Shown here: positions 1 to 64,000 of the stretch, one piece after another | How the letters are laid out: each line of letters begins with the position of its first letter | Position numbering within the stretch: the stretch's first letter is position 1 | Source: Dehalococcoidia bacterium | GTDB lineage: Bacteria > Chloroflexota > Dehalococcoidia > Bin125 | Direction of reading: 5' to 3' | Length of the DNA stretch: 64,000 bases | Assembly (NCBI GenBank): GCA_965221705.1 | Contig: OZ244908.1 | Span: 283,064-347,063 of the forward strand | Made by a program: the position numbers and the translations under genes | Notes under the pieces: model-generated | What the model saw: only the letters and a program-made list of their open reading frames with translations | What the model was told of the DNA's origin: nothing | The model's database searches: none

Positions 1-176
1 GGCTGCGGCAGCTCGAACCCGACCCAGGAGAGGTCGCCCTGCCACAGGTGCCAGTCGGAGCGGCAGACGCCGCACGCTTCGACGCGCACGAGCGCGTCTT
101 TGGGTCCAATCACCGGATCGGGGAACTCTCGCACGACCAGCGGCTGGCGCACGCCTTCCATGACGACGGCTTTCAT
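1..176 (-). CDS. Zinc-dependent alcohol dehydrogenase family protein, N-terminal fragment. The gene continues beyond the window start.
   Basis: Minus-strand translation from the ATG at 176 gives MKAVVMEGVRQPLVVREFPDPVIGPKDALVRVEACGVCRSDWHLWQG. This includes the GxCRSDxH zinc-binding signature of medium-chain dehydrogenases/reductases. A GGAGGG Shine-Dalgarno lies 7 nt upstream. Not in the ORF track because it is truncated. Confidence 0.6.
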   Translation of the reverse strand, partial: MKAVVMEGVRQPLVVREFPDPVIGPKDALVRVEACGVCRSDWHLWQGDLSWVGFELPQ

Positions 177-236
177 CTCGGTATCCCTCCTAGGTTCGAC
201 GCATCGGCGTCGAGGCCTGTCCCATGTGCCGTCATC

Positions 237-893
237 CTACTCATTTGCGGAAGACCAGATGCAGACTGCCTCAGGATCGAGCAGCTGAGGACGACCAACC
301 TGGATGGACTCGGAGACGACGTACACGTTCATCGCCGAGTTGAACCGCACGCGGCGTTGGACTGATCCGAGAGGCAAGGCCAACACGGCGTCGTCGTCGA
401 CGAAGCCGATTGCGCCGTTGGATGTCTGATGATGTCTGATCGGTCGACCTGCTGCTGCGGGCTCGAGACGCTGTCTCAAGTCGTCAACACTGATTGCCGA
501 GCGATCGACGCGCGGGTCGTGTAGGAGTCCCGCCCAGTCCTGCTCGGGCCAACCGTCGAGCAGGAGTCGATCGACTTCCTGAACGGTCGAGCGTTGAGCT
601 TCGATTGCGATCTCGCGCGGCAGTGGGATCACATAACGCCGCGCCCGCTCGACCTGTTGCCAGGTGAACTGAAATGTCCAGCGCTTGATCAGCGATGCAG
701 GTTCATCATCGTCCAGGACTGTTGACGGCGCCAGCATGCGTCGCGCCAGGCCGACCGAGTCGCTGATCTGTTCAAGCTCGCCCAACAGAAACGGCAGCAG
801 CGGGTCGTCGGTCGCGGTCATGCATGTTTCCAGGTGGCAGGCGCGGAGGTCAACGGAACGATGGTACTGCGAGCGTCGAGATACCCGCGGCAA
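237..893 (-). CDS. Hypothetical protein. The start may be the internal ATG at 821.
   Basis: 218-aa ORF with no recognisable motif. It lies upstream of the alcohol dehydrogenase fragment on the same strand. Confidence 0.35.
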   Translation of the reverse strand: MPRVSRRSQYHRSVDLRACHLETCMTATDDPLLPFLLGELEQISDSVGLARRMLAPSTVLDDDEPASLIKRWTFQFTWQQVERARRYVIPLPREIAIEAQRSTVQEVDRLLLDGWPEQDWAGLLHDPRVDRSAISVDDLRQRLEPAAAGRPIRHHQTSNGAIGFVDDDAVLALPLGSVQRRVRFNSAMNVYVVSESIQVGRPQLLDPEAVCIWSSANE

Positions 894-911
894 GCGCGGG
901 TATGACGGATT

Positions 912-1178
912 TCTTCTCCTCTCCCCTCCCCTCCGTTCCCCTCTCCCCTCTGGTCCCCTCTCCCCTTCGGGGAGAGGGTTAGGGTGAGGGGGCTCCGCCA
1001 GTTGAGAGGGACCCTCACCCCAGCCCTCTCCCGGAGGGAGAGGGAGTAAGAGAGAAACCTCTCCTGGAGGGAGAGGGAGTGAGAGAGACCTCTCCTGAAG
1101 GGAGAGGGAGCAGGAAGTCCCCTTTCCCCTTTCTGATCCCCTCTCCCCTCTGGGGAGAGGGATAGGGTGAGGGGGCTC
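912..1178. repeat. Composite palindromic intergenic repeat, family 1 copy A. It carries internal 25-bp tandem sub-repeats 'cctctcctggagggagagggagtaagag'.
   Basis: Contains hairpin cccctctcccc/ggggagaggg, then ttagggtgaggggg…ccctcacccc. The same element recurs at 5.8, 9.1, 26.1, 34.7, 45.05, 46.8 and 50.6 kb. Confidence 0.8.
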
Positions 1179-1964
1179 CTAGCGGAACACAGGATCCCGC
1201 TTCTCAAAGAAGGCGGCCATGCCTTCTTTGGCCTCGGGACGACGCGCGGCGGCTGCGATCTCTCTCGTCTCAAGCTCCATCTGCGACTCCAGGCCCTCGC
1301 GCCAGGATGAGTGATAGAGCCGCTTGGCCGCGCCGATCGACTCGGTGGGCCCGGCCGCGAGCTGCGCGGCCAACGCTTGCGCCTCGGACTGCAACTCGTC
1401 GGCCGGCACGACCCGATTGACCAGTCCCCAGTTCTCGGCCTCCTGCGCCGAGAGCATGCGATTGGTCAGACAGAGTTCGAGCGAACGGCGCAGGCCGACC
1501 AGTCGAGGCAGGAAATAGGTCGAGGAACCGTCGGGCGTCAGCGCAATCCGCGAGTAGGCCATCGTGAAGCGAGCCGAATCGGCCGCGAGCGCGAGATCGC
1601 CGATCAGCGCTAGACTCATGCCCGCGCCGGCCGCTGTGCCGTTGATGGCGCAGATCATCGGCGCGTCCATGCGCGTGAAACGCGAGACCGCGGCGTGCAG
1701 ATACGTGGTTAACTCCTTGATTCGCGTCGACATCTCCGGACCGGCGGGCGGAAAGTCCTTGAGGTCGGCGCCAGCGCAGAACATGCGGCCCTCGCCGGTC
1801 AGGACGACGGCGCGCACCGACGGGTCCTCATCGACCCGAATCGACACGTCCATCAGTTCCCGGCCCATCTGCATCGTCAGCGAGTTGGCCGCCTCCGGCC
1901 GACGCAGCGTGATCGTCGCGACGCCGTCGGCTACCTCGTAGCCCATCGTTTCGTACTCGGACAC
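1179..1964 (-). CDS. Enoyl-CoA hydratase/isomerase (crotonase family)
   Basis: Crotonase-fold motifs are present (FCAGADL, oxyanion-hole region ICAINGTAAGAGMSLAL). 261 aa. Confidence 0.85.
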   Translation of the reverse strand: MSEYETMGYEVADGVATITLRRPEAANSLTMQMGRELMDVSIRVDEDPSVRAVVLTGEGRMFCAGADLKDFPPAGPEMSTRIKELTTYLHAAVSRFTRMDAPMICAINGTAAGAGMSLALIGDLALAADSARFTMAYSRIALTPDGSSTYFLPRLVGLRRSLELCLTNRMLSAQEAENWGLVNRVVPADELQSEAQALAAQLAAGPTESIGAAKRLYHSSWREGLESQMELETREIAAAARRPEAKEGMAAFFEKRDPVFR

Positions 1965-2051
1965 TGTTGGATTCCTTCGCTAGTGTGGACTCAGGCGAGC
2001 CGGCTCGCTCGCAGCGTACCGCTCGCTGACACGCCCACGAGGAGACGCCTG

Positions 2052-2825
2052 ATGACAGTAGCCGATACGCGCGATGTCAGGATCGATACGGTCCACGGCG
2101 AGCTGACCGCGGCGCTGGCCACACCGGACAACGATGCCGAACCCGCTCCCGGCGTGATCGTGCTGCACGAACTGTTCGGGCTCAACAACGACATACGGCG
2201 CATCACGCGCCGCTTCGCCGAGCACGGCTACGTCGCCCTGGCGCCGAATCTGTACTCCGTTGGACCTTGGCTCAGGCCGCTCTGCATTATGCAGACGATG
2301 AATCAGTTGCGCGCAGGCGAGGGTCGGTCGTTCGACGTGATCGAGTCGGCTCGCGCCTGGCTGGCGAGTCGCGACGACGTCGACGCAACGCGGCTCGCCG
2401 CCGCCGGATTCTGTTTGGGCGGCGGATTCGCGATGCTCTACGCGGCGCGCGCGCCGTTGGGCGCGGCGGCGGTGTTCTACGGACGCGCGCCGCGCAATGC
2501 GAACCGGCTCGATGGCATTTGCCCTGTGTACGGAGCGTTCGGCGAGCGCGATACGATCGCCGCCGGTCAGGCCGACCGCCTGAGAGGACACTTGGAGCAG
2601 CTGGGCGTCGAGCATGAGATCACGGTGTTTCCAGACGCCGGACACTCGTTCATGAGTCAGTACGACGGCATCCAGGGGTTCTTCGTCGAGCGATCGCGGC
2701 GGACGATCGGCTACCACGCCGAGTCCGCCGATCGGGCCTGGCCGGAGATGCTTGAGTTCTTTGCGCAACACCTCGGCCAGGTTCCCAGCGAAGAGTCGGG
2801 AACATCACACGAGGCCGATGCGTAA
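2052..2825 (+). CDS. Dienelactone hydrolase family protein (carboxymethylenebutenolidase-like)
   Basis: Has a GFCLGG nucleophile elbow and a catalytic His near the C-terminus (DAGHSF). The start is the ATG at 2052 inside the longer track ORF. Confidence 0.8.
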   Translation: MTVADTRDVRIDTVHGELTAALATPDNDAEPAPGVIVLHELFGLNNDIRRITRRFAEHGYVALAPNLYSVGPWLRPLCIMQTMNQLRAGEGRSFDVIESARAWLASRDDVDATRLAAAGFCLGGGFAMLYAARAPLGAAAVFYGRAPRNANRLDGICPVYGAFGERDTIAAGQADRLRGHLEQLGVEHEITVFPDAGHSFMSQYDGIQGFFVERSRRTIGYHAESADRAWPEMLEFFAQHLGQVPSEESGTSHEADA

Positions 2826-2882
2826 CGTTGGTAACCACAAATCGGCCGTGGCACGGGCGACGGCCAACAGGAGGAAACGAAG

Positions 2883-3770
2883 ATGAGCATCCACGCAATT
2901 CGCACAGTTCGAGTGACTGCCGGTCGGGCGCTGGCGTTGCTGGCCCTGACCGCGTCGCTCTTGACGATTGGCCTGCTCAGCGTCAGTGCGCAGTCGTCCG
3001 GCGAGGACGACGTCCCCACGCCCGTGCTGATCAGCGAGCCCGTAGAGGAGTCGTTGACCAAACTAACGATCGAAGGCTCAGCCGCTCGCAGCGTCAGCTA
3101 CGACGGCACGATCGGACGATTCACCGTCAGCGTGCTCGGATCGACAGTGCTCGAGGCGGTCTCGGAGGGCAACACCGCCGTCAACGCGATCGCCGACGCG
3201 GTGGCCGAGAACTGCACGGTCGACGAGCCCGAGACGGCCGATCACACCGCCGACCCCACATGCATCTCGCCGGAGGGTCTGCGCACGACGCGGATTCGAA
3301 TCTACGAAGAGTACGACTGGACCGAGCGCGGCCGCGTCTCGCAGGGATTCCGTTACGAGAACGGTCTGAGCATCGAGATTCGCGGCACCGGATTCGCCGG
3401 CGGACTGGTCGATCTGGTGATCCGCGCCGGCGGCAACCACGTCCGATTCGATGGTCTCGACTTCACCACGTCACGCCGCGCTGAGACTGAGCGTCTGACG
3501 CAGCTGGACGCCATCGACGACGCGCTCGCCCAGGCTGACTCGATCGCCTCGCACATGGGCTACGAAGTCGTGCGCATCGTCGAGGTCAACCCGCTGGGCA
3601 GTTTCACGCCGGGCGAGGTGCTGCGCGCCGAGGTTGAAGAGGCGGCCGCCGATTCGTCGGTTCCAACGCAGGTCTTCGCCGGCGGCGAGTCGATCAGCGC
3701 TCGCGTGCAGATCGTGTTCGAGCTGCGCGAACTGCCTCCGGCGCCGCCCGAGGAACCCGAGGCTGAGTAA
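2883..3770 (+). CDS. SIMPL (DUF541) domain secreted protein
   Basis: N-terminal signal peptide. The SIMPL-like core carries GYEVVRIVEVN. An AGGAGGAAACGAAG Shine-Dalgarno precedes the ATG. Confidence 0.65.
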   Translation: MSIHAIRTVRVTAGRALALLALTASLLTIGLLSVSAQSSGEDDVPTPVLISEPVEESLTKLTIEGSAARSVSYDGTIGRFTVSVLGSTVLEAVSEGNTAVNAIADAVAENCTVDEPETADHTADPTCISPEGLRTTRIRIYEEYDWTERGRVSQGFRYENGLSIEIRGTGFAGGLVDLVIRAGGNHVRFDGLDFTTSRRAETERLTQLDAIDDALAQADSIASHMGYEVVRIVEVNPLGSFTPGEVLRAEVEEAAADSSVPTQVFAGGESISARVQIVFELRELPPAPPEEPEAE

Positions 3771-3789
3771 CGCTACTGACTACTGGGCG

Positions 3790-5754
3790 CTAGCTCGCTG
3801 CGGCGGCGGCCTCGGCCTGCTGCCGCACTTGCTGCGCGACGTGCTCGGGCACCTGGTCGTAGCGCTCGAACTGCCAGCTGAAGGTGCCTCGACCGCCGGT
3901 CATCGAGCGCAGGTCCGTGGCGTAGTGCAGAAACTCCGCCATCGGACCTTCGGCGATCACAACCGACGCGCCAGGCGGTTCGTCCGCCGGCTCCATGCCC
4001 AACACCCGCGCGCGGCGCGAGTTGAGGTCGCTGATGATGTCGCCGGTCGACGATTCAGGCGCCGTGATCCGCAGCGAGTGCACCGGTTCGAGCAAAATCG
4101 GCCGCGCCGATGACACGCTCTCCTTGAGCGCCTGCGAGGCAGCCAGCTTGAAGGCCATCTCTGACGAATCGACATCGTGGTGCTTGCCGTCGTAGAGCGT
4201 CACGCGCAGGTCGGTGAGCGGGAACGCGCCGCGTGGCAGCGATTCGACGACGCCCTTCTCCACCGCCGGAATGTAGTTGCGCGGCACCGCGCCGCCGACG
4301 ATTTCGTCCTGGAACTCGAACCCGGCGCCGCGCGGTTGCGGCTCAACGCGCAGCGCGACGCGAGCGTACTGTCCGCTGCCGCCGGTCTGTTTCTTGTGCA
4401 GATACTCGGCCTGGCCGACGCTCGTGACCGTCTCGCGGTACGGGACGCGTCGATCCTTGATGTCGACCTCGACGTGGAACTTGCTCGCCAAACGACCAGC
4501 CGAGAGCTGCACGTGCGACTCGCTGAGACCGCTCAGGATCGTCTCGCCCGAGTCGCGGTCACGCTCGATCTGCAGCGTCGGATCGCTCTCAACCAGTCGC
4601 GCCAACGACGGCCCGAGCTTGTCGACATCGGCCTTGGTCTTGGGCTCGACGGCGGCTGCGAAGATTGGCGCTGGCATCGGCGGCTCGGGAACGAGCAGCG
4701 ACGATCCCTTGGCGCGCAGCGTGTTGAACGTCGTCGTGTGCTGCAGCTTGGTCACGACGCCGATATCGCCGACGCCCAACTCGCTGACGGCGGTCAGCGC
4801 CTTGCCGCTGGCGCGCGACAGGTTCGCCAGGCGTTCGTCCTCGCCCGTTTGGGCGTTGTCGAGGTGATCGTCGGAGTTGATCGCGCCTGACACGACGCGC
4901 AGATACGAGAGTCGACCGACGAACTCGTCGGCTGTGGTCTTGAACACGAACGCGCCGGCCTGGCCGTCGTCTTCGATGCCCTCGGCGATCGGCGGCGCCT
5001 CCGAAGGACTGGGCAGTACGTCGTTGATCAGGCGCAGCAGCTCGTCCGAGCCGACGCCCGCGGTCGCCGAGACCGGCAGCGCCGGCGCCAACGATCCAGC
5101 CAGCACCGCGGATTTCAGCGCGGCACGCAGGTCGTCCTCCTCGATCGCTTCGTCTTCCAGGTAGAGCATCATCAGGTCTTCGTCTGACTCGACGATCCGC
5201 TCGATTAGTCCATCGCGACCCTCGGCATCGGCGTCGCCGAGCACATCGACGAGCTCCGAGAACTCGGCCTCAGCGGCGTTCGGCAGGTACAGCGGCTGAC
5301 ACTCGGAACCGAGAATCGACTGCACCGACGCCAGCGCGTCATCGAACGACGAGTTCTCGCGGTCGAGTCGTGAGATCGCCACCGCGCGGGGAATGCCGCG
5401 CTTGCCCGCCATGCGCCAGACCGTCTCGGTGCCGACCTGCACGCCCGAGGAGGCGTCGACGACGACGATCACGGCATCGACGACGGCGACTGAGGCGACG
5501 ACCTCGCCGACAAAGTCGGCGTAGCCGGGGGTGTCGAGCAGGTTAAATCGCACGCCGTCGTGCTCGAGCGAGACGAGTGACGTCGAGATTGACATACCGC
5601 GCTGTTGTTCTTCGGCGTCGTGGTCTGAGATCGTGTTGCCTTCTTCGACGCGTCCCAGTCGCGTCGCCGCGCCGGTCGCCAAAGCCAGCGCCTCGACCAG
5701 CGTCGTCTTGCCCGATCCCTGGTGCCCAACCACGCCCACATTACGAACAGCCAT
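3790..5754 (-). CDS. Elongation factor G paralog (translational GTPase)
   Basis: G1 GHQGSGKTT, G3 DTPGYADF, plus EF-G domains II-V. At 654 aa it is shorter than canonical FusA. Confidence 0.85.
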   Translation of the reverse strand: MAVRNVGVVGHQGSGKTTLVEALALATGAATRLGRVEEGNTISDHDAEEQQRGMSISTSLVSLEHDGVRFNLLDTPGYADFVGEVVASVAVVDAVIVVVDASSGVQVGTETVWRMAGKRGIPRAVAISRLDRENSSFDDALASVQSILGSECQPLYLPNAAEAEFSELVDVLGDADAEGRDGLIERIVESDEDLMMLYLEDEAIEEDDLRAALKSAVLAGSLAPALPVSATAGVGSDELLRLINDVLPSPSEAPPIAEGIEDDGQAGAFVFKTTADEFVGRLSYLRVVSGAINSDDHLDNAQTGEDERLANLSRASGKALTAVSELGVGDIGVVTKLQHTTTFNTLRAKGSSLLVPEPPMPAPIFAAAVEPKTKADVDKLGPSLARLVESDPTLQIERDRDSGETILSGLSESHVQLSAGRLASKFHVEVDIKDRRVPYRETVTSVGQAEYLHKKQTGGSGQYARVALRVEPQPRGAGFEFQDEIVGGAVPRNYIPAVEKGVVESLPRGAFPLTDLRVTLYDGKHHDVDSSEMAFKLAASQALKESVSSARPILLEPVHSLRITAPESSTGDIISDLNSRRARVLGMEPADEPPGASVVIAEGPMAEFLHYATDLRSMTGGRGTFSWQFERYDQVPEHVAQQVRQQAEAAAAAS

Positions 5755-5826
5755 CGCAGAATCCTCCGAACCGACGCGCCAGATGTGACTCAGGTTAACT
5801 GATGCTCAGCGTGGGCCCACACGCCG

Positions 5827-6040
5827 ACCCTCTCCTTCTCGGATCCCCTCTCCCCTCGGGGAGAGGGTGAGGGTGAGGGGGCGCCCCGCCAACTTCGGAG
5901 GGACCCTCACCCCAGCCCTCTCCCTGGAAGGGAGAGGGAGTAAGAGGCCCCCTCTCCCTGGAAGGGAGAGGGAGTAAGAGGCCCCCTCTCTTTGGAAGGG
6001 AGAGGGGGTAAGAGAGGGGGAGGGTGAGGGGCGGCCCGCA
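5827..6040. repeat. Family 1 composite palindromic repeat, copy B, with 3 tandem sub-repeats
   Basis: Same hairpin architecture as 912-1178. Lies between the EF-G-like start and the recJ stop. Confidence 0.8.
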
Positions 6041-6054
6041 GGGGAGCAGTTGAG

Positions 6055-7764
6055 CTACACGGCGAGGTCGATGATCTCCAGCTCCGGTCGACCTTGTAGA
6101 CCTCGGCGCAGACGCCAGACCACATCGAGCTGCGATTGCACCTCGAGCGCGGCGCCGCCCAGACGCCAGCCGATTGCTGACCAGCCGTCGAGGTTGAGTC
6201 GCAGGTGCGCCTGGTCGGCGCCGACCGTCTTCGCCTCGCGCACGGCCACTCCCGTGCTGAGAAACGTGGGCGCGCGATTGCCCTCGCCGAATGGCGCCAG
6301 TCGCTCGATCCAGTCGACGGTCCGCCGCGTTACCGCTGAGAGCGGTACCTGCGCGTCGACGTCGAGCCGTCCCTCGAGCGCCGCCCAAGCGCCCGCCTCG
6401 CCCGCGTCGAGCTGCGCCTGCGCCGCCTCGTTGAGTCTCGCCATGAGCGGGCCCAACTGCGTCGGCTCCGCCGAGAATCCGGCCGCCATCGCGTGACCGC
6501 CGCCGCGTACGAGCAGATCGCGAGAGGCGTCGAGCATGCGCACCAGGTCGAATCCCGCCGCGCTGCGACCCGACGCGCGCGCTTCGCCGTCGACCAGCGA
6601 CCAGACGAAGGCCGGCCGCGACCACTGATCGGCGAGCCGTCCCGCGACGATGCCGACGATGCCGTGGTGCATCCCCTCGCCGCCGACGAACAACACCAGC
6701 GGCGCCTGTCCCGAGGCGTCGAGCTGAGCGCGAATCTGACCCTCGGCCTCGGCCATCGCATCGGCGGTGAGGCGGCGACGTTCGTCGTTAAGCCGCTCCA
6801 GCTGGCCGGCCAGCTCACGGGCCGCGTCGGGCTTCGTCTCGATCAGCATGTCGAGCGCCAATGAAGCATCGTCGAGCCGACCGGCGGCGTTGATCTTGGG
6901 CGCGAGCTGAAATCCGATCGTTTCAGCGTCAAGCGGGGCGGAGCCGCGACGTCCCTGCAGCAGGGCGCGCAGTCCGGGACGCGTCGTCGCCTGCAGCGCG
7001 CGCAATCCCTGATGCACAATCCACCGATTCTCGCCGCGCAGTGGCACGACATCGGCGACCGTCGACATCGCCGCCAGGTCGAGCCAGCGCTCTGGCTCGA
7101 CCGCGGCGCGGCGTCGCTCGACGACGGCGTGGGCGAATCGATACGCGAGTCCGCCGGTCGAGAGCTCGGAGAGTGGATGCCCAGTCGGCGCGAGCTTGGG
7201 CGTCACGATGGCGGTGGCATCGGGCAGCGAGTCGGCCGGTTCGTGATGGTCGAGCACGACGACATCGAGCCCGTGCTCGTCCCGCGCGGCGGCGATTTCG
7301 TTGAGCGCCGTGATCCCGCAGTCAGCCGTGATCAGCACCCGCGACCCGTCGGCGGCGAGCTTCGCGATGGCCGCGTCCTGCAATCCGTAGCCCTCGCGCT
7401 CGCGGTGCGGGATAAACGGCCGCGCGTCGATGCCGACTTCACGCAGCGCCTCGGTCAGGATCGCGGCGCCCGTGATGCCGTCGACGTCGTAGTCGCCGTA
7501 GATCGCGACCGGTTCGCCGCGGTCGGCCGCCGCGCTGATGCGCGAGACGGCCTCGTCCCAGTCGCCCAGTACCGACGGATTGGCTGGCTGGTACCAGTCG
7601 GGATTGAGGAACTCTTGCGCCGCCGGGACCGTGTCGACGCCGCGCTGTCGCAGCAATCTGCCGACGAATGACGGCGCGTCGAGGCCTTCGATCGGCGGCG
7701 CGTCGTGCGACTCGGCGACTCGCCAGGTGCGGCCAAGCCAACCGTCCGAGCGTTCGCGCACCAC
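6055..7764 (-). CDS. recJ: Single-stranded-DNA-specific exonuclease RecJ
   Basis: DHH motifs (AIYGDYDVDGITG, DHHEP) and a DHHA1 region. 569 aa. Confidence 0.85.
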   Translation of the reverse strand: MVRERSDGWLGRTWRVAESHDAPPIEGLDAPSFVGRLLRQRGVDTVPAAQEFLNPDWYQPANPSVLGDWDEAVSRISAAADRGEPVAIYGDYDVDGITGAAILTEALREVGIDARPFIPHREREGYGLQDAAIAKLAADGSRVLITADCGITALNEIAAARDEHGLDVVVLDHHEPADSLPDATAIVTPKLAPTGHPLSELSTGGLAYRFAHAVVERRRAAVEPERWLDLAAMSTVADVVPLRGENRWIVHQGLRALQATTRPGLRALLQGRRGSAPLDAETIGFQLAPKINAAGRLDDASLALDMLIETKPDAARELAGQLERLNDERRRLTADAMAEAEGQIRAQLDASGQAPLVLFVGGEGMHHGIVGIVAGRLADQWSRPAFVWSLVDGEARASGRSAAGFDLVRMLDASRDLLVRGGGHAMAAGFSAEPTQLGPLMARLNEAAQAQLDAGEAGAWAALEGRLDVDAQVPLSAVTRRTVDWIERLAPFGEGNRAPTFLSTGVAVREAKTVGADQAHLRLNLDGWSAIGWRLGGAALEVQSQLDVVWRLRRGLQGRPELEIIDLAV

Positions 7765-7827
7765 AGCTCTTGAGCTCTTGTGTACTGGCTGCTACTGAAG
7801 CTGAACCGTTATCGCCCGCGAGTCAGC

Positions 7828-9069
7828 TCAGGCATCCCAACGTCGAAACACGAGGCAGGCGTTGTGTCCGCCGAATCCCATTGAGTTGGAGATTGCGACG
7901 CGCACATCTCGCTCGCGGCTGGTGTTCGGCGTGTAGTCGAGGTCGCAGTCGGGATCGGGATTGACAAGATTGATCGTCGGCGGGATCTGTCCGCGGCGGA
8001 TCGCTTCGACCGTCGCGAGCGCTTCGAGCGCGCCTGCTGCGCCGAGCAAGTGCCCGGTCATTGACTTGGTCGACGAGACCGATACCTCATAGGCCGACTC
8101 GCCCAGCACGCTCTTGATCGCCATCGTCTCGAACTTGTCGTTGAGCGGCGTCGATGTGCCGTGCGCGTTGACGTAGTCCACTTCCGAAGGGTCGACGCCA
8201 GCGCGTTCAAGCGCGCTCGACATCGCGCGCACGCCGCCGTCACCGCCTTCGGCGGGCTGAGTGATGTGGTAGGCGTCGCCGACTGAGGCGTAGCCGCTGA
8301 GTTCAGCGAAGATCTCCGCGCCGCGGGCGATGGCATGGTCGGCGCGTTCAATCACCATCACCGCCGCGCCCTCGCCCATCACGAACCCATCGCGTTCGGC
8401 GTCAAAGGGACGCGAGGCCGTCTGCGGGTCGTCGTTGCGCGACGACAACGCCCGCGCCGAGGCGAATCCGGCCACGGCCATTTCGCAGAGCGGCGCTTCC
8501 GCGCCGCCGACGACCATGACGTCCGCTTCCTGGCGTCGAATCGTCTCTGCGGCCAGGCCCAGCGCATCGGCGGCCGACGAACAGGCCGACATCGGGGCCA
8601 GGTTCGGTCCGCGCGCCTGCAGCGCAATGGACACCTGGCCCGAGCCCATGTTGGGCAGCATCATTGGCACGGCGAAGGGCGACACCCGATCGGGTCCGCG
8701 CGAGTCCATGATGCGGAACTGTTCCTGGGTCGTCGCGATCCCGCCGATGCCCGTGCCGATCATCACGCCGACGCGGTCTGAACCGTCGAAGCCGTCGTCG
8801 AACCCGGCGTTGGCCGCCGCCTCTTGCGAGGCGACTATGGCGAACTGCGAGTATCGATCCATGCGGCGCGCGTCCTTGCGCGGCATGTAATCGTCGGCCT
8901 TCCAGTCGCTGATCTCAGCAGCGAAGCGTACCGACAGTCGAGAGGCATCGAAGATCGAGATCGGCTTCACGCCTGAGCGTCCTGAGACCAGCGATTCCCA
9001 GGTCTCAGCCGCGGTCGCGCCGACAGCCGTGACCGCGCCCATTCCCGTCACCACAATGCGCTCGTCCAT
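7828..9069 (-). CDS. fabF: Beta-ketoacyl-ACP synthase II
   Basis: Active-site Cys context SACSSA. The His/His motifs (HITQP… NAHGTSTP) and GHLLGAAG are present. Confidence 0.9.
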   Translation of the reverse strand: MDERIVVTGMGAVTAVGATAAETWESLVSGRSGVKPISIFDASRLSVRFAAEISDWKADDYMPRKDARRMDRYSQFAIVASQEAAANAGFDDGFDGSDRVGVMIGTGIGGIATTQEQFRIMDSRGPDRVSPFAVPMMLPNMGSGQVSIALQARGPNLAPMSACSSAADALGLAAETIRRQEADVMVVGGAEAPLCEMAVAGFASARALSSRNDDPQTASRPFDAERDGFVMGEGAAVMVIERADHAIARGAEIFAELSGYASVGDAYHITQPAEGGDGGVRAMSSALERAGVDPSEVDYVNAHGTSTPLNDKFETMAIKSVLGESAYEVSVSSTKSMTGHLLGAAGALEALATVEAIRRGQIPPTINLVNPDPDCDLDYTPNTSRERDVRVAISNSMGFGGHNACLVFRRWDA

Positions 9070-9117
9070 ACGTGCCTCCCCAGATCAGTGCAGCCTCAGC
9101 CTACTCCGTCGGAGTCT

Positions 9118-9270
9118 CTGGTCCCCTCTCCCCTTGGGGGAGAGGGTGAGGGGACCGCGCGCAGACCTCAAGGAGGTATGGGACCCTCACCCCAGCCCAC
9201 TCCCAGAGGGAGAGGGAGCCGGAAGTTCCCTCTCCCCACCGGGGAGAGGGTTAGGGTGAGGGGGCCCTGC
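9118..9270. repeat. Family 1 composite palindromic repeat, copy C
   Basis: cccctctccccttgggggagagggtgagggg … ccctcacccc … ccctctccccaccggggagagggttagggtgaggggg. Confidence 0.8.
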
Positions 9271-9281
9271 AAGCGCTGACG

Positions 9282-9680
9282 CTAGCCGCCCGCGGCGGCC
9301 TGACCGTGGGAGTACCACTCCTCGGTTTCCTCGCCTGGCTCGGGCAGCACCATGCCGCCCTCCATCGTCCACTTCGCCGGAGTTTCGGTGATTCGCCCAC
9401 CGACCAGGTCGGCCGAGGCGCCAGTGATCTCGCGGAACGAGTCCAACATCTCATTGAGCAACTGGTCGCGCTGCTCGACCGGTCGACCGGCTCGATTCAT
9501 GCCATCGAGGTAGTACGGCGTGTCGTGCTTCGACTCGTCGCGCTCATTGAACACGACGTGGACGAAACCGCGCGGCGCATTCGTCGAGCCGCAGTGAATG
9601 TCGGTGCAGGCGAGGGCGATTCGCGCTCGTTGCTCATATGTGACCGAGTCGGCGGGGACAGTCCAGCGGTAGAGCGGCAT
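9282..9680 (-). CDS. Tautomerase superfamily protein (4-oxalocrotonate tautomerase-like, extended)
   Basis: Begins MP (catalytic Pro-1). The 4-OT-like N-terminal pattern is MPLYRWTVP…EQRARIA…VHVVFNE. Start set at the internal ATG at 9680. Confidence 0.5.
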   Translation of the reverse strand: MPLYRWTVPADSVTYEQRARIALACTDIHCGSTNAPRGFVHVVFNERDESKHDTPYYLDGMNRAGRPVEQRDQLLNEMLDSFREITGASADLVGGRITETPAKWTMEGGMVLPEPGEETEEWYSHGQAAAGG

Positions 9681-9818
9681 CGTCGATGCTTCCAATCCAG
9701 TGCGTTCGCGCGTCTTGCCTACAGGATAGGGACTTCGAGAGCGGTCAGGCATCCAAGGCGGTTTCTGGCGGGTCCGCGAACGAGTCGGGGACTGCACAGG
9801 CCCGCAATCTGTCGCGGA

Positions 9819-10145
9819 CTAGACGTCCGCGGCGGAGACGACCAGCTCATCGACCGTGCAGCCACTGACGTCCATCCACATGTCGCAGATGCGGCGCATC
9901 AGGTCCTCACGGATATCTTGCGTCACGCCGCCGACGATCGCGGCGCGAACGAGCGATGTCGTGGATGGTTCGCCCGCGCGAAATCCGAATCCGCTGGGAA
10001 TGTCAGTGAATCTGACTGGTATCTCGCTCGCGTCCTCACCGAGTACGTCTTGCGCGATATCGCATAGCCGAGCGGCCAGTTGCTCTCGCGTATCGGCGTT
10101 GATCTGACCCTCTTGCATTGTGCAGTTGAAACTGACTCGCGGCAT
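9819..10145 (-). CDS. 4-oxalocrotonate tautomerase family protein
   Basis: Begins MPRVSF… with EQLAARLCDIAQDVLG…IPVRFTDIP. Typical 4-OT length and pattern. Confidence 0.6.
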   Translation of the reverse strand: MPRVSFNCTMQEGQINADTREQLAARLCDIAQDVLGEDASEIPVRFTDIPSGFGFRAGEPSTTSLVRAAIVGGVTQDIREDLMRRICDMWMDVSGCTVDELVVSAADV

Positions 10146-10186
10146 CTGAACATCCCTCTCCGACGTGGCCTGCTCGTAGGTCGATT

Positions 10187-11878
10187 CTACTGATTACCTC
10201 CGAGCAGGCCCTCGAGGCCGCCGCCGAACCCGCCGCCGAAGTCACCGCCCTGCATCTGGCCCAGACCGCTCATGTCGCCGCCGCCCATGCCAAGTCCGCC
10301 CAACGACGGCGCTTCGACCGGTTCCTCCCCCGACAGCGACCGCGCCGCGAGAGCTAGATGGTCGGCGACGTCGCCGGCCGTCACGCCGATTGTTCCGCGC
10401 GTTCTCGCCGCTCGATTGCCGGCCTCGCCGTGCAGATACACGGCCAGAGTCGATGCGTCGAACGGCGACAGCCCCTGCGCCATGAGCGCGCCGATCGCGC
10501 CGCTGAGGACATCGCCCGTGCCGGCTGTCGCGAGCGCTGGCTGCGCCACTTCGGAGACGCGCGCCCGTTGGTCGGGGGCGGCGATCACGGTGTTCGCGCC
10601 CTTGAGCACGACGAGACAGCTCCAGTCGGCCGCGCGTTCGCGCGCCAGCGTCAACCGCAGACGCTGCACGGCGTCAATGCCGATGTCCGCCAGTCGAGCC
10701 ATCTCTCCCGGATGCGGCGTCAACACCAGTGGAGCTGCCGAGTTGGGCAGCACCGAGAGGTCGGCGCTGAGCAGGTTGAGCCCGTCAGCGTCGACCACGA
10801 CCCCCTTGACCTGCGCCACTTCCTCGGAGATCAGGAATCGTCGCACAAACACGCCGCTGTGTTCGTGTTGACCGAAGCCGCAACCGATCACGACTGAGTC
10901 GACGCCTGCCAACTCGTCGCGCACGACCTCCCACGCGTCGTGTCCCGATACGACACCGGGATCATGTTCGGGCAGCGGCAACAGCGTCGCTTCGGGGACG
11001 GCGCTGATCAGATGCGTCGCGATCGACTGCGGCGCCGCGATCGTGACGAGTCCCGCGCCGGCCCGATACGCGCCGCGCGCCGCGAGGATCGCCGCGCCGG
11101 GATAGCGCGCCGATCCGCCGATCACGAGCACGCGGCCGAACGTTCCCTTGTGACCATCAGCGGGTCGATCGGGAAGGAGCGCCTTGGCGGCGCGGCGTTC
11201 GAGCACCTCGGTCCGCAGGTCGTCGTCGAGTCCGGGCGGGATGCCGATCTCGACCTGTTGCACCGTTCCAGCCGCCCCCGCGCCGGGCTGCATGTAGAGC
11301 CCAACCTTGGGCGCGTGAAAGGTGACCGTTTCGTCGGCGGCCACGGTGAGCGGATCGAGCCGTCCGCTATCCGCGTCGAGGCCGCTGGGCAGGTCGACGG
11401 CGACCAGTTTCGGCTTGACCGTCTTCTCGCGCACAGTCGCGAGCCGACGCAGGATCTGCGCGAGATCGCCGTCGATCGGGCGAGACGCGCCCGTGCCGAG
11501 CAGCGCGTCGACGATCGCCTCCGCTCCCTCGAGCAGCGCTTCCAGCGCTTCGAACTGCTCGTCCTCGCCGACCGAACCGCAGGGGACGCCGAGCTCAACG
11601 GCGCGCGTCCATTGCTCGTCGCTACGCTCGCGCAAGGCGTAGACGCGCACTTGCGCGCCCCACTCATGCAGATGCCGCGCCGCGACCAGTCCGTCGCCGC
11701 CGTTGTTGCCGGGGCCGACGAGCACGGCGATGCGCCGATCTTCGAGCGACCCGAGCTGCATCCAGATCTCCTGCGCCACGGCGAGGCCGGCGTTCTCCAT
11801 CAGCGTCTCGGTCGATACGCCCGCTGCTTCGGCGCGGCGTTCGAGCTCTCGCATCTCCGCTGCGGTCAAGAGTTTCAT
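10187..11878 (-). CDS. nnr: Bifunctional NAD(P)H-hydrate repair enzyme Nnr (epimerase/dehydratase, YjeF N+C). It has a Gly-rich C-terminal tail.
   Basis: The N-terminal YjeF_N domain contains GPGNNGGDGLVAARHL. The C-terminal carbohydrate-kinase-like domain contains GTGDVLSG. The ORF lies downstream of acpS, as in the conserved acpS-nnr arrangement. Confidence 0.85.
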   Translation of the reverse strand: MKLLTAAEMRELERRAEAAGVSTETLMENAGLAVAQEIWMQLGSLEDRRIAVLVGPGNNGGDGLVAARHLHEWGAQVRVYALRERSDEQWTRAVELGVPCGSVGEDEQFEALEALLEGAEAIVDALLGTGASRPIDGDLAQILRRLATVREKTVKPKLVAVDLPSGLDADSGRLDPLTVAADETVTFHAPKVGLYMQPGAGAAGTVQQVEIGIPPGLDDDLRTEVLERRAAKALLPDRPADGHKGTFGRVLVIGGSARYPGAAILAARGAYRAGAGLVTIAAPQSIATHLISAVPEATLLPLPEHDPGVVSGHDAWEVVRDELAGVDSVVIGCGFGQHEHSGVFVRRFLISEEVAQVKGVVVDADGLNLLSADLSVLPNSAAPLVLTPHPGEMARLADIGIDAVQRLRLTLARERAADWSCLVVLKGANTVIAAPDQRARVSEVAQPALATAGTGDVLSGAIGALMAQGLSPFDASTLAVYLHGEAGNRAARTRGTIGVTAGDVADHLALAARSLSGEEPVEAPSLGGLGMGGGDMSGLGQMQGGDFGGGFGGGLEGLLGGNQ

Positions 11879-11918
11879 CGCTGCGACTCCCCTTCTCAGA
11901 CAACGCCACGCCTGGCGA

Positions 11919-12299
11919 TCAGCCGGATTGCGGTTGCCCGACTGCGAACGCGCACACCAGATGTCGCTCGTGCGTGAGACTGATCTCGATTCGTTCCAGC
12001 CCCAAATCGCGCGCGCGTTCGCGAGCGCCGCCGTGCAGGATCACGACCGGCTTGCCCCGCGCGTTGGCGAGAATCTCAATCTCACGCCATTTGACGCCGC
12101 GCACGCCTGTGCCCAGACACTTCATCACGGCTTCCTTGCCTGAGAATCGGACAGCCATCTCGGCCACTCGATCGCCGCAGTAGTCGCGTTCGCGATCGGT
12201 CAGGATGCGTCGCGGAAAGCGCTCGGGGTGACGCGCCAAGACCTGCTCGAACCGCTCGATCAGGAGCAGGTCGACGCCGCAGGTCAGATCGCCGAACAT
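11919..12299 (-). CDS. acpS: Holo-ACP synthase (4'-phosphopantetheinyl transferase)
   Basis: RFAGKEAVMKCLGTG and W…IEI…GKP motifs. Start placed at the internal ATG (MFGDL…). The longer track ORF runs into the upstream tandem repeat. Confidence 0.75.
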   Translation of the reverse strand: MFGDLTCGVDLLLIERFEQVLARHPERFPRRILTDRERDYCGDRVAEMAVRFSGKEAVMKCLGTGVRGVKWREIEILANARGKPVVILHGGARERARDLGLERIEISLTHERHLVCAFAVGQPQSG

Positions 12300-12395
12300 C
12301 GATCGCCGAGCATGAGGCGCCTCCAGCCATGTCTTCATTCGAGCCGGACCGCGCAGGCGTCGGCTGAGGCGATGTGCCGTTCGTCCAGCATAAGC

Positions 12396-12483
12396 GCATG
12401 ACGGGTACCGCTTGAGTGCATGACGGGTACCGCTTGAGTGCATGACGTGTACCGCCTGAGCGTATGACGCGTACCGCTTGGCG
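12396..12483. repeat. Four tandem copies of a 22-bp unit (gcatgacgggtaccgcttgagt) in the acpS/folD divergent intergenic region
   Basis: Units fall at 12396-12417, 12418-12439, 12440-12461 and 12462-12483, with increasing degeneracy. The array ends 17 bp before the folD ATG. Confidence 0.85.
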
Positions 12484-12499
12484 CGCATAGGCTGAGCCT

Positions 12500-13396
12500 A
12501 TGACAGCGACGATCATCGACGGCGCGGCCATCGCCGGCGGCATCCGCGAGGCGCTCACCCGTCAGGTCGACGACATGATCGCGGGCGGTCTCCTGCCGCA
12601 CCTGGCGGTGTTGCTCGTCGGCGACGATCCAGCCTCGGCCTCATACGTGCGCAGCAAAGTGCGCGCCGGCGAACAGACCGGCATCAAGGTCGTGATTCAC
12701 CGCATCGAGGCTGACCTCGATCCCGCGCAGACCGAGCGACGAGTTCGTGATCGGATCGATCTGCTCAACGCCGACGTCGATGTCCACGGCATCATCCTGC
12801 AGTTGCCGCTGCCCGAGCGCGTTGACGTCGACACGCTGCTCGACCGCATCGATCCGCTCAAAGACGTCGACGGCCTGCATCCGACGAATCAGGGACGCAT
12901 CCTGCAAGGGCGAGAACGCTACCTGCCGGCGACGCCGCACGGCGTGCAACAGCTGCTCGTCCGCAGCGGCGCCGATCCTGGCGGCAAGCACGTCGTGATC
13001 GTCGGACGCAGTCGACTCGTCGGCATGCCGCTCGCCGCCATGCTGGCGCAGAAGCGGCAGGGCGCGAACGCCACCGTCACGATCTGCCACACCAACACCA
13101 CTGACCTCGCCGCGATTGCGAGACAGGCCGACATTGTCGTCGCCGCGACCGGTCGGCCGGGGACGATCACGGCCGACATGGTTCGTCCGGGCGCGACGGT
13201 GATCGATGTCGGCGTCAACCGCGTCGACGACGCGTCGCGGACACGCGGCTACCGCCTGGTCGGCGACGTCGACTTCGATTTCGTGTCCGAGGTCGCGGGC
13301 GCGATCACGCCGGTCCCGGGCGGCGTCGGCCCGATGACCGTGGCGATGTTGCTCAACAACGTCACCCGAGCGGCGCGGATCGCGCAGCGCCGCTAG
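12500..13396 (+). CDS. folD: Bifunctional methylenetetrahydrofolate dehydrogenase/cyclohydrolase
   Basis: YVRSK…, VGRS.LVG.P…, C and PGGVGPMT motifs. 298 aa. Confidence 0.9.
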   Translation: MTATIIDGAAIAGGIREALTRQVDDMIAGGLLPHLAVLLVGDDPASASYVRSKVRAGEQTGIKVVIHRIEADLDPAQTERRVRDRIDLLNADVDVHGIILQLPLPERVDVDTLLDRIDPLKDVDGLHPTNQGRILQGRERYLPATPHGVQQLLVRSGADPGGKHVVIVGRSRLVGMPLAAMLAQKRQGANATVTICHTNTTDLAAIARQADIVVAATGRPGTITADMVRPGATVIDVGVNRVDDASRTRGYRLVGDVDFDFVSEVAGAITPVPGGVGPMTVAMLLNNVTRAARIAQRR

Positions 13397-14910
13397 CGCT
13401 CTCGGCGCGGCGACAGGACTCGAACCAGCAACAGTCCGCTGAGCAAGACCAAGGCGCCGGCGATGCCGATCAGCGGGTACTCCCAAGGGAACGGCCCCGC
13501 GACCTCGAAGACCGGCCCCGACCGTCGCTCATCCTGCCGACGCTGAATCTCCGCCTGTCGCTCGGCGATCTCGTCGTCCGTGCGACCCGCGGCGGACGCC
13601 TCGACTTGCTGGTCGTCCTCTTCGATCACGTCCTCGTTCGACGCCTCGTCCTGCGCTGAGTCGGCATCGTCAGGCTGCGCCTGCGTTGACTCATCCGATT
13701 GTGTCGGCTCGGCGTCATCGCCGGCGATCTGCGGGCCTGAAATCACATCGTCCTCGATCGCCGTTGAGCGGTCGGCCTCCTCCTCGCGCGGACCCAGTCC
13801 AACCGAGTCGCGCCAGGCATTGTCCAGCTCATCGCGCGTCAGTCCGTAGACGTTGCTCAGCGCGTCCTCGACAGTGGAGCCATTCTTGAACGTCCTGAAC
13901 AGCGCATTCATCTGTTCGGCGCCGTACTCCTGGATCAGGAAGCTGACGATCGCCGCCGACTGTCCGTAGAAGATGTCGACGAAGCCCGGTTGGTTCGACG
14001 GCGACTCCATGCTGCGCAACGACAACACGAGGTCGTTGTTGATCGCATACTGCAGGGCGCCGCCGCGCCGATTCAGCCAGTCGCCCTCGGCGATCGTCGC
14101 CATCCCCTCGTCGAGCCAGGCCGGCAGGTCGCCGTACGGACCCTCGCCCGCGAGCTTAGTCAGCACGTGGGTCAACTCGTGCCGCACCACCCAGCGCGAG
14201 GGCTGGTAGATGTGCACCAGATCGGCCAGGACTCGCGTGCCGCCGGTGATCACCGACTCTTCGAACCGTTCCGACTGGATCCGTTCGACCTCGCGCGCGT
14301 CGGCGCTGTTGGCCCAGACGTAGACCTTGATCGGAATCAGCTCGTCCAAGCCGAGGAAGGGTGAGATCTCTTCCAGCGCCTCCAGGCCCTCTTCGAGCAT
14401 CGACCGGGCGATGCCGTCGTCGTCGTACCAGGCGATTTCGAGGTTGTTGCGCTCGATCGACTGCCATTCGAATCGCGGATCTTCGTATCGCCAAATCTGC
14501 GGATCGGTCTCGAACCGCTCACCGTTGGCGTCGACGAACTCCCAACGCCACTCAAAGTCCGCGCCGGCTGGAATCCAGAGTCTCGGATTGCGGGTTGGGA
14601 ACTCCGCCCGCACTCGAGTCACGTCACCCTCGAGAATCTCGGCCGCCTCACGCGTCAACGCGCCCTCAGGCAGGATCGCGTAGAGAAAGGTCGCCGACTC
14701 AATCTCCGAGCCGCTTTCGACCAGCGCCGTCACGACGACGGAGTCGGGCCACGAGTTCTCAAACCGCGTGCCCTGCACCGACGGCGATTCAATCGACTGC
14801 GCCGCAGTCGTCCCGCTGTCCATCCAGCTACTCGCGAAGACAGTCAACAACACGGCCGCCGCTATGGCTGCGAGCGTCGCCGGTTTGAATCGTGGGGCAG
14901 TCAATGTCAT
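13393..14910 (-). CDS. Putative secreted or membrane-anchored zinc metallopeptidase (HExxH, Peptidase_MA-like). It has an acidic linker and a C-terminal TM helix.
   Basis: Signal peptide present. Motifs HELTHVL and a downstream EGMA…E. A D/E-rich region is followed by a hydrophobic C-terminus. The start (ATGA) overlaps the prfB stop. Confidence 0.5.
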   Translation of the reverse strand: MTLTAPRFKPATLAAIAAAVLLTVFASSWMDSGTTAAQSIESPSVQGTRFENSWPDSVVVTALVESGSEIESATFLYAILPEGALTREAAEILEGDVTRVRAEFPTRNPRLWIPAGADFEWRWEFVDANGERFETDPQIWRYEDPRFEWQSIERNNLEIAWYDDDGIARSMLEEGLEALEEISPFLGLDELIPIKVYVWANSADAREVERIQSERFEESVITGGTRVLADLVHIYQPSRWVVRHELTHVLTKLAGEGPYGDLPAWLDEGMATIAEGDWLNRRGGALQYAINNDLVLSLRSMESPSNQPGFVDIFYGQSAAIVSFLIQEYGAEQMNALFRTFKNGSTVEDALSNVYGLTRDELDNAWRDSVGLGPREEEADRSTAIEDDVISGPQIAGDDAEPTQSDESTQAQPDDADSAQDEASNEDVIEEDDQQVEASAAGRTDDEIAERQAEIQRRQDERRSGPVFEVAGPFPWEYPLIGIAGALVLLSGLLLVRVLSPRRER

Positions 14911-16047
14911 GCGAGCGCTCCTTCCATGTTTCCATCGCTGATCTGGCGCTGCAGCGAGGCGCGCAGAAACTCGTCGATCTCACCATCGAGCACGCGCTCG
15001 GCGTCGGACGTCTCGTGATGCGTACGCAAGTCTTTGACCATTCGGTAAGGCTGCAGGACGTACGAGCGAATCTGGTTGCCCCATCCCGCTTCGATGTGCT
15101 CGCCGCGGATCGCGAGCCGCTCTTCCTCGCGTTGTTGCTCGGCCAGCATCAGCAGGCGAGCCTCGAGCACGCGCATCGCCGACTCGCGGTTGCGGCGCAA
15201 CGAGCGCTCGTTCTGACAGCTGACGACAAATCCGGTCGGCAAGTGCGTGATCCGCACCGCGGTCGAGTTTTTCTGCACATTCTGGCCGCCGTTGCCCGAG
15301 GCGCGGTAGACATCGATCTTGACGTCGTCATCGGCGATCTCGACCTCTGCCGCGCCTTCGGTCTCGGGCATGATTTCGACCCGCGCGAACGAGGTGTGGC
15401 GGGCGTGATTCTGGTCAAAGGGCGAAATGCGAACCAGGCGGTGCACGCCGTGCTCAGCGCGCAACCAGCCGTACGCGCCGCCGCCCTCGGCTTCGCCGCG
15501 GACTTCGAGCGTCGCCGACTTCAAGCCCGCCTCTTCGCCCTCGACGATGTCGACCAGGTCGACGTCGAAGCCGGCCCGCTCGCCCCAGCGCTGGTACATG
15601 CGCAGCAGCATCTCGGTCCAGTCCTGCGAGTCGATCCCGCCGGCCCCGGCGTAGATGGCGATCACGGCCGGTCGATCGTCGTACGGACCGGAGAAGGCCA
15701 GCTCGAACGACCGACGCTCAATCTCCTCGCCGATCGACTCCGCCTCAACGTTCAGGTCCTCGGCCAGTTCGTCGTCGGCGCGCTCGAGTAGTTCGAGCAG
15801 CTCGAGCGCATCCTGGAGTCTCGACTCCAGGCCGCGCCACGTCTCAATCGTGCGCTGGCGCGCGGCCAGTCGCTTCATCACAGCACGCGCGCGCTCGGAG
15901 TCGTCCCAAAATCCAGCGGCGGTCGACTCGGTTTCCAGCCGACTCGCCTCAGCCTCGACGGACGAGAGGTCAAAGACGCTCCAGGACGTCGTTCAAATCA
16001 GACGTCAGCGCCGCTAGCTTCTGACCCAGGTCATCAACGTCGACCAC
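14907..16047 (-). CDS. prfB: Peptide chain release factor 2, with a programmed +1 ribosomal frameshift at CTT TGA C (minus strand, about 15975-15969)
   Basis: ORF1 is a GTG start at 16047 plus 25 codons (MVDVDDLGQKLAALTSDLNDVLERL), ending at an in-frame TGA within CTTTGAC. A GGAG lies 3 nt upstream. The +1 frame continues for 354 aa and carries the GGQ and SPF-region motifs (YRASGNGGQNVQK). Confidence 0.9.
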
Positions 16048-16130
16048 AACGCGTCTCCCGCCTGCCGCGCCCTTGCGCCCAAGCGCATAAGCGCCCAATC
16101 TCAGGCTCTCTCCTCGATGGTTCCAGCGTA

Positions 16131-17042
16131 CTACCGATTGGGCACGATCAGACCGCCCGCCGTGCGACGCATGCCCTCGGGCGTCGCAGACGCTTCTCGC
16201 GCTCGCCCGGCCGCCGCGGCGACTGGATCAACCGCCGTTGGCTCGGACGCTCCATGCTGATGCGTCGGCTGCGGCGGACGCCATCCGCTCGAGGTGCCCG
16301 GTTGCGGCGTCGGTGGCTTCAGCTGCGCCTGCTCAGGACGCGACTGCCAGAGCCCGATGTACTCAACCAGATGCAACGGTTCGATAAGTCCAGCGGCGAC
16401 GAAATGGTCGTCGACAAACAGTGACGGCAGCGCCGAGATTCCCGAACGCGCGCCGATTTCGGCGAACTCCTCAATTGCGAAGATGTCAGTCTGCAGCTTC
16501 GGCGACAACAGCGTCGCCGCGCAGGCGGCCAACGCCGCCTGTCCCGAGTTGCGATCCATCGCCGAGCCCAGCAACCGCAATCGCGACGGTCGGCGCAGCT
16601 TGCTCAGCAGACGCTTCATCTGCACCGACGGCTTCGCCTGACGCGTCGACGCCAGCACGATCGCGCGAATCATCGCGACCAGCAAGTGACCGTTGGGAGC
16701 GCCATAGAAGCGCAAGGGTCGATTCAGCTCGCCGCGGATCAGCACGCACGGCACATCGATGATGTCACGGCGCTTGGCCTGCTCGGCCGACTCCTCATGC
16801 TCGTAAATCGTCAGTGAGATCTGGTCGGAGAGTTCGGCGATCTCCTCGTAGATCTCCTTGGCAATCTCACAGCTCGGTCTCACAGGTCGTCCGGGCACCA
16901 TGACGCGACGCGGACTCTGGTGGTAGTACTCCAGCTTCAACGGACCTTCGATGGCCGCGAACTGCTGCCGAATCTGCGCCCGCTCGGGACCTGCCAACGC
17001 CATCGCCCGCACCGTTCTCGATTGAGGCCGCCCTGAGCGCAC
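16131..17042 (-). CDS. Thioredoxin/glutaredoxin-like fold protein (Pdo-like two-unit architecture, degenerate CxxC)
   Basis: Two Trx-like units (…PSCEIAKE…VPCVLIRGE… and …AALAACAATLL…LPSLFVDD…). No canonical CxxC. Pro/Gln-rich C-terminal tail. Confidence 0.4.
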   Translation of the reverse strand: MRSGRPQSRTVRAMALAGPERAQIRQQFAAIEGPLKLEYYHQSPRRVMVPGRPVRPSCEIAKEIYEEIAELSDQISLTIYEHEESAEQAKRRDIIDVPCVLIRGELNRPLRFYGAPNGHLLVAMIRAIVLASTRQAKPSVQMKRLLSKLRRPSRLRLLGSAMDRNSGQAALAACAATLLSPKLQTDIFAIEEFAEIGARSGISALPSLFVDDHFVAAGLIEPLHLVEYIGLWQSRPEQAQLKPPTPQPGTSSGWRPPQPTHQHGASEPTAVDPVAAAAGRAREASATPEGMRRTAGGLIVPNR

Positions 17043-17106
17043 AGCCAGCCAGGGACGACTACAGCCTACTGAGTCCTCTGCTCACCGCAGGCTGTTACTC
17101 GCTCTG

Positions 17107-18170
17107 TTACTCGCTGACGTCTTGCAGCACCCACTCGACTGCCGAGCGCAGCTCGGCCTCGGTCACCGCGCCCTCGAAGACGTAGCGAACCACGCCCTGC
17201 GCATCGATCACGAACACCCACGGCTCCGACGGCAAGCGCCAGGCGGCGAACGCTTCAGCTTCGACCAAGCGTTGCGGTTCTTGAGGATTCTCGAACACCT
17301 CGACGTGGATGCCGCTCAGCGCCGTCGAGTGCTCGCGCCAAACTGCCTTGACCGCATCAAGCGCCGGCGCGCAGGTGCGCGAGTGACAGAACGCCGGCGT
17401 CGCGAACGCCAACAGCAACGGACGCTCGAGCGCCAACGCCTCGTCGATCGAGAGCGCGTACAGCCCAGGCTCGGGGTCGATGTCCGAGGTCAGCTCGGTC
17501 AGCGATGACACGTCGTCGCGCGTGCGCGACTTGACCGCGACGGCGCGTTCGCCGACTCGGGGAGCGGCCGGTCGTTCGCGGACGGAGAATCGCATTCGCA
17601 CCGACTCGTTGGCGTCTTCGGACGAGATCTCGATCAGCGCGCCCCAGAGTCCGGCCGACGTCAATCTCACTGGGACGACGTAGACGCCGCTGCCGATCGG
17701 CAGCGCGCGGTCGGAGACGCTCGCCACCGCGTGACCGTGCGGGGCGATCGCCGCCAAGGGGTCGTAGCTGATGAATCGTGCGTATTGCACGGAGCGCGGT
17801 TCGGATGCGTCGACATCAAGTTCGTACAACGACACGCGCACGGTCGGCGGATCGTCGCTGGGCTCCAGCCCGTCGAGGCTCAAGGCGATTCGCGTCACGC
17901 CGACGGCGAGGTCCTGCGTCGCGAGGATCGGCAGCCAGCGCGCCTGCGGATCGATCTGCGCGACTCGCCACGGATCAATCTGGTCCGCCGTTTCCGACGA
18001 CCTCGAGGCATCGGGAGGTTCGCTGCCGCAGGCGGCGATCAGCGCGGCGAGCGCGACGGCCAGGACGAGGCCGAGCGCGGGCGGAGTTTGGTGAATACTT
18101 GACGTAACGAAATCTTGTAACGCGATTGACAACTCGCGTCGATTTCGCTTGAATGTACGGAGCAATTGCA
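17107..18170 (-). CDS. Lipoprotein with a C-terminal thioredoxin-like (TlpA/redoxin-like) domain
   Basis: The N-terminal signal peptide ends in a lipobox (LIAAC). The n-region is RR-containing and possibly Tat-like. The C-terminal region carries FCHSRTC and a Trx-like pattern. Start chosen at the ATG at 18170. Confidence 0.5.
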
Positions 18171-18205
18171 TAGGCAGTTGATCAGTACGACGGAGTCTGG
18201 CGCCC

Positions 18206-18427
18206 ATGACCTTTTCCACCACCAACCGTCGACAGGAGACGTACTTCCTCCACGCGCGCGACATCACCTTGCGCAATCGACACGCCCAGCGCATCTACTT
18301 CTTCGCCAAAACGGAGAAGCCGGGCGCGATCGACTCGCTGCCCGAGGGCTACGAGATCATCGAAAACCCGCGCACCGGTCTGCCCGTGCTGCGCAAGCAG
18401 CGCGCGCACGCCGACGCCGCCGGCTGA
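18206..18427 (+). CDS. Small hypothetical protein (73 aa)
   Basis: Lies in a locally AT-richer stretch (18100-18430) just downstream of an AT-rich intergenic region. Composition is balanced. No recognised motif. Confidence 0.3.
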   Translation: MTFSTTNRRQETYFLHARDITLRNRHAQRIYFFAKTEKPGAIDSLPEGYEIIENPRTGLPVLRKQRAHADAAG

Positions 18428-18565
18428 GCCCGCGACGCGCACCTGAGCGTTGGCGAGACGCCACGCCGCGGCGCGCGCCCGCAGCGAGATCAGGGTCGCG
18501 ATCGGCGACTCTGACACATACGACGCAGATTTCCTCAGCCCATCCACACGTAGTCCACAGCTCCG

Positions 18566-19375
18566 TTAGCCGCACGCGCCCGAAAGACGCTCCTGCGCCG
18601 CGACATGCAGCGTCGCGTTCGCGGAGGCCAACACGCGGTCGCCTGAGCCCAATCTGAGTGGCTCACCCTCCCAGTCGGCCATCTGCCCGCCGGCGCCCTG
18701 CACGATCGGGACCAACGCGAGGTAGTCCCAAGGCTTGAGCGACGCCTCGCAGACGATGTCGACAAAGCCAGACGCCAGCAAGCCGTAGGCGTAACAGTCG
18801 ACGCCGTAACGCACGCGCTCGAGCGTGGCCGACAAGCGCCTCCAGGCCCGGTGATCAGCGTCGATAAACATGTCGGGCGTCGTGGCGAATCCAATCGATT
18901 CGCGCAAATCGGCGGTTGAAGAGGTGTGGACAACGTGTGAATTGTGTGTAGTTCGACGTACGACGCCCGGTTCAACAAGGCCCGACCAGCGTTCGTTCAA
19001 TATTGGTTGGTCAAGTACGCCCAACACAGGCAGACCGTCGCGCAACAGTCCGATCAAGACGCCAAAGGTCGGCTGACCCGAGATAAACGCGCCCGTGCCA
19101 TCGATCGGATCGATCACCCAGACCCACTCAGAGTCAGCGCCGTCAGCGCCAAACTCCTCGCCGACGATACCGTGCGTCGGGAAGCGATCGGCGATGCGTT
19201 CGCGAATCGCCGTTTCGGCCGCGCGGTCGGCCCGAGTGACCGGCGAGCCATCTTCCTTGCGCTCGACATCGATCTGACGCCGAAACCAGGGACGAATCGC
19301 ATCGCCCGCCGCGTCGGCCAGCTGTTCGGCGAACTGCAGGTTCATCTCGGCCACGAGTTCGCGCGGGTCAGGCAT
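18566..19375 (-). CDS. Inositol monophosphatase family protein (SuhB/HisN-like)
   Basis: IMPase motifs WVIDPIDGT and a downstream DxxxG/WD region. Divergently adjacent to ino1. Confidence 0.8.
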
Positions 19376-19577
19376 GCGCTCAGCCTATCCCGACGGCCGC
19401 CCGCCGCAGCACGCCGACCACGCTGCGGCGAGACTCTATCGACTCCAACACTGCGCCCGATGCGGACGGCTGGTACATTGCAGTACTCGCAGGTGGACGC
19501 CGCGGTCGTCTCATCGTGAGATTCCGATTCCGCTCGGCCTTGTCTCTCGACCGCACCCTGCGCGGAAGGAATCACTC

Positions 19578-20690
<1,113 letters not shown>

Positions 20691-20739
20691 CGCGAGTAGC
20701 GACAGCGAGGTCTTCGCACCGAGCTGCAAGGCTGGGCGC

Positions 20740-21585
20740 GTGATTCACCCACTCGCGATCAGCTACCGAACGCTCGGCCGATCAGCGCGCGCGCTCCCGC
20801 GAAAGTTGGCGTACGCGACGGCCCGACGTTTGATGGACGCCGTCTACATTGGCTGGCCGCGAGGTCGGAACGCCGCAACTCACAACGCGCAACAACTGCT
20901 GCCGCAGGTCGAGTGGCGCGGCGACGCAGCGTCGCTCGCTCGGGCGCAGTTCCAGCGCTACGGCGAGTACCTCGTTGACGCGGTGCGGCTCGATGAGCTC
21001 TCGACGGCCGACTGTTTCGCCGCCGTCGGCGGCGACGGCCCGACCTGGTCCGATCAGTGGCGACATCTCGACGACTGGTACGGTCGCCGACCGATCCTGT
21101 TCGCAGTGATTCACTTCGGCAACTGGGATGTCCTCGGCGGCGCGTTCACGCACCGAATCGGACCTTCGATGGTGTTGGTCGACGACCTCGGCCATCCAGC
21201 GCTCAATCGGGCGATTCAGGGCCAACGCGCCCGTCTCGGCATGACTCCAGCATCAGGACGCAGGGGCTTGCGGCGAATCGTTGAGCATCTGCGAGCCAAC
21301 GGTACGGCTGCGATTCTCTTCGATCGACCGCCACGTCAAGGAGAGCGACGCTCCACAGATACGCTCTTCGGACGCCAGGTTGCGATGCCCGCCGACGTTC
21401 AACGCATCGCCGAATCGACACATGCCAAGCTCATCCCTCTCGCGGCGACAAGACTGGGTCACGAGTTCGCGTTCAAGCCCGTCATCAATCTCAGCTTCAA
21501 AGTCGGCGCGCCGTTGCTCAAGTCGTTCGAGCCCACAATCCAATCCGCCCCCGACCAGTGGTACCAGTTCCGCCGACTGTCCTAG
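20740..21585 (+). CDS. Lysophospholipid acyltransferase (HtrB/LpxL-like LPLAT family)
   Basis: An HFGNWD (HX4D) acyltransferase motif and an LPLAT layout. Lies immediately downstream of ino1. Confidence 0.65.
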   Translation: MIHPLAISYRTLGRSARALPRKLAYATARRLMDAVYIGWPRGRNAATHNAQQLLPQVEWRGDAASLARAQFQRYGEYLVDAVRLDELSTADCFAAVGGDGPTWSDQWRHLDDWYGRRPILFAVIHFGNWDVLGGAFTHRIGPSMVLVDDLGHPALNRAIQGQRARLGMTPASGRRGLRRIVEHLRANGTAAILFDRPPRQGERRSTDTLFGRQVAMPADVQRIAESTHAKLIPLAATRLGHEFAFKPVINLSFKVGAPLLKSFEPTIQSAPDQWYQFRRLS

Positions 21586-21625
21586 GCCGCCCCTCAACGA
21601 CCAGTGCGCGTGCGAAGATGATGGT

Positions 21626-22558
21626 ATGACTACTGCCTACGCGCTCGTTCTGCTCGGCAGGTTGGCGTCTCTTCTGCCTCGCCGAGCGCTCTACTGCCTG
21701 GCGGAGATCAGCGCCGCGCTGGCGCTGCCGCTGCTTGAGCGGCGACGTATACGCATCCGCAACAATCTGCAGCGGATCCACCCCGAACACACGCCCGCGC
21801 AGCTCAACCGAGCCGCCGCTGCCGTCATCGCCGAGACCGCCCGCTACTACGTCGACCTCGCCATCCTGCCCGACCTCTCGCCGCAACAGGTGCTCGACGA
21901 CCATCTGCACGTACAAGGCCTCAATCACCTGCTCGATGCTCACCGCCGCGGTCGAGGCGTCGTGCTGACGACGGCGCACATCTCCAATCCAGAGGTCGCG
22001 GTCAAGGCGCTCGCCGCGCTCGAGATTCCCGCCGTCGCCCTGGTCGAACGGCTCGACGACCCTCAGCATCTCGCCGCCGTCAACGCCGCCCGATCGGCGG
22101 CCGGCGTGTCATTTCTGACCGCCACGCAAACCGGCGTCGCCACTGCGCTGCGCGCGCTGCGCGACGGCGGCGTGGTCTGCATCCTCTGGGACCGCGACCG
22201 CCAGGGCGGCGGATCGTGCGTGCCCTTCTTCGGCAAACAGGCGCGCTTTCCCGTCGGCGCCGTCGACCTCGCCATTCGCGCCGAGGCCGACCTCTTGCCC
22301 CTCTACGTGGTCCGACGGCCGGGCGACGATCGGCTGCAGTTTGACGTCCACTTCAAGCCGCCGATGGAACTGCTCCTGACCGGCAACCGCGCCCTCGACA
22401 CGCGCTCGAACACCGCTTCGCTGGCGCGGCTCTTCGAGCCGATCATCGCCGAGTACGCCGACATGTGGCGCGTGGCTGAGTCGCCCTGGTCGCCCTGCCG
22501 CGACACCCCGTGGGACGACCCGCATCCACGACAGACCAGCCAGGACGTCGGCCAATGA
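21626..22558 (+). CDS. Second lysophospholipid acyltransferase (HtrB/LpxL-like LPLAT family)
   Basis: TTAHISNPE (HX4-like), ILWDRD and a C-terminal LPLAT pattern. Start taken at the ATG at 21626 (MTTAYALV…). Confidence 0.6.
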   Translation: MTTAYALVLLGRLASLLPRRALYCLAEISAALALPLLERRRIRIRNNLQRIHPEHTPAQLNRAAAAVIAETARYYVDLAILPDLSPQQVLDDHLHVQGLNHLLDAHRRGRGVVLTTAHISNPEVAVKALAALEIPAVALVERLDDPQHLAAVNAARSAAGVSFLTATQTGVATALRALRDGGVVCILWDRDRQGGGSCVPFFGKQARFPVGAVDLAIRAEADLLPLYVVRRPGDDRLQFDVHFKPPMELLLTGNRALDTRSNTASLARLFEPIIAEYADMWRVAESPWSPCRDTPWDDPHPRQTSQDVGQ

Positions 22559-23352
22559 GCGAGTCGAGTTTGACCGCAAGCCAGCGCGGGCGCGCCGACC
22601 TGCAGGTCCACACCGACGCCTCAGACGGCATGGACGGCCCGCTCGTTCTGCTCGACGCGGCGCAGCGACGCGGACTCGACCTGATCGCCATCACCGATCA
22701 CGACCAGGTCGAGGGCGCGCTGCGCGCGCGCGAGCTCGCCGCGCAGCGGCAGCATCAAGTCGGTGTGATCGTCGGCAGCGAGGTGACCAGTCGGCAGGGA
22801 CATATCCTCGCGCTCTGGATCGAACAACCGATTCCCAGCTTCCGCAGCGCCGCGGCGACGATCGAGGCGATCTGGCATCAGGGCGGCGTCGCGATCATCG
22901 CGCACCCGGCCGCCGTCGTGCCGTTCGCGCTCGGCGTCGGCGCCATCGATCGCTTGCTGGGCGACCTCGCGCTCGAACTCAGCGGTCGCGACGCTCCCCT
23001 GCTGGCGCTCGAAACGGCCAATCCGATTCCCTCGGCTCTGTGGCGCCGCCGCCGCGTGGTCGAAGCCAACGAGCGCTGGGGATTGATCGCGACGGGCGGC
23101 TCCGACGCGCACTTCCACGAGCAGGTCGGCGCTGCGGCGACGCTCTTCCGAGGTCGCAGCGAGGAAGACTTGCGCGCAGCGCTGCGCAACGGCGAGACCA
23201 GCGTCGAGCTGGGCCGATACCCCAGCCTGAGAGACATCGGCGCCAGCCGACTCCTGCGTCAACAGTGGCGCGGCCTCACCGCCACGCCAAGAGCCCTCCT
23301 CCACCGCCGCTTCGTCACGCGCGCCGCGCGCAGTCCCGGACAACGGGCGTAG
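22555..23352 (+). CDS. PHP-domain metal-dependent phosphoesterase
   Basis: LQVHTDASDG…ITDHD…AHP…GGSDAH His/Asp metal-ligand pattern of the polymerase/histidinol-phosphatase fold. Confidence 0.7.
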   Translation: MSESSLTASQRGRADLQVHTDASDGMDGPLVLLDAAQRRGLDLIAITDHDQVEGALRARELAAQRQHQVGVIVGSEVTSRQGHILALWIEQPIPSFRSAAATIEAIWHQGGVAIIAHPAAVVPFALGVGAIDRLLGDLALELSGRDAPLLALETANPIPSALWRRRRVVEANERWGLIATGGSDAHFHEQVGAAATLFRGRSEEDLRAALRNGETSVELGRYPSLRDIGASRLLRQQWRGLTATPRALLHRRFVTRAARSPGQRA

Positions 23353-23362
23353 GCTCGCCGCC

Positions 23363-24385
23363 GTGCGCGTGTTGCATGTTCTGCCCTATGACCCTCGACA
23401 GCCTGGCGGCGTTCAGACGCATACGTTCGCGCTTTCGGGCGCCTTGACCGAACTCGGCTGCGAGAGCGACGTCTTCGCGCCCTCGCGACCCTGGCGTATC
23501 CCGCTCGGAGGCACCAGAGCCGACATCGTCTGGCATCCCGTCGACCTGTGGCGGCTGAGACGGGCGCTGAGACAGCCGCGCGACGTCGTGCACATCCAGG
23601 AGCCGTTGCTGCCCCTGCTCGGACCTCTGACGCTGCTTCATCCAGGTTCAACGCCGGTCGTGGTCACGCTGCACTCCGCCGAGCGCGCCGCGCAACGGTG
23701 GTATCGCTGGACTGCCCCGCTCTCGCGGATGCTCCTGGGTCGCGCCGACGCGGTCATCTGCGCCTCGGAGGTGTCCCGGCGCACGGCCGAACCCGTCCTG
23801 CCCTCGTCGATCGAACAGATCTATCCCTGCCTCGATCTGTCTGCGTTTCTCGCTGTCGAGCCCGAGCCCGAACCTCAGACCGTGCTGTTCGTCGGCCGAG
23901 ATGAGCCGCGCAAAGGTCTGCCGACGCTGCTCGACGCCATAGCGCGCGTCCCCGACGCGAGACTGCTCGTCGCTGGGCCCGTATCTAATGCCACGCGCCG
24001 ACTCGCCAGCGAACAGGTCACGTTCCTCGGGCCCGTCTTACACGACGAGATCCCCACGCTCATGCGTCGAGCCACCTGCTTCGCCGCGCCGTCGACCAGC
24101 GGCGAGGCGCTGGGGCTGGTTCTGGTCGAGGCGATGGCCGCCGGCCTGCCAGTCGCAGCGAGCGACATCGACGGATACCGCATCGCCTCCGACGACGGCC
24201 GCGCGGCGTTGCTCTCCGCGCCCAACGACGCCAACGCCCTGGCCAAGAATCTCGTTCGCCTGCTCAGCGACCGAGCGTTGCGCGAGCGACTGATTCGCGC
24301 TGGACGCGAGTCGGCCGCTCGATTCGATGCTCGCGTGGTCGCGCAGCGGCATCTCGATCTGTATCGAGCAGTGGCGGACGCGTAG
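23363..24385 (+). CDS. GT4-family glycosyltransferase (PimA-like)
   Basis: GT-B fold. The EX7E-like region carries GEALGLVLVEAMAAGLPV. Confidence 0.75.
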   Translation: MRVLHVLPYDPRQPGGVQTHTFALSGALTELGCESDVFAPSRPWRIPLGGTRADIVWHPVDLWRLRRALRQPRDVVHIQEPLLPLLGPLTLLHPGSTPVVVTLHSAERAAQRWYRWTAPLSRMLLGRADAVICASEVSRRTAEPVLPSSIEQIYPCLDLSAFLAVEPEPEPQTVLFVGRDEPRKGLPTLLDAIARVPDARLLVAGPVSNATRRLASEQVTFLGPVLHDEIPTLMRRATCFAAPSTSGEALGLVLVEAMAAGLPVAASDIDGYRIASDDGRAALLSAPNDANALAKNLVRLLSDRALRERLIRAGRESAARFDARVVAQRHLDLYRAVADA

Positions 24386-24394
24386 TCTGATCGC

Positions 24395-25294
24395 GTGCTG
24401 CTCAACCGACTGTTCACTCGACTGGTGTTGGTCGCCTCCGCGCTTGGGATGGCGGCTGTCCTGGCGTCTTCGTTGGCGGCCCAGGAGGCCGAGCTGGAGT
24501 GGTTCGACGCCGAACGAGACGATGTCACGCTCTGGCACACGCAGAGCGAACTTCGAGCGGAAGAGCTCGCTGATCACGCGCAAGGCGCATACGACCTGGT
24601 CAGCGATCTGCTCGACACGTCGACATCGCAAGCGCTGAACGTCGTCGTCTGGCCCCCTGACGCTGACGCCGATGACCCGGCGCTGCTGCCGGAAGGCCTC
24701 GACGAGACCTCGCTGGTCGAACACGTCATGCGCAACTCTTCGGGCAGTGTGCGCAGCGCAGTCACCGATGCGCTGGTCAACGCCGCCAGCGCGCCGCACG
24801 TCGAGCAAACGCCGCTCTGGCTGCGGTTCGGACTCCGGTTCTGGTCGCAAGGCCCCTTGCCGGGCTTCTATCTGCGCCGCGCAGGCTCGGTCGTCGTGCT
24901 CGACCACGAGGACTACTACTCGCTGGAACAGTTGCAGGTCGTACCGCAGACCTGGCAGTTCCAGGCCAAGTACTTCGGCCAATCAGGCGGGATGCTCTCC
25001 TGGATGCTCCAGGACTGGGGCCCTGAAGCGCTCAGGCAGCTCTTCGAGCTCGTTTCGCAGGGCGCGCCGTTCTACCGCGCCTTCGCACAGGTCTACGACA
25101 TTGAGGAAGACAAGCTGATCGGCGAGTTCACCAAGAACGCCGAGCGTGCGCTTTTGCTCAACTGGCCCTACATCGAGCCCCAGGGCAAGCCGTTCTACGA
25201 GCGACTGAACGTCGGCTACGTCCTCGCGATCTTCGCCGGAGTTCCGTTGCTGGTGCTTGGATTCTTCATTGGCAAACGATTGTTTTACGACTAA
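24395..25294 (+). CDS. Hypothetical exported protein with a C-terminal transmembrane anchor
   Basis: N-terminal signal peptide and a C-terminal hydrophobic helix (VLAIFAGVPLLVLGFFIG). No recognised catalytic motif. Confidence 0.4.
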   Translation: MLLNRLFTRLVLVASALGMAAVLASSLAAQEAELEWFDAERDDVTLWHTQSELRAEELADHAQGAYDLVSDLLDTSTSQALNVVVWPPDADADDPALLPEGLDETSLVEHVMRNSSGSVRSAVTDALVNAASAPHVEQTPLWLRFGLRFWSQGPLPGFYLRRAGSVVVLDHEDYYSLEQLQVVPQTWQFQAKYFGQSGGMLSWMLQDWGPEALRQLFELVSQGAPFYRAFAQVYDIEEDKLIGEFTKNAERALLLNWPYIEPQGKPFYERLNVGYVLAIFAGVPLLVLGFFIGKRLFYD

Positions 25295-25370
25295 ACCGAG
25301 CATCAGCCGTCGCGATTGCGGCCTGCGTGTGTAGAGTGAGTCTCGGCGGTTGGGCTGAGACCGAGCACCC

Positions 25371-26006
25371 GTGTCACTGCTTCCACACTCGATGTCACGC
25401 GACTTCTCTGGCCGTCTGGGACGCGCCGTCGCCCGCACTGGACTGTCGCCCAACGCGCTGACCGTGATCGGTCTGATCGGCATGGGCGGCGCCGCCGCGC
25501 TGGCCGCTTGGGGCATGTTCTGGCAGGCGGGCATCGTGATGCTCGCAGCGGCGTTCTTCGACCTGCTCGACGGCGCCGTCGCGCGCGCCACCGACCGCGC
25601 CTCGGACTGGGGGGCCGTCTTCGACGCCGTCTCCGACCGTCTGGCCGACTTCGCGCTGCTCTTCGGTCTGCTGATCTGGTTTAGCGCCGGCGAGCGCTAC
25701 GACCGTACCGCCGTGGTCCTGATCGGCGTCGCGCTCTTCGGCTCGATGATGGTCAGCTACACGCGATCGAAAGCGGGCGAGTTCGGCGTCAGCATCCGCA
25801 CGGGACTCGGCACGCGCCTCGAGCGGATCCTGATCATGGCGATCGGGCTGCTCTCTGAGCAGATCGTTCCAGTGCTCTGGCTGTTGGCCGTGCTTTCCAA
25901 CCTGACCGCGCTGCAGCGCTGGTTCATCACCTGGCGCGCCATGCGCAGCCTTGAGTCAAGCGACTCAAACCCGGAGGAGGACTCGGAGAGCCCGTTCAAG
26001 TCGTGA
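25371..26006 (+). CDS. CDP-alcohol phosphatidyltransferase (probable phosphatidylinositol-phosphate/PI synthase)
   Basis: Has the signature DG-x2-AR-x8-G-x3-D-x3-D (DLLDGAVARATDRASDWGAVFDAVSD). The protein is multi-TM. It sits in the same cluster as ino1. Confidence 0.75.
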   Translation: MSLLPHSMSRDFSGRLGRAVARTGLSPNALTVIGLIGMGGAAALAAWGMFWQAGIVMLAAAFFDLLDGAVARATDRASDWGAVFDAVSDRLADFALLFGLLIWFSAGERYDRTAVVLIGVALFGSMMVSYTRSKAGEFGVSIRTGLGTRLERILIMAIGLLSEQIVPVLWLLAVLSNLTALQRWFITWRAMRSLESSDSNPEEDSESPFKS

Positions 26007-26051
26007 GCTGCCTCGTCATGGCCGCGCTCCAGTCCCCTTCCCTTCTGTTCT

Positions 26052-26400
26052 GATCCCCTCTCCCCTCGGGGAGAGGGTTAGGGTGAGGGGGCTCCCGCAA
26101 ACCTCGGAACCCTCACCCCAGCCCTCTCCCTGGAAGGGAGAGGGAGTCAGAAGGGGGCAGGGAGCAAGAAGCAAGAAGGGAAGATCCCATCCCCCGACTT
26201 ATTCGGGGTCTGCTCGATTGGTCGCGAGGAGCCCAATGCGGGTCCCCGAATCAATCGAGGGCTGGGAAGCCCTCGCATTCTTCCCTGCTGATCCCCTCTC
26301 CCCTCGGGGAGAGGGTTAGGGTGAGGGGGCTCCCCGCAAACCTCAGACGGCCGAACCCTCACCCCAGCTCTCTCCCTGGAAGGGAGAGGGAGTCAAAAGG
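26052..26400. repeat. Family 1 composite palindromic repeat: two full copies (26052-26160 and 26290-26400) separated by a spacer
   Basis: Both copies read gatcccctctcccctcggggagagggttagggtgagggggctcc…ccctcaccccagc(c/t)ctctccctggaagggagagggagtca. Confidence 0.85.
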
Positions 26401-26465
26401 GAGAGAGAAGGAACGGGAGAAGCGACGGGGCAAGCCGAGTCGTTGCTCGCGCGACGACGTTGGGC

Positions 26466-27122
26466 CTACGTGTTCGACCGCACCAGCTCGACGATTTCGT
26501 CGACGGTGGCGTCGCGCCACGAGGCCCACTCGTCCGACGACTGCAACGCGCGATATGACTCGCGAATCCGCGCGCGCATCTCGTCCTCCGACTCGCCCTC
26601 GTTGCGGCTGAACAGCTTCTGCATGTTGGCCATGTGCTCGTTGGCGACCGCCGGACGCTCGATCCAGTGTCCGATGTACTGGTGGTCGAGCGTGTAGAGC
26701 ACCGCCGTCGGGATCGACTCGTGCTCTCCGTCCTTGAGGAACTCCGACATGATGTCGTTGTTCTCGTCGCGGGCGAAGATGCGCAGTTCCCAGCCCGCCG
26801 TGGCCGCAATCTCGGCCAGCACCGGCAAACCGCGGTAGACATCGGGGCACCAGTCTTCGCCCAAGACGAGCATCTTCAGACGAGGCAGCGACTGCAACGC
26901 CTCACGGCCCGACTCGGAAATCTGCCAGGCGCCCATGTTGCGCACGAACCGCTCGACGTTCGCGTCGCCGCGCGGCGAGCCGCCCGGCGTGAGCCGCTGG
27001 TGGTTCTCTTCCGAGTTGATGAACGCCAGGTACTGGTTCCAGGTCATGCCCGACTTGAATCGCTCGGGCGTCACGACGGATTCTGAGGTCGCGGTAGTCA
27101 TCGTCTGCTCCTCTGTCTGCAA
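26466..27122 (-). CDS. Thioredoxin-fold family protein (single-Cys WCPD motif)
   Basis: LVLGEDWCPDV Trx-like active-site context, with a single Cys. About 210 aa. Confidence 0.5.
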   Translation of the reverse strand: MQTEEQTMTTATSESVVTPERFKSGMTWNQYLAFINSEENHQRLTPGGSPRGDANVERFVRNMGAWQISESGREALQSLPRLKMLVLGEDWCPDVYRGLPVLAEIAATAGWELRIFARDENNDIMSEFLKDGEHESIPTAVLYTLDHQYIGHWIERPAVANEHMANMQKLFSRNEGESEDEMRARIRESYRALQSSDEWASWRDATVDEIVELVRSNT

Positions 27123-27190
27123 GGAAGTGGCTTGTCGGTCAGTCTAGCCCGCGACGCATATGCCTTGACTGCCAACTCGATCGCGCGGGG

Positions 27191-27439
27191 CTAGTGGTCC
27201 TGATGACAGGGACAGGTGCATTCGTCGAGCGAGTAGCGCAACACGTCGACGTACGTCGCCTCGGCGAGATGCTCGGCCAGTTGCGGCGGCAGTCGTTGAC
27301 CCTCGGCGACCCCGGCCTTGTTGACCGACGCGAAGGCGTAGACCGCCATCGCCGCAGCGCGATCGATCACGTCAGCGATGTCGCTGCGCAGCACGCCCTC
27401 TTCGCCCGATTGCCGTTCGTCCAACGCCATACCTCGCAA
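27191..27439 (-). CDS. Small hypothetical protein with a C-terminal CxCPCH motif
   Basis: 82-aa ORF. Real coding is uncertain, since an opposite-strand ORF of similar size exists. Confidence 0.2.
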   Translation of the reverse strand: MRGMALDERQSGEEGVLRSDIADVIDRAAAMAVYAFASVNKAGVAEGQRLPPQLAEHLAEATYVDVLRYSLDECTCPCHQDH

Positions 27440-27561
27440 GCTGCAACGGTCAGTTCAGGACGAGCCTGAATGCGCTTAGGATACACCCGAGGCCGCGCGT
27501 CGACTGTGCGTCCGTCGCGCGCCGATCGCGCCTCTGTTCGCACCGAACAGACAGCAACGAA

Positions 27562-28476
27562 GTGGATGCCGCCATGTCACAGTTTGAGTTTGGCTGTCAG
27601 ATCCCCGCCTGGCATTGGCATTGGGACGTCTCCGAGTTGCGCGATTGGGCGCAGGGCGTCGAGGCCATCGGCTGCGACTTCATCTCGATGGCCGACCACG
27701 TGATCTACGCCTACGCGCGCGACGGTCGACCGCAGACCGGCCCATACACCGATGACGTCCATCAGCACGAGGTGATGACCACGCTCGCCTGGCTCGCCGG
27801 ACAGACCAGTCGCGTCGCGCTGCAGACCAATGTGCTCGTGCTGCCGCAACGCGAACCAGTGCTCGTGGCCAAACAGGCCGCCGAAATCGACATCCTCTCC
27901 GGCGGTCGCATGCGTCTCGGCATCGGCATCGGATGGCAGTGGCAAGAGTTCGACGCGCTCGGCGTGAACTTCCGCCAGCGGCCGAGTCGCATGGAGGAGT
28001 ACATCCGCGTCCTGCGCGCCTGCTGGACCGAGGAGCCGATCAACTTCAGCGGCAGATACGTGCAGATCGACGAGATGTCGGTGATGCCCAAGCCAGTCAC
28101 GCCCGGCGGACCGCCGATTCTCTTTGGCGGACTCTCCAAGCCGGCGATCGAGCGCACCGCCAGACTCGGCGACGGCTGGATCGCGCCCGTCGCCAGCGAC
28201 CTCGCGCAGCTCAGTCAACTGACGACCGACCTACGGGCCGAACTCGAACGCAACGATCGCGATCCCGACGAGTTTCCCATCCAGTGGCTGCCGCCGCTCG
28301 ACGCCGATCAAGGCAATATGCAGCGATTGCTCAGCGGCGCGCGCGACATCGGCATCACGAGGCTCGGCATCGGCATGCCCAACTACGACCGCGAACTGGC
28401 GATCCCCGTCGACCAGTACCTGCAGGTTGTCGAATCCACCTGGCGTGAGGTCTGGCCCGGGATCAGGGACGGCTAG
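27562..28476 (+). CDS. LLM-class (luciferase-like) flavin/F420-dependent oxidoreductase
   Basis: Luciferase-like monooxygenase pattern (ISMADH…, GGRMRLGIGIGW, PPILFGG). The start may be the ATG at 27574. Confidence 0.75.
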   Translation: MDAAMSQFEFGCQIPAWHWHWDVSELRDWAQGVEAIGCDFISMADHVIYAYARDGRPQTGPYTDDVHQHEVMTTLAWLAGQTSRVALQTNVLVLPQREPVLVAKQAAEIDILSGGRMRLGIGIGWQWQEFDALGVNFRQRPSRMEEYIRVLRACWTEEPINFSGRYVQIDEMSVMPKPVTPGGPPILFGGLSKPAIERTARLGDGWIAPVASDLAQLSQLTTDLRAELERNDRDPDEFPIQWLPPLDADQGNMQRLLSGARDIGITRLGIGMPNYDRELAIPVDQYLQVVESTWREVWPGIRDG

Positions 28477-28485
28477 CCGTCTCCA

Positions 28486-29970
28486 TCAGTCCCAACAGAG
28501 CGCCCGCGCTCGCAGCATCGACATCAGATAGTGCTGCGCGTTGTCGCAGCGCAGTCCGGATCGATGCAGCGCCGAGCGCACGCCGCCGACGTGCTCAGGG
28601 CCGCCGACCAGCGCATGCTCGACCCCTTCGACCGAGAGCGAGAGCAGGAACCGCATGCTGAGCAGTAAGGCGTCGCGGTAACGTGCGGCGCGCTCCTCAT
28701 CGCCGGCGCGCTGGGCGATCGCGAGCGCGCTCGCGATGCCTTCGCTGTAGGCCGCCGTGCCAATCCCTGGGGTGTTCTGAAACGCCCCGACCCAGAGCGG
28801 GTTGGCCGAGCTGGAGTCCTGCTGATCCTCGAGCGCCCAATCGGCCATCTCGTAGGCGTAGTCGCGAGCCTCAGCGGCCGAGGCCTCATCCGCCACGACG
28901 TGCCACTGATCGCACGCCTGCAGCATCCAGGTCGTGAACGACAGGTCGCGCTCCGACTGATCAGCCCATCGCTCGCGATAGTGCCGCATCGAGCGCTCGA
29001 CCGCCGCCCGCAGCCGCGGACGCCTTCGCTGCGCGTAGAGCCGCGCCAGCGCCAGCGCGATCTGTCCCGCGTAGTAGGTCTCCGAACCCTCCAGCTCCAA
29101 TCCTCTCGCCGATGTACCCAGCCGACCGTCCGGCGACTGCACGGCGAGCAGCGAGGCGGTCAACTGCTCGACCGTCTCGCGCGGAACCCGCAGCGCCGAC
29201 CCCAGCTCGCTCATCGCCAGAAGCAACAGCGGCGTCGCGCCTAACTTGGCCTCGCCGTACATGTCTTCGAGGTAGAACAGCCGCCCCGGCCCATCGCGGC
29301 GCAAGTGACGCTCCAGAATGCCGCCGATCGCGCGCGCCGCGGCCTCTCCGATCTTGCGGTCGCGCGTCAGACGCCCGACAAAGGCGATCGCCCAGGCGCA
29401 GCCGCATTGACGCACAAGCTGGTCGTAGGGCGTCCAGCCGCCTTCCGACTCAGCGCTCGGCGATTGGTACTCATAGGCGAACGAGCCATCGGCCCGTTGG
29501 TGCCGCAGCAGCCAGGCCGCGGCCTGCAGCGCCGAGCCTGAGAGACGGTCAGGCAGCACCTCATCGAGTTCAACGATGCGAAACCCGCCCGCGCGACGCG
29601 GTATCCGCTCACCGTCGGTCGGCGCGACGCCGCCCAACGCCTCGACGGTCGTGAACGTTTCTACTGAAGTGCTCGAGGCGAGCCTCGCGCCGGGCGGACG
29701 CGCGGCTCGATTGAGCTGCTTCACCCATGCCGCCGTGCGGCCGTCGGCGCGCAGGGCGTCAAATGGCCAACCACGAGCCACGCGGTCGCCGTCGCGCAGC
29801 AGCAGTCCTTCGCGTCCTGGCAGCGGCGTCTGGATCAGCCCGATCAGGCCCTCCGGCGTTCGAGGCGCGCGTTCATGTTCGACTTCAATGCCCAACGCGT
29901 CGCCGGCCTGGTCAGACTCATCGCCCAACGACAAGCGCAGCGTATGGCCCGCCGCTTGCGCGGCGACCAT
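28486..29970 (-). CDS. Hypothetical protein, possibly an (alpha/alpha)6-toroid fold. Start uncertain.
   Basis: Long ORF with helical-repeat character. The 5' end of the track ORF overlaps the phosphotriesterase-family gene, so the start was moved to the internal ATG. Confidence 0.35.
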   Translation of the reverse strand: MVAAQAAGHTLRLSLGDESDQAGDALGIEVEHERAPRTPEGLIGLIQTPLPGREGLLLRDGDRVARGWPFDALRADGRTAAWVKQLNRAARPPGARLASSTSVETFTTVEALGGVAPTDGERIPRRAGGFRIVELDEVLPDRLSGSALQAAAWLLRHQRADGSFAYEYQSPSAESEGGWTPYDQLVRQCGCAWAIAFVGRLTRDRKIGEAAARAIGGILERHLRRDGPGRLFYLEDMYGEAKLGATPLLLLAMSELGSALRVPRETVEQLTASLLAVQSPDGRLGTSARGLELEGSETYYAGQIALALARLYAQRRRPRLRAAVERSMRHYRERWADQSERDLSFTTWMLQACDQWHVVADEASAAEARDYAYEMADWALEDQQDSSSANPLWVGAFQNTPGIGTAAYSEGIASALAIAQRAGDEERAARYRDALLLSMRFLLSLSVEGVEHALVGGPEHVGGVRSALHRSGLRCDNAQHYLMSMLRARALCWD

Positions 29971-30164
29971 CCCGTCCTCGCCGACCGCCTCCGCCTCAGC
30001 CACGACCCGTCCCGCGCGCCACAGTCGGGCGCGCGCCGCCCGATCGCCCTCAGACGCATCAGGCGTCGAGCCGGCGAACCCCGCTCTCGCCGCCGCGAGC
30101 AGATCGGCCGCCTCCCACTCCTCGCGCGCCGTCCCTGCGCCGCTCACGCCCAGGTCCCCCACGC

Positions 30165-31118
30165 TTAGTACGCGCCCTGCTTCTCGAAGAGCTCTCGCGG
30201 ATTGTTGATCAACATCTGATCGACCTGCGCCTGACTCACGCCGCGCTCGAGCAGCGCCGGCACGACGTCGTCGGGGATGTGATTGAAGTGCCAGTTCGGC
30301 TGCGCCTGACGCACCGCGTCGATGTCGGGAATCCAGTCCAGACAACACGAGGCGTCATGGGCGAGCAGCATCCGCTCGGTGTATCCGTCGGCCGCGAGCT
30401 TGACCACCGTGTCAACGCGATCATCGAACGGCAGAATCTGGTCCAGGCCAAAGCGATCCAGTCCGACGTACGAGCCGCGGTCCATGATCGACTTGAGGTA
30501 GTCGGTGTCATCGGTGTCGCCGACATGTCCAATCACGATTCGCGAGAGGTCGCAGCCTTCGTCCTCGAAGATGTCTTGCTGTTTCGCGCCCAACTCGGGC
30601 GGTCCGTTATGCGTCGCAATCGGCGCTCCCGTCGCGCGATGCGCCCGCGCGCCGGCGCGCAGACACTTCTCGTTGTACGAATCAACACCGCCGCCCTGCT
30701 CATCCGAGGCGAGTTTGATGATGTTTGCCTTAATCTCGGTCCCCGCGATGCCTTCGGTGATGTCCTTGACGAACACGCGAGTCAGCTCTTCGGCCGGTCG
30801 ACCGCGCCAGTACATCGACCGCAGCCAGTAGATCCCCGTGCAGAGCACGACGTTCAGCGACGTCACGTTCGCCACCTTCTGCAGGTAGCCGATGTCGCGC
30901 CCCAGGTCGGCGGTCGAGAGGTCGACGACCGTGCCGACGCCTCGCTGCTGGAGCGCGTTCAACTTCTCCTCAGCCGACGCGACGCATCCGGCTTCGTCCC
31001 AGAGCTCAGGCCAGTTCTCCGAGATCCCGGGCGAGCGAATGCCGATGTGCTCGTGAATCAGCGTGCGGCCGAGTTCAGCGGTGTCTAACGCCCCGTGCAA
31101 CGTGTTGATCGACGGCAT
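30165..31118 (-). CDS. Phosphotriesterase-family protein (amidohydrolase superfamily, PTE/PHP-like)
   Basis: HEHI metal-binding start, plus a K…, HNG…, GHVGD… and D…(LAHD) TIM-barrel metal-ligand pattern. Confidence 0.8.
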   Translation of the reverse strand: MPSINTLHGALDTAELGRTLIHEHIGIRSPGISENWPELWDEAGCVASAEEKLNALQQRGVGTVVDLSTADLGRDIGYLQKVANVTSLNVVLCTGIYWLRSMYWRGRPAEELTRVFVKDITEGIAGTEIKANIIKLASDEQGGGVDSYNEKCLRAGARAHRATGAPIATHNGPPELGAKQQDIFEDEGCDLSRIVIGHVGDTDDTDYLKSIMDRGSYVGLDRFGLDQILPFDDRVDTVVKLAADGYTERMLLAHDASCCLDWIPDIDAVRQAQPNWHFNHIPDDVVPALLERGVSQAQVDQMLINNPRELFEKQGAY

Positions 31119-31270
31119 GGCTGCGCCCTTTCCAGGATCCACTCAGGATCACGACTCCAACGTGTCGTCTGCGCAAATGCTAACGCTCACCCACCAGTGA
31201 CCTGCACGTGGAGACTTGAGAGTGAACCAAGCGTTTGGCGAGCTGCGATGTGTCGATACGATGATGATCA

Positions 31271-32533
31271 ATGACCCAGATCGAGGTCGGGTTCGACAGG
31301 AGCACGCCGATGGACGCTGAGGCAGCGCAGCAGTTGATCGAACAGGTTCGCGAGCTGGCTCGCGGACCGTTTCGCGACAGCGCCGAAGAGGCCGACCGTT
31401 CGGGTCAACTCGTACGAGAGCACTTCGACGCGCTGGCCGAGTTGGGCGTATCGGGCTTAGTCATTCCCGAGGCTTTCGGCGGGCTCGAGGCCGACGGCGA
31501 GACCTACCTGCGCGTGGTCGAAGAGATCGCCTATGGCGACGCATCGATTGCGGTCGCGCTCAACATGCATTTGCTGGTCATCTCGATCGCGAGCGCGCTG
31601 CCGCCCTATCCGCGCCGCGACGAGGTGTTGCGCGCTTGCGCCGAGGGCGCCTGGTGCTGCGCGCCGGGCAGTATTCCTTCGCGAGAGCTGAGCAACGCCT
31701 CGACCGGATTCATGGCCGAAGAGGACGGCGCTGACCTGATCATCTCCGGTCGGGCCGGTTTCGCCTCAGGCGCCGACGCCGCCCGCTTCGCCTTCATCGG
31801 CGCAGGGATCGAGCGACCCGCCGAGCCCGAGCTCGTTATCGCCTTAGCGGAGATGTCGGCGGAACAGATCGAGAATCGCGGCAATTGGGATGGTATGGGT
31901 CTACGCTCGACCGCCTCGCACGATCTCGTCATCGATAACCTGCGCATCCCTCGCGCCGACTGCTTCGTCGTGCCGCTCTCGCTCCTGCGCATGGGCGAGC
32001 AGATGATGCCCCAGGCGCAGTGGCAACGACGGGCAGTGCCCGGACTCGGCATCTGCGCCATCTGGCTCGGAACCATGCAGGCGATCGTCGACGAGACCGT
32101 GGCCTATCTGCAGAAGCGCATCGGCTACCTCGCATCGGCCCGCAATCCGCTCGGCGGCAGTCCCGAGGCGCGCTCGCAGATGCCCTGGGCGCAGATGGCG
32201 CTCGGTCAGATGTACAGCTCGCTCGAGACCGCCCGGATTCAACTCAATCACGCCGTGCGCGAAGTCGAGCGACCGTATCCCGACCGCCAGAGCTTCGTCC
32301 GCATGCAGGTCCAGACCACGCACGCCATGCGCCGCGCGGCGGAGGAAGTGGCGATGCTCGCCATCAAGACGACAGGCGCCCACGCCTACGTCAAGGGACA
32401 GCCGCTCGAGCGGCTCTACCGGGACCTCACCGGCGGCATCGTCATGGCCTGGAAGACCGATGAGCTGCAGCACAGCCTCGGCCTCGCCGCCTTGGGCGAG
32501 GAGATCACGATCGTCGGCCCGGCCGGCACCTGA
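31271..32533 (+). CDS. Acyl-CoA dehydrogenase family protein
   Basis: ACAD three-domain layout with a C-terminal YRD…GG region (RLYRDLTGGIV). Confidence 0.7.
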   Translation: MTQIEVGFDRSTPMDAEAAQQLIEQVRELARGPFRDSAEEADRSGQLVREHFDALAELGVSGLVIPEAFGGLEADGETYLRVVEEIAYGDASIAVALNMHLLVISIASALPPYPRRDEVLRACAEGAWCCAPGSIPSRELSNASTGFMAEEDGADLIISGRAGFASGADAARFAFIGAGIERPAEPELVIALAEMSAEQIENRGNWDGMGLRSTASHDLVIDNLRIPRADCFVVPLSLLRMGEQMMPQAQWQRRAVPGLGICAIWLGTMQAIVDETVAYLQKRIGYLASARNPLGGSPEARSQMPWAQMALGQMYSSLETARIQLNHAVREVERPYPDRQSFVRMQVQTTHAMRRAAEEVAMLAIKTTGAHAYVKGQPLERLYRDLTGGIVMAWKTDELQHSLGLAALGEEITIVGPAGT

Positions 32534-32551
32534 GCCCACGCCGTCGAACGC

Positions 32552-32962
32552 CTAACGACGCTCGAACGGATTGAGCCACTCGACTCCCAACTGCTTGAAA
32601 TCCTTCACGTTGCGCGTCACGACCGTCAGCTCGCGCACCTGCGCAATCGCCGCGATCATACCGTCGTACGCCAAGCGATTCGGTTGACCATGAATCAACC
32701 GAGCCCACTCCCGCGCCGCCGCCGCGTCGAACGGCAGCACGCGGAAGTCGTCCGACACGAAGTCGTCGAGCCAGGTCTGCAGTTCACTCGCCTTGGATGG
32801 GTCCGACGGTCGTTTCTGTTCGATTCCCCGCTGTATCTCGGCAATCGTGATGGCGCTCACGTTCAGCCGGTTGGAGGGCTGATAGCTCAGCCAAGCGACG
32901 ACGCGTGGTTCAGGATGCTGTTTGCGTAGCTCGGAAACGACGTTCGTGTCGAGCAGATACAT
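32552..32962 (-). CDS. vapC: Type II toxin-antitoxin system VapC-family toxin (PIN domain)
   Basis: MYLLDTNVVSE…, D…T.N.KDF PIN acidic residues. It lies 6 nt downstream of the antitoxin gene. Confidence 0.85.
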   Translation of the reverse strand: MYLLDTNVVSELRKQHPEPRVVAWLSYQPSNRLNVSAITIAEIQRGIEQKRPSDPSKASELQTWLDDFVSDDFRVLPFDAAAAREWARLIHGQPNRLAYDGMIAAIAQVRELTVVTRNVKDFKQLGVEWLNPFERR

Positions 32963-32968
32963 CGGCCG

Positions 32969-33229
32969 CTACTCGAAGTCAGGTGCTGGCGGCAGCGTCA
33001 ACTCGATCGGTCTGGGAGTCAGCTCGTCCGTCCGCGCTTCATCCGCGAGCAGCCAGTCAACAATGTCGGTGTATCCCGGCCCCCGCAACTGGAGCCATTC
33101 GTCGAGCGGCACGACCACGGCCACTTCCTCGCCGCGACGCGAGACCACCTGCGGCCCGTCGTTCAACGTCGCATCGAGCAGCGCGCTAAACCGCGCTTTC
33201 GCTTCCTGAACCTGCCAGATCTTCGTCAC
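32969..33229 (-). CDS. vapB: Phd/YefM-family antitoxin (VapB)
   Basis: WQVQEAKARFSALLDA…GPQVVSRRGEEVAVVVPLDEW Phd/YefM pattern. 86 aa. Sits upstream of vapC. Confidence 0.8.
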   Translation of the reverse strand: MTKIWQVQEAKARFSALLDATLNDGPQVVSRRGEEVAVVVPLDEWLQLRGPGYTDIVDWLLADEARTDELTPRPIELTLPPAPDFE

Positions 33230-33261
33230 GTCACACCTCCTGCCTCAACCGCATCGTACCA

Positions 33262-33279
33262 ACTAGTCATCTGACTAGT
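33262..33279. promoter_or_regulatory. Perfect palindrome ACTAGTCA-tc-TGACTAGT, 30-50 bp upstream of vapB. Candidate TA autoregulatory operator.
   Basis: An 8-bp inverted repeat with a 2-bp spacer, in the AT-richer leader of the vapBC operon. Confidence 0.45.
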
Positions 33280-33411
33280 CAACAGACTATCAGCCCATGA
33301 TCCCTCACGTTTCCTATCGACCCGCACGCTCGTGTGCGGTCAGTTGCCCCTCTGACACTGGTAGCATGCCTTCTGACCCGCGACGCTTCGATGACCTCTG
33401 AAAGGCCGCAC

Positions 33412-34548
33412 ATGGCTTCCCCGCTCAAGACTGAACTCTGCGACATGCTCGGCATTGAGTACCCCGTGATCCTCGCCGGCATGGGCGGCGCGGCCGGCCC
33501 GACGCTCGCCGCGGCCGTCTCCGAGGCCGGCGGACTCGGCGTCGTCGGCGCGACCGGCTATACGCCCGACGAGCTGCACGGCATGATCGCCAAGGTTCGC
33601 TCGCTCACCGACAAGCCCTTCGGCGTCGACCTGTTGCTGCCCTCATCGATCGCCGACTCCGGCAACCGCGAAGACCTCGAACTCGAGATCTCGGCCGAGC
33701 ATCATCACTACGTCGACCAGCTCAAGCGAGAGTTCGAAATCCCCGATCCCTCAGCGCCGCTCGAGCGTCCACCGCTGACTCAGGATTACTTCCGCCAGCA
33801 GGTCGAGGTGATTCTCGACGAGCGCGTGCCCGTCTTCGCCTCCGGTCTCGGCAACCCCGGCTGGATGGTCGACGACGCGCACGCCCAGGGCATGAAGGTG
33901 ATCGGCCTGGTCGGCAACACACGCAACGCGCGCCGCGTCGCCGCCGCCAACGTCGACGCCGTCGTCGCCCAGGGCACCGAGGCGGGCGGACACACCGGCC
34001 GCATCGGCACGCTCGCGCTCGTCCCCCAGGTCGTCGACGCGATCTCGCCGACCAAGACGATCGCCGCTGGCGGGATCATGGATGGACGCGGCCTGATGGC
34101 GGCGCTCTCATTGGGCGCCGAGGCGATCTGGTGCGGCACCGCATTCCTCGCCACCTGGGAGGCCTACCAGGACTCCGAGGAACGCGGCGAGACCGACGAG
34201 TGGACGCGCAAGGTCCAATGGGACAAGCTCGTCGCCGCCGTCGATGAAGACACGCGCATCGGCCGCATGTACTCAGGCAAGACCATGCGTCACATGTACA
34301 ACGCCTGGACCGAGGCCTGGGAGCGTCCCGAAGCGCCGCCCACGCTGCCGATGCCGCTGCAGGGCCTGCTCGTCGGCGAAGCGCTGCGCGGCGCGCGCGA
34401 GGCGCACATCGAAGAGCTGATCGGCGGCCCCGCCGGCAACGGCGCCGGCCTGATCAAAGCGATCCGCCCCGCAACAGAGGTCGTCAACCAGATGGTCAGT
34501 CAGGCCGAAGAACTGGTAGAACGCTGGGGCGCCCCCGTCCGCGCCTAG
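33412..34548 (+). CDS. Nitronate monooxygenase / NMO-family FMN oxidoreductase
   Basis: ILAGMGG…, AGGI…, GT.FL pattern of the 2-nitropropane dioxygenase family. The C-terminal extension is longer than typical. Confidence 0.75.
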   Translation: MASPLKTELCDMLGIEYPVILAGMGGAAGPTLAAAVSEAGGLGVVGATGYTPDELHGMIAKVRSLTDKPFGVDLLLPSSIADSGNREDLELEISAEHHHYVDQLKREFEIPDPSAPLERPPLTQDYFRQQVEVILDERVPVFASGLGNPGWMVDDAHAQGMKVIGLVGNTRNARRVAAANVDAVVAQGTEAGGHTGRIGTLALVPQVVDAISPTKTIAAGGIMDGRGLMAALSLGAEAIWCGTAFLATWEAYQDSEERGETDEWTRKVQWDKLVAAVDEDTRIGRMYSGKTMRHMYNAWTEAWERPEAPPTLPMPLQGLLVGEALRGAREAHIEELIGGPAGNGAGLIKAIRPATEVVNQMVSQAEELVERWGAPVRA

Positions 34549-34556
34549 ACGCTCTC

Positions 34557-34600
34557 CAGAGCTCCCCCTCCGGGGGAGCTGTCGCGGAGCGACTGAGGGG
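34557..34600. repeat. Family 2 repeat (ccccctccgggggagctgtcgcggagcgactgagggggc), copy 1
   Basis: Nearly identical 41-bp copy in the same orientation at 35727-35768. Nested hairpins (gtcgc-gga-gcgac inside ccccctc…gaggggg). Confidence 0.75.
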
Positions 34601-34728
34601 GCTTCCAGGCCTTGCAGCGTGAGGCTGCCCCCCCCCGCCCCTGCGGGCCGCCTCCCCGGAGGCGAGGTCTTGTCCCTATCCCCCGTTCCCTGCAGGGAGC
34701 AAGCGGGAGGGACCCTCTGATCCCCTCT

Positions 34729-34770
34729 CCCCCGCGGGGAGAGGGCTAGGGCGGAGGGCGCCCCCCCACC
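34729..34770. repeat. Degenerate family 1 palindromic repeat (gatcccctctcccccgcggggagagggctagggcggaggg)
   Basis: Hairpin cccctctcccc/ggggagaggg. Part of a larger GC-rich composite region at 34550-34790. Confidence 0.6.
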
Positions 34771-34794
34771 CATCTCTCTGACATACTGCACCCA

Positions 34795-35322
34795 ATGAAG
34801 ATCTGCCCCGCTTGCCATCGCGAGACCTTCGATGGCCGCCTCGCCTGCCATCGCTGCGGCGCAGACGTCGCCCGCCAACGGCCGATCGCCTTGCCCAGCC
34901 GCGACGCCGCTACGCTCGTCGGACCGATCCCCTTCAGCGACCGCCAGGGCGACCTCATCCTCGACGTCGACGGCGCCACCTTCCTCCGCGAAGACGGTCG
35001 ACTGTTGCTGCACATCCCCGCGTCGACTGTCGACAGCGTCAAGCCCTCGCGCGGGCGGGACATCGTGATCACGTGGCGACCGCATGGCCGTAATCGCGCT
35101 CGACGCACGCGACTGCGCGTGCGATGGGCGCCACAGGCCGATCGCACTTTGCGCACCGAGTGGATCAGCTCGCACTACGCCCTGCGCCGACCATACGGAC
35201 ACCGCGTTCCAAGCAAACGTAACCGTCAAACTGGCCGCGACTTCACCGTCGTCCGGGACCGTTGGCTGTCAGCGCTGCACATGCTACTCAACGCCGACCG
35301 TTACACCCTCGAACGCGGCTAA
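34795..35322 (+). CDS. Zinc-ribbon domain protein (N-terminal CPAC…CHRC)
   Basis: MKICPACHRE…LACHRCGADV CxxC-x15-CxxC at the N-terminus. An antisense ORF of similar length was considered less likely. Confidence 0.4.
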   Translation: MKICPACHRETFDGRLACHRCGADVARQRPIALPSRDAATLVGPIPFSDRQGDLILDVDGATFLREDGRLLLHIPASTVDSVKPSRGRDIVITWRPHGRNRARRTRLRVRWAPQADRTLRTEWISSHYALRRPYGHRVPSKRNRQTGRDFTVVRDRWLSALHMLLNADRYTLERG

Positions 35323-35360
35323 CTGGGCGAATCGCGGCCGCACATGTGTATCCTGGCGCC

Positions 35361-35666
35361 ATGGCGCTCAGAATCGACAAACTCCGATTTCGCAATCTAC
35401 TGGTCCGCGGCAACGTACTGGACGCGCCTGCGACTGAGTTCGCCGATGCCTTAGACGATACGTTCCGCGAGCAGCTGGAGGGTGTCGCGACTGAGAGATC
35501 CGTAGACGCAGCCGTCAGCCGCGCGGTCGCCGAACTGAAGGCTGACGCGGCAGAGCGAGAGGCGCGAGTCTCTCGACAGCAGCAGCTCATCGTCGGACTC
35601 GTGATGGGCGGCATGCTCACGCTGATTGGTTTCGCCATCGCGATCCTGCTCGCCGTGTTGCTCTAG
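35361..35666 (+). CDS. Small protein with a C-terminal transmembrane helix
   Basis: ATG start 39 bp after the zinc-ribbon gene. The C-terminus is LIVGLVMGGMLTLIGFAIAILLAVLL. Confidence 0.4.
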   Translation: MALRIDKLRFRNLLVRGNVLDAPATEFADALDDTFREQLEGVATERSVDAAVSRAVAELKADAAEREARVSRQQQLIVGLVMGGMLTLIGFAIAILLAVLL

Positions 35667-35726
35667 TCTTCCCGCCTATCCTGCTCCAATCGCTCCCCCA
35701 CCGGGTGAGCTATCGACCTGATCCCA

Positions 35727-35768
35727 AAAGGCCCCCTCCGGGGAGCTGTCACGGAGTGACTGAGGGGG
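35727..35768. repeat. Family 2 repeat, copy 2
   Basis: ccccctccggggagctgtcacggagtgactgagggggc, the direct repeat of 34557-34600. Confidence 0.75.
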
Positions 35769-35794
35769 CGCCCCGACACGAACCTCGACGCGCG

Positions 35795-36388
35795 TCAATC
35801 CACGGACGCTTGTTCAGACTCCCGCCACACCACGTGACCATTGATGTTGTGACGCTCGTACGTCAACAACACGTCCCGAATGAATGCGCAGAGCTGTTGA
35901 TCTCCCGTTTCCGAGGCGACTTCGTACAGACGAATGAACATCTTCTTGCCCGTCTCAGTCTGACCCAGGTTTTTCTTTCGGTTGTTGTGCATGGCGCACA
36001 GCGTTTGACCATTCGAGACGATTGCCCGTCCTCCCTTGTCCTTGGGCTTGATGTGATCGACGTGCAGTTCGACCCCTTCTTCCCTCGATGCGCCACACAC
36101 CACACACTTGTATCCGTCGCGCTGTAAGACCTCCTGGCGGTTCGCAGTGGAGAAGTCCTCAAGCATGCGTGTTACTTCCAGGCCCGGATCATACTGGTAC
36201 ACGCCCTTCGCCAGCTTCTGAAGCTTGCCTTCTTGATGCAACTTACGAATCGCGCGGTCGGGATCTCGAAACACCTTGCCAGTACGACGCTGCCACTCCC
36301 TCGTCGCCCAATCGACAACCTCGGCGTGCGGAATCGGTCGATTCGGCCGATCTCGGTAGTAGCTGAAGATTAGGTCCGACTGGGACAT
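35795..36388 (-). CDS. HNH endonuclease (candidate restriction endonuclease of R-M system 1)
   Basis: HNH motif CVVCG…LHVDHIKPK…N…CAMHN. Its ATG overlaps the stop of the upstream MTase (TGATG). Confidence 0.65.
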   Translation of the reverse strand: MSQSDLIFSYYRDRPNRPIPHAEVVDWATREWQRRTGKVFRDPDRAIRKLHQEGKLQKLAKGVYQYDPGLEVTRMLEDFSTANRQEVLQRDGYKCVVCGASREEGVELHVDHIKPKDKGGRAIVSNGQTLCAMHNNRKKNLGQTETGKKMFIRLYEVASETGDQQLCAFIRDVLLTYERHNINGHVVWRESEQASVD

Positions 36389-37377
36389 CAGAATCGCTGC
36401 ACTTCGGCGTTGATGCGGTCGAGCGCCAGCTCGCGGTACGACTGATCGATCTCGATGCCGTACGCACGGCGTCCATTCCGCAGCGCCGCGACCAGGGTGC
36501 TGCCGCTGCCCGCGAACGGGTCCAGCACCCGGTCGCCTCGATACGAGAACAACCTGATGCAGCGGCGCGGCAGCTCGAGCGGAAACGGCGCCGGATGACC
36601 AATCCGCTTCGCCGACTCTCCGCCGAATGTCCAGATCTGCGACGCCCACTCTCGCGCCGCTTCAGGGTCCAGCCCGTCAAGCCCCGGGCCTCGCGGGCGC
36701 GTCAGCAGCTCCGCAAACGACTCGCGCAGCTCGTCAACGCGCAGCGGCGAGGCGCCGTCGAACGACATCGCCCAAGCCAACAACTGCGTCGGAGCGATCA
36801 GCGGCTCTGGCGGCGTCGCGGTATCGTTCTCGGCCGGTTGATCCTGGTGCTCGCTCCACACCCCCGAGGTCCACTCCATGAACTCGTCGCGCTCGATCGT
36901 GACCCGCTCGTCGCCCAGGTGCTCGCGATTCCACTGCTCCTTGTAGAGCACGACGATCGTCTCGACCGGCGCAATCACGTGCGGCGCCGACGGCCGCATC
37001 CAGCTGCCCCACGCCGTGCGCCGCGAGATGTTGCCCTCGTTCCAGATGATCGTCGCGTGATACCGCCAACCGACCTCGCGCGCGATGTTGGTCAGGTCGG
37101 CCGTCACGGCCTGCTTGCCGCCGCTGTTCTTGTCCAGCGGGATGTTCATGCAGAGCCGACCGCGCGGCGCCGTCCAGCGGAAGCAGTTGGCCAGCCACTT
37201 ACGGCTGAACTCCAGATAGGCCTCGTACGAGCCGGCGTCATCGACGCCGTCGCCGTAGCTCAGGCCGACGTTGTACGGCGGCGACGTGACGGTCAGCTGG
37301 AAGCAGTCGTCGTCGAACAGCGACGGGTCAGTCGCGTCGCCCAGCCGCAGCTGCTCGGGGTTGAAGAGGGCGGTCAC
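36388..37377 (-). CDS. DNA methyltransferase, beta-class N6-adenine/N4-cytosine (motif IV SPPY before motif I)
   Basis: TSPPY (motif IV) near the N-terminus and DPFAGSGST (motif I) near the C-terminus. GTG start at 37377. Confidence 0.8.
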   Translation of the reverse strand: MTALFNPEQLRLGDATDPSLFDDDCFQLTVTSPPYNVGLSYGDGVDDAGSYEAYLEFSRKWLANCFRWTAPRGRLCMNIPLDKNSGGKQAVTADLTNIAREVGWRYHATIIWNEGNISRRTAWGSWMRPSAPHVIAPVETIVVLYKEQWNREHLGDERVTIERDEFMEWTSGVWSEHQDQPAENDTATPPEPLIAPTQLLAWAMSFDGASPLRVDELRESFAELLTRPRGPGLDGLDPEAAREWASQIWTFGGESAKRIGHPAPFPLELPRRCIRLFSYRGDRVLDPFAGSGSTLVAALRNGRRAYGIEIDQSYRELALDRINAEVQRF

Positions 37378-37421
37378 CGCGCCGCCCCTGTGCAGCTTCG
37401 GTCACAACGCCGGACAGATGT

Positions 37422-37443
37422 GGGGGGGGGGGGGGGGGGGGGG
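37422..37443. repeat. Homopolymeric poly-G tract (22 nt) in the divergent region between the MTase-1 start and the PD-(D/E)xK nuclease start
   Basis: G run 37422-37443. About 45 nt upstream of the MTase-1 GTG (as poly-C on that strand) and about 117 nt upstream of the nuclease ATG. Confidence 0.9.
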
Positions 37444-37559
37444 TGACAGATAAGTGTTCGGGCTCACGCCGGCCGGTATAGGCCACCGGTCAGTACCCGG
37501 CAAGCCGGCGTCGACACACCGGGGTTGACAGCGCCGAACCCGGCCTGTATCCGGTTTCT

Positions 37560-38690
37560 ATGCCTCCTTCAAAGCTGCTCGATCAGGCTAAAGAGGATCT
37601 GCTGGTCCAGCTCTATCTGGACTGGGGCGGCGGTTTTCCCGACGACCACATGGCCGACATCATCAAGGAGTTTGTCGCCTCGTTCCCAGATCTCAATGTC
37701 CAGCAGCAGAACTCGCTCTGGGGCCGAGCCTTCCAAAAGCTGATGGAGCTGCTCTTCGAGGACCGGGTGAAGGCGCTCAACGCCGCGCATGGACTCTCGT
37801 TGCGTTGGACACGCGACACCGAGCTAGGTCGGCAGCAACCTGGCGAGCAACTGGAGCGCGTCAAGCGCAACTTGCTCGTCGACTACGGCGAGTACGGTTG
37901 TCACCTGCCCGACGCCGACTTCGTCGTCTACCGCGAGGAGAATCACGCCATTGTCTGCGTCCTCTCCTGCAAGACTTCGCTGCGCGACCGTATGAAGCAG
38001 ACGGCGTACTGGAAACTGAAGCTATTGCAGAGTCCGATCACGACGCACGTTCGTTACTGTCTGCTGACTCTGGATAAAGACGGCGACCTTGTTTCCGACC
38101 AACCGCCGTACAAGAAGAACTACGCAATCGCCAACATCGACTTCGATGCAACGTACGTCCTGCGCGATGACTTAACGCCCAACGATCGCATCAAGGGCTT
38201 TAGCAGCTTCGAAAACGACGTACTGTCATGGTTGGGGGGGGGGGGGGGGGGTGAGCGATCACCTCTCCCGGCAAGCGCTCAGACTTGCCGAACAGTATCA
38301 ACGGGCGCTCGATGCCCGCAAGACGCTCCGAGCGTACAAACGCGGCGCGCACCTCTTCGGCGATCCCGACACCGCCTACGACAACGCGACCAAGGACCTG
38401 GCCGATATCCGCCAACGCATGCGCACGCTGGAGCGCCAGCTCAACGACGCCGCCGGCATCGAGCTCAAGCCGGACATCGAAGCGACCACGTTGTGGGACT
38501 TCCCCACGCAGTCGTACGGTTCGACGCCCAAGGGCGACAGCCGCTATCAGGGCGTGACGCCGGCGTTCATCATCTACAACATGCTGCAGCGCTACACCGA
38601 ACCCGGCGATCTGGTGCTCGATCCGATGTGCGGCTCTGGCACCACGATCGATGTCTGCCGCGAAGAACAGCGTCAAGCAATCGGATATGA
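37560..38690 (+). CDS. Putative type II restriction endonuclease (PD-(D/E)xK-like). The real C-terminus is probably near 38250. The ORF as sequenced has no stop before the poly-G and reads out of frame into the MTase-2 gene.
   Basis: LPDADFVVY…VLSCK candidate PD…(S/E)xK catalytic region. GC is ~58%, below the ~68% background. The ORF continues through a GGGGGG-encoding poly-G into +1-frame nonsense overlapping MTase-2. Confidence 0.45.
   Translation: MPPSKLLDQAKEDLLVQLYLDWGGGFPDDHMADIIKEFVASFPDLNVQQQNSLWGRAFQKLMELLFEDRVKALNAAHGLSLRWTRDTELGRQQPGEQLERVKRNLLVDYGEYGCHLPDADFVVYREENHAIVCVLSCKTSLRDRMKQTAYWKLKLLQSPITTHVRYCLLTLDKDGDLVSDQPPYKKNYAIANIDFDATYVLRDDLTPNDRIKGFSSFENDVLSWLGGGGGGERSPLPASAQTCRTVSTGARCPQDAPSVQTRRAPLRRSRHRLRQRDQGPGRYPPTHAHAGAPAQRRRRHRAQAGHRSDHVVGLPHAVVRFDAQGRQPLSGRDAGVHHLQHAAALHRTRRSGARSDVRLWHHDRCLPRRTASSNRI
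38234..38251. repeat. Homopolymeric poly-G tract (18 nt) at the nuclease/MTase-2 junction
   Basis: G run 38234-38251. The MTase-2 GTG start begins at the last G. One extra G (19) would create a TGA stop for the nuclease gene, overlapping the GTG (GTGA). Confidence 0.9.
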
Positions 38691-39240
38691 CATCAACCCG
38701 GTCCGCGACGACATCGAACAGAATGACGCGCGATCGATTCCGCTCGACGACGCGAGCGTCGACATGGTCTTCATCGACTCGCCCTACGGCGACAACGTTA
38801 ACTACAACGACCAGCCGGCCAACATCGGACGACACTCAGCAGAGCAGCACGAGTTCTACGACGCGCTGCGACTGGTAGCGAGCGAGCTGTTCCGCGTGCT
38901 CAAGACGGGCAAGACGCTCGGCTGGTTGATCGGCGATCAATGGGTCAAGAAACGCTACACGCCAGTCGGGATGCAGATCTACCAGATGCTCGTCGATGAC
39001 ATCGGCTTCATCCCCACCGAATGGGTGATCGTCGCTCGGCGCAATCAGTCGTCGAACACCGGACTCTGGGCATATCGCGCGCGCAAACACAACTTCTACC
39101 TGCGCGGACACAAGCACCTGATCATCGTGCGCAAGCCCGAGCGTCGCGTTGTCGAAGTGGCCTCAGAGCGCGTTGTGCAGGTCGGCGTCGACCAGTTCAC
39201 CCGCGACCCTGCGGCTCGCGATTGGAAGAAGTACAAGTAA
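38251..39240 (+). CDS. DNA methyltransferase (N6-adenine/N4-cytosine). Motif I is LDPMCGSGTT and motif IV DSPYG.
   Basis: FxGxG-type SAM-binding motif followed by DSPY (D/S-PP-Y variant). The roughly 100-aa N-terminal region is helical. Confidence 0.75.
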   Translation: MSDHLSRQALRLAEQYQRALDARKTLRAYKRGAHLFGDPDTAYDNATKDLADIRQRMRTLERQLNDAAGIELKPDIEATTLWDFPTQSYGSTPKGDSRYQGVTPAFIIYNMLQRYTEPGDLVLDPMCGSGTTIDVCREEQRQAIGYDINPVRDDIEQNDARSIPLDDASVDMVFIDSPYGDNVNYNDQPANIGRHSAEQHEFYDALRLVASELFRVLKTGKTLGWLIGDQWVKKRYTPVGMQIYQMLVDDIGFIPTEWVIVARRNQSSNTGLWAYRARKHNFYLRGHKHLIIVRKPERRVVEVASERVVQVGVDQFTRDPAARDWKKYK

Positions 39241-39242
39241 GT

Positions 39243-40067
39243 TTAGCCGCCGGACTCGAGCGCGCCGACGATTTGCATCCTCCCGGTCTCGCCCGCGAGG
39301 TCGTCAACGTAGTGATAGCGCCTGCCAGCCGCCTCTACATAACAGGGCGCTGACATCCGACCCGAGCGATTGACGCGTCGGTCGACGCTGAACGTTGGCC
39401 GCGCCTGGTCCTCGCCCAGCTGCTCCGCGGCCAACGCCGCCGGATGCCCGCCCTCGACGCACCAGCGCGCGAAGTCCCCTGGATACTCGAACCAATCGCC
39501 CCGCGAGGCGTCGGCGAACTCCTGCATCGCTCCGAGTATCGGCCAGAGCGCCGCTGCGTCGAGCGGAACGTCGCTGAGACGCAACGCGACATTGGGCAAG
39601 TGCGCCGCGACCGCGTCGAAGAACTTGTCGGGATCCTCCAACGAAACGGGATCGAGATCAGACCATCGCGGCGCGGCGTCGCCCGCTCGATCGAGCAGCT
39701 CGCGTTCGAGCGCAAAGGCTCGCGCCCGAGCGGCGCGGATCGCGTCGACGCTGGGCGGCGGTTCGTCAGGCGGCGGCTCACGCGTCGCGCGCTGTTCGGC
39801 GAGCTCCGCCTCAAGCTGGGCGATTCGCTCCGCCTGCTCCGGATCGGCGACGACCACCTCTTCAACGACGCGCTCGACCTCCCGTTCAGACTTTGGGCGC
39901 TCAGGCTCGGGCGCGTGAGTCGGACTGGGAGTCGCCGACGTTCGCTCTCCCGATGTCCGCCGTTCAAGCCAGAGCACCGCCGCCACCGCACCGCCGACGA
40001 ACGCCAGCAGTGTCTGCAGCAGCTTCACCGATCGCCTCCGCGCACGCCCTCGAGCCAGGTCAGACAC
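39243..40067 (-). CDS. Hypothetical membrane-anchored protein with a coiled-coil region
   Basis: N-terminal TM (LLQTLLAFVGGAVAAVLWL), an E/R-rich coiled coil, and a conserved-looking C-terminal domain. No assignable family. Confidence 0.4.
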   Translation of the reverse strand: MSDLARGRARRRSVKLLQTLLAFVGGAVAAVLWLERRTSGERTSATPSPTHAPEPERPKSEREVERVVEEVVVADPEQAERIAQLEAELAEQRATREPPPDEPPPSVDAIRAARARAFALERELLDRAGDAAPRWSDLDPVSLEDPDKFFDAVAAHLPNVALRLSDVPLDAAALWPILGAMQEFADASRGDWFEYPGDFARWCVEGGHPAALAAEQLGEDQARPTFSVDRRVNRSGRMSAPCYVEAAGRRYHYVDDLAGETGRMQIVGALESGG

Positions 40068-40702
40068 TTGGCGTAGATCGCCTGCGTGATCAGTTCGCGC
40101 GCGAGCAGAAAATTGAGCAACCCCTCGAGCGTCAAGAGCGAATGCACAGTCACGCCTTCGCGGCGCATCCGCTCCACTCCGCCCGCCCCGCGATCGATCA
40201 GCACGAACGCATCATGCACCATCAAGCCGGCCGAGCGCAGCAAGTCGGCGGTCTCCGACAGCGAGCCGCCGCGCGTCATCAAGTCATCGACCAAAATCAC
40301 GGTCTGACCGGGATAGTACGATCCCTCGATCTCCTCGGCCACATGTCGAATCTGACTGCTCGGATGGACGTAGATCATCGGCACGTTGCTCGATAGCGAG
40401 AACGCCGTCGCCGCGTGCAGTCCGCCCATCGGCACGCCGGCGATCAGCTCAAACGGCGCGATCGTTGGACGCAGCATGCCGCCGAGCATGCGCGTCTCGT
40501 CGTTGAGCAGCTCGCCAATGCGCCTGAGCGCCCAGGGATGCGCGATCAGACGCCGCACGTTGATATAGACCGGAGAGCCGCGCGTCGCGCCGAGGTCGAA
40601 GTCGCCGAACATGATCCCGCCCGAATCCCAAAGGGCCCGCGCCAACCAGAGGTTGCCGGGCTCGTCGCCCTTGGGCGTCCAGGCGGCGCGGCCAGTTGAC
40701 AT
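40025..40702 (-). CDS. pyrE: Orotate phosphoribosyltransferase
   Basis: Type I PRTase PRPP-binding motif VILVDDLMTRGGS. The N-terminus is FGDFDL…SPVYIN, typical of OPRT. Confidence 0.75.
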   Translation of the reverse strand: MSTGRAAWTPKGDEPGNLWLARALWDSGGIMFGDFDLGATRGSPVYINVRRLIAHPWALRRIGELLNDETRMLGGMLRPTIAPFELIAGVPMGGLHAATAFSLSSNVPMIYVHPSSQIRHVAEEIEGSYYPGQTVILVDDLMTRGGSLSETADLLRSAGLMVHDAFVLIDRGAGGVERMRREGVTVHSLLTLEGLLNFLLARELITQAIYAKCLTWLEGVRGGDR

Positions 40703-40709
40703 CAGACGT

Positions 40710-41690
40710 TCACCTGACGCTCACCTGATGCGGCAACGGCTCGCCGAGGATTCCAGCGCGCAGGTTGGCGACCGCCATATCGGCCATCTTCGCTCTCGTC
40801 GCCATTGACGCTGAGCCGATGTGCGGCAGCACGATCACGTTGTCCATGCTCAGCAGCGGCGAGTCCATCGAGAGCGGCTCTTCCTCCGTCACGTCCAGGC
40901 CCGCGCCGCCGAGACGACCGTCGCGCAGCGCGTCGATCAACGCGGCCTCGTCGACGATCGGTCCGCGCGCCGTGTTGACCAATATCGCACTCGGCCGCAT
41001 CTGGCGGAACGCCTCAGCGTCGATCAGGCCACGCGTGTCATTGGTCAACGCGACATTGATCGAGATCACATCCGACTGCGCCAACACCTGCTCGAACGCC
41101 GTCTGTTCCGCGCCGACAGCGGCCGCCTCTTGCGGCCGAGGCGTCCGGTTCCAGCACAGCACGCGCATGTTGAATCCTCGCGCGCGTCTCGCCACCGCCT
41201 GGCCGATAGCGCCGAAGCCGATCAGTCCGAGCGTGGCGCCATGCACATCGACGCCGGCCATCTGCGTCGGCGTCCAGGTGCGCCAGCGGCCCGACTTGAC
41301 GTACTCGGCCGACTCAACCACGCGCCGACTGCTGGCCAGGATCAGCGCCCAGACCATGTCGGCCGTCGTCTCGGTGAGGACGCCCGGCGTGTGACCGACC
41401 GCAATCCCGCGCGCCGAGCAGGCTGCGACGTCGATGTTGTCGACGCCGACCGCCATCTGCGACACGACCTGCAGCTGCGGACCGATGGCGTCGAGCAACG
41501 CCTTGTCAATCTGGTCGGTGATCAGGCAGAGTAGGCCGTCGACCCCGCGCGAGCGCTCGAGCAAGGCGGCGCGGTCGGGCGGGCCGTCCTCGGGCCAGAC
41601 GTCGAGATCGATGGTCGAATCGCGGCGCAGGCCGACAAACCCCTCGCCGGGCAGCTCGCGGGTCGCAAACACTCGCACCGGCCTCGCCAT
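40710..41690 (-). CDS. D-isomer-specific 2-hydroxyacid dehydrogenase (glyoxylate/hydroxypyruvate reductase-like)
   Basis: NAD-binding GLIGFGAIGQAVARR. The catalytic R/E/H layout is present (…NTARG…, HIGSAS). Confidence 0.85.
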   Translation of the reverse strand: MARPVRVFATRELPGEGFVGLRRDSTIDLDVWPEDGPPDRAALLERSRGVDGLLCLITDQIDKALLDAIGPQLQVVSQMAVGVDNIDVAACSARGIAVGHTPGVLTETTADMVWALILASSRRVVESAEYVKSGRWRTWTPTQMAGVDVHGATLGLIGFGAIGQAVARRARGFNMRVLCWNRTPRPQEAAAVGAEQTAFEQVLAQSDVISINVALTNDTRGLIDAEAFRQMRPSAILVNTARGPIVDEAALIDALRDGRLGGAGLDVTEEEPLSMDSPLLSMDNVIVLPHIGSASMATRAKMADMAVANLRAGILGEPLPHQVSVR

Positions 41691-41815
41691 GACCCGCCTT
41701 CCCCCGCGATCCGCCTACGTCAGAATGATAGTCATCGGATCTGACAACGATCAGCAACGATTAGCAACGATCAGCGCGAGCGTTGCGCCCACGACGCAGA
41801 GGAGAGCATCGAGTC

Positions 41816-42259
41816 ATGCAACGAGCGTTCGTTCTGCTCTCCGTGTCTGGCTTGCTCGGCCTGCTCGGCTTGCTCAGTCTGCTCATTGCGGCGTGCGCGA
41901 GCGGCGATCGGCTGACACTCGACGAGTACGCGCGCTTCTGTTCCGACGGCGTCAACTCAGCGGTCAGCGCCATTGAGCCCGAGCAACTCACCTGGGGTGA
42001 ACTCGCCAACGTGGCGCAGCGTTCCGCCGATGCGTTGCGCTCTGTCAGTCCGCCCCAGGATCTGTCGCGATTTCATCGTGAAAGTCTGAGCACGATGGAG
42101 TTCGTCGCCGAGGTCTCAGCCGAGCAACCTGCCGCCGAGCTCGCCAGCCCGCTGGCGTTCGGCCTTAGCGGCATTCGCGTCGCGACGCAGCTGCGCCGCG
42201 CGATCGAGTCACTGCCGACGGACGTGCGTCGGACGCTGGCCGATGCCGGCTGTCTCTGA
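41816..42259 (+). CDS. Hypothetical lipoprotein
   Basis: Signal peptide with lipobox LIAAC. No catalytic motif. Confidence 0.45.
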   Translation: MQRAFVLLSVSGLLGLLGLLSLLIAACASGDRLTLDEYARFCSDGVNSAVSAIEPEQLTWGELANVAQRSADALRSVSPPQDLSRFHRESLSTMEFVAEVSAEQPAAELASPLAFGLSGIRVATQLRRAIESLPTDVRRTLADAGCL

Positions 42260-42279
42260 TGGCCGCGACGCGGAGCATC

Positions 42280-42681
42280 TCAGGCGAGCCGGCGGATGAT
42301 CAGGAGCCCCAGCGGTCCCAGCGCCAAACCGAGGATCCATCCGACCCGCGCCGATCGGCCCGCGCGTGACGTCATCGCCGCGCCGGCGAATCCCATGCCC
42401 ACCCAGATCATCAGCGCCAGCGCGATGATGCCGACGATCACGCCCAGAATCGTGACCGCGAGGCCCAGCGCCGTCGCCAACAGACCCAGCGGTATCCCGA
42501 CCAACCAGAGCGCGAAGCGCTGCAATCGATTGCGTGGTCGACGATTCGCTCGACGCGCCTGCTCGCGCGCCGATCCCGCCCACTGCTGACCGCGGCCGAC
42601 CCAGACGGTCACCATGCGTCGACCGTCGTGCCACTGCAACGACTCGTCGCCGCTCATTCGGCGCGGGCGTTCTTCGGCCAT
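42280..42681 (-). CDS. Hypothetical membrane protein
   Basis: Multiple hydrophobic helices (LWLVGIPLGLLATALGLAVTILGVIVGIIALALMIWVGMGFAGAAM). Confidence 0.4.
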   Translation of the reverse strand: MAEERPRRMSGDESLQWHDGRRMVTVWVGRGQQWAGSAREQARRANRRPRNRLQRFALWLVGIPLGLLATALGLAVTILGVIVGIIALALMIWVGMGFAGAAMTSRAGRSARVGWILGLALGPLGLLIIRRLA

Positions 42682-42715
42682 GGACCCATGCTATGACGTG
42701 CACACAGCGCGCGAC

Positions 42716-43315
42716 TTAGCCCTTGTTGGACTCGTCAGAGCCATCCTGAGTGGCGACGAGATCGATCCGCATCTGCCGTTGATTAACCTCGCCGTTGCCC
42801 TGATATCGCGGCCGATACTCCGACTGCCGCCCTTGAATCTGAGCCGTGTGCATGCGGTCGTGCCGATAGAACGATCGCAGCCACTGCATCAGAGTCAGTT
42901 CCCCGAACGCCTGCGTCGAGGCCGTGTGCGCGAACTCGTCCAACGTCAACGAGTTGATGAACTCAATCGTGCCCGCCCGCTCCGTGATCAGCGCGTCGAG
43001 CAATTCCCGCACCGAGTGTCGGGGCGCTTCCTGAATCGGGATGGCGACCGGTTCGCCGCGAATGCCGGTCGCGTCGACGCCGCTCTCGACCCGTCCCGCT
43101 CGACACCATGCGATGTAGCCGCGCTCCATCTCCCACAGGTGCGAGAGCTGCTCTTTCGCCGTCCACTGTTCCTCGCCGACGGCGTCGACCGGAACATGAT
43201 TGGCGTCGTCGTCGCTCAAGCCCTCGGCGGCGGCCAACAGCTTGGAGCGCTCATTCGCCATCTTCTCCAACAGCGACTCGACATCGTCTTGGGTGTACGA
43301 CACGGTCTCAGTCAT
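42716..43315 (-). CDS. DinB-family protein (DinB_2-like four-helix bundle), paralog 1
   Basis: LSHLWEMERGY… and …FYRHDRMHTAQI His-containing motifs. The ATG overlaps the stop of paralog 2 (ATGA). Confidence 0.5.
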   Translation of the reverse strand: MTETVSYTQDDVESLLEKMANERSKLLAAAEGLSDDDANHVPVDAVGEEQWTAKEQLSHLWEMERGYIAWCRAGRVESGVDATGIRGEPVAIPIQEAPRHSVRELLDALITERAGTIEFINSLTLDEFAHTASTQAFGELTLMQWLRSFYRHDRMHTAQIQGRQSEYRPRYQGNGEVNQRQMRIDLVATQDGSDESNKG

Positions 43316-43818
43316 GTTGCGATCCCTTCGCCCCGCGCGGCGCATTGCATCTGATCCAGGTGCGCGAGATCATGCTCGATGCTGCGATGCACCAGAATCT
43401 CGACGCTGTACTGATCGCGCTCTTCGTGTCGACCCTCGCGCGACCATTCCGATGGTTCGAGCCGTTCGACGATCTCGGCGTTCGATGCCCGCAGCGAAGC
43501 AAAGATAGCGAGCGACGACTCCAGCGGGCGTTCGTAGTGCAGGCGTTGCGCAAACAAAGTCTCGTCGTAGGCGACGATCAGCGGGGCATCGTGCGCGATC
43601 ATCATCCGCAGACGCATCGCATCGCCGACCTCAACGTCGGCCAGATGATGCACGATCTCGCGTACGCGCCACTCGCCCTTTGACTCGCGCAGTTCATGGA
43701 CGGATTCGCCGGGCTTGGCGAGCCAGTCGTTGATCTGCAGCACCGTCTCCCGATACCGCCCGAGCAGGGCCAAACGTTCGGAGTCGACCATCAGGCTTCG
43801 CCCGATCGCTGTCAGCAA
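43312..43818 (-). CDS. DinB-family protein, paralog 2
   Basis: IVHHLADVEV… and HDLAHLDQM motifs. Confidence 0.55.
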   Translation of the reverse strand: MLTAIGRSLMVDSERLALLGRYRETVLQINDWLAKPGESVHELRESKGEWRVREIVHHLADVEVGDAMRLRMMIAHDAPLIVAYDETLFAQRLHYERPLESSLAIFASLRASNAEIVERLEPSEWSREGRHEERDQYSVEILVHRSIEHDLAHLDQMQCAARGEGIAT

Positions 43819-44303
43819 GTGCCGGTGAGGGCGAATCGAATCTGGTCGACGTGCTCCTCAATGTGGCGCACGTTCGCCGCCAACCACTCTTCGACGCTGC
43901 GCGAGCTGGCGCCGGGCATCGGTCGAGGCTGCGTCCACTCGTCCTCGCGCAGCGCAGCCAGGATTGACATCGCCGACTCGACCAATGCCTCGAACGTGTG
44001 CAGCGCGGGCGTGATCGGCCGTCGATCGTTGCGCAGACGACGCTGCATCACGTCTTGATCGAGCGGCCAGTACTCGACTTCGATGTCGAGCAGCATCATG
44101 CGCAGCCGCAGCGCGCCCATGATGGCGATGTCGGAGACGTGATGGACGTTCTCCCGCGCCGTCCAGCCGGGCTCGGGCGGAGCGCCGTCGAGCTGCGCCA
44201 TCGAAGCCCCCGCGACCGACGCCGCGAGCAGTTGCGGCGCCTCCTTGTAACGGTTCAGCAACTCAGTGCGACTGGTCGTCGTCATCGTCCGAGCAAGCGC
44301 CAC
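43812..44303 (-). CDS. DinB-family protein, paralog 3
   Basis: ENVHHVSDIAIMG… and HIEEHVDQI motifs. Overlaps paralog 2 by 7 nt. Confidence 0.55.
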   Translation of the reverse strand: MALARTMTTTSRTELLNRYKEAPQLLAASVAGASMAQLDGAPPEPGWTARENVHHVSDIAIMGALRLRMMLLDIEVEYWPLDQDVMQRRLRNDRRPITPALHTFEALVESAMSILAALREDEWTQPRPMPGASSRSVEEWLAANVRHIEEHVDQIRFALTGTC

Positions 44304-44313
44304 AGCGTGGGAA

Positions 44314-44982
44314 TCACGACAGCCGACCCTTGACGATGCTCGCCAGTCGTCTCAGATCGTCGTCGTCGAGCGCGCCCGACGGTTCCGAGTCGCCACGCAC
44401 GACGGCCAGTATGTCGCCTGCCGCCCAGCGCAGCTCGAGCATCCGCTGCACCGTCTCGCCCCGCTCCACACGAGTCCACTCGCGAGCGAGCAGACCGCCG
44501 TGTTCGCCTCCGTCGACGACGCTCACACTCTCATCGCCCGCGTCGAGCGACGGTGCCGCCTCGAGCGCGGCCGACGCCTGCTCGGACGTTTCGTAGCGCG
44601 TCAGCTCGACCTCAACGCGACGGTGCGCTCGATTGCGAAACAGGGTTTGCGCTAGCGCCCAGTCGACAAACTCGCCCCACGATCGTGGGTCGCGATAGCT
44701 CTCTCGATAGCCGATCACTCGTCCCGAATCATCGAGCTGGGTGATGGTCGCCTGCGGATTGTCATCTGCCAGCGCGAGCTCCTCTGAGGTCACCGCCTCG
44801 GCGCTCTGCGGACGCAGCCCGGGCGGTAACTCGTCGGATTGCAGACCGGCCGCGCGCAGCTCGGGCACGCCGTCGGCGGCGAGCGAGCGTCGACGCTGCA
44901 ACGAACGAATCAGCGCCTGCAAGATCGGCACGCCGACCACAAGCAGAATGATTATGATCCCGACGATCAGTCCCGTAGACAT
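44314..44982 (-). CDS. Hypothetical membrane-anchored protein
   Basis: N-terminal TM (LIVGIIIILLVVGVPIL). The rest of the protein has no recognised motif. Confidence 0.4.
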   Translation of the reverse strand: MSTGLIVGIIIILLVVGVPILQALIRSLQRRRSLAADGVPELRAAGLQSDELPPGLRPQSAEAVTSEELALADDNPQATITQLDDSGRVIGYRESYRDPRSWGEFVDWALAQTLFRNRAHRRVEVELTRYETSEQASAALEAAPSLDAGDESVSVVDGGEHGGLLAREWTRVERGETVQRMLELRWAAGDILAVVRGDSEPSGALDDDDLRRLASIVKGRLS

Positions 44983-45046
44983 GGGCTCAGGCTACCGCAG
45001 AGTGAGATACACGCGGCATGCGCGGGTATGACGAACCTGCGAGACC

Positions 45047-45090
45047 TCTCCGCCCGACGGGGTGAGGGTGAGGGGGCCTCCGGCCCCGTA
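45047..45090. repeat. Family 1 repeat fragment (ggggtgagggtgagggggcctccggcccc)
   Basis: A partial copy of the ggtgaggggg arm, downstream of the HAD gene. Confidence 0.5.
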
Positions 45091-45092
45091 GC

Positions 45093-45752
45093 TCAGTCGA
45101 ACAACGCCGAGAGCGTCATCTGCAGGTCCGAGAAGTCGTCGAGAATCGCGTCCGCTTCGTCGAGGTCGCCCGGGTTGTGATAGCCGGTGCGGACCGCGAC
45201 GACCTTGGCGCCGATGTCATGGCCGGCCTCGACGTCGTGCCGAGTGTCGCCGATCACGACGACATCCGCGTCGTCGTCGGCGTGGGCTCGCAGACGCTCG
45301 AGTCCGGCGATCAGCAACGACGTGCGATTCGAGTGGTCATCGCCAAAGCCACCATCGACGAAGTAATCCCAGATCCCCAGCGGTCCGAGCTTGGCTTCGG
45401 CCGCGCGACGAAAGTTGCCCGTGCCCAGGCCGATCGTGACCGACTCGCCCTTGAGCGTCTCGAGCAGCTCTGACACGCCGGCGCAGAGCCGCGCGTCGCG
45501 TTCGATCAGCGTGTCGGCTAGATGCGGGACGTAACAGTCGACGAACCGCGCGATGTCCTCGGCGGTGCAGTCGCGGCCCTGGCGCGAGAGCGCCGTCGGC
45601 ACGATCCAGCTGTCGCTGCGCCCGGCGAAGTTCATCCCCTCAAGCGCCTGCTCGATGCCCCACAGCTCCTCAAACGCGCGCGACATCGCGAGCGTCCCCG
45701 CGCCCTGCGACAGCGACAACGTGCCGTCGATGTCGAACATCAGGATCGTCAT
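45093..45752 (-). CDS. HAD-family hydrolase (phosphoglycolate phosphatase-like, subfamily IA)
   Basis: FDIDGTL motif I and the subsequent HAD motifs (…GLGTGN…, GDTRHD). Confidence 0.8.
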   Translation of the reverse strand: MTILMFDIDGTLSLSQGAGTLAMSRAFEELWGIEQALEGMNFAGRSDSWIVPTALSRQGRDCTAEDIARFVDCYVPHLADTLIERDARLCAGVSELLETLKGESVTIGLGTGNFRRAAEAKLGPLGIWDYFVDGGFGDDHSNRTSLLIAGLERLRAHADDDADVVVIGDTRHDVEAGHDIGAKVVAVRTGYHNPGDLDEADAILDDFSDLQMTLSALFD

Positions 45753-45795
45753 GCCGACAACCTCTCGCGGCTCGAACCCATTCGTCCGAGCCGAA

Positions 45796-46368
45796 TCACT
45801 CGACGAGCGCGAAGTCGGTCCAACCGCCCGAGACGCGCAACTGCAATCCCGTCGCGTCGAGCGGAATGTCGTAGACGGCGATCACTGTGATCGTCAGCAG
45901 CGGCTGCAGCACCAGCGGCGGCGCGTAGGCGACGCGATCGTGAACGCGCGCGGCCCCCGACGAAAGCGCCGCGTCTGCCAGGTAGGCGCGTCCGTCGACG
46001 GTGACCAACTGCAGACCGTCGATTGGCAGCGTGAGTGCCTGCTTCGAGCGGTTGGTGATCGTCAGCTGCACCAGCGCGAAGCGCTCGGCCGGACTACGCC
46101 AAATGCCCTCAGCGCGAATCTGATCGGGGAAGCTGATCCCGTCGATGCTGACCTCGAGCGAACCGACCAACGACGGATCGCCGAGCGGCACGGCGTCTGG
46201 CTCAATCTCGCTGACTTCTACGGCTGCGGCCGCCTGCCCCTCGTCGTCGGAGCCGCCGCCAGTGAGATCGTCAAGGCCGCCCGAGGCGAACAGGTAGACC
46301 ACCACCACAACGACCACAACCAGGACGAACAGCGCGTAGCGCTGCGTCCCGCTCAAGCCACTCAGCAT
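45796..46368 (-). CDS. DUF4352-like membrane-anchored protein
   Basis: N-terminal TM (poly-Val). Beta-rich C-terminal domain with FALVQLTITN…YDIP. Confidence 0.45.
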   Translation of the reverse strand: MLSGLSGTQRYALFVLVVVVVVVVYLFASGGLDDLTGGGSDDEGQAAAAVEVSEIEPDAVPLGDPSLVGSLEVSIDGISFPDQIRAEGIWRSPAERFALVQLTITNRSKQALTLPIDGLQLVTVDGRAYLADAALSSGAARVHDRVAYAPPLVLQPLLTITVIAVYDIPLDATGLQLRVSGGWTDFALVE

Positions 46369-46401
46369 CGGAGATGGTCCGAGTCGGCCACGCTGCGCAG
46401 G

Positions 46402-46749
46402 CTAGGCCGAAGGGACTTCGGTCGGCAGGCCGGCCGCGATCCAGGCCTCAGTGCCGCCCTCGACGTTGTAGAGGTCGGTGAATCCCAACGCGGCGGCGAA
46501 CTCACAGGCGACGGCGGAGCGCTGTCCCTTGGCGCAGATGAACATGATCGGCTGGTCTTTGCCGCCGGCGATCTGTTCCAGCTCGTCCGCGCGAGTCATC
46601 ACTGACATATGCGGCATCAACGGCGCGCCGGCCGCGTGGCCGTCCTGATACTCGTCCAACTCGCGGGTGTCGACCAAGGTGACGCCGGCCTGGCGCTTCG
46701 CCTCGGCGTCCTCGACCGATATCCGCTGAAATGGTTCCTGCTGAGCCAT
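46402..46749 (-). CDS. Single-domain rhodanese (sulfurtransferase)
   Basis: Active-site Cys loop FICAKGQRS. DTRE…Y..GH pattern. Confidence 0.8.
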   Translation of the reverse strand: MAQQEPFQRISVEDAEAKRQAGVTLVDTRELDEYQDGHAAGAPLMPHMSVMTRADELEQIAGGKDQPIMFICAKGQRSAVACEFAAALGFTDLYNVEGGTEAWIAAGLPTEVPSA

Positions 46750-46809
46750 CGTTCGCCCTCTCAAATCGGCTAGGTCGGGCTGTCGACAATCGTACCACCG
46801 AGACGGGAG

Positions 46810-46850
46810 CGGCCCCTCACCCCAACTCTCTCCCCGCCGGGGAGAGGGAA
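46810..46850. repeat. Family 1 repeat, short copy (ccctcaccccaactctctccccgccggggagaggg)
   Basis: The ctctcccc/ggggagag hairpin preceded by the ccctcacccc arm. Confidence 0.6.
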
Positions 46851-46977
46851 CTGGATGCTCGTCATACCCGCGCTTGCCGCAAGTATCTCTCCGCGTCGAC
46901 CTCTGACCTCCGGCACAGCGAGATGGCCTTGGCGGAGCACGGCCATGACGTCGTAGATGCGCGCCCGACAGGCCACA

Positions 46978-47964
46978 TCAGCCGCCAACGAACCACACCT
47001 CGTCGTCAACGCGGACGAGGAACTCCGTCGATCCAGGAGCGGCCTCGCCGCCAACCTCGGCGTAGCCCAACCAGACCGCGCCCGTCCACGTCCAGATGGC
47101 GACCGCTCCGTGCTCGCGGGCGAGCGAGAGGACGAGCGCAGCGCTCCACGGCGGACGTTGAGTCCTCGGTAGCGTGACACGGACTGCTCGACCCTCGCGC
47201 TCGACATCGACCAGGCCCAACTCATAGTCGACCAGCTCGGAAGGCGTCTCGACGTCGTCGCTCACTTGATCGGCAGACGCTGCGCCGCAGTCGCGACTGA
47301 GGGCGGCTCGATTGGCATCACGCTCGGCGGGATCGGTCAGCAATCCGTATCGCGCCTTGACGTCAATCGTGACTCTGGCGATCAGCTTGCGCTCTGCGCA
47401 AGATCCAGATCGCCACTCGGCGAGATCGTGGTCGGACTTGCTGATGTTCGTCGATGCGTCGAGGCACCACATGTTGGATACGTCGTTGGCGAACTCGCGC
47501 TTCCGCGCGAGCGACCAGCCGGCCGCGCCAGAGTAGAACGCCTCCTTGAGCGCGACGACATGATCGACGTGTTCTGAGCTGGAGCATCCGAGCAAGCGCC
47601 GCGCCCTGGACGAGTCGTAGCTCCAGTTATCGCGGTCATAGGTGAGGCTTGCTGCGCCGAAGTCCTCTCCAGGCCAGAGCGGGTTGCTCTCACATCCGAC
47701 GCCGTCACCGTCGCCGTCGTGACGACCGTGTCCGTCGAGGATCTTGTAGGGCCAGTGATCATCGCAGGCGCCGTCGGCCGACACAGGCGCGGCGCCGCCG
47801 TCGAGCAGCGCCAATAGTGACACGAAAGTCAACGCGGCAAGCAACAGAGCCGCAGCTTTGCGGCTGCTGAATCCAGCGCCGGTCGATGAAGGGCGTCCCT
47901 CTGCGGTTGAATGTGCCTCGCCAAACTGAAGGTAGACTTGCCGAGAGGAGTGAGTCATGACCAC
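46978..47964 (-). CDS. Secreted protein with an Excalibur Ca-binding motif and a DUF1524 (GmrSD C-terminal/HNH-like nuclease) domain
   Basis: Signal peptide. DGDGDGVGCE Excalibur motif. HVDHVVAL…N…N His-Me-finger-like DUF1524 pattern. Confidence 0.6.
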   Translation of the reverse strand: MVMTHSSRQVYLQFGEAHSTAEGRPSSTGAGFSSRKAAALLLAALTFVSLLALLDGGAAPVSADGACDDHWPYKILDGHGRHDGDGDGVGCESNPLWPGEDFGAASLTYDRDNWSYDSSRARRLLGCSSSEHVDHVVALKEAFYSGAAGWSLARKREFANDVSNMWCLDASTNISKSDHDLAEWRSGSCAERKLIARVTIDVKARYGLLTDPAERDANRAALSRDCGAASADQVSDDVETPSELVDYELGLVDVEREGRAVRVTLPRTQRPPWSAALVLSLAREHGAVAIWTWTGAVWLGYAEVGGEAAPGSTEFLVRVDDEVWFVGG

Positions 47965-48265
47965 CGTACCTGCGTCTCCACTTGCGTCCAGCGAACGAAA
48001 ACCGGAGCTTCAAGCGCTTTCGCTCGAGTTCCTGGAGCACTTCGCCGAGTACTTGGCGAAGGATCGCCAGGAAGCAATAGGCAAAGACATCAAGCTTCCG
48101 CTCGGCGTCGTCATCAGCGGCGGAGTTGAGGACTTCCCTGCCAAGGATGACAAGGAGACGAGTGGCCTGCTGATCCTTGCCGCTGGCTACATCTCCCGCG
48201 TCGACTCTCACGCACAGCTAGAGAAGATCTTCGAGATGATGGAGGTCCAGGTAGACAATGCCTGA
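47957..48265 (+). CDS. Small hypothetical protein (102 aa) in a lower-GC segment
   Basis: GC about 57% against a ~68% background. Protein-like composition. Overlaps the next small ORF by ATGCCTGA. Confidence 0.35.
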   Translation: MTTVPASPLASSERKPELQALSLEFLEHFAEYLAKDRQEAIGKDIKLPLGVVISGGVEDFPAKDDKETSGLLILAAGYISRVDSHAQLEKIFEMMEVQVDNA

Positions 48266-48497
48266 TTCTGATGCTGAAAGCCCTTCGCCGCCGACTCCCC
48301 CGGTGCCATCCTTCAACGTGAACGTGATCAACTCGCCAGAAACAACCTCCGCGAGTTCGAGCAATGCTCGCCAGACCGCGATCTTCGGATTTCAGCTGGG
48401 AAAGACCGAAACGAGACTCGTCGCCTGGAGCTTGCTTGTTCTGAGTTTCGTCAACGTGATCTTTGGCGGTCTGAGGCTGGTCGGCATCGGCGGGTAG
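48258..48497 (+). CDS. Small hypothetical membrane protein (79 aa)
   Basis: C-terminal hydrophobic helix (LVAWSLLVLSFVNVIFGGLRLVGIGG). Translationally coupled to the preceding ORF. Confidence 0.3.
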   Translation: MPDSDAESPSPPTPPVPSFNVNVINSPETTSASSSNARQTAIFGFQLGKTETRLVAWSLLVLSFVNVIFGGLRLVGIGG

Positions 48498-48547
48498 CGT
48501 TCCATAGCTAGCGGCCAGAGTAGACAAGTAGGGACGAGGACAACGCG

Positions 48548-50530
48548 ATGACCTCCGCCGACGCATCCATGCCGACCACTGAGACGTACTCTCCGCCCGA
48601 TCGCGTCCGCGAGGGCGCGCTAGTGACGTCGCGAGAGGGATACGAAGCGCTCTGGCGACGCTCCCTCGACGAGCCCGAGGCGTTCTGGACCGAAATGGCC
48701 TCTGAGCATCTTGATCTTGTCGAACCGTGGCGCACGCTCAAAGAAGAAGACCTCACTTCAGGCCAGATCGCCTGGTTCCTGGGCGCCAAGCTCAATGTCT
48801 CAGTCAACTGCCTCGACCGGCACCTCGAGTCGCGCGGCGACCAAACCGCCATCCTCTGGGAGGGCGACGAACCGGGCGACAACCAGTCGATCAGCTATCG
48901 CGAGCTGCACGCCGAAGTCTGCCGGCTGGCCAACGAGCTGCGCAGCCGCGGCGTCGGCAAGGGCGATCGCGTCGCCATCTACATGGGCATGACGCCCGAG
49001 GTCGTGGCGGCGATGCTCGCTTGCGCGCGTATCGGCGCGATTCACTCCGTGATCTTCGGCGGATTCTCCGCCTCGGCGATCGCCGATCGCGTCACGGACT
49101 CGCTCTGCAAGGCGATCATCACCCAAGACGAAGGCAAGCGCGGCGGCCGCACCGTGCCGCTGAAAGCCAACGTCGACGCCGCGCTCGACCAGCTCGACGC
49201 CAACGGCGTCGATTGCGTCGAGTTTGTGCTCGTCCATCAGCACACGTCCGGCGACGTCACCATGCGCGACGGCCGCGACATCTGGTGGCACGAAACGGTC
49301 GCCCGACAGTCGGACGAGTGCGAACCGGAAGTGATGGACGCGGAAGATCCGCTGTTCATCCTCTACACCTCAGGTTCAACCGGCAAACCCAAGGGAGTCC
49401 TCCATACGCAGGCGGGATATCTACTCTTCACAATGCTCAGCCATCGCTACACCTTCGACTACCGCGATGGAGACATCTACTGCTGCGCTGCCGATGTTGG
49501 TTGGATCACCGGACACAGCTACATCGTCTATGGACCGCTCGGCAACGGCGCCACGAGCGTCATGTTTGAATCGATTCCGACCTATCCCGACGCCGGCCGC
49601 TACTGGGACATGATCGATCGCCTGGGGATCAACATCCTCTACACCGCGCCGACGGCGATTCGCGCGCTGATGCGCGAAGGCGACGAATGGGTCAAGAATC
49701 ATCAACGCACCAGCCTGCGCGTCCTCGGCACGGTCGGAGAGCCGATCAATCCCGAGGCCTGGCGCTGGTACTTCGATGTCGTCGGCGAGGGCCGCTGCAG
49801 CATCGTCGACACGTATTGGCAAACGGAAACCGGCGGACACGTACTGACTGGTCTCGCTGGCGCCAACGACATGAAGCCCGGCTCCGCCTCGCTACCCTTC
49901 TTCGGCGTCGAGCCGGTCTTGGTCGACCCCGAGGGCAACCAGCTTGAGGGCAATCAGCAAAGCGGCCTGCTCTGCATCGCTCGCAGCTGGCCCGGGATGA
50001 TGCGCACGGTCTACGGCGACCACGAGCGCTTCATCAACACCTACTTCATTCAGTATCCCGGCAAGTACTTCACCGGCGACGGCGCCTATCGCGATCACGA
50101 CGGCTACTACTGGCTCACTGGACGCGTTGATGACGTGCTCAACGTCTCGGGCCATCGACTGGGCACGGCCGAGATCGAAGGCGCGCTCGTCGGACACGCC
50201 GGCTGCGCCGAGGCGGCTGTCGTCGGGTATCCGCACGACATCAAGGGTGAGGGCATATACGCGTACGTACTGCTCAAGGACGGCTTCGACGCAGGACCCG
50301 ACCTCGCCGTCGAGCTCAAGCGTCAGGTGCGTGCCGAGATTAGCCCGATCGCGACGCCCGACAAGATTCAGTTCGTCGGCGGACTGCCCAAGACGCGTAG
50401 CGGCAAGATCATGCGCCGCATCCTGCGCAAGGTCGCCGAAGGCGAACCGGAAAACGTCGGCGACGTCACCACACTCGCCGAACCGCACGTCGTCGAAGAG
50501 ATCATCGAAGGCGCATCCCAGGCCCACTGA
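48548..50530 (+). CDS. acs: Acetyl-CoA synthetase (AMP-forming acetate--CoA ligase)
   Basis: [17 protein letters not shown]-binding motif and the conserved C-terminal Lys ([11 protein letters not shown]). 660 aa. Confidence 0.9.
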
Positions 50531-50577
50531 TGCTATTTCGCACGCCAGTCTGACATGGCGAGCGCGAAATCGACTTC

Positions 50578-50620
50578 CAGTCCCCTCTCCCCGTTGGGGA
50601 GAGGGCTAGGGTGAGGGCCC
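50578..50620. repeat. Family 1 repeat, short copy (cccctctccccgttggggagagggctagggtgaggg)
   Basis: The hairpin cccctctcccc/ggggagaggg plus a partial second arm, immediately after the acs stop. Confidence 0.7.
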
Positions 50621-50627
50621 ATAACTA

Positions 50628-50975
50628 GTGTCCGCCGGCGACGAGCAGCGTGTCAGCGAAGAGACCTTCAACTCAAGGCTGGCGCAGATTGACGCGAGCA
50701 TCGCTCAGCTGGCGCGAGAGTTCGCTGAGCGAGACGCAGAGCGTGCGCGTGAGTTCGCCGCCTTCATAGCGCAGTCGCAAGAGCTTGAGCGTCAACGTGA
50801 TGAACGCGAACGTCAACGCGACGACAGGGAACGCGAGCGCGACGCGAAGTGGGAAGCGCGACTGAAGTTCTTCGAAGAACGAGAAGTTCGCTTCCGACGA
50901 GTGGTCTACACCGGGCTCGGCATCGGCTTCAGCGGATTGGGCCTCTTGGTCGCCATCCTGGCGCTCGTCGCCTGA
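50628..50975 (+). CDS. Small coiled-coil protein with a C-terminal TM anchor
   Basis: The ERERQRDDRERERD charged helix, then a hydrophobic tail LGIGFSGLGLLVAILALVA. Confidence 0.4.
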   Translation: MSAGDEQRVSEETFNSRLAQIDASIAQLAREFAERDAERAREFAAFIAQSQELERQRDERERQRDDRERERDAKWEARLKFFEEREVRFRRVVYTGLGIGFSGLGLLVAILALVA

Positions 50976-51025
50976 GCACTGCGCCTGAGGACGGCGCCTG
51001 AGTACGGCGCGCTTGCATACTGTTG

Positions 51026-51244
51026 CTACAACAGCCGCGGGGAGCGCTTGCGGCCGGGTCGGGGGTCGTAGTTTGACTTGAACATCAGCAGCTGATCGCG
51101 TTCGATCAGGTACTTGCCGCCATAGAGGCGGGCCGGAACGCGGTTCTGCTTGATCAGCCGCCGCATCGACTGCGGATGGATGTTGAGCTCGCGCGCGGCC
51201 TCGACGATGTCGAGCCAGTCCTCGAATGGATCGCCTTCGGCCAT
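51026..51244 (-). CDS. Excisionase-family helix-turn-helix DNA-binding protein
   Basis: LDIVEAARELNIHPQSMRRLIKQNRVPARLYGGKYLIERDQL matches the excisionase/MerR-like HTH_17 pattern. 72 aa. Confidence 0.55.
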   Translation of the reverse strand: MAEGDPFEDWLDIVEAARELNIHPQSMRRLIKQNRVPARLYGGKYLIERDQLLMFKSNYDPRPGRKRSPRLL

Positions 51245-51438
51245 GCACCATCTCCTCAGGGTTCGATAACTGCGAAACTGAGTATACCAAAGGACCACAA
51301 GTTGAGTCGGTCGCCGATCGCGCCGGTCGCCGATCGCGCATTGTTGAGTTGCGCTGATGTTGTCGCGACCGCGTGTATTCTGCCCTCAGCGACACGCCAA
51401 TCACCGGCCAATCAGTGGCCGTTCACTGGGAGACGTCC

Positions 51439-52143
51439 ATGACCGCCGATGTCATCGCCGCCGCGCGGGCCGAGCAGCGCACCTTGCTCTCGGAAGTAGA
51501 AGCCAAGCGACTGCTCGCCGACTCCGGCGTCAACGTCACCGAGACCAGACTCGCCAGCTCGGCCGACGAAGCCGCCGCGCATGCCGCGGAACTGGGTTAC
51601 CCCGTTGCGCTCAAGGTGGTCTCCGACGCGATCACGCACAAGACGGACGTCGGCGGCGTCGAGCTGGGCATCGCCGACGAGGTCGAACTGCGCGGCGCCT
51701 GGGACAGCATTCACAACCGCGTTAGGTCCGCCGCGCCCGACGCTGAACTGCAGGGACTCTCGGTTCAGCCGATGGCCGAGCCCGGCGCGGAAGTGATTCT
51801 CGGCATCACGCAGGATCAGCAGTTCGGTCCCGTGCTCATGTTCGGACTGGGCGGCGTGTTCGTCGAGGTGCTCAAGGACGTCGCCTTCCGCATCGTCCCG
51901 CTTGAGCCGCGCGACGCCGCTGAGATGGTGCGCGAGATTCAGGGGTTCCCCGTGCTCGAAGGCTTCCGCGGTCAGCCGGCCGCGAATCTCGAGGCGATCG
52001 AATCGATGCTGCTGCAGCTGTCCGAGTTCGCCGAGGCGAACCCGGATATCGCCGAGCTCGATCTCAACCCCGTCTTCGCGCGGCCCGACGGCGCTGTCGC
52101 GGTCGACGCGCGAATCCTGCTGACCGCCGAATCAGCCGACTGA
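51439..52143 (+). CDS. ADP-forming acyl-CoA synthetase, beta-like subunit (ATP-grasp domain)
   Basis: EAKRLLADSGVNV…GYPVALKV…HKTDVGGV ATP-grasp pattern of NDP-forming acetyl-CoA synthetases. Confidence 0.7.
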   Translation: MTADVIAAARAEQRTLLSEVEAKRLLADSGVNVTETRLASSADEAAAHAAELGYPVALKVVSDAITHKTDVGGVELGIADEVELRGAWDSIHNRVRSAAPDAELQGLSVQPMAEPGAEVILGITQDQQFGPVLMFGLGGVFVEVLKDVAFRIVPLEPRDAAEMVREIQGFPVLEGFRGQPAANLEAIESMLLQLSEFAEANPDIAELDLNPVFARPDGAVAVDARILLTAESAD

Positions 52144-52164
52144 ATCCGACTGGGAGGCATACCA

Positions 52165-53577
52165 ATGGCCGTCACTCGAGATCGCCTGACGCGAGCGCTC
52201 GCGCCCAAAGTCGTCGCCGTGATCGGCGACAAACAGGCCAGCGGCTACAGCTGGTTGCACTCGATGAAGGAGTTCGACGGCCCGCTTTACAGCGTGCAGG
52301 TCGACGAGAACGAAATCCCCGGCATCGAAATGTTGGGCATCCCCAACTACAAGTCGTTGACCGACATCCCTGAGCAAGTCGACTTCGCCGTCTGCGCCGT
52401 GCCGCGACAGGTGGCGCCGTTCATCGTGCAGTCCTGCGTCGAAGCCGAGGTCGGCGGCGTAACGTTGTTCACCTCCGGATTCGCCGAGACCGGCGAGGAC
52501 ATCGGCGTCGAGCTGCAGCAGAAGATCTTCGACATCGCCGACCCTGCCGGACTGGCGCTGATTGGTCCCAACTGCATGGGCCTGCACGTGCCCGGCCTCG
52601 GCGTGCGGTTCAATCGCGACCAGCCCGCGGGCGTGCAGGGCAACATCGGCTTCGTCTCGCAGAGCGGCACCCATGGGATGAACTTCTCTCTGACTGGCGC
52701 GGCGCACGGACTCTATTGCTCGACGCTGGTCAGCTTCGGCAACGGCATCATCCTCGAAGCGGCGGACTACCTCGAGTACCTGGCCGACGATCCGCAGACC
52801 GAAGTGATCGGCATGTACATCGAGGGCGCGCGCGATGGACGTCGACTGTTCCGCACACTGCGCGAAGTCGCCGCCAAGAAACCGGTTGTGATCTGGAAGG
52901 GCGGCCAGACCGAGGGCGGAGGTCGCGCGATTCGCTCGCACACGGCTTCGCTGGCCAGCGACCAGGCGGTGTGGGAAGCGATGATTCGCCAGGTGGGCGC
53001 CGTCGCCGTGCACAACCTCGACGAGATGATCGACGTCGTCAAGGCGACGCTGCTAACCAAGCGCACGCAGGGCAACCGATTGGGGCTGATCGCAATGACT
53101 GGCGGACAATCGGTCGTTCTGACCGACGCCTTCGAGAAGGCCGGTTGGCGCGTCCCGACGCTGAGCGAGCAGAGCTACGAGCAGCTGAGCGAGTTCTTCA
53201 ACATCATCGGCGGCAGCTATCGCAACCCGCTCGACGCGGCCGGCACGATCGGTCAGGATCCCAAGCACCTCGATACGATCTTCGACATTCTCAATGCGGA
53301 CGATCAGATCGACGCGGTCGGCATGGAGCTCTCGGCGACGTTCATGGCGCGCCGTTGGCAGGACAAGCCGGAAGAGTTCGACCGCCTGATCGGCAGTCTG
53401 AAGCGGTTCATGAGCGAGTCGGACAAGCCGTTCCTGACGGCGCTGCATCCGAGTCACCAGGAGGAGGCGGCGCTCAAGGCGCGATTGAGGCTGCAGGAGG
53501 AGGGCATTCCAACCTTCCCCAGCTTCGAGCGAGCCGCCAACGCGCTACGCAAGGCCTCAACGCTGCGGGCTGTGTAG
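52165..53577 (+). CDS. ADP-forming acyl-CoA synthetase, alpha-like subunit (CoA-binding plus succinyl-CoA synthetase-like flavodoxin domains)
   Basis: VAVIG…, GPNCMG, QSG CoA-ligase motifs of the ACD alpha subunit. 470 aa. Confidence 0.7.
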   Translation: MAVTRDRLTRALAPKVVAVIGDKQASGYSWLHSMKEFDGPLYSVQVDENEIPGIEMLGIPNYKSLTDIPEQVDFAVCAVPRQVAPFIVQSCVEAEVGGVTLFTSGFAETGEDIGVELQQKIFDIADPAGLALIGPNCMGLHVPGLGVRFNRDQPAGVQGNIGFVSQSGTHGMNFSLTGAAHGLYCSTLVSFGNGIILEAADYLEYLADDPQTEVIGMYIEGARDGRRLFRTLREVAAKKPVVIWKGGQTEGGGRAIRSHTASLASDQAVWEAMIRQVGAVAVHNLDEMIDVVKATLLTKRTQGNRLGLIAMTGGQSVVLTDAFEKAGWRVPTLSEQSYEQLSEFFNIIGGSYRNPLDAAGTIGQDPKHLDTIFDILNADDQIDAVGMELSATFMARRWQDKPEEFDRLIGSLKRFMSESDKPFLTALHPSHQEEAALKARLRLQEEGIPTFPSFERAANALRKASTLRAV

Positions 53578-53586
53578 CTGGCAGGA

Positions 53587-55341
53587 CTACATGCCGCCAT
53601 CTGGCGATCGGTACTCAATCAGGGACGACTGACCCACAATTGCCACGATTCGCACTGTTGCTTCACGGCCGTCGGCATCGATCAGGTGAAGCTCATCGAC
53701 ATTGGGCTCGAAGGTCACCGGTTGCGGCGCGCCGCCGTTGATAGCGATGTTCGATGCATAGAGATACGTTCGATTGTGCGTGTCGCGGATTGGATTCAAT
53801 CGTCCGCTGAGTCCGGGAATGCCGCCAGCGGCTTCAGGAAACACTACTGATCCACCGTCGGTCAACGGACTGAGTTCGATCGCGAGAGCGCGTTCTGTGG
53901 GCAGCCACTCGCGTTCTACATAAGCTGAGTGATGTGGGGCGGCGGCGAACACGGTCAGAGGCAGGTTGACGGCGTGCAAGTCGAGACGCGCCTCGCCATG
54001 AGCGTCGGTCGCTGCGGACTTCCACGTACTATTCGGGAATAAGACAAGTACCGTCGCTGCCTCACATGGTTCTCCTTCGCACCGAACAGTAACGACGACG
54101 CTCGCCGGGCCAGACGCTGGCTCGGCCGAGGGAATTGTGAGACAAAGCTCCGCGTTGTCGATCAGCCGATACTCAGGCTGCTGCCCAGTCAACGCCTGAG
54201 TCTCGCTGTTGATGATCGGAACGCCATCGCCGCGCCGTTCCATAAAGTAGCGGCGGCCGGCCGCCGCCTCCAGCCCATTGGCATCCATGCGGCCGAACAT
54301 TGATGTCAGGATCTCGTTACGTGTGGACTGGCGCTCGATCATGCTCTCAATCGTGAGACTGTTCGGCAGTGAACCGGGGGAACAGATCTCGAGTCGATCC
54401 GAGAACATACGTAATCGAATGCGAGATCCGCGAATCGAATAGTCTCGATGCGCGACTGCGTTGACAATGGCTTCAAAGATTGCGCGCTGACTGTACTCAG
54501 GCAAGTCTTCACGCGCAGGAGTCTTGATTGCGCTGACACGCATATTGCGCGACGCGAACGTGACTGCGTCACGTATCTGCGCGTCGAGCGGGCCTGTGAT
54601 CTCCTGAGCGTCGATTTGGCCCGATGATGGGTCGTCGCCTCGAAAGCGGACGGCGCTGATCGCGGCTTGGGGCAGCAACTGGTCTGGACGTTCAGTGCAG
54701 AGCAGGACGCCCGCCACAGTCGCCTGGGTGCGACCGCGTTCATCGGTTCGGAGGAGGCCAAGCTTCTCAAGCGCAATCTCTGGCTCCGCAATGCTCTCGG
54801 CGCTCAGTAGTGGTCTCCACAAGCGTGCGTCGAGCGTTGAGAGTCCAGTGTTCGCGACTGGCTGTTGATCGAAGCTCTGAAATCGCGCTTGACCGCGGCG
54901 CTGAGCAATGCGCATGCGATCATCAGATGAGAGCGGTCGCTTGGAGCTTCCAACTCGGATATAGCTCTGACCGCGATGCTCATGCAATGCGTGGCCTTCA
55001 GGTACGTCCACAAGTATGAACGCCCTGCCGTCGACGAGTCGTCGTTCGATCTCGACGTGAATCTCTGGCGTCACAGAGTCGCGACAGATCTCGCCAACTG
55101 CTCGCTCGACCGCGTCGAGCTGACCGCGCGACATACCGGGAATGCCACCGTCATCGGAGACCCCCAACAGCAAGACGCCGCCTCGAGCGTTGGCGAACGC
55201 CACGATCTCGTCCGCCCAGGCCCGACGCTGCGGACTCGTGGGCTGATCGTCGTGGAACTCAACAGCCTTGAACTCCCAGTCGTTGTCTTCGCCGAGTTGC
55301 AGGCGACTGAGAAGCTCTTCGTCGGGATGGCGCGAAGTCAT
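53587..55341 (-). CDS. AlbA_2 (Schlafen-like) plus HATPase_c_4 'putative DNA-binding/ATPase' protein, with a roughly 180-aa C-terminal extension
   Basis: The N-terminal region carries EDNDWEFK…IVAFANARGGVLLLGV (AlbA_2). The central region carries IFEAIVNAVAHRDYS…GSLP (HATPase_c_4-like). The C-terminal beta-rich region is unknown. Confidence 0.55.
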   Translation of the reverse strand: MTSRHPDEELLSRLQLGEDNDWEFKAVEFHDDQPTSPQRRAWADEIVAFANARGGVLLLGVSDDGGIPGMSRGQLDAVERAVGEICRDSVTPEIHVEIERRLVDGRAFILVDVPEGHALHEHRGQSYIRVGSSKRPLSSDDRMRIAQRRGQARFQSFDQQPVANTGLSTLDARLWRPLLSAESIAEPEIALEKLGLLRTDERGRTQATVAGVLLCTERPDQLLPQAAISAVRFRGDDPSSGQIDAQEITGPLDAQIRDAVTFASRNMRVSAIKTPAREDLPEYSQRAIFEAIVNAVAHRDYSIRGSRIRLRMFSDRLEICSPGSLPNSLTIESMIERQSTRNEILTSMFGRMDANGLEAAAGRRYFMERRGDGVPIINSETQALTGQQPEYRLIDNAELCLTIPSAEPASGPASVVVTVRCEGEPCEAATVLVLFPNSTWKSAATDAHGEARLDLHAVNLPLTVFAAAPHHSAYVEREWLPTERALAIELSPLTDGGSVVFPEAAGGIPGLSGRLNPIRDTHNRTYLYASNIAINGGAPQPVTFEPNVDELHLIDADGREATVRIVAIVGQSSLIEYRSPDGGM

Positions 55342-55409
55342 TTGCCAGAATTCTAACCCCGACGGTCGGCGTCGTCGGCGCGTTCGTCTCAGCTACCCTA
55401 ATCGTCACC

Positions 55410-56996
55410 ATGCCGACGCCCATCGACTCAGGACAGCTCCAGACACTGCTCAGCTCCGATGCGCCGTTTGCGCTGATCGATGTCCGCGATCCGCCTGAGT
55501 ACAACGCCTCGCACATCCCGGGCGCAGCCCTGATGCCTCGGCGGTTGCTCGAGTTCGAGCTGCCGCTCGCCGTTCCGCATGCAAGTACGACGATCGTGCT
55601 CTGCGATGAGGACGAGCGCCGCGTGCACTTCGCCGCCGCGACGGTCGAGCGCATGGGCTACATCGATGTCTCGACACTGAGCGGCGGCGTCAACCGTTGG
55701 GCCTATCTCGATTTGCCCACCGAGTGGGGCGTCAATGTGCCGTCCAAGGACTTCGGCGAACGCGTCGAGGTCGTGCACCACGTGCCCGAGATTGAAGCCG
55801 ACGACCTGCATGGACGGATCGAACGCGGCGAGCCGTTGGTCATCCTCGACACGCGCACGCCAGAGGAGTACCGCCGCTCATGCATCCCCGGCGGACGCAG
55901 CGTCCCCGGCGGCGAGCTGGCCTATCGGATCAGCGACATTCTCGACGACGCGCCCGGTGACGCCACCGTCGTGATCAACTGCGCCGGCCGAACGCGCAGC
56001 ATCATCGGCGCGCGGGTCTTGCAGCGCATGGCGCTCGGCCGTGACGTCGTCGGACTGAAGAACGGGACCGCCGGTTGGATGCTGGCCGGGCACGAGCTCG
56101 AGTTCGGCGCCGATCGCGACGCCTTGCCCTCCGTGTCGCCCGAGGGGCGCGACGCCGCCGAACAGTACGCGCGACGCTGCGCTGCTGAAGACGGCGTCCG
56201 ACTGATCGGACTGGACGAGCTCGACGAACTAGTCGAGCGCAGCCGCGGCGAAAGCGTCAGCTTCATCGACGTCCGGACGGAGTCCGAGTACGAAGCGGGA
56301 CACATCGCCGGCTTCCGCTGGTTTCCCGGCGGACAGGCCGTGCAGCGCAGCGACGACGTCGCCGTCGTGCACAACGCGCCAATCGTGTTCGTCTGCGACG
56401 GCGTCGCGCGAGCGGCGCTGACCGCATCGTGGTATCGACAGATGGGCCACGAGCAGGTCTACGCGCTTGATGGCGGCGTGGAGCTCTGGCGCAGCGATGA
56501 TCGGCCACTCGAGCGCGGACATCCGCATCTCGATCCGCAGCTGCTCACCGATGCGCGCGCGTCGATCGACGCGATCGAACCAGGGCAAATCTTCGATGCC
56601 GTTGACGCAGTCGTGATCCACGCCGGCACGAGTCAGGAGTTCGCTCAGGCGCATCCGCCCGGCGCTCGCTGGGCGCCGCGCGCCTGGCTCGAGCGCGACA
56701 TTGAATCGCTCGTGCTTGACGCCTCGACCGAGATCGTCGTGGTCTGCGAACAAGGCGACCAATCACTGCTCGCCGCGCAGACGTTGGTCGAACTCGGCCG
56801 TCAGCGCGTTCGCGCCGTCGCGGGCGGCATGCGCAGGTATCGATCCGCCGGTCTACCGATCGAGTACGGCCTCACGGGCGTGCTCGCGCCGCCCAACGAC
56901 GTGCTCTCGTTCGGCCCTCAACGCAGCTACGCCGAGATGCAGCACTACCTGCGCTGGGAAACTGCCCTCGGCGAAAAGTACGCCGACGCCGACTGA
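55410..56996 (+). CDS. Multi-domain rhodanese protein (four tandem rhodanese-like domains)
   Basis: Four repeated units with D.R…Y..GHIPGA. A catalytic Cys loop is present in at least domain 2 (INCAGRTRS) and domain 3/4 (FVCDGVAR, VVCEQGDQS). Confidence 0.65.
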   Translation: MPTPIDSGQLQTLLSSDAPFALIDVRDPPEYNASHIPGAALMPRRLLEFELPLAVPHASTTIVLCDEDERRVHFAAATVERMGYIDVSTLSGGVNRWAYLDLPTEWGVNVPSKDFGERVEVVHHVPEIEADDLHGRIERGEPLVILDTRTPEEYRRSCIPGGRSVPGGELAYRISDILDDAPGDATVVINCAGRTRSIIGARVLQRMALGRDVVGLKNGTAGWMLAGHELEFGADRDALPSVSPEGRDAAEQYARRCAAEDGVRLIGLDELDELVERSRGESVSFIDVRTESEYEAGHIAGFRWFPGGQAVQRSDDVAVVHNAPIVFVCDGVARAALTASWYRQMGHEQVYALDGGVELWRSDDRPLERGHPHLDPQLLTDARASIDAIEPGQIFDAVDAVVIHAGTSQEFAQAHPPGARWAPRAWLERDIESLVLDASTEIVVVCEQGDQSLLAAQTLVELGRQRVRAVAGGMRRYRSAGLPIEYGLTGVLAPPNDVLSFGPQRSYAEMQHYLRWETALGEKYADAD

Positions 56997-57051
56997 CTCT
57001 GCGCTGCGCGCTCAATGGCGAGTGCGTAGACCTCGTGCGACACTAAACGCC

Positions 57052-57744
57052 ATGCCTCGATTGCCGAGACTGACACGTCGCGGGTTTCGACCGCTCAGCG
57101 GAGCGCGCCTCGTTGTGGGACTGGGCAATCCTGGTCCCGACTACGCGCAGCACCGACACAACGCGGGCGTCCGCGCGGTGGAGCGCGTGCGTAGGCAGCT
57201 CGGCTTGCCGCAGATGGAGCGAACGCCGCGATTCCGAGTCGCCCAGGGCGAGACCCCGTTCGGTCCCGTCGCCGCGGTAGCGCCGCGCACATTCATGAAC
57301 GAGTCAGGCAAAGCGGTACAGTCGTTGCTCGACATCTACCGCGCCGACCCGAGCGATCTGATCCTGCTCGTCGACGAGCTCGATCTTGAACCGGGTCGCA
57401 TTCGCATTCGGCCGTCAGGCTCCGATGCAGGGCAACGAGGGATGCGCTCGATTCGCTCGGTGATCAGCGAACTCGACTTCCCCCGCGTGCGGATCGGCGT
57501 GGGACGGCCAATGGTCGATGGCAAGCCGTCGCATCAACCCGACGACGTCGCCGACTGGCTGCTGAGCGATCCGTCGTCGAGCGAGCGTCCGCTGCTTCAC
57601 GCCGCCGAGCAGCGCGCCGCCGAGGCCGTCGTCCATTTGCTGGAGCACGGCGTCGAGTCGGCGATGAATCTCTACAACCGCAGCGCGCCATCACCTGAGC
57701 GCGACTCGGAGAGCGAAGCCGTACATGGCAAGCCACAGCAGTGA
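57052..57744 (+). CDS. pth: Peptidyl-tRNA hydrolase
   Basis: LVVGLGNPGPDYAQHRHNAG N-terminal signature. RIGVGRP motif. Confidence 0.85.
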   Translation: MPRLPRLTRRGFRPLSGARLVVGLGNPGPDYAQHRHNAGVRAVERVRRQLGLPQMERTPRFRVAQGETPFGPVAAVAPRTFMNESGKAVQSLLDIYRADPSDLILLVDELDLEPGRIRIRPSGSDAGQRGMRSIRSVISELDFPRVRIGVGRPMVDGKPSHQPDDVADWLLSDPSSSERPLLHAAEQRAAEAVVHLLEHGVESAMNLYNRSAPSPERDSESEAVHGKPQQ

Positions 57745-58735
57745 CCGAAGCGCCGAGGCGACGGAGGCGATCGCCGTATGCCTGGTCGCCAGCGCCTTGT
57801 ACCCAACAGCGCTCGAGCTGGTCTCGCGCATCAATCAACGCGAGTTTGATGCGTTCTTCAACCGCGCCCTCCACTTTGGCGGCGCCGTCGGCCGTCGACT
57901 GGGAGCGTTGCTAGAGACGATCGAGTCTGCGGCCGGCTCTGGCTCGAAGGTGCGCATCGTCGAGTTGGAGTTGCAGATCGTTGAGCTCAGGGAAGAGCTG
58001 GCGGCGTCGCAGTTGCAGCGCCGCGCTCTGCAGCAAGAGGCGGACAGCCAGGCCGAAACGCTGGCGAGCGAACGCGATACCCACCGATCCGAACAGCGGT
58101 CGCTCAATAGTGAACTGAGCGCCGCCAAGGACGAACTGTTCAGGGTTCAGGCGAAGAGCAGCAGCCTCGCCGCCGCGCTCGCCGAACCAGAGACGAGATC
58201 GAACGGCGCGCCGGTTGAGTCACATGATCCGGCAGGCCAGTTCACGATCACGGGAGTGATCGAGATGGCGCGCGAGCACTGCGATCGAGTGGTCATTCAC
58301 GACGACGCGCCCAGGGAGATTGACAAACTCGAGTCGGACCAGAAGTCCGGCGACTGGGCACGAGAGCTCTGGAAGGGCCTGCGGGCGCTCAATGCCTACG
58401 CCGAAGAGTCCGGGATCTTCAACGGTGGATTCTGGGAGTGGTGCGAGTACAGCAATAACCCCCTCACCTGGAACGCCGCGCCGCAGAAACTGGCCATGAG
58501 CGAGTCGGACACGGTCAAGAACAACAGCAAGCTGTGGCGGACCAGGCGATTCTCGATCAGCAAGGATGTGGAACCAGATGGCTTCAAGCACATGGAGGCG
58601 CATCTGAAGATCGCCGAAGGCGGCGGACAGCACATTCCTCGCGTGTACTTCCACGATGACGCCAAGGGCCGCACGGGACAGATCCACATCGGCTTCATTG
58701 GTCCGCATCGGTTGACGCCCACATCTCAGACGTGA
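57725..58735 (+). CDS. Uncharacterised protein (N-terminal coiled coil plus C-terminal globular domain) inserted between pth and mfd
   Basis: 336-aa ORF. Coiled coil about 80-150 (VELELQIVELREELAASQLQRRALQQEAD…). The C-terminal part carries PRVYFHDDAKGRTGQIHIGFIGPH. No family assignable. Confidence 0.45.
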   Translation: MASHSSDRSAEATEAIAVCLVASALYPTALELVSRINQREFDAFFNRALHFGGAVGRRLGALLETIESAAGSGSKVRIVELELQIVELREELAASQLQRRALQQEADSQAETLASERDTHRSEQRSLNSELSAAKDELFRVQAKSSSLAAALAEPETRSNGAPVESHDPAGQFTITGVIEMAREHCDRVVIHDDAPREIDKLESDQKSGDWARELWKGLRALNAYAEESGIFNGGFWEWCEYSNNPLTWNAAPQKLAMSESDTVKNNSKLWRTRRFSISKDVEPDGFKHMEAHLKIAEGGGQHIPRVYFHDDAKGRTGQIHIGFIGPHRLTPTSQT

Positions 58736-58775
58736 GCGGGCGTCGGCGTTCACGACTGGGACGCTCGCGTAGGCT

Positions 58776-61700
58776 GTGTTCAGACCGCAGCGGACGGAGC
58801 ACCCGCGCGTGAGCGTTGCCGACGCGCACGACAATCCGCACGACGTCCCGCCCGGCCTGCTCGCCGGGCTGCGCCCCGTTGTGCTCCGCGCAATCGAGCC
58901 CTTCGACAGTGTCCCCTCGCTCGGACTGTCCGATGCCGCCAAACCTGCCGTGATCGCGGCGCTCGCGAGCCGCCATCGCGGACCTGTGCTGGTCGTGACC
59001 GCCTCGCCGACCTCAGCCGCCGACCTCGTCGACGCGCTGCCTCTGTGGCTCACTGCTGAAGAGCGCGATCGGCTGCACCAGTTTCCCGCCCGCGAGTCCG
59101 CGCCCTACGAGCGCCAGCGTCCCGCGCCCGACATCATCGAGGCGCGACTCACGGCAGTCACCGCGCTGCGTCAAGACGTCCCGCCGGAATCGCCGATCGT
59201 GGTCGCCGATGTTGACGCCGTCACACAGCGCACCGTGGCGGCGGCCTCAGCGCCGCTGAGTGTTCGACTTGGCGGATCGCTGCGGTTGACGGAGTTTGTC
59301 CGCTCGCTCGACGCGAGCGGCTACGAGCGCAGCCGCATCGTGGTCGCGCCGGCGATGTTCGCCGTCCGAGGCGGCATCGTTGACTTCTGGCCGCCCGCCG
59401 ACGACGCGCCGGTTCGCGTTGAGCTGTTCGGCGACGAGATTGACTCAATCAGGCGCTTCGATCCTGAGACTCAGCGCTCGACGTCGCCAGTTGAAGTGGT
59501 CTCCTTGAGGCCGGCTCGCGAATGGAGCCTCGGCCCGTCGTCGCAACCGCTGGTCGACGATTTGCTGCGTTCAGTGGATGCCGCATGCGCCGTCGATGCT
59601 CCCGAGCTCGTCGACGAGGCCGCGGCGTTGGCTCATGATGTCGAGCTGCTGCGCAGCGGAACCGCGCCGGCGCGAGCGGACTTCTGGACGCAGTTCCTGG
59701 CGAGCGGAACGATCTTCGACCACCTCGGCGACGATGCGCTGATCATTGTCGACGAGCCGCACGACGTCTCGTCGCGAGCGGAGGATCGCGATGAGCGAGC
59801 TTCGCACGCGCGCGACGAGCTCGAGCGAGCGGGCAGAATCCCGCGCGGTCTGCCGCATCCCTGGCTGGAGCGCGAGGCGTTCGAGTCGCAGCTGTCTGAG
59901 TCAGCTGAAGCGGGCCGAGAGGTGCGCGCGATCTCAAGACTGGGCGCTGGAGCGCATCGTCTGCCGTTCCGCGCTGCGCCGCGATTGGCCGGCAAGCTGT
60001 CGCAACTCTTCGAGTCGTTGCGCAACGACGACGCCGGCGGAGCGCGTGTGTTGGTCTCGCTGCAGGAAGCCCGACTCTCCGAGCTGATGACTGATCTGGG
60101 CCTGCCGCTCTCGAAGCTGCAACCCGACTCGCCGCCCGATCCGAGGACGATCGCCGTCGCGCGCGCCGCGCTCTCGGAGGGCTGGAGGCTCGACGATCCA
60201 GACACTAGCGAACGGCTGGTGTCACTGATCAGCGACACCGAGATCTTCGGCTTCGAGCGCCAACGTCAGCGTCGACCGGCGCGCGTGAGGTCAACGGCGG
60301 AGTTTGATCCGCACTTGCTCGAGTCGCTCAAGCCGGGCGACTTTGTCGTCCACGTCGACAACGGCATCGCGCGGTTCGAGGGCGTCGTCAATGAGCGAAT
60401 CGGCGGTCGGCAGGGTGAGTATCTCGACCTGCGCTACGCACAGGGCGACCGTCTGCTCGTGCCAACGGACAAGCTTGACCGCGTCCAGCCGTATGTCGGT
60501 CCGTCGGACTCGCCGCCGACGCTGACCCGTCTCGGCGGCGGCCAGTGGCAACGAGCCAAAGCTCGAGTGCGTCGCGCCGTGGCTGAGATCGCCGATGACT
60601 TGCTCGAGCTGCACGCCGCGCGCGAGTCGGAGCCGGGCATCGCTATCGATCCTGACTCGCCCTGGCAGATTGAGCTTGAGGCGTCGTTCCCCTACGTCGA
60701 AACGCCCGATCAGCAGCGCGCCATCGGAGAGGTGCGCCGCGATCAGGAATCGGCCAAGCCGATGGACCGTCTCGTTGTCGGCGATGTCGGCTACGGCAAA
60801 ACCGAGGTCGCCATTCGCGCGGCGTTCAAGGCGGTGATGTCGGGGCATCAAGTCGCCGTGCTCGTCCCGACGACTGTGCTCGCGCAACAGCACTTTGAGA
60901 CGTTCAGTCAACGACTCGCCGCGATGCAGGTGCGGATCGGTCTGCTCTCGCGACTCCGGACCACGACCGAGCAGCAAGAGACCGTCGACGGTCTGCGCGC
61001 GGGTTCCGTCGACATCGTGATCGGCACGCATCGACTGCTGCAGCGTGACATCGGCTTCAAGAGTCTGGGGCTGGTCGTGATCGACGAGGAGCAACGTTTC
61101 GGCGTCGAGCACAAAGAGCGGCTCAAGCGTCTGCGCAGCGAGGTCGACGTGCTCACACTCTCAGCGACGCCGATTCCCCGCTCGTTGCATCAGGCCGTGA
61201 CCGGCATTCGCGACATGTCCACGATCGCCACGCCGCCGGAGGAGCGTCTGCCGATCAGCACCTATGTCATGGAACGCGATGACAGTGTGATTCGCGAGGC
61301 GATCCTGCGCGAGCTGGACCGCGGCGGTCAGGTCTACTTCCTGCACAACGAGGTGCGCACGATCGATCGCGAGGCGCTCGAGCTCGGTCGTCTCGTGCCT
61401 GAAGCGAGTTTCCTGGTCGCGCACGGGCAGATGCCGGCCCAAACGCTGCGTGAGCACATGGAGCGATTTACCAACGGCGACGCCGATGTGCTGGTTTGCT
61501 CCACGATCATCGAGTCGGGCGTCGACATACCGCGGGTCAACACGATTATCATCGATCGCGCCGAGCGCTTGGGGCTGGCGCAGATGTATCAGTTGCGCGG
61601 CCGCGTGGGACGTTCGAGCGTGCGCGCCTTCGCGTATCTGATGACCGAACCGTACCGTTCGCTGTCTGAAGTCGCGCAACGTCGGCTGGCGACGATCATG

Positions 61701-62333
61701 GAGGCGGATGATCTCGGCGCGGGTTTTCAGATCGCGCTCAAGGATCTGGAGATACGCGGCGCGGGCAATCTGCTCGGAGCGCAGCAGTCAGGCCACATCG
61801 GCGCGGTCGGATTCACGCTGTTCACGCAACTGTTGGCCGAGGCGGTCGAGCGCGCCCGCGTGAAGCACACGGGAGAGCGACCGACGCCGCGAATGCAAGG
61901 CACGCGCGTCAGTCTCGACCTGGCGCTGCCGCGTTATCTGCCCGAGTCATACGTCGAAGATGTCGGTTTGCGAATGAGTTTGTATCAACGACTCGCCACG
62001 GTCGATTCAAACGAGTTAGTTGATGATTTTGCGAGCGAACTGATCGATCGCTTTGGGCCGATACCTCAACCGGCGGCGAACCTGATCGGCGCGGTCAGAC
62101 TTAAGGCGTTGGCATCGAGGCTTGGCGCCGAATCGATACAGTCAGATGGAGAACAAGTAGTGATTCGTCTCGCGCCGGGAATCACATTCAATCGTTCGCA
62201 GCGCCGACTCAGCGTCCCAAGGCAAGTCCAGATCGGATCGACGCAAGTTCGCTATAGCCCGGGAACAAGACTGTCCGAGTCAAACTGGGAGTCGGTCCTC
62301 TCCGACGTCTTGACGGCGCTGTCTGAGACATGA
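58776..62333 (+). CDS. mfd: Transcription-repair coupling factor
   Basis: UvrB-homology N-terminus, RNAP-interacting domain, SF2 helicase motifs (GDVGYGKTEVA, DEEQRFG, QLRGRVGRS) and TRG. 1185 aa. Confidence 0.9.
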   Translation: MFRPQRTEHPRVSVADAHDNPHDVPPGLLAGLRPVVLRAIEPFDSVPSLGLSDAAKPAVIAALASRHRGPVLVVTASPTSAADLVDALPLWLTAEERDRLHQFPARESAPYERQRPAPDIIEARLTAVTALRQDVPPESPIVVADVDAVTQRTVAAASAPLSVRLGGSLRLTEFVRSLDASGYERSRIVVAPAMFAVRGGIVDFWPPADDAPVRVELFGDEIDSIRRFDPETQRSTSPVEVVSLRPAREWSLGPSSQPLVDDLLRSVDAACAVDAPELVDEAAALAHDVELLRSGTAPARADFWTQFLASGTIFDHLGDDALIIVDEPHDVSSRAEDRDERASHARDELERAGRIPRGLPHPWLEREAFESQLSESAEAGREVRAISRLGAGAHRLPFRAAPRLAGKLSQLFESLRNDDAGGARVLVSLQEARLSELMTDLGLPLSKLQPDSPPDPRTIAVARAALSEGWRLDDPDTSERLVSLISDTEIFGFERQRQRRPARVRSTAEFDPHLLESLKPGDFVVHVDNGIARFEGVVNERIGGRQGEYLDLRYAQGDRLLVPTDKLDRVQPYVGPSDSPPTLTRLGGGQWQRAKARVRRAVAEIADDLLELHAARESEPGIAIDPDSPWQIELEASFPYVETPDQQRAIGEVRRDQESAKPMDRLVVGDVGYGKTEVAIRAAFKAVMSGHQVAVLVPTTVLAQQHFETFSQRLAAMQVRIGLLSRLRTTTEQQETVDGLRAGSVDIVIGTHRLLQRDIGFKSLGLVVIDEEQRFGVEHKERLKRLRSEVDVLTLSATPIPRSLHQAVTGIRDMSTIATPPEERLPISTYVMERDDSVIREAILRELDRGGQVYFLHNEVRTIDREALELGRLVPEASFLVAHGQMPAQTLREHMERFTNGDADVLVCSTIIESGVDIPRVNTIIIDRAERLGLAQMYQLRGRVGRSSVRAFAYLMTEPYRSLSEVAQRRLATIMEADDLGAGFQIALKDLEIRGAGNLLGAQQSGHIGAVGFTLFTQLLAEAVERARVKHTGERPTPRMQGTRVSLDLALPRYLPESYVEDVGLRMSLYQRLATVDSNELVDDFASELIDRFGPIPQPAANLIGAVRLKALASRLGAESIQSDGEQVVIRLAPGITFNRSQRRLSVPRQVQIGSTQVRYSPGTRLSESNWESVLSDVLTALSET

Positions 62334-62418
62334 AGGCCATCGGGCTGCTCTCGCCTTCGTCGTATCAATGGATTCGTGACGCGGGCCTCACGAGACGAAG
62401 CGCAGCTACGATACTCCC

Positions 62419-63729
62419 GTGAGATTTCGATCGTCGTGGACACTGCTGATTGTCGGCATCCTGATTGGGGCGCCGGCGCTGGCGCTTCGCGCTGCCGGCG
62501 TTCACCTCGGCACCGAGGCTGAGGTGATCGTCTTCGGCATCGGCATCCTCTCGGCGGCGTTCCTGATCTCGACTGGCGCCGAAGCGGCCCAGCACGACAT
62601 CCCCGCAGCGCTGTCCGTAGCGTTGGTTGCGTTCATCGCCGTGCTGCCCGAGTACGCGGTCGACCTGCTGCTCGCCTGGGAGGCGGGCAAGGGCATTCCG
62701 GGCAAAGACGAGCTGGCGCTGGCCAACATGACCGGGGCCAATCGATTGCTGCTGGGCGTCGGCTGGGCCATGGTGATCGTGCTGTTCGCCTGGAAGTCCG
62801 ATGGTCCGCGACACCTGTTGGCGAGCGCGGCGCGAAACTCATGGAGGTTTCTGCGCCGACGTCCCGACGATCCGAGCGAGCCGTTGCTGACCTTGCCAGG
62901 CGGTATCGGGCTGGACATCGGCATTCTCGCCGTCGCGACGCTGTACTCGTTCATCATCGTGGCGAAGGGCCGCGTCGCGATTGAAGACACGATCATCCTC
63001 GGGCTGCTCTTCCTCTGGTACGTCATTCGCCTGACGCGCTCACCAGTCGAGGAGCCTGAGCTTGAGGGTCCCGCCGCGACGATCGGCAATCTGCCTGTGG
63101 CGCGGCGGCGAGTTGTGGTCGTGTTTCTGATCGCATACTCGGCCGCCGTGATCGCGATGTCGGCGGAGCCGTTCGTGCATGGACTCGAACAGGTCGGGCG
63201 CGATGTCGGCATCGGAGAGTTTTTCGTCATTCAGTGGATCGCGCCGCTGGCGTCGGAGTCGCCTGAGTTTCTGGCCGCGCTCTACCTCGTCTGGCGCGGA
63301 TCGGCCGGACTCGGCGTCAACATGTTGATCTCAAGCAAGGTCAATCAGTGGACGTTGCTGATCGGCTCGGTGCCGATCGCCTACATCGCAGCCGGCGGCG
63401 CGCTGAGCGGGATCGCGTCGAGCGACATCCAACGCGCCGAGGTGTTCATCACGGCGGCGCAATCGGCGTTCGGCGTGATGTTGATCATTGACCGACGGCT
63501 GACGGCGCGGGCTGGCCTGGCGCTCTTATCGATCTTCCTCGCTCAGTTGCTGACGCAGTTCTTTCTCCAGGACGACAACACGCCGCGCATCGTGTTCGGC
63601 TTGATCTACCTCGTCCTGACCGCGTTGATGATGACTCGGTACTGGCCTAGCATCATTCCAACGCTTGGAGAGGCGTTTCGCTCTCCCAGCGCAGCCGCCG
63701 AGCGCCAACACTCCTCTAACGAAGGCTAA
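62419..63729 (+). CDS. Ca2+/cation antiporter (CaCA) family membrane protein
   Basis: Two alpha-repeat-like segments (…AVLPEYAVDL… and …APLASESPEFLAAL…). About 10-11 TM helices. Confidence 0.6.
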   Translation: MRFRSSWTLLIVGILIGAPALALRAAGVHLGTEAEVIVFGIGILSAAFLISTGAEAAQHDIPAALSVALVAFIAVLPEYAVDLLLAWEAGKGIPGKDELALANMTGANRLLLGVGWAMVIVLFAWKSDGPRHLLASAARNSWRFLRRRPDDPSEPLLTLPGGIGLDIGILAVATLYSFIIVAKGRVAIEDTIILGLLFLWYVIRLTRSPVEEPELEGPAATIGNLPVARRRVVVVFLIAYSAAVIAMSAEPFVHGLEQVGRDVGIGEFFVIQWIAPLASESPEFLAALYLVWRGSAGLGVNMLISSKVNQWTLLIGSVPIAYIAAGGALSGIASSDIQRAEVFITAAQSAFGVMLIIDRRLTARAGLALLSIFLAQLLTQFFLQDDNTPRIVFGLIYLVLTALMMTRYWPSIIPTLGEAFRSPSAAAERQHSSNEG

Positions 63730-63744
63730 GAAAGCTGGCAGACA

Positions 63745-64000
63745 TGACCGACTGGGCCGACCTCTCAGAACGACTGGAAGGCGCGTTGGGACTCGCCAAC
63801 TCGCCGCTCGCGATCACCTTTCACGACTCGCCATCGGGCGTGGCGGGCTTCAATCAGCCGATGCCCTCGCCTGCGGACGATGGCCGCACGGGTCGCGTAC
63901 CTGCGGGCTGCGTGTTCTGGATGCACGCGGCCGATCAGACGTTCTCGACCGTCGCCGCCGACCACGCCAACTGCTCGGTCGGTTCGGTGACGCACGGGTT
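63745..64000 (+). CDS. DUF169-family protein, N-terminal fragment. It continues beyond the window end.
   Basis: ATG at 63745. MTDWADLSERLEGALGLANSPLAITFHD… matches the DUF169 N-terminal pattern (…PVAV(K/T)F…). Truncated by the window. Confidence 0.45.

Follow-up and report, generated by a model that had tools for sequence, protein, structure and literature searches.

BoxC repeats have been known from E. coli since the 1990s, and to our knowledge some thirty years have brought them neither an accepted function nor an accepted mechanism of spreading. They are also the PIT elements of Hoyne and Maher (2000/2002), the intrastrand triplex motif TM_ECO of Holder et al. (2015, PMC4666352) and the G-quadruplex-hairpin motifs HPG1 and HPG2 of Kaplan et al. 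(2016, PMC5100583). The BoxC/PIT/TM_ECO family was described earlier in E. coli (PMC4666352, PMC5100583, PMC2267715). TM_ECO loci are far more variable among strains of this species than control intergenic regions; their copy number runs from 1 to 29 across strains, and they are absent from Salmonella. The repeats described here are Chloroflexota members of the BoxC/PIT/TM_ECO/HPG1 family, and this assignment is firm. They are unusually dense in a 64-kb stretch (the window) of an uncultured Chloroflexota MAG, a host that is neither a proteobacterium nor a cyanobacterium.

Repeat units of the window

An nhmmer profile built from ten copies recovered 15 full tripartite units (E<1e-7) in eight intergenic gaps, and none at this threshold elsewhere in the 64 kb. 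All eight gaps lie between ORFs backed by GC3 or Pfam. The pattern CCCTCTCCC-N2-8-GGGAGAGGG occurs 13 times in the window against 0.00 in dinucleotide shuffles, and exact copies of GGGTGAGGG and GGGAGAGGG occur 19 and 33 times against 0.40 and 0.61. The TM_ECO pattern of Holder et al. (2015), CCCTCNCCC-N3-6-GGGNGAGGG-N3-GGGNGAGGG, was applied in a strict search slightly looser than the published form (loop 1 of 2-8 nt, loop 2 of 2-4 nt); it matches 10 times, 7 on the + and 3 on the - strand, with a shuffle expectation of ~0. The repeat family proposed in an initial annotation of this DNA is real, and all nine sites listed there carry the repeat.

The basic unit of ~40 nt consists of a T, the C-arm CCCCTCTCCCC, a loop of 3-5 nt, the G-arm GGGGAGAGGG, 3 nt and a second G-arm GGGTGAGGGG, with YTGAT or YTGGT as 5' flank. 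Stems are perfect over 11 bp, whereas BoxC stems in E. coli often have a central G/A mismatch. A full element is an inverted pair in which a type A unit, with TTA as loop 2, faces a type B unit on the opposite strand, with CTG as loop 2, across a lineage-specific spacer of 18-30 nt. Five such pairs, each A+B, are present (950/1007, 5842/5899, 9118/9180, 26050/26106 and 26288/26353); loop 2 is CTG on the B side of every pair and TTA or TGA on the A side, contracted in 9118. The spacer GCTCCCCGCAAACCTCGGA and the flanks CTGAT and AGTMAG are common to five full copies. An inverted pair is able to fold into one ~37-bp hairpin, in which a conserved A/C asymmetry sets type A apart from type B; by computation limited to Watson-Crick folding, the element at 26050-26150 folds as one long hairpin of -74.6 kcal/mol (z=-6.2). 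The initial annotation correctly saw a composite repeat with one to three tandem sub-units and variable copies, as the TRF arrays of period 31 and 34 attest, but in place of its three hairpins an inverted pair of tripartite units gives the better description. The features are the following.

926-970, +: a 17-nt C-arm half unit (CTCCCCTCCGGTCCCCT) repeated 2.6 times in tandem, running into the first element (TRF, sequence).
950-995, +: type A unit, CTGGT-CCCCTCTCCCC-TTCG-GGGAGAGGG-TTA-GGGTGAGGGGG (nhmmer E=5e-15, strict TM_ECO pattern).
1007-1050, -: type B unit, loop 2 CTG, forming a full palindromic element with 950-995 (strict pattern, nhmmer).
1025-1110, +: 31-nt hairpin units in tandem (CCTCTCC-TGGA-GGGAGAGG-GAGTAAGAGAGAAA), period 31, 2.7 copies (TRF).
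1133-1178, +: solo type A unit, 5 nt from the stop codon of the enoyl-CoA hydratase gene (1179-1964, -) (strict pattern, nhmmer).
5842-5883, +: type A unit with a duplicated TGAGGG hexamer (GGGAGAGGGTGAGGGTGAGGGGG) (strict pattern, nhmmer).
5899-5944, -: type B unit pairing with 5842-5883, in the gap from recJ to an EF-G-like gene (strict pattern, nhmmer).
5916-6014, +: 34-nt hairpin units in tandem (CCCTCTCCC-TGGAA-GGGAGAGGG-AGTAAGAGGCC), period 34, 2.9 copies, 95% matches (TRF).
9118-9152, +: type A unit with contracted G-rich part (GGGGAGAGGGTGAGGGG) (sequence, nhmmer).
9180-9220, -: type B unit with one mismatch, pairing with 9118-9152, in the gap from a tautomerase-like gene to fabF (nhmmer).
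9224-9267, +: solo type A unit immediately after the 9118/9180 element (strict pattern, nhmmer).
26050-26150, +: full palindromic element in a convergent-gene gap; type A 26050-26094 (+), 18-nt spacer, type B 26106-26150 (-) (strict pattern, nhmmer, folding).
26288-26395, +: second full palindromic element in the same convergent gap; type A 26288-26332 (+), type B 26353-26395 (-) (strict pattern, nhmmer).
34717-34752, +: degenerate solo type A unit (GGGGAGAGGGCTAGGGCGGAGGG) downstream of a nitronate monooxygenase-like gene (nhmmer).
45045-45079, +: remnant, a decayed C-arm and GGGTGAGGGTGAGGGGG (sequence; weak nhmmer match, E=0.036).
46811-46852, -: solo type B unit between rhodanese and GmrSD_C-like genes (nhmmer; unchanged in the 99.3% strain).
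50579-50622, +: solo type A unit starting 48 nt past the acs stop (50530) (strict pattern, nhmmer; unchanged in the 99.3% strain).

The copies differ from one another in sequence and are therefore not identical assembly duplications, a possibility raised at the outset; the 46811 and 50579 copies recur unchanged in a 99.3%-identical strain that was assembled independently. In that strain a ninth repeat locus lies just outside the window, and this neighbouring locus shows a hexamer expansion, GGGAGAGGGAGAGGGAGAGGGTGAGGGTGAGGGG. As the initial annotation had foreseen, spurious ORFs translate the repeat: the product of 25951-26319 (+) contains IPSPLGERVRVRG and that of 818-1273 (-) contains SPLTLSLSPEGRGD. 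Such 'GERVRVRG / SPLTLSLSP' ORFs can mislead gene callers, and the repeats themselves can mislead searches for G4 or triplex motifs.

Comparison with BoxC, REP and MITE sequences

The exact E. coli HPG1 21-mer GGGAGAGGGTTAGGGTGAGGG, as quoted in PMC5100583, is found in four units (starts at 956, 9228, 26056 and 26294). With window positions 26040-26165 (126 nt) as query, blastn returns matches in 5362 of 5426 E. coli genomes, at a median of 13 places, with 79-83% identity over 108 nt (86% of the query), all in unannotated intergenic sequence. The window element at 26050-26150 aligns end to end (MAFFT) with the E. coli fepB-entC BoxC pair, the alignment covering the TGGAA and CAG loops; the spacer alone differs. 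The tripartite pattern is identical in both hosts, as is the inversion of type A (TTA) and type B (CTG/CCG) units around a variable spacer. In both, the elements are strictly intergenic, seldom lie between divergent genes, vary among relatives and have no associated transposase. The repeat core is found in ~14 phyla and on plasmids, with a T before the C-run in 93% of 104 matches from other phyla; the modules are conserved across phyla, the spacers are not. The proposed comparison with Rfam gave 0 matches at or above the gathering threshold over the whole window; below it, eukaryotic miRNA precursor models alone matched, as generic long hairpins.

The window also departs from E. coli BoxC. Its density of ~230 units per Mb over 64 kb compares with 23 units in the whole MG1655 genome and with the record number, 143, in E. 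asburiae LF7a. The tandem arrays of 31-34-nt hairpins are an addition, and the single strand orientation of all window copies is unseen in E. coli.

The repeats had initially been labelled MITE or REP-like. Like REP/BIME and the REPIN doublets (mobilised by RAYT/Y1), they are short GC-rich extragenic palindromes that often form inverted doublets and mosaic clusters, occur at the 3' ends of genes and in convergent gaps, have lineage-specific sequence and burst in some genomes. Unlike REPs, window units have no GTAG-type 5' tetranucleotide and do have a third G-rich arm; no RAYT gene was found nearby among the ~50 window proteins; and REP sequences differ between genera, whereas the window's modules are nearly identical across phyla. 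With bacterial MITEs (ERIC/IRU, Correia/NEMIS, RUP) the elements share a length of ~100-150 nt, non-coding sequence, long terminal inverted repeats, intergenic position, multiple copies and presence/absence polymorphism, but no target-site duplication or parent IS with matching ends was found, and solo half units are conserved as well as full elements. The label thus stands for a REP-like intergenic family that is present or absent among relatives; a genome-specific MITE is rejected, the BoxC/PIT/TM_ECO family being known from E. coli and its core from many phyla.

Placement and turnover

All eight loci lie in gaps with at least one gene 3' end; they fill 8 of the roughly 10-13 gaps of this kind, and none of the 8 divergent gaps is occupied (Fisher p about 0.001-0.006, our own calculation). 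The claim that some copies sit directly on gene ends is accurate for the enoyl-CoA hydratase stop (1179), 5 nt from a unit, but not for the acs stop, 48 nt away. One strand orientation is shared by all nine loci, eight in the window and the neighbouring one (p about 0.004 if the loci are independent). As to the orientation bias relative to flanking genes sought by the initial annotation, orientation tracks the chromosome strand and not flanking transcription: five loci stand behind - genes and three behind + genes. The uniform orientation and the avoidance of divergent gaps could point to function instead of selfish DNA.

Four syntenic relatives, with RecJ 71-85% identical, lack the elements at three orthologous gaps; the elements were therefore gained or lost recently. 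Strict TM_ECO matches number 10 in the 64-kb window against 2, 0, 0 and 0 in the relatives' 21.7-kb loci; the first ~17 kb of the window, syntenic with these loci, hold five strict units, or 8 by HMM. In relative L203 one decayed unit is left at orthologous gaps, and L202 carries its own full element where the L203 gap measures 6 nt, an independent gain. The expected target-site duplications did not appear: no direct repeat flanks the nine aligned copies, and none is seen at the L202 insertion relative to the L203 gap, where divergence blurs the boundaries. Activity of the element in this genome, as initially claimed, receives only indirect support; at the two copies comparable in the 99.3%-identical strain there is no insertion polymorphism, which counts against selfish spread.

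Explanations for the family

The reading we favour, to which we give about an even chance, is that the family is non-coding and non-autonomous selfish DNA, a structure-forming repeat that underwent a burst in this lineage. Copying within the lineage would take in the entire inverted pair with its spacer and place it in gaps holding a gene 3' end, where insertion would do little harm; copying as a unit is suggested because the five full copies share spacer and flanks. Local expansion, contraction and decay by slippage may follow, producing tandem 31-34-nt hairpin units, gains and losses of the RGAGGG hexamer and solo units, and slippage is indicated by the tandem 31- and 34-nt units and the hexamer expansion at the neighbouring locus. 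The instability would stem from strong single-strand structures: pairs could form a 37-bp hairpin or cruciform, solo units a hairpin, a purine triplex or a G-quadruplex. The copying process probably recognises these structures too, presumably through a single-stranded intermediate. At the orthologous gene ends, several relatives lack a significant hairpin (z 0.06, 0.8, 0.8 and -0.4), so the elements appear dispensable, and we infer that the host draws no benefit from them. Against selfish spread, no sharp insertion boundary is definable, the relatives' gaps being too diverged, and we know of no mobilising enzyme for the family. The ~50 window proteins scanned include no transposase Pfam match, and the 130 ORFs flanking units in other phyla show neither a transposase nor any enriched Pfam family. 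The ~40-nt modules are near-identical in E. coli and Chloroflexota while the spacers are unrelated, which is hard to explain as purely selfish DNA; a purely selfish reading would need a conserved recogniser or strong structural constraint.

The repeats may instead act in RNA, as U-tract-independent terminators, or they may stabilise upstream mRNAs by blocking 3'-to-5' exonucleases, the role proposed for REP/BIME. Their confinement to gaps with a gene 3' end, the great stability of the hairpins, the unit 5 nt past a stop codon and the other GC-rich hairpins at the same places in some relatives (z -3.5 and -4.75) are consistent with such a role, and Rho-independent terminators likewise place a GC-rich hairpin shortly past stop codons. 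Unlike these, the repeat hairpins are followed by no U-tract and are much longer than needed; terminator-like sites are at chance (4 against 4.3 expected in 12 kb, only one overlapping a unit), and Hoyne and Maher (2002), as cited in Holder et al. (PMC4666352), report neither promoter nor terminator activity for the E. coli elements. These results and the frequent lack of a strong hairpin in relatives speak against the initial suggestion that the copies serve as terminators. Orientation by chromosome strand and a conserved third G-arm needless for a plain hairpin also argue against RNA-level action, which we consider possible but unlikely. Quite unlikely, in our estimation, is a DNA structure kept by the host (intrastrand purine triplex, G-quadruplex/hairpin switch or cruciform) whose effect would be to pause replication, to seed recombination or to switch topology or regulation. 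A C:G*G triplex requires three blocks, exactly those present in the unit, and GGGAGAGGGTTAGGGTGAGGG has four G3 tracts; a stable triplex forms in vitro by CD and NMR (Holder et al., PMC4666352), and CD gives hairpin and G4 signatures (Kaplan et al., PMC5100583). The third G-arm is present in 54% of hairpin-only matches against ~0.2% by chance, the modules and not the spacers are conserved across phyla, and one orientation at nine loci suggests a strand-asymmetric DNA process. However, in vivo DMS footprinting and double-stranded CD/NMR gave no sign of the triplex in E. coli (PMC4666352), and the third arm of paired elements has a perfect Watson-Crick partner, so that the 37-bp hairpin should outcompete triplex or G4. 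Elements are also missing at orthologous sites of close relatives, no link to gene function was found, and E. coli has no strand bias (13+/10-; about 10 leading against 6 lagging in our reading of a table in PMC5100583).

Sequence and not structure alone is conserved from E. coli to Chloroflexota, in the loops TTA, CTG and TGGAA, in the T before the C-run and in the A/C asymmetry of types A and B. This would fit modules to which a host protein binds, a widely conserved one acting on DNA or RNA in the manner of nucleoid, repair or topoisomerase proteins; carrying the site would then be what lets the repeats spread. We know of no host protein that binds such a motif. Kaplan et al. (PMC5100583) report no match to known transcription-factor motifs, and the range of copy numbers in E. 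coli, with none in Salmonella, fits an essential site poorly; we hold this explanation to be very unlikely.

A wider proposal, in our judgement distinctly improbable, would make BoxC-type units a single mobile or horizontally spread element across bacteria. A putative widely conserved host or plasmid enzyme would recognise the A/C-asymmetric hairpin on single-stranded DNA and keep the ~40-nt ends nearly constant all the way from Enterobacteria to Chloroflexota, across ~14 phyla and also on conjugative plasmids. If so, the uniform orientation of the nine loci would be the footprint of replication-coupled, strand-specific insertion, and the dense lineage and its relatives with few elements or none would offer a contrast for finding the enzyme by phylogenetic profiling.

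The window places BoxC in a host far outside the Proteobacteria and Cyanobacteria where the family was described, at a local density, over 64 kb, that exceeds the published record several times over. Comparison of E. coli with Chloroflexota shows the two types of module to be conserved, loops included, in contrast to the spacer, and close relatives have no elements at the same sites. With a dense lineage set beside such relatives, the question of what copies these elements becomes testable by comparative genomics.

Repeat copies and their architecture

The repeat family reported by the initial annotation is present at every site listed there. Exact-pattern counts in the window greatly exceed those in dinucleotide shuffles: CCCTCTCCC-N2-8-GGGAGAGGG occurs 13 times (shuffle mean 0.00), GGGTGAGGG 19 times (0.40) and GGGAGAGGG 33 times (0.61). 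A profile built from ten copies and run over the whole 64 kb detects, at E<1e-7, 15 full units and no others; TRF delimits tandem sub-repeats at 1025-1110 (period 31, 2.7 copies) and 5916-6014 (period 34, 2.9 copies). The copies differ from one another in sequence, and the two that can be compared display no strain-level polymorphism: a separately assembled strain of 99.3% identity (ENA ERZ26695499 contig_22) has them unchanged. These differences, the recurrence in an independent assembly and the excess over shuffles rule out an assembly artefact or chance low complexity, so the repeats are neither random nor the identical assembly duplications that had been considered at the outset. No Rfam family matches at gathering thresholds; the sub-threshold matches, to eukaryotic miRNA hairpin models only, were dismissed as generic hairpin similarity.

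Each unit has a three-block build: a C-arm (CCCCTCTCCCC), a loop of 3-5 nt with a complementary G-arm (GGGGAGAGGG), and a further 3 nt with a second G-arm (GGGTGAGGGG). Nine units lie on the plus strand and have TTA (variants ATA, TGA, CTA) as loop 2 (type A); six lie on the minus strand, with CTG as loop 2 and TTCCA as loop 1 (type B). This division of types by strand recasts the architecture of three successive hairpins, which is real, as an inverted pair: type A, a spacer of 18-30 nt, and type B on the minus strand. The inventory comprises five pairs, four solo units and one remnant, plus arrays of additional hairpin units. Spacer sequence (GCTCCCCGCAAACCTCGGA...) and flanks (CTGAT ... AGTMAG) are common to all five pairs, indicating that what recurs in this genome is the entire pair. 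A single-stranded pair is computed to fold into one hairpin of ~37 bp (RNA -74.6 kcal/mol, z=-6.2; DNA -33.5 kcal/mol), with a conserved A/C mismatch where TTA stands opposite CAG. RGAGGG hexamers have been gained or lost in the G-rich part at window positions 5859-5880, 9138-9152 and 45060-45074, and at 18739-18765 of L432, the locus of the sister strain. The 4.7 kb of DNA that this strain adds to the right of the window holds a ninth full element:

L432 18709-18860, orientation as in the window: full element in a convergent-gene gap, ~4.7 kb past the window's right end

Its G-rich part is expanded (AGAGGG x3, TGAGGG x2), with two or three hairpin units in tandem. The same locus has a tRNA-like sequence around 17250-17330.

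Gene context, orientation and turnover

The host is an uncultured member of Chloroflexota, and the repeats are flanked by housekeeping genes of ordinary kinds, among them enoyl-CoA hydratase, an EF-G paralogue, recJ, fabF, acs and mfd. Neither a transposase nor a partner gene was found among ~50 window proteins scanned, nor was a partner gene found among 130 unit-flanking ORFs from other phyla. The gaps of all eight loci contain at least one gene 3' end: 8 of ~10-13 gaps with a gene 3' end are occupied versus 0 of 8 divergent gaps (Fisher p about 0.001-0.006 by our calculation). Type A lies on the plus strand at 8/8 window loci and at the ninth locus, a uniformity with p about 0.004 if the loci are independent. 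Five loci stand behind minus-strand genes and three behind plus-strand genes; element orientation tracks the chromosome strand rather than transcription.

Relatives for synteny were obtained through protein searches and contig look-ups; a metagenome scan with RecJ returned relatives at ≤43% identity only, none with usable synteny. The gene order yjeF, tautomerase-like, fabF, recJ, EF-G, ..., ECH is kept in four relatives (RecJ 71-85% identical). No unit is present in their recJ-to-EF-G, tautomerase-to-fabF or ECH-downstream gaps except one decayed copy, after ECH in the syntenic locus L203. Of the 10 strict matches in the 64-kb window, 5 fall in the first ~17 kb (the part syntenic with the relatives); the four relatives' loci of 21.7 kb have 2, 0, 0 and 0. 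Another syntenic locus, L202, carries a full pair of its own with a different, 50-nt spacer, lying between two genes whose distance in L203 is 6 nt and pointing opposite to the window elements relative to the conserved gene order. Target-site duplications were found neither at 9 aligned copies nor at the L202 insertion; the intergenic DNA is too diverged for insertion boundaries to be drawn. The density of ~230 units/Mb, for the 64-kb window only, compares with ~5/Mb in MG1655 and ~30/Mb in E. asburiae (our conversions).

A second, unrelated hairpin repeat, CGTCATACCCGCGCTTGCCGCGGGTATCTC, has three copies in the window against an expectation of 0. All three lie no more than about 25 nt from a BoxC-type locus; in a relative, the repeat occupies gaps without BoxC units. 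It resembles the GTCATTCCCGCGAAGGCGGGAATCC hairpins of three Dehalococcoidia loci (L010, L020, L083). This repeat and further features of the region are as follows:

878-907 (-), 45004-45033 (-), 46860-46889 (+) and L202 3923-3952: copies of CGTCATACCCGCGCTTGCCGCGGGTATCTC
12396-12480: four tandem 22-nt units (GCATGACGGGTACCGCTTGAGT, 90% matches) in the divergent gap acpS / folD, immediately upstream of folD (12500-13396, +)
14907-16130: release-factor gene (PCRF, RF-1 domains) beginning at profile position 28, preceded by about 250 nt that look non-coding
32552-33229: PIN-domain gene with a small upstream ORF
37422-37443: 22 consecutive G residues in the gap separating a DNA methylase (36388-37377, -) from a divergently transcribed BsaWI-like restriction endonuclease (37560-38690, +); a second methylase ORF follows the endonuclease
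42716-44303: three DinB_2 paralogues in tandem

The start of the release-factor gene and the DNA upstream would fit a programmed +1 frameshift of prfB. The PIN-domain gene and its small ORF are probably a VapBC-type toxin-antitoxin pair, and the G run could be a phase-variable tract controlling the restriction-modification system or a long-read homopolymer error.

Family membership and distribution

A full-text literature search for the 21-mer GGGAGAGGGTTAGGGTGAGGG led to the TM_ECO intrastrand triplex motif, CCCTCNCCC-N3-6-GGGNGAGGG-N3-GGGNGAGGG, which its authors (Holder et al. 2015, PMC4666352) equate with BoxC of the 1990s and Hoyne & Maher's PIT elements. MG1655 has 23 copies, all intergenic, of types A (TTA) and B (CCG), including five inverted pairs that each join A with B; 3610 copies are found in 262 proteobacterial genomes, the highest count being 143 in Enterobacter asburiae LF7a, and between-strain variability is raised at these loci (PMC4666352). 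The same sequences were described as HPG1/HPG2 G-quadruplex-hairpin switches, with exactly GGGAGAGGGTTAGGGTGAGGG in thirteen copies (Kaplan et al. 2016, PMC5100583), and BoxC is listed among E. coli stem-loop families (Petrillo et al. 2008). The strict TM_ECO pattern has 10 matches in the window, and the exact 21-mer occurs in four window copies. The family is not specific to this genome but is that of BoxC/TM_ECO: window positions 26040-26165 are matched in 5362 of 5426 complete E. coli genomes at a median of 13 places, with 79-83% identity over 108 nt and always in unannotated intergenic DNA. The same segment aligns with the fepB-entC BoxC pair end to end; the TGGAA and CAG loops match too, whereas the two spacers are unrelated.

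An exact scan with GGGAGAGGGNNAGGGTGAGGG over one genome per GTDB species (596 Gb) found at least 120 matches, where ~4 were expected by chance from 19 fixed bases (our calculation). By record title, the matches listed fall in roughly 14 phyla, some being MAGs with possible contamination: Pseudomonadota, Cyanobacteriota, Planctomycetota, Chloroflexota, Binatia, Acidobacteriota, Myxococcota, Nitrospirota, Thermodesulfobacteriota, Actinomycetota, Rhodothermota, Omnitrophota, Elusimicrobiota and Calditrichota. Among the 126 matches listed, 84% have a matching C-arm 2-9 nt upstream and 93% a T before the C-run; a downstream partner arm occurs in 30%, and full pairs make up 14%. In a separate hairpin-only scan, the third G-arm is present in 54% of 140 hairpins versus about 0.2% expected. 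This co-occurrence of C-arm and third arm marks the three-block unit as the conserved entity. Holder et al. (PMC4666352) make no mention of Chloroflexi or other non-proteobacterial, non-cyanobacterial phyla and report no plasmid association; we find BoxC-type matches in 450 PLSDB plasmid records, 83 of them conjugative (by host, 111 Klebsiella, 79 Rhizobium, 60 Sinorhizobium, 46 Azospirillum). Phages were rejected as carriers, with only 5 of 50,697 curated phage records matching, some doubtfully; IMG/VR matches exist, many of which may be provirus or host flanks. One IMG/VR contig (L394, 67% GC) has four copies of a variant element within 10 kb (1660-7030), with outer CCCTCTCCC/GGGAGAGGG hairpins and, ~23 nt away from them, an inner GGGTGAGGG...CCCTCACCC palindrome; GGAG and an ATG start codon follow about 10-25 nt after the end of every copy.

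Candidate explanations

About half of our confidence goes to a non-autonomous, selfish, structure-forming repeat, copied within the lineage as a whole inverted pair. Such pairs would be tolerated only where a gap adjoins a gene 3' end; slippage and deletion would then reshape them into arrays, hexamer variants and solo units. The initial description as a REP-like element that makes spurious ORFs holds, but its proposal of terminators finds no support: a terminator scan finds terminator-like sites at chance level, the U-tract is absent, and E. coli tests were negative, promoter or terminator activity being absent in Hoyne & Maher 2002 as cited by Holder et al. (PMC4666352). RNA 3'-end hairpins acting as terminators or stabilisers are unlikely, even though element position favours them; orientation is also independent of transcription, and at the corresponding gene ends of several relatives no structure is significant (z 0.06, 0.8, 0.8, -0.4).

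The conserved third arm and uniform orientation would suit a host function exerted through DNA structure, be it triplex, G4 or cruciform. We consider this quite unlikely: Holder et al. (PMC4666352) obtained the triplex in vitro and saw none in vivo, where footprints were negative, paired units contain a perfect Watson-Crick competitor, and relatives can do without the elements. The reading as a conserved protein's binding site, to which only the conservation of the loop sequence points, appears very improbable. The selfish-repeat reading shares one difficulty with all the others: near-identical modules in E. coli and Chloroflexota with unrelated spacers, as seen in their alignment, fit none of them well. 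The window repeats belong to a known but functionally unexplained family, here at high density and in a new phylum.

Follow-up and report, generated by a model that had tools for sequence, protein, structure and literature searches.

Two Type II gene pairs at one chromosomal site

The window, by which we mean the whole 64-kb stretch of Dehalococcoidia (Chloroflexota) DNA that was analysed, carries a chromosomal, vertically inherited island of ~3.5 kb with one Type II restriction-modification gene pair on each strand: the methyltransferase M1 with an HNH nuclease on the minus strand, and the nuclease R2 with the methyltransferase M2 on the plus strand. In both pairs a nuclease gene adjoins a methyltransferase gene with motifs I and IV, and M1 and M2 alike match Pfam PF01555 and PADLOC MTase_II, in agreement with the two divergent systems proposed in a preliminary description of this DNA. 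The same housekeeping neighbours flank the island in about ten genomes when the loci are compared, namely an NMO-like gene (87–95% amino acid identity), a phosphoribosyltransferase (88–92%) and a 2-hydroxyacid dehydrogenase (70–75%); the order of the modules is permuted in loci L006, L010, and L013. The lower GC content ascribed to the block is true of the HNH gene (0.55–0.57) and of the nuclease/M2 region (0.58–0.64) but not of M1, which at 0.68 resembles the flanks. The 182-nt intergenic region holds nine CCGG sites, more densely packed than anywhere else in the window, and a search for depletion of any flanking-base variant of the CCGG site found none.

R2 is a nuclease of the BsaWI/CCGG family

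R2 (37560..38233, plus strand, 225 aa) is a PD-(D/E)xK restriction endonuclease core of the BsaWI/CCGG family. It matches the Pfam profile RE_BsaWI (PF18643) with E = 3.7e-27 and 94.9 bits against a cut-off of 26.2, so that the reading frame, first listed as a nuclease candidate that might turn out to have no nuclease-family homologue at all, is indeed a PD-(D/E)xK nuclease. The AlphaFold model (pLDDT 91.7) has the fold of the solved CCGG-family enzymes: the top Foldseek matches are BsaWI (4zsf, E = 5e-6) and PfoI (9e-5), with SgrAI and Kpn2I also listed, and the predicted fold thus matches structures (4zsf, 6ek1, 7s8d, 6ekr) of the family that includes NgoMIV, Cfr10I, SgrAI, PfoI, and Kpn2I. 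The motif consists of P117-D118, K138, and R142-D143-R144, i.e., PD...K followed by R-(D/E)-R, the motif with which the family reads CCGG, and 57 sequences show no variation at the catalytic and recognition residues P117, D118, K138, R142, and R144. These residues are kept, and R2 is free of internal stops, in all 15 loci compared.

In BsaWI, which recognises W/CCGGW, the R-D-R motif begins four residues past the lysine (K165/R169-D170-R171; PMC4652773), and R2 has the same K-x3-RDR spacing, the same PD...K with a continuous R-D-R (PMC4652773), and an adjoining N6/N4 methyltransferase. Nevertheless, the two share only ~13% sequence identity, a conserved threonine of R2 stands where BsaWI has D175, and a phmmer search of the PDB with R2 found nothing. 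The R2 clade is further set apart by the 3′-end homopolymer, the apparently leaderless promoter and the CCGG-studded promoters described below, which CCGG-family members in other phyla do not have.

A putative R2 promoter lies at 37525..37553 on the plus strand, with a −35 element TTGACA (37525–37530), a 17-nt spacer and a −10 element TATCCG (37548–37553). The pattern TTGACA-N17-TATCCGG(T/G)T-N3-ATG is kept in 14 of 15 loci. Since the ATG of R2 follows the putative −10 element by 6 nt, the spacing implies that the R2-M2 mRNA would be leaderless.

The M1-HNH operon has a poly-C run in its leader

M1 (36388..37377, minus strand) is a beta-class N6/N4 DNA methyltransferase (PF01555, E = 3.1e-41; PADLOC MTase_II, E = 6e-82) with SPPY near its N-terminus and DPFAGSGST near its C-terminus, and its orthologues in 11 Dehalococcoidia loci are 65–80% identical. 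Its stop codon shares one base with the ATG of the HNH gene (TGATG at 36388), as had been noticed. The HNH protein (35795..36388, minus strand, 197 aa) has a winged-helix-like N-terminal region and an HNH domain (PF01844, E = 8.7e-9), matches PADLOC REase_II weakly, and is 62–69% identical at the amino acid level in L001–L006 and L010.

Tract A (37422..37443), a G22 run on the plus strand and therefore C22 in the M1 sense, lies 45 nt upstream of the M1 GTG. Between them, at 37395..37420 on the minus strand, is a conserved 26-nt motif, CATCTGTCCGGYGTTGTRRCCGAAGC, present as a single copy per locus and, read in the M1 sense, following the poly-C run immediately in every case; it has no match in Rfam. 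On the other side of the tract is a putative M1 promoter (37475..37503, minus strand) with −35 TTGCCG (37503–37498), a 17-nt spacer and −10 TATACC (37480–37475). It is embedded among conserved CCGG sites, and the surrounding pattern CCGGCTTGCCGGG-N-CCGG-N5-TATACCGG is kept in 11 loci. Like its R2 counterpart, this element fails a strict sigma-70 scan.

Orthologous copies of tract A are 9–24 nt long (9–14 nt in 7 of 12 loci) and in most loci lie 42–46 nt 5′ of the M1 start, L005 and L014 having a greater distance. The tract is kept in the permuted loci L006, L010, and L013, the last of which is without HNH. Because it stays with M1 where modules are permuted, ~45 nt from the start codon, we assign it on sequence grounds to the M1 leader, downstream of a conserved promoter-like element, and not to a shared divergent promoter region as was first thought. 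Leader homopolymers and promoter homopolymers are known to tune transcription, for example the poly-C stretch of Bordetella fim. Tract A resembles the latter in being a long C run of variable length upstream of a gene; it differs in lying 3′ of the promoter-like element, outside the −35/−10 spacer, with a constant spacing to the start codon.

The G run at the R2/M2 junction sets the reading register

Tract B, a G18 run, occupies 38234..38251 on the plus strand, and its final G doubles as the initial G of the M2 GTG. The two tracts, whose coordinates had been given exactly, are the only homopolymers of at least 10 nt in the window; at the composition of the window a G run of at least 18 is expected ~1e-4 times in 64 kb. 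In R2, tract B encodes a poly-glycine tail after the last helix, predicted to be disordered (pLDDT < 50).

The consequence of a length change at tract B is a change of reading frame, as read in silico, while tract A is non-coding. As assembled, with G18, the R2 frame from 37560 runs past the junction without a stop, to 38690 (376 aa); G19 would give GGG-TGA, with the stop overlapping the M2 GTG start (GTGA), and G17 would fuse the R2 and M2 frames. These three readings agree with the preliminary description, but the R-null state that it derived from them does not follow: tract B is at the 3′ end of the gene, no register truncates R2, and a simple loss of the nuclease is thus not a frameshift product.

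M2 (38251..39240, plus strand) is an N6/N4 DNA methyltransferase (PF01555, E = 2e-24) in which DPMCGSGT precedes DSPY. Its N-terminal extension of ~70 aa is clade-specific: orthologues in 12 loci, which start 0–13 nt past the tract, align at 63–83% identity from residue 1, and homologues from other phyla align only from residue ~70–76. In the predicted RNA fold, codons 4–7 of M2, CCTCTCCC (38262..38269, plus strand), pair with the 3′ part of tract B and enclose the stop and start codons.

Both tracts are conserved across the lineage

A pure G run of 10–25 nt (median 16) is found at the end of R2, 0–13 nt before the M2 start, in 20 of 20 related Dehalococcoidia loci, which include the MEGAHIT contigs L007 and L014 and the Logan contigs L164–L166. 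The poly-glycine run is present at the end of the R2 domain in all 24 of the closest R2 proteins and in none of the more distant R2-family proteins. Two-colour sequencing is known to produce spurious long G runs, and the tract had been suspected to be such an artefact marking a mis-join. However, the same tracts recur at orthologous positions in many independent assemblies, species and assembler types, and both flanks of each are collinear with the orthologous loci in many genomes. We therefore reject an artefact or chimeric join, to which we give a negligible probability; judged by these comparisons, both homopolymers are genuine and lineage-conserved.

Most loci have a stop codon immediately next to the M2 start or overlapping it (TAG/GTG, TAA/GTG, TAA/ATG, or GTGA), and L004 (G19) and L005 (G16) share the TGAGC junction of the window. 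Three junction types lack an adjacent stop (L009, L013, and L014), and in L014 the R2 and M2 genes are fused in frame.

In each of the 11 loci that have both modules, the runs are G in the R2-M2 sense and C in the M1 sense, in either gene order. Such a pattern would be expected if the C run of the M1-HNH leader annealed to the other mRNA's G run, at the start of M2, and so coupled the two systems, and predicted leader folds leave most of the C run unpaired. We nevertheless consider such pairing in trans very improbable: the loci are one lineage, so that the co-occurrence counts as a single observation, the lengths of the two tracts are uncorrelated across loci, and a tract B of 16–24 nt is kept in a species group whose locus, at the same chromosomal site, has R2-M2 but neither M1-HNH nor tract A.

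Tract length differs between close relatives

Two loci from one sample, 97.5% identical in nucleotide sequence, have tract B lengths of G24 (L162) and G17 (L163), and within one species, at 98.5–99% identity, the lengths are G14, G12, G12, and G10, three of them from Logan contigs. Two of the marks of a contingency locus, a repeat conserved in position and a length difference between close strains, are thus seen in the assemblies. Among 14 distinct R2 proteins of one species group, six are in the stop register, four in one run-on register and four in the other; of the relatives with the adjacent-stop design, 10/17 are in the stop register. All three registers occur across strains, so an R2 without an adjacent stop is a common state, although similar register frequencies within a species could equally mean that the register is irrelevant.

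Part of the scatter in length and frame may be technical, because many relatives appear from their record or contig names to be long-read assemblies, in which homopolymer lengths are unreliable. In the window, the assembled G18 is one base below the canonical stop register of G19; this length may be genuine, or the consensus may be in error. The loss of one base is the commonest homopolymer error. If the true length were G19 (or G16/G22), R2 would end in GGG-TGA over the M2 GTG and the missing stop would be a one-base error, a reading that is compatible with either a switching or a purely structural role of the tracts. We think this quite plausible, if somewhat short of an even chance. G19 would restore the arrangement of L004 and L005, the run-on register of the window is the stop register minus one base, and the majority given above for the adjacent-stop relatives is in the stop register; against this, run-on registers are frequent among the relatives, the Logan contigs L165 and L166 (both G12) being two examples, and the 6:4:4 division of registers in one species group is unlike a bias of minus one.

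RNA structure and slippage at the junction

In the minimum free energy folds of 16 out of 18 junctions, tract B pairs with a C/U-rich stretch 7–19 nt 3′ of it, so that the start codon lies between the paired arms; the exceptions, L007 and L014, have no such pairing. Summed over 15 loci the pairing is 115 against 70 ± 17 in shuffled sequences, for loci that are phylogenetically related, and locus by locus it does not differ significantly from the shuffles. Both G18 and G22 are also long enough for a putative intramolecular G-quadruplex, which takes four or more GGG runs and hence, in a homopolymer, 15 G or more; so are most copies of tract B.

The tracts might accordingly be constitutive cis-regulatory structures and not switches: the G run would be a Shine-Dalgarno-like hairpin arm or an RNA or DNA quadruplex hiding the M2 start, M2 would be made only during translation of R2, M1-HNH would be attenuated by the C run, which is a G run on the template strand, and differences in length would be noise that is tolerated once a minimum is exceeded. 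The tolerance of every register fits this, as does the fact that the tracts far exceed the typical length of contingency tracts; those of Campylobacter are mostly 9–10 nt (PMC6321876), and the greater length here hints at a length-dependent structural role. Yet several copies fall short of the 15 nt of the quadruplex pattern (10–14 nt in tract B, besides the short copies of tract A), neither a hairpin nor a Shine-Dalgarno element needs a pure homopolymer, and the poly-C run has no consistent cis pairing partner in predicted M1-leader folds. Together with the pairing statistics, these points lead us to regard a purely constitutive role as possible but unlikely.

Programmed slippage, by RNA polymerase or by ribosomes on 5–8 GGG codons, would supply every cell with R2, extended R2 and, at the window's junction, an R2-M2 fusion side by side, whatever the length of the DNA tract. 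The tracts exceed the RNA-DNA hybrid of ~9 bp, all DNA registers are tolerated, and the fusion is encoded outright in L014. Documented slippage is chiefly on A/T runs, though, and the non-coding tract A would be left unexplained, so we hold slippage by itself to be improbable.

Slippery tracts as proposed tuning elements of the island

On balance we favour, by little more than even chances, the view that the tracts are conserved hypermutable elements which set the end of R2 translation against the start of M2 and tune the M1 leader. Operon 1, on the minus strand, would then run from the promoter through the leader with its poly-C run into M1 and the HNH nuclease, while operon 2, on the plus strand, would be a leaderless mRNA beginning at the R2 ATG, in which R2 ends in the poly-G run abutting the M2 start. 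As slippage-prone simple-sequence repeats the tracts would change in length, and the length of tract B modulo three would select one of three outcomes. In the first, the R2 stop touches or overlaps the M2 start, and an R2 with a short poly-glycine tail would be tightly coupled to M2 by termination-reinitiation. In the second, R2 reads past the M2 initiation region, gaining a C-terminal extension of tens to ~150 aa, and ribosomes would cross the M2 start. The third, an R2-M2 fusion, would be possible only at GTGA-type junctions such as that of the window. In addition, the G run may form the 5′ arm of a hairpin and serve the M2 start in the manner of a Shine-Dalgarno element, and the poly-C run may tune M1/HNH expression, so that the population would be heterogeneous in its balance of restriction and modification. 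Three contigs (L012, L165, and L166) break off at the tracts, which is in keeping with this preferred reading. Some observations count against it: no register removes the R2 domain, and inactivation of R2 by extension is hypothetical; three junction types have no adjacent stop; and neither putative promoter passes the strict sigma-70 scan.

Translationally coupled operons have overlapping or adjacent stop and start codons and a sequestered downstream initiation site. The R2/M2 junction of most relatives is of this kind, with a predicted hairpin over the M2 start; its peculiarity is a 5′ arm made of a hypervariable homopolymer, on whose length the register of the upstream frame also depends, and the window's junction as assembled is outside the stop register. 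Phase-variable restriction-modification systems with homopolymers or short tandem repeats include the poly-G of Neisseria NgoAV hsdS, the Type III mod genes and the poly-G of the Campylobacter Type IIG gene cj0031. As in these systems, the island has a pure G/C run at its restriction-modification genes whose length varies among close strains and affects the reading frame (PMC6789123, PMC6321876). The known systems are mostly Type I, III, and IIG of host-adapted pathogens, with tracts that are 5′ or internal and truncate the protein, whereas the island is a classical two-gene Type II arrangement in free-living Dehalococcoidia, with a 10–25 nt tract at a stop/start junction and a second in a 5′ leader.

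A combination is conceivable as well, though we give it only a slim chance: slippage of polymerase, ribosomes or both on 10–25 G would yield a mixture of R2, extended R2 and fusion in each cell, a hairpin or quadruplex of the G run would limit M2 to ribosomes translating R2, and the two would jointly set the R:M ratio, with the C run acting on the same principle or by pairing in trans. If true, an R-first, leaderless Type II operon would here be controlled by a new kind of element, and this would be a lineage-wide, vertically inherited regulatory design in free-living Chloroflexota, unlike the on/off switch of pathogens.

Two long homopolymers in a restriction–modification locus

A homopolymer scan of the 64 kb found only two runs of at least 10 nt, G22 at 37422–37443 (tract A) and G18 at 38234–38251 (tract B), and both lie among two nuclease–methyltransferase pairs whose identity, as given in the preliminary description, is borne out by Pfam matches. 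On the minus strand are an HNH nuclease gene (35795–36388; PF01844, E=8.7e-9) and M1, a beta-class N6/N4 methyltransferase (36388–37377; PF01555, E=3.1e-41; SPPY, then DPFAGSGST), the ATG of the former and the stop of the latter sharing one base (TGATG). On the plus strand the R2 nuclease gene (from 37560) lies upstream of M2, a second methyltransferase (GTG 38251–39240; PF01555, E=2e-24). The low GC attributed to this block holds for the HNH, R2 and M2 genes, and fails for M1.

R2 belongs to the BsaWI/CCGG family: it matches Pfam RE_BsaWI at 94.9 bits (E=3.7e-27), its AlphaFold model (pLDDT 91.7) has BsaWI, PfoI, SgrAI and Kpn2I as best restriction-enzyme matches in Foldseek, and P117-D118, K138 and R142-D143-R144 are unchanged across 57 family members, with the same lysine-to-RDR spacing as described for K165/R169-D170-R171 of BsaWI (PMC4652773). 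The fold comparison was required because phmmer of R2 against the PDB gave no match and a family profile reached BsaWI at E=0.87 only. Exact-sequence look-ups of M1, M2, the 376-aa run-on R2 ORF and the neighbouring phosphoribosyltransferase returned no match, and none of the NCCGGN flank variants is depleted within the window.

Identity to the window proteins in relatives is 65–80% for M1, 63–83% for M2, 62–69% for HNH and 41–62% for R2. The neighbours common to about ten loci are an NMO-like gene (87–95%), a 175-aa gene (about 80%), the poorly conserved gene X, the phosphoribosyltransferase (88–92%) and a 2-hydroxyacid dehydrogenase (70–75%), and these shared flanks show that the island is a long-standing part of the chromosome, inherited vertically rather than acquired recently. 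Within it, HNH-M1 lies left of R2-M2 in the window and in L001–L005, L007 and L014 of the related loci, and between M2 and gene X in L006 and L010 (similarly in L013, which has no HNH); in one species group (L161–L163) R2-M2 occupies the same site, and the M1-HNH module is missing from the locus. Given two placements and this absence, the module behaves as a movable cassette inside a syntenic locus. The two placements, promoter and tract A included, are circular permutations of each other. In every syntenic locus the island is bordered by gene X (39243–40067, minus strand), which is about 50–60% conserved compared with 88–92% for its neighbours and has no PADLOC match. A C9 run lies between the NMO-like and 175-aa genes (34628–34636); no run of at least 9 was seen at this position in related loci.

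Conservation of tract B

When the scan was limited to one genome per species, a pure G run of 10–25 nt was found at the R2 3′ end in 14/14 close loci, all of them Dehalococcoidia MAGs, and in none of 66 loci that are more distant and come from other phyla; the run was also present in all six further loci obtained by exact protein look-up. From the window through these 20 loci the lengths are 18, 21, 17, 10, 19, 16, 16, 16, 22, 14, 15, 25, at least 15, 13, 16, 16, 24, 17, 14, 12 and 12 nt. At the protein level, all 24 of the closest R2 homologues (38–62% identity) end their domain in 3–9 glycines, followed either directly by a stop or by read-through into out-of-frame sequence, and no such run ends the more distant R2 homologues. 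A two-colour poly-G artefact or mis-join, one of the explanations initially proposed, is excluded because the tract is conserved in 20 relatives and across assemblies, MEGAHIT-named (L007, L014) and Logan contigs (L164–L166) among them, with collinear flanks on either side. A metagenome scan found distant relatives only (≤42% identity, no tracts), and a viral scan gave no match. In some low-GC relatives (L055, L060 and similar) an A-rich run, GGAAAAAAATAAAAAAG, closes the R gene and overlaps the M2 start; it may have arisen by coincidence from base composition, or it may be a remote counterpart of the G run.

Reading frame at the R2/M2 junction

The frame arithmetic of the preliminary description is correct: with G18 there is no R2 stop until 38690, with G19 a GGG-TGA falls over the M2 GTG, and with G17 R2 and M2 are fused. 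Most relatives have a stop that abuts or overlaps the M2 start right after the run (TAG-GTG, TAA-GTG, TAA-ATG or GTGA). Across the 20 readable junctions (the window and 19 relatives) the stop register is found in ten, the run-on register in seven, the window as assembled among them, and designs without an adjacent stop in three, one of which (L014) fuses R2 to M2 in frame. Within this family it is normal for the adjacent stop to be missing. We considered whether a lack of fusions reflects selection against them and rejected the idea, because at TAG-GTG-type junctions the stop lies in the M2 frame, making fusion impossible, and L014, lacking an adjacent stop, does encode the fusion.

The AlphaFold model places the poly-Gly tail of R2 after the last helix and shows it as disordered. 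In predicted RNA folds the 3′ part of the run pairs with CCUCUCCC-like M2 codons 4–7, enclosing the start codon, at 16 of 18 junctions; summed across 15 loci this pairing exceeds all 100 shuffles, although no single locus reaches significance and the loci share ancestry. The M2 N-terminus is conserved from residue one and consists of a clade-specific, helix-rich extension of about 70 aa (38251–38470, residues 1 to about 73). M2 homologues of other phyla have no such extension, and their genes begin at the R stop or overlap it. Where R2 runs on, its tail overlaps the extension region in a different frame.

Length variation

Closely related sequences differ in tract B. In one sample, L162 (G24, stop register, 112x) and L163 (G17, run-on register, 18x) are 97.5% identical over 6.7 kb; in one species (98.5–99% identity), three Logan contigs have G14, G12 and G12 and a complete MAG has G10, covering all three registers. 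A species group with 97% identical cores has 14 distinct proteins with 4–8 glycines, six in the stop frame and four in each of two run-on frames. The apparent conservation of register within 90% clusters was rejected as a sign of selection on frame, because clusters 1 and 2, whose cores are 97% identical and which pool to 6:4:4, had been split by their differing tails.

Many assemblies appear, judging by name only, to be long-read, so part of the scatter may be technical; differences of 7 nt, together with those among the Logan contigs, argue for real length polymorphism in these sequences. Some contigs end in or beside the tracts: the end of L012 (5706–5720) is inside tract B, the starts of L165 and L166 and positions 8–19 of L164 fall at or just beside a tract, and two of the three Logan contigs start just past tract A. 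Variable tract length within a sample could account for such ends, as could a loss of coverage over long G runs.

Tract A and the putative intergenic promoters

Read in the M1 sense, tract A is a C run, in most loci 42–46 nt upstream of the M1 start codon (at a greater distance in L005 and L014), and its placement is the same for both gene orders and in L013. Its lengths are 22, 9, 15, 13, 16, 20, 11, 9, 11, 24, 14 and 12 nt. Upstream of it is a conserved element, CCGGCTTGCCGGG-N-CCGG-N5-TATACCGG, which we read as the putative M1 promoter (−35 at 37503–37498, a 17-nt spacer, −10 at 37480–37475). Tract A belongs to M1. Between loci, anywhere from 35 to 90 nt separate it from the −10, so it is within the M1 leader, outside the promoter, and not in a shared divergent promoter as had been proposed. 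A conserved 26-nt motif lies 3′ of the tract; Rfam gave no match over 35600–39400, this motif included. Masking of the M1 Shine-Dalgarno in cis by the poly-C is not supported, the C run being mostly unpaired in predicted leader folds and having no consistent partner. In L014 about 130 nt of inserted G-rich repeats (GGGACTGGG-like units) separate the leader motif from the M1 start (1476–1630).

Upstream of R2, TTGACA-N17-TATCCGG(T/G)T-N3-ATG is kept in 14/15 loci, and this putative promoter implies a leaderless R2-M2 mRNA. A strict sigma-70/terminator scan of 37300–37640 returned nothing and both putative promoters fail it, so the two are called from conservation only. The 182-nt intergenic region (37378–37559) has nine CCGG sites, the densest cluster of the window, where the mean is 0.95 per 182 nt. 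For a CCGG-family system such a cluster suggests possible control by methylation or protein binding. In the window and the orthologous regions of L001–L014, conserved CCGG sites occupy equivalent places of both putative promoters: by the −35, mid-spacer, and inside the −10 (TATCCGG / TATACCGG).

Discussion

Our conclusion is that the two tracts are genuine repeats, prone to slippage and under selection. By a modest preference we favour a mechanism in which the register of tract B would change how translation of R2 terminates with respect to the M2 start, and tract A would tune M1-HNH through its leader. The main rival, a constitutive structural role (hairpin, G-quadruplex or Shine-Dalgarno-like element) in which length noise is tolerated, fits the unusual length of the tracts compared with the 9–10 nt typical of Campylobacter (PMC6321876), and we consider it rather doubtful. 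A C:G RNA duplex formed in trans between tracts A and B is unlikely because tract B persists in loci that have no M1 module.

Homopolymer-driven, phase-variable restriction–modification has been described mainly in host-adapted pathogens, for their Type I, III and IIG systems (PMC6789123, PMC6321876). In the present case a classical two-gene Type II system and a second restriction–modification pair, in uncultured Dehalococcoidia, carry two pure G/C runs that are very long and keep their positions, clade-wide and in a syntenic locus, one run exactly on the nuclease-stop/methylase-start junction; a published description of this arrangement was not found in the literature searched. In practical terms, a long poly-G stretch in assembled metagenome sequence need not be an artefact, and nuclease genes that look “frameshifted” at poly-G tracts do not deserve a pseudogene annotation. 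Should the tracts turn out to switch or tune the R:M balance, they would be an unusual control point, and slow-growing, free-living bacteria would be added to those with stochastic defence or epigenetic heterogeneity.
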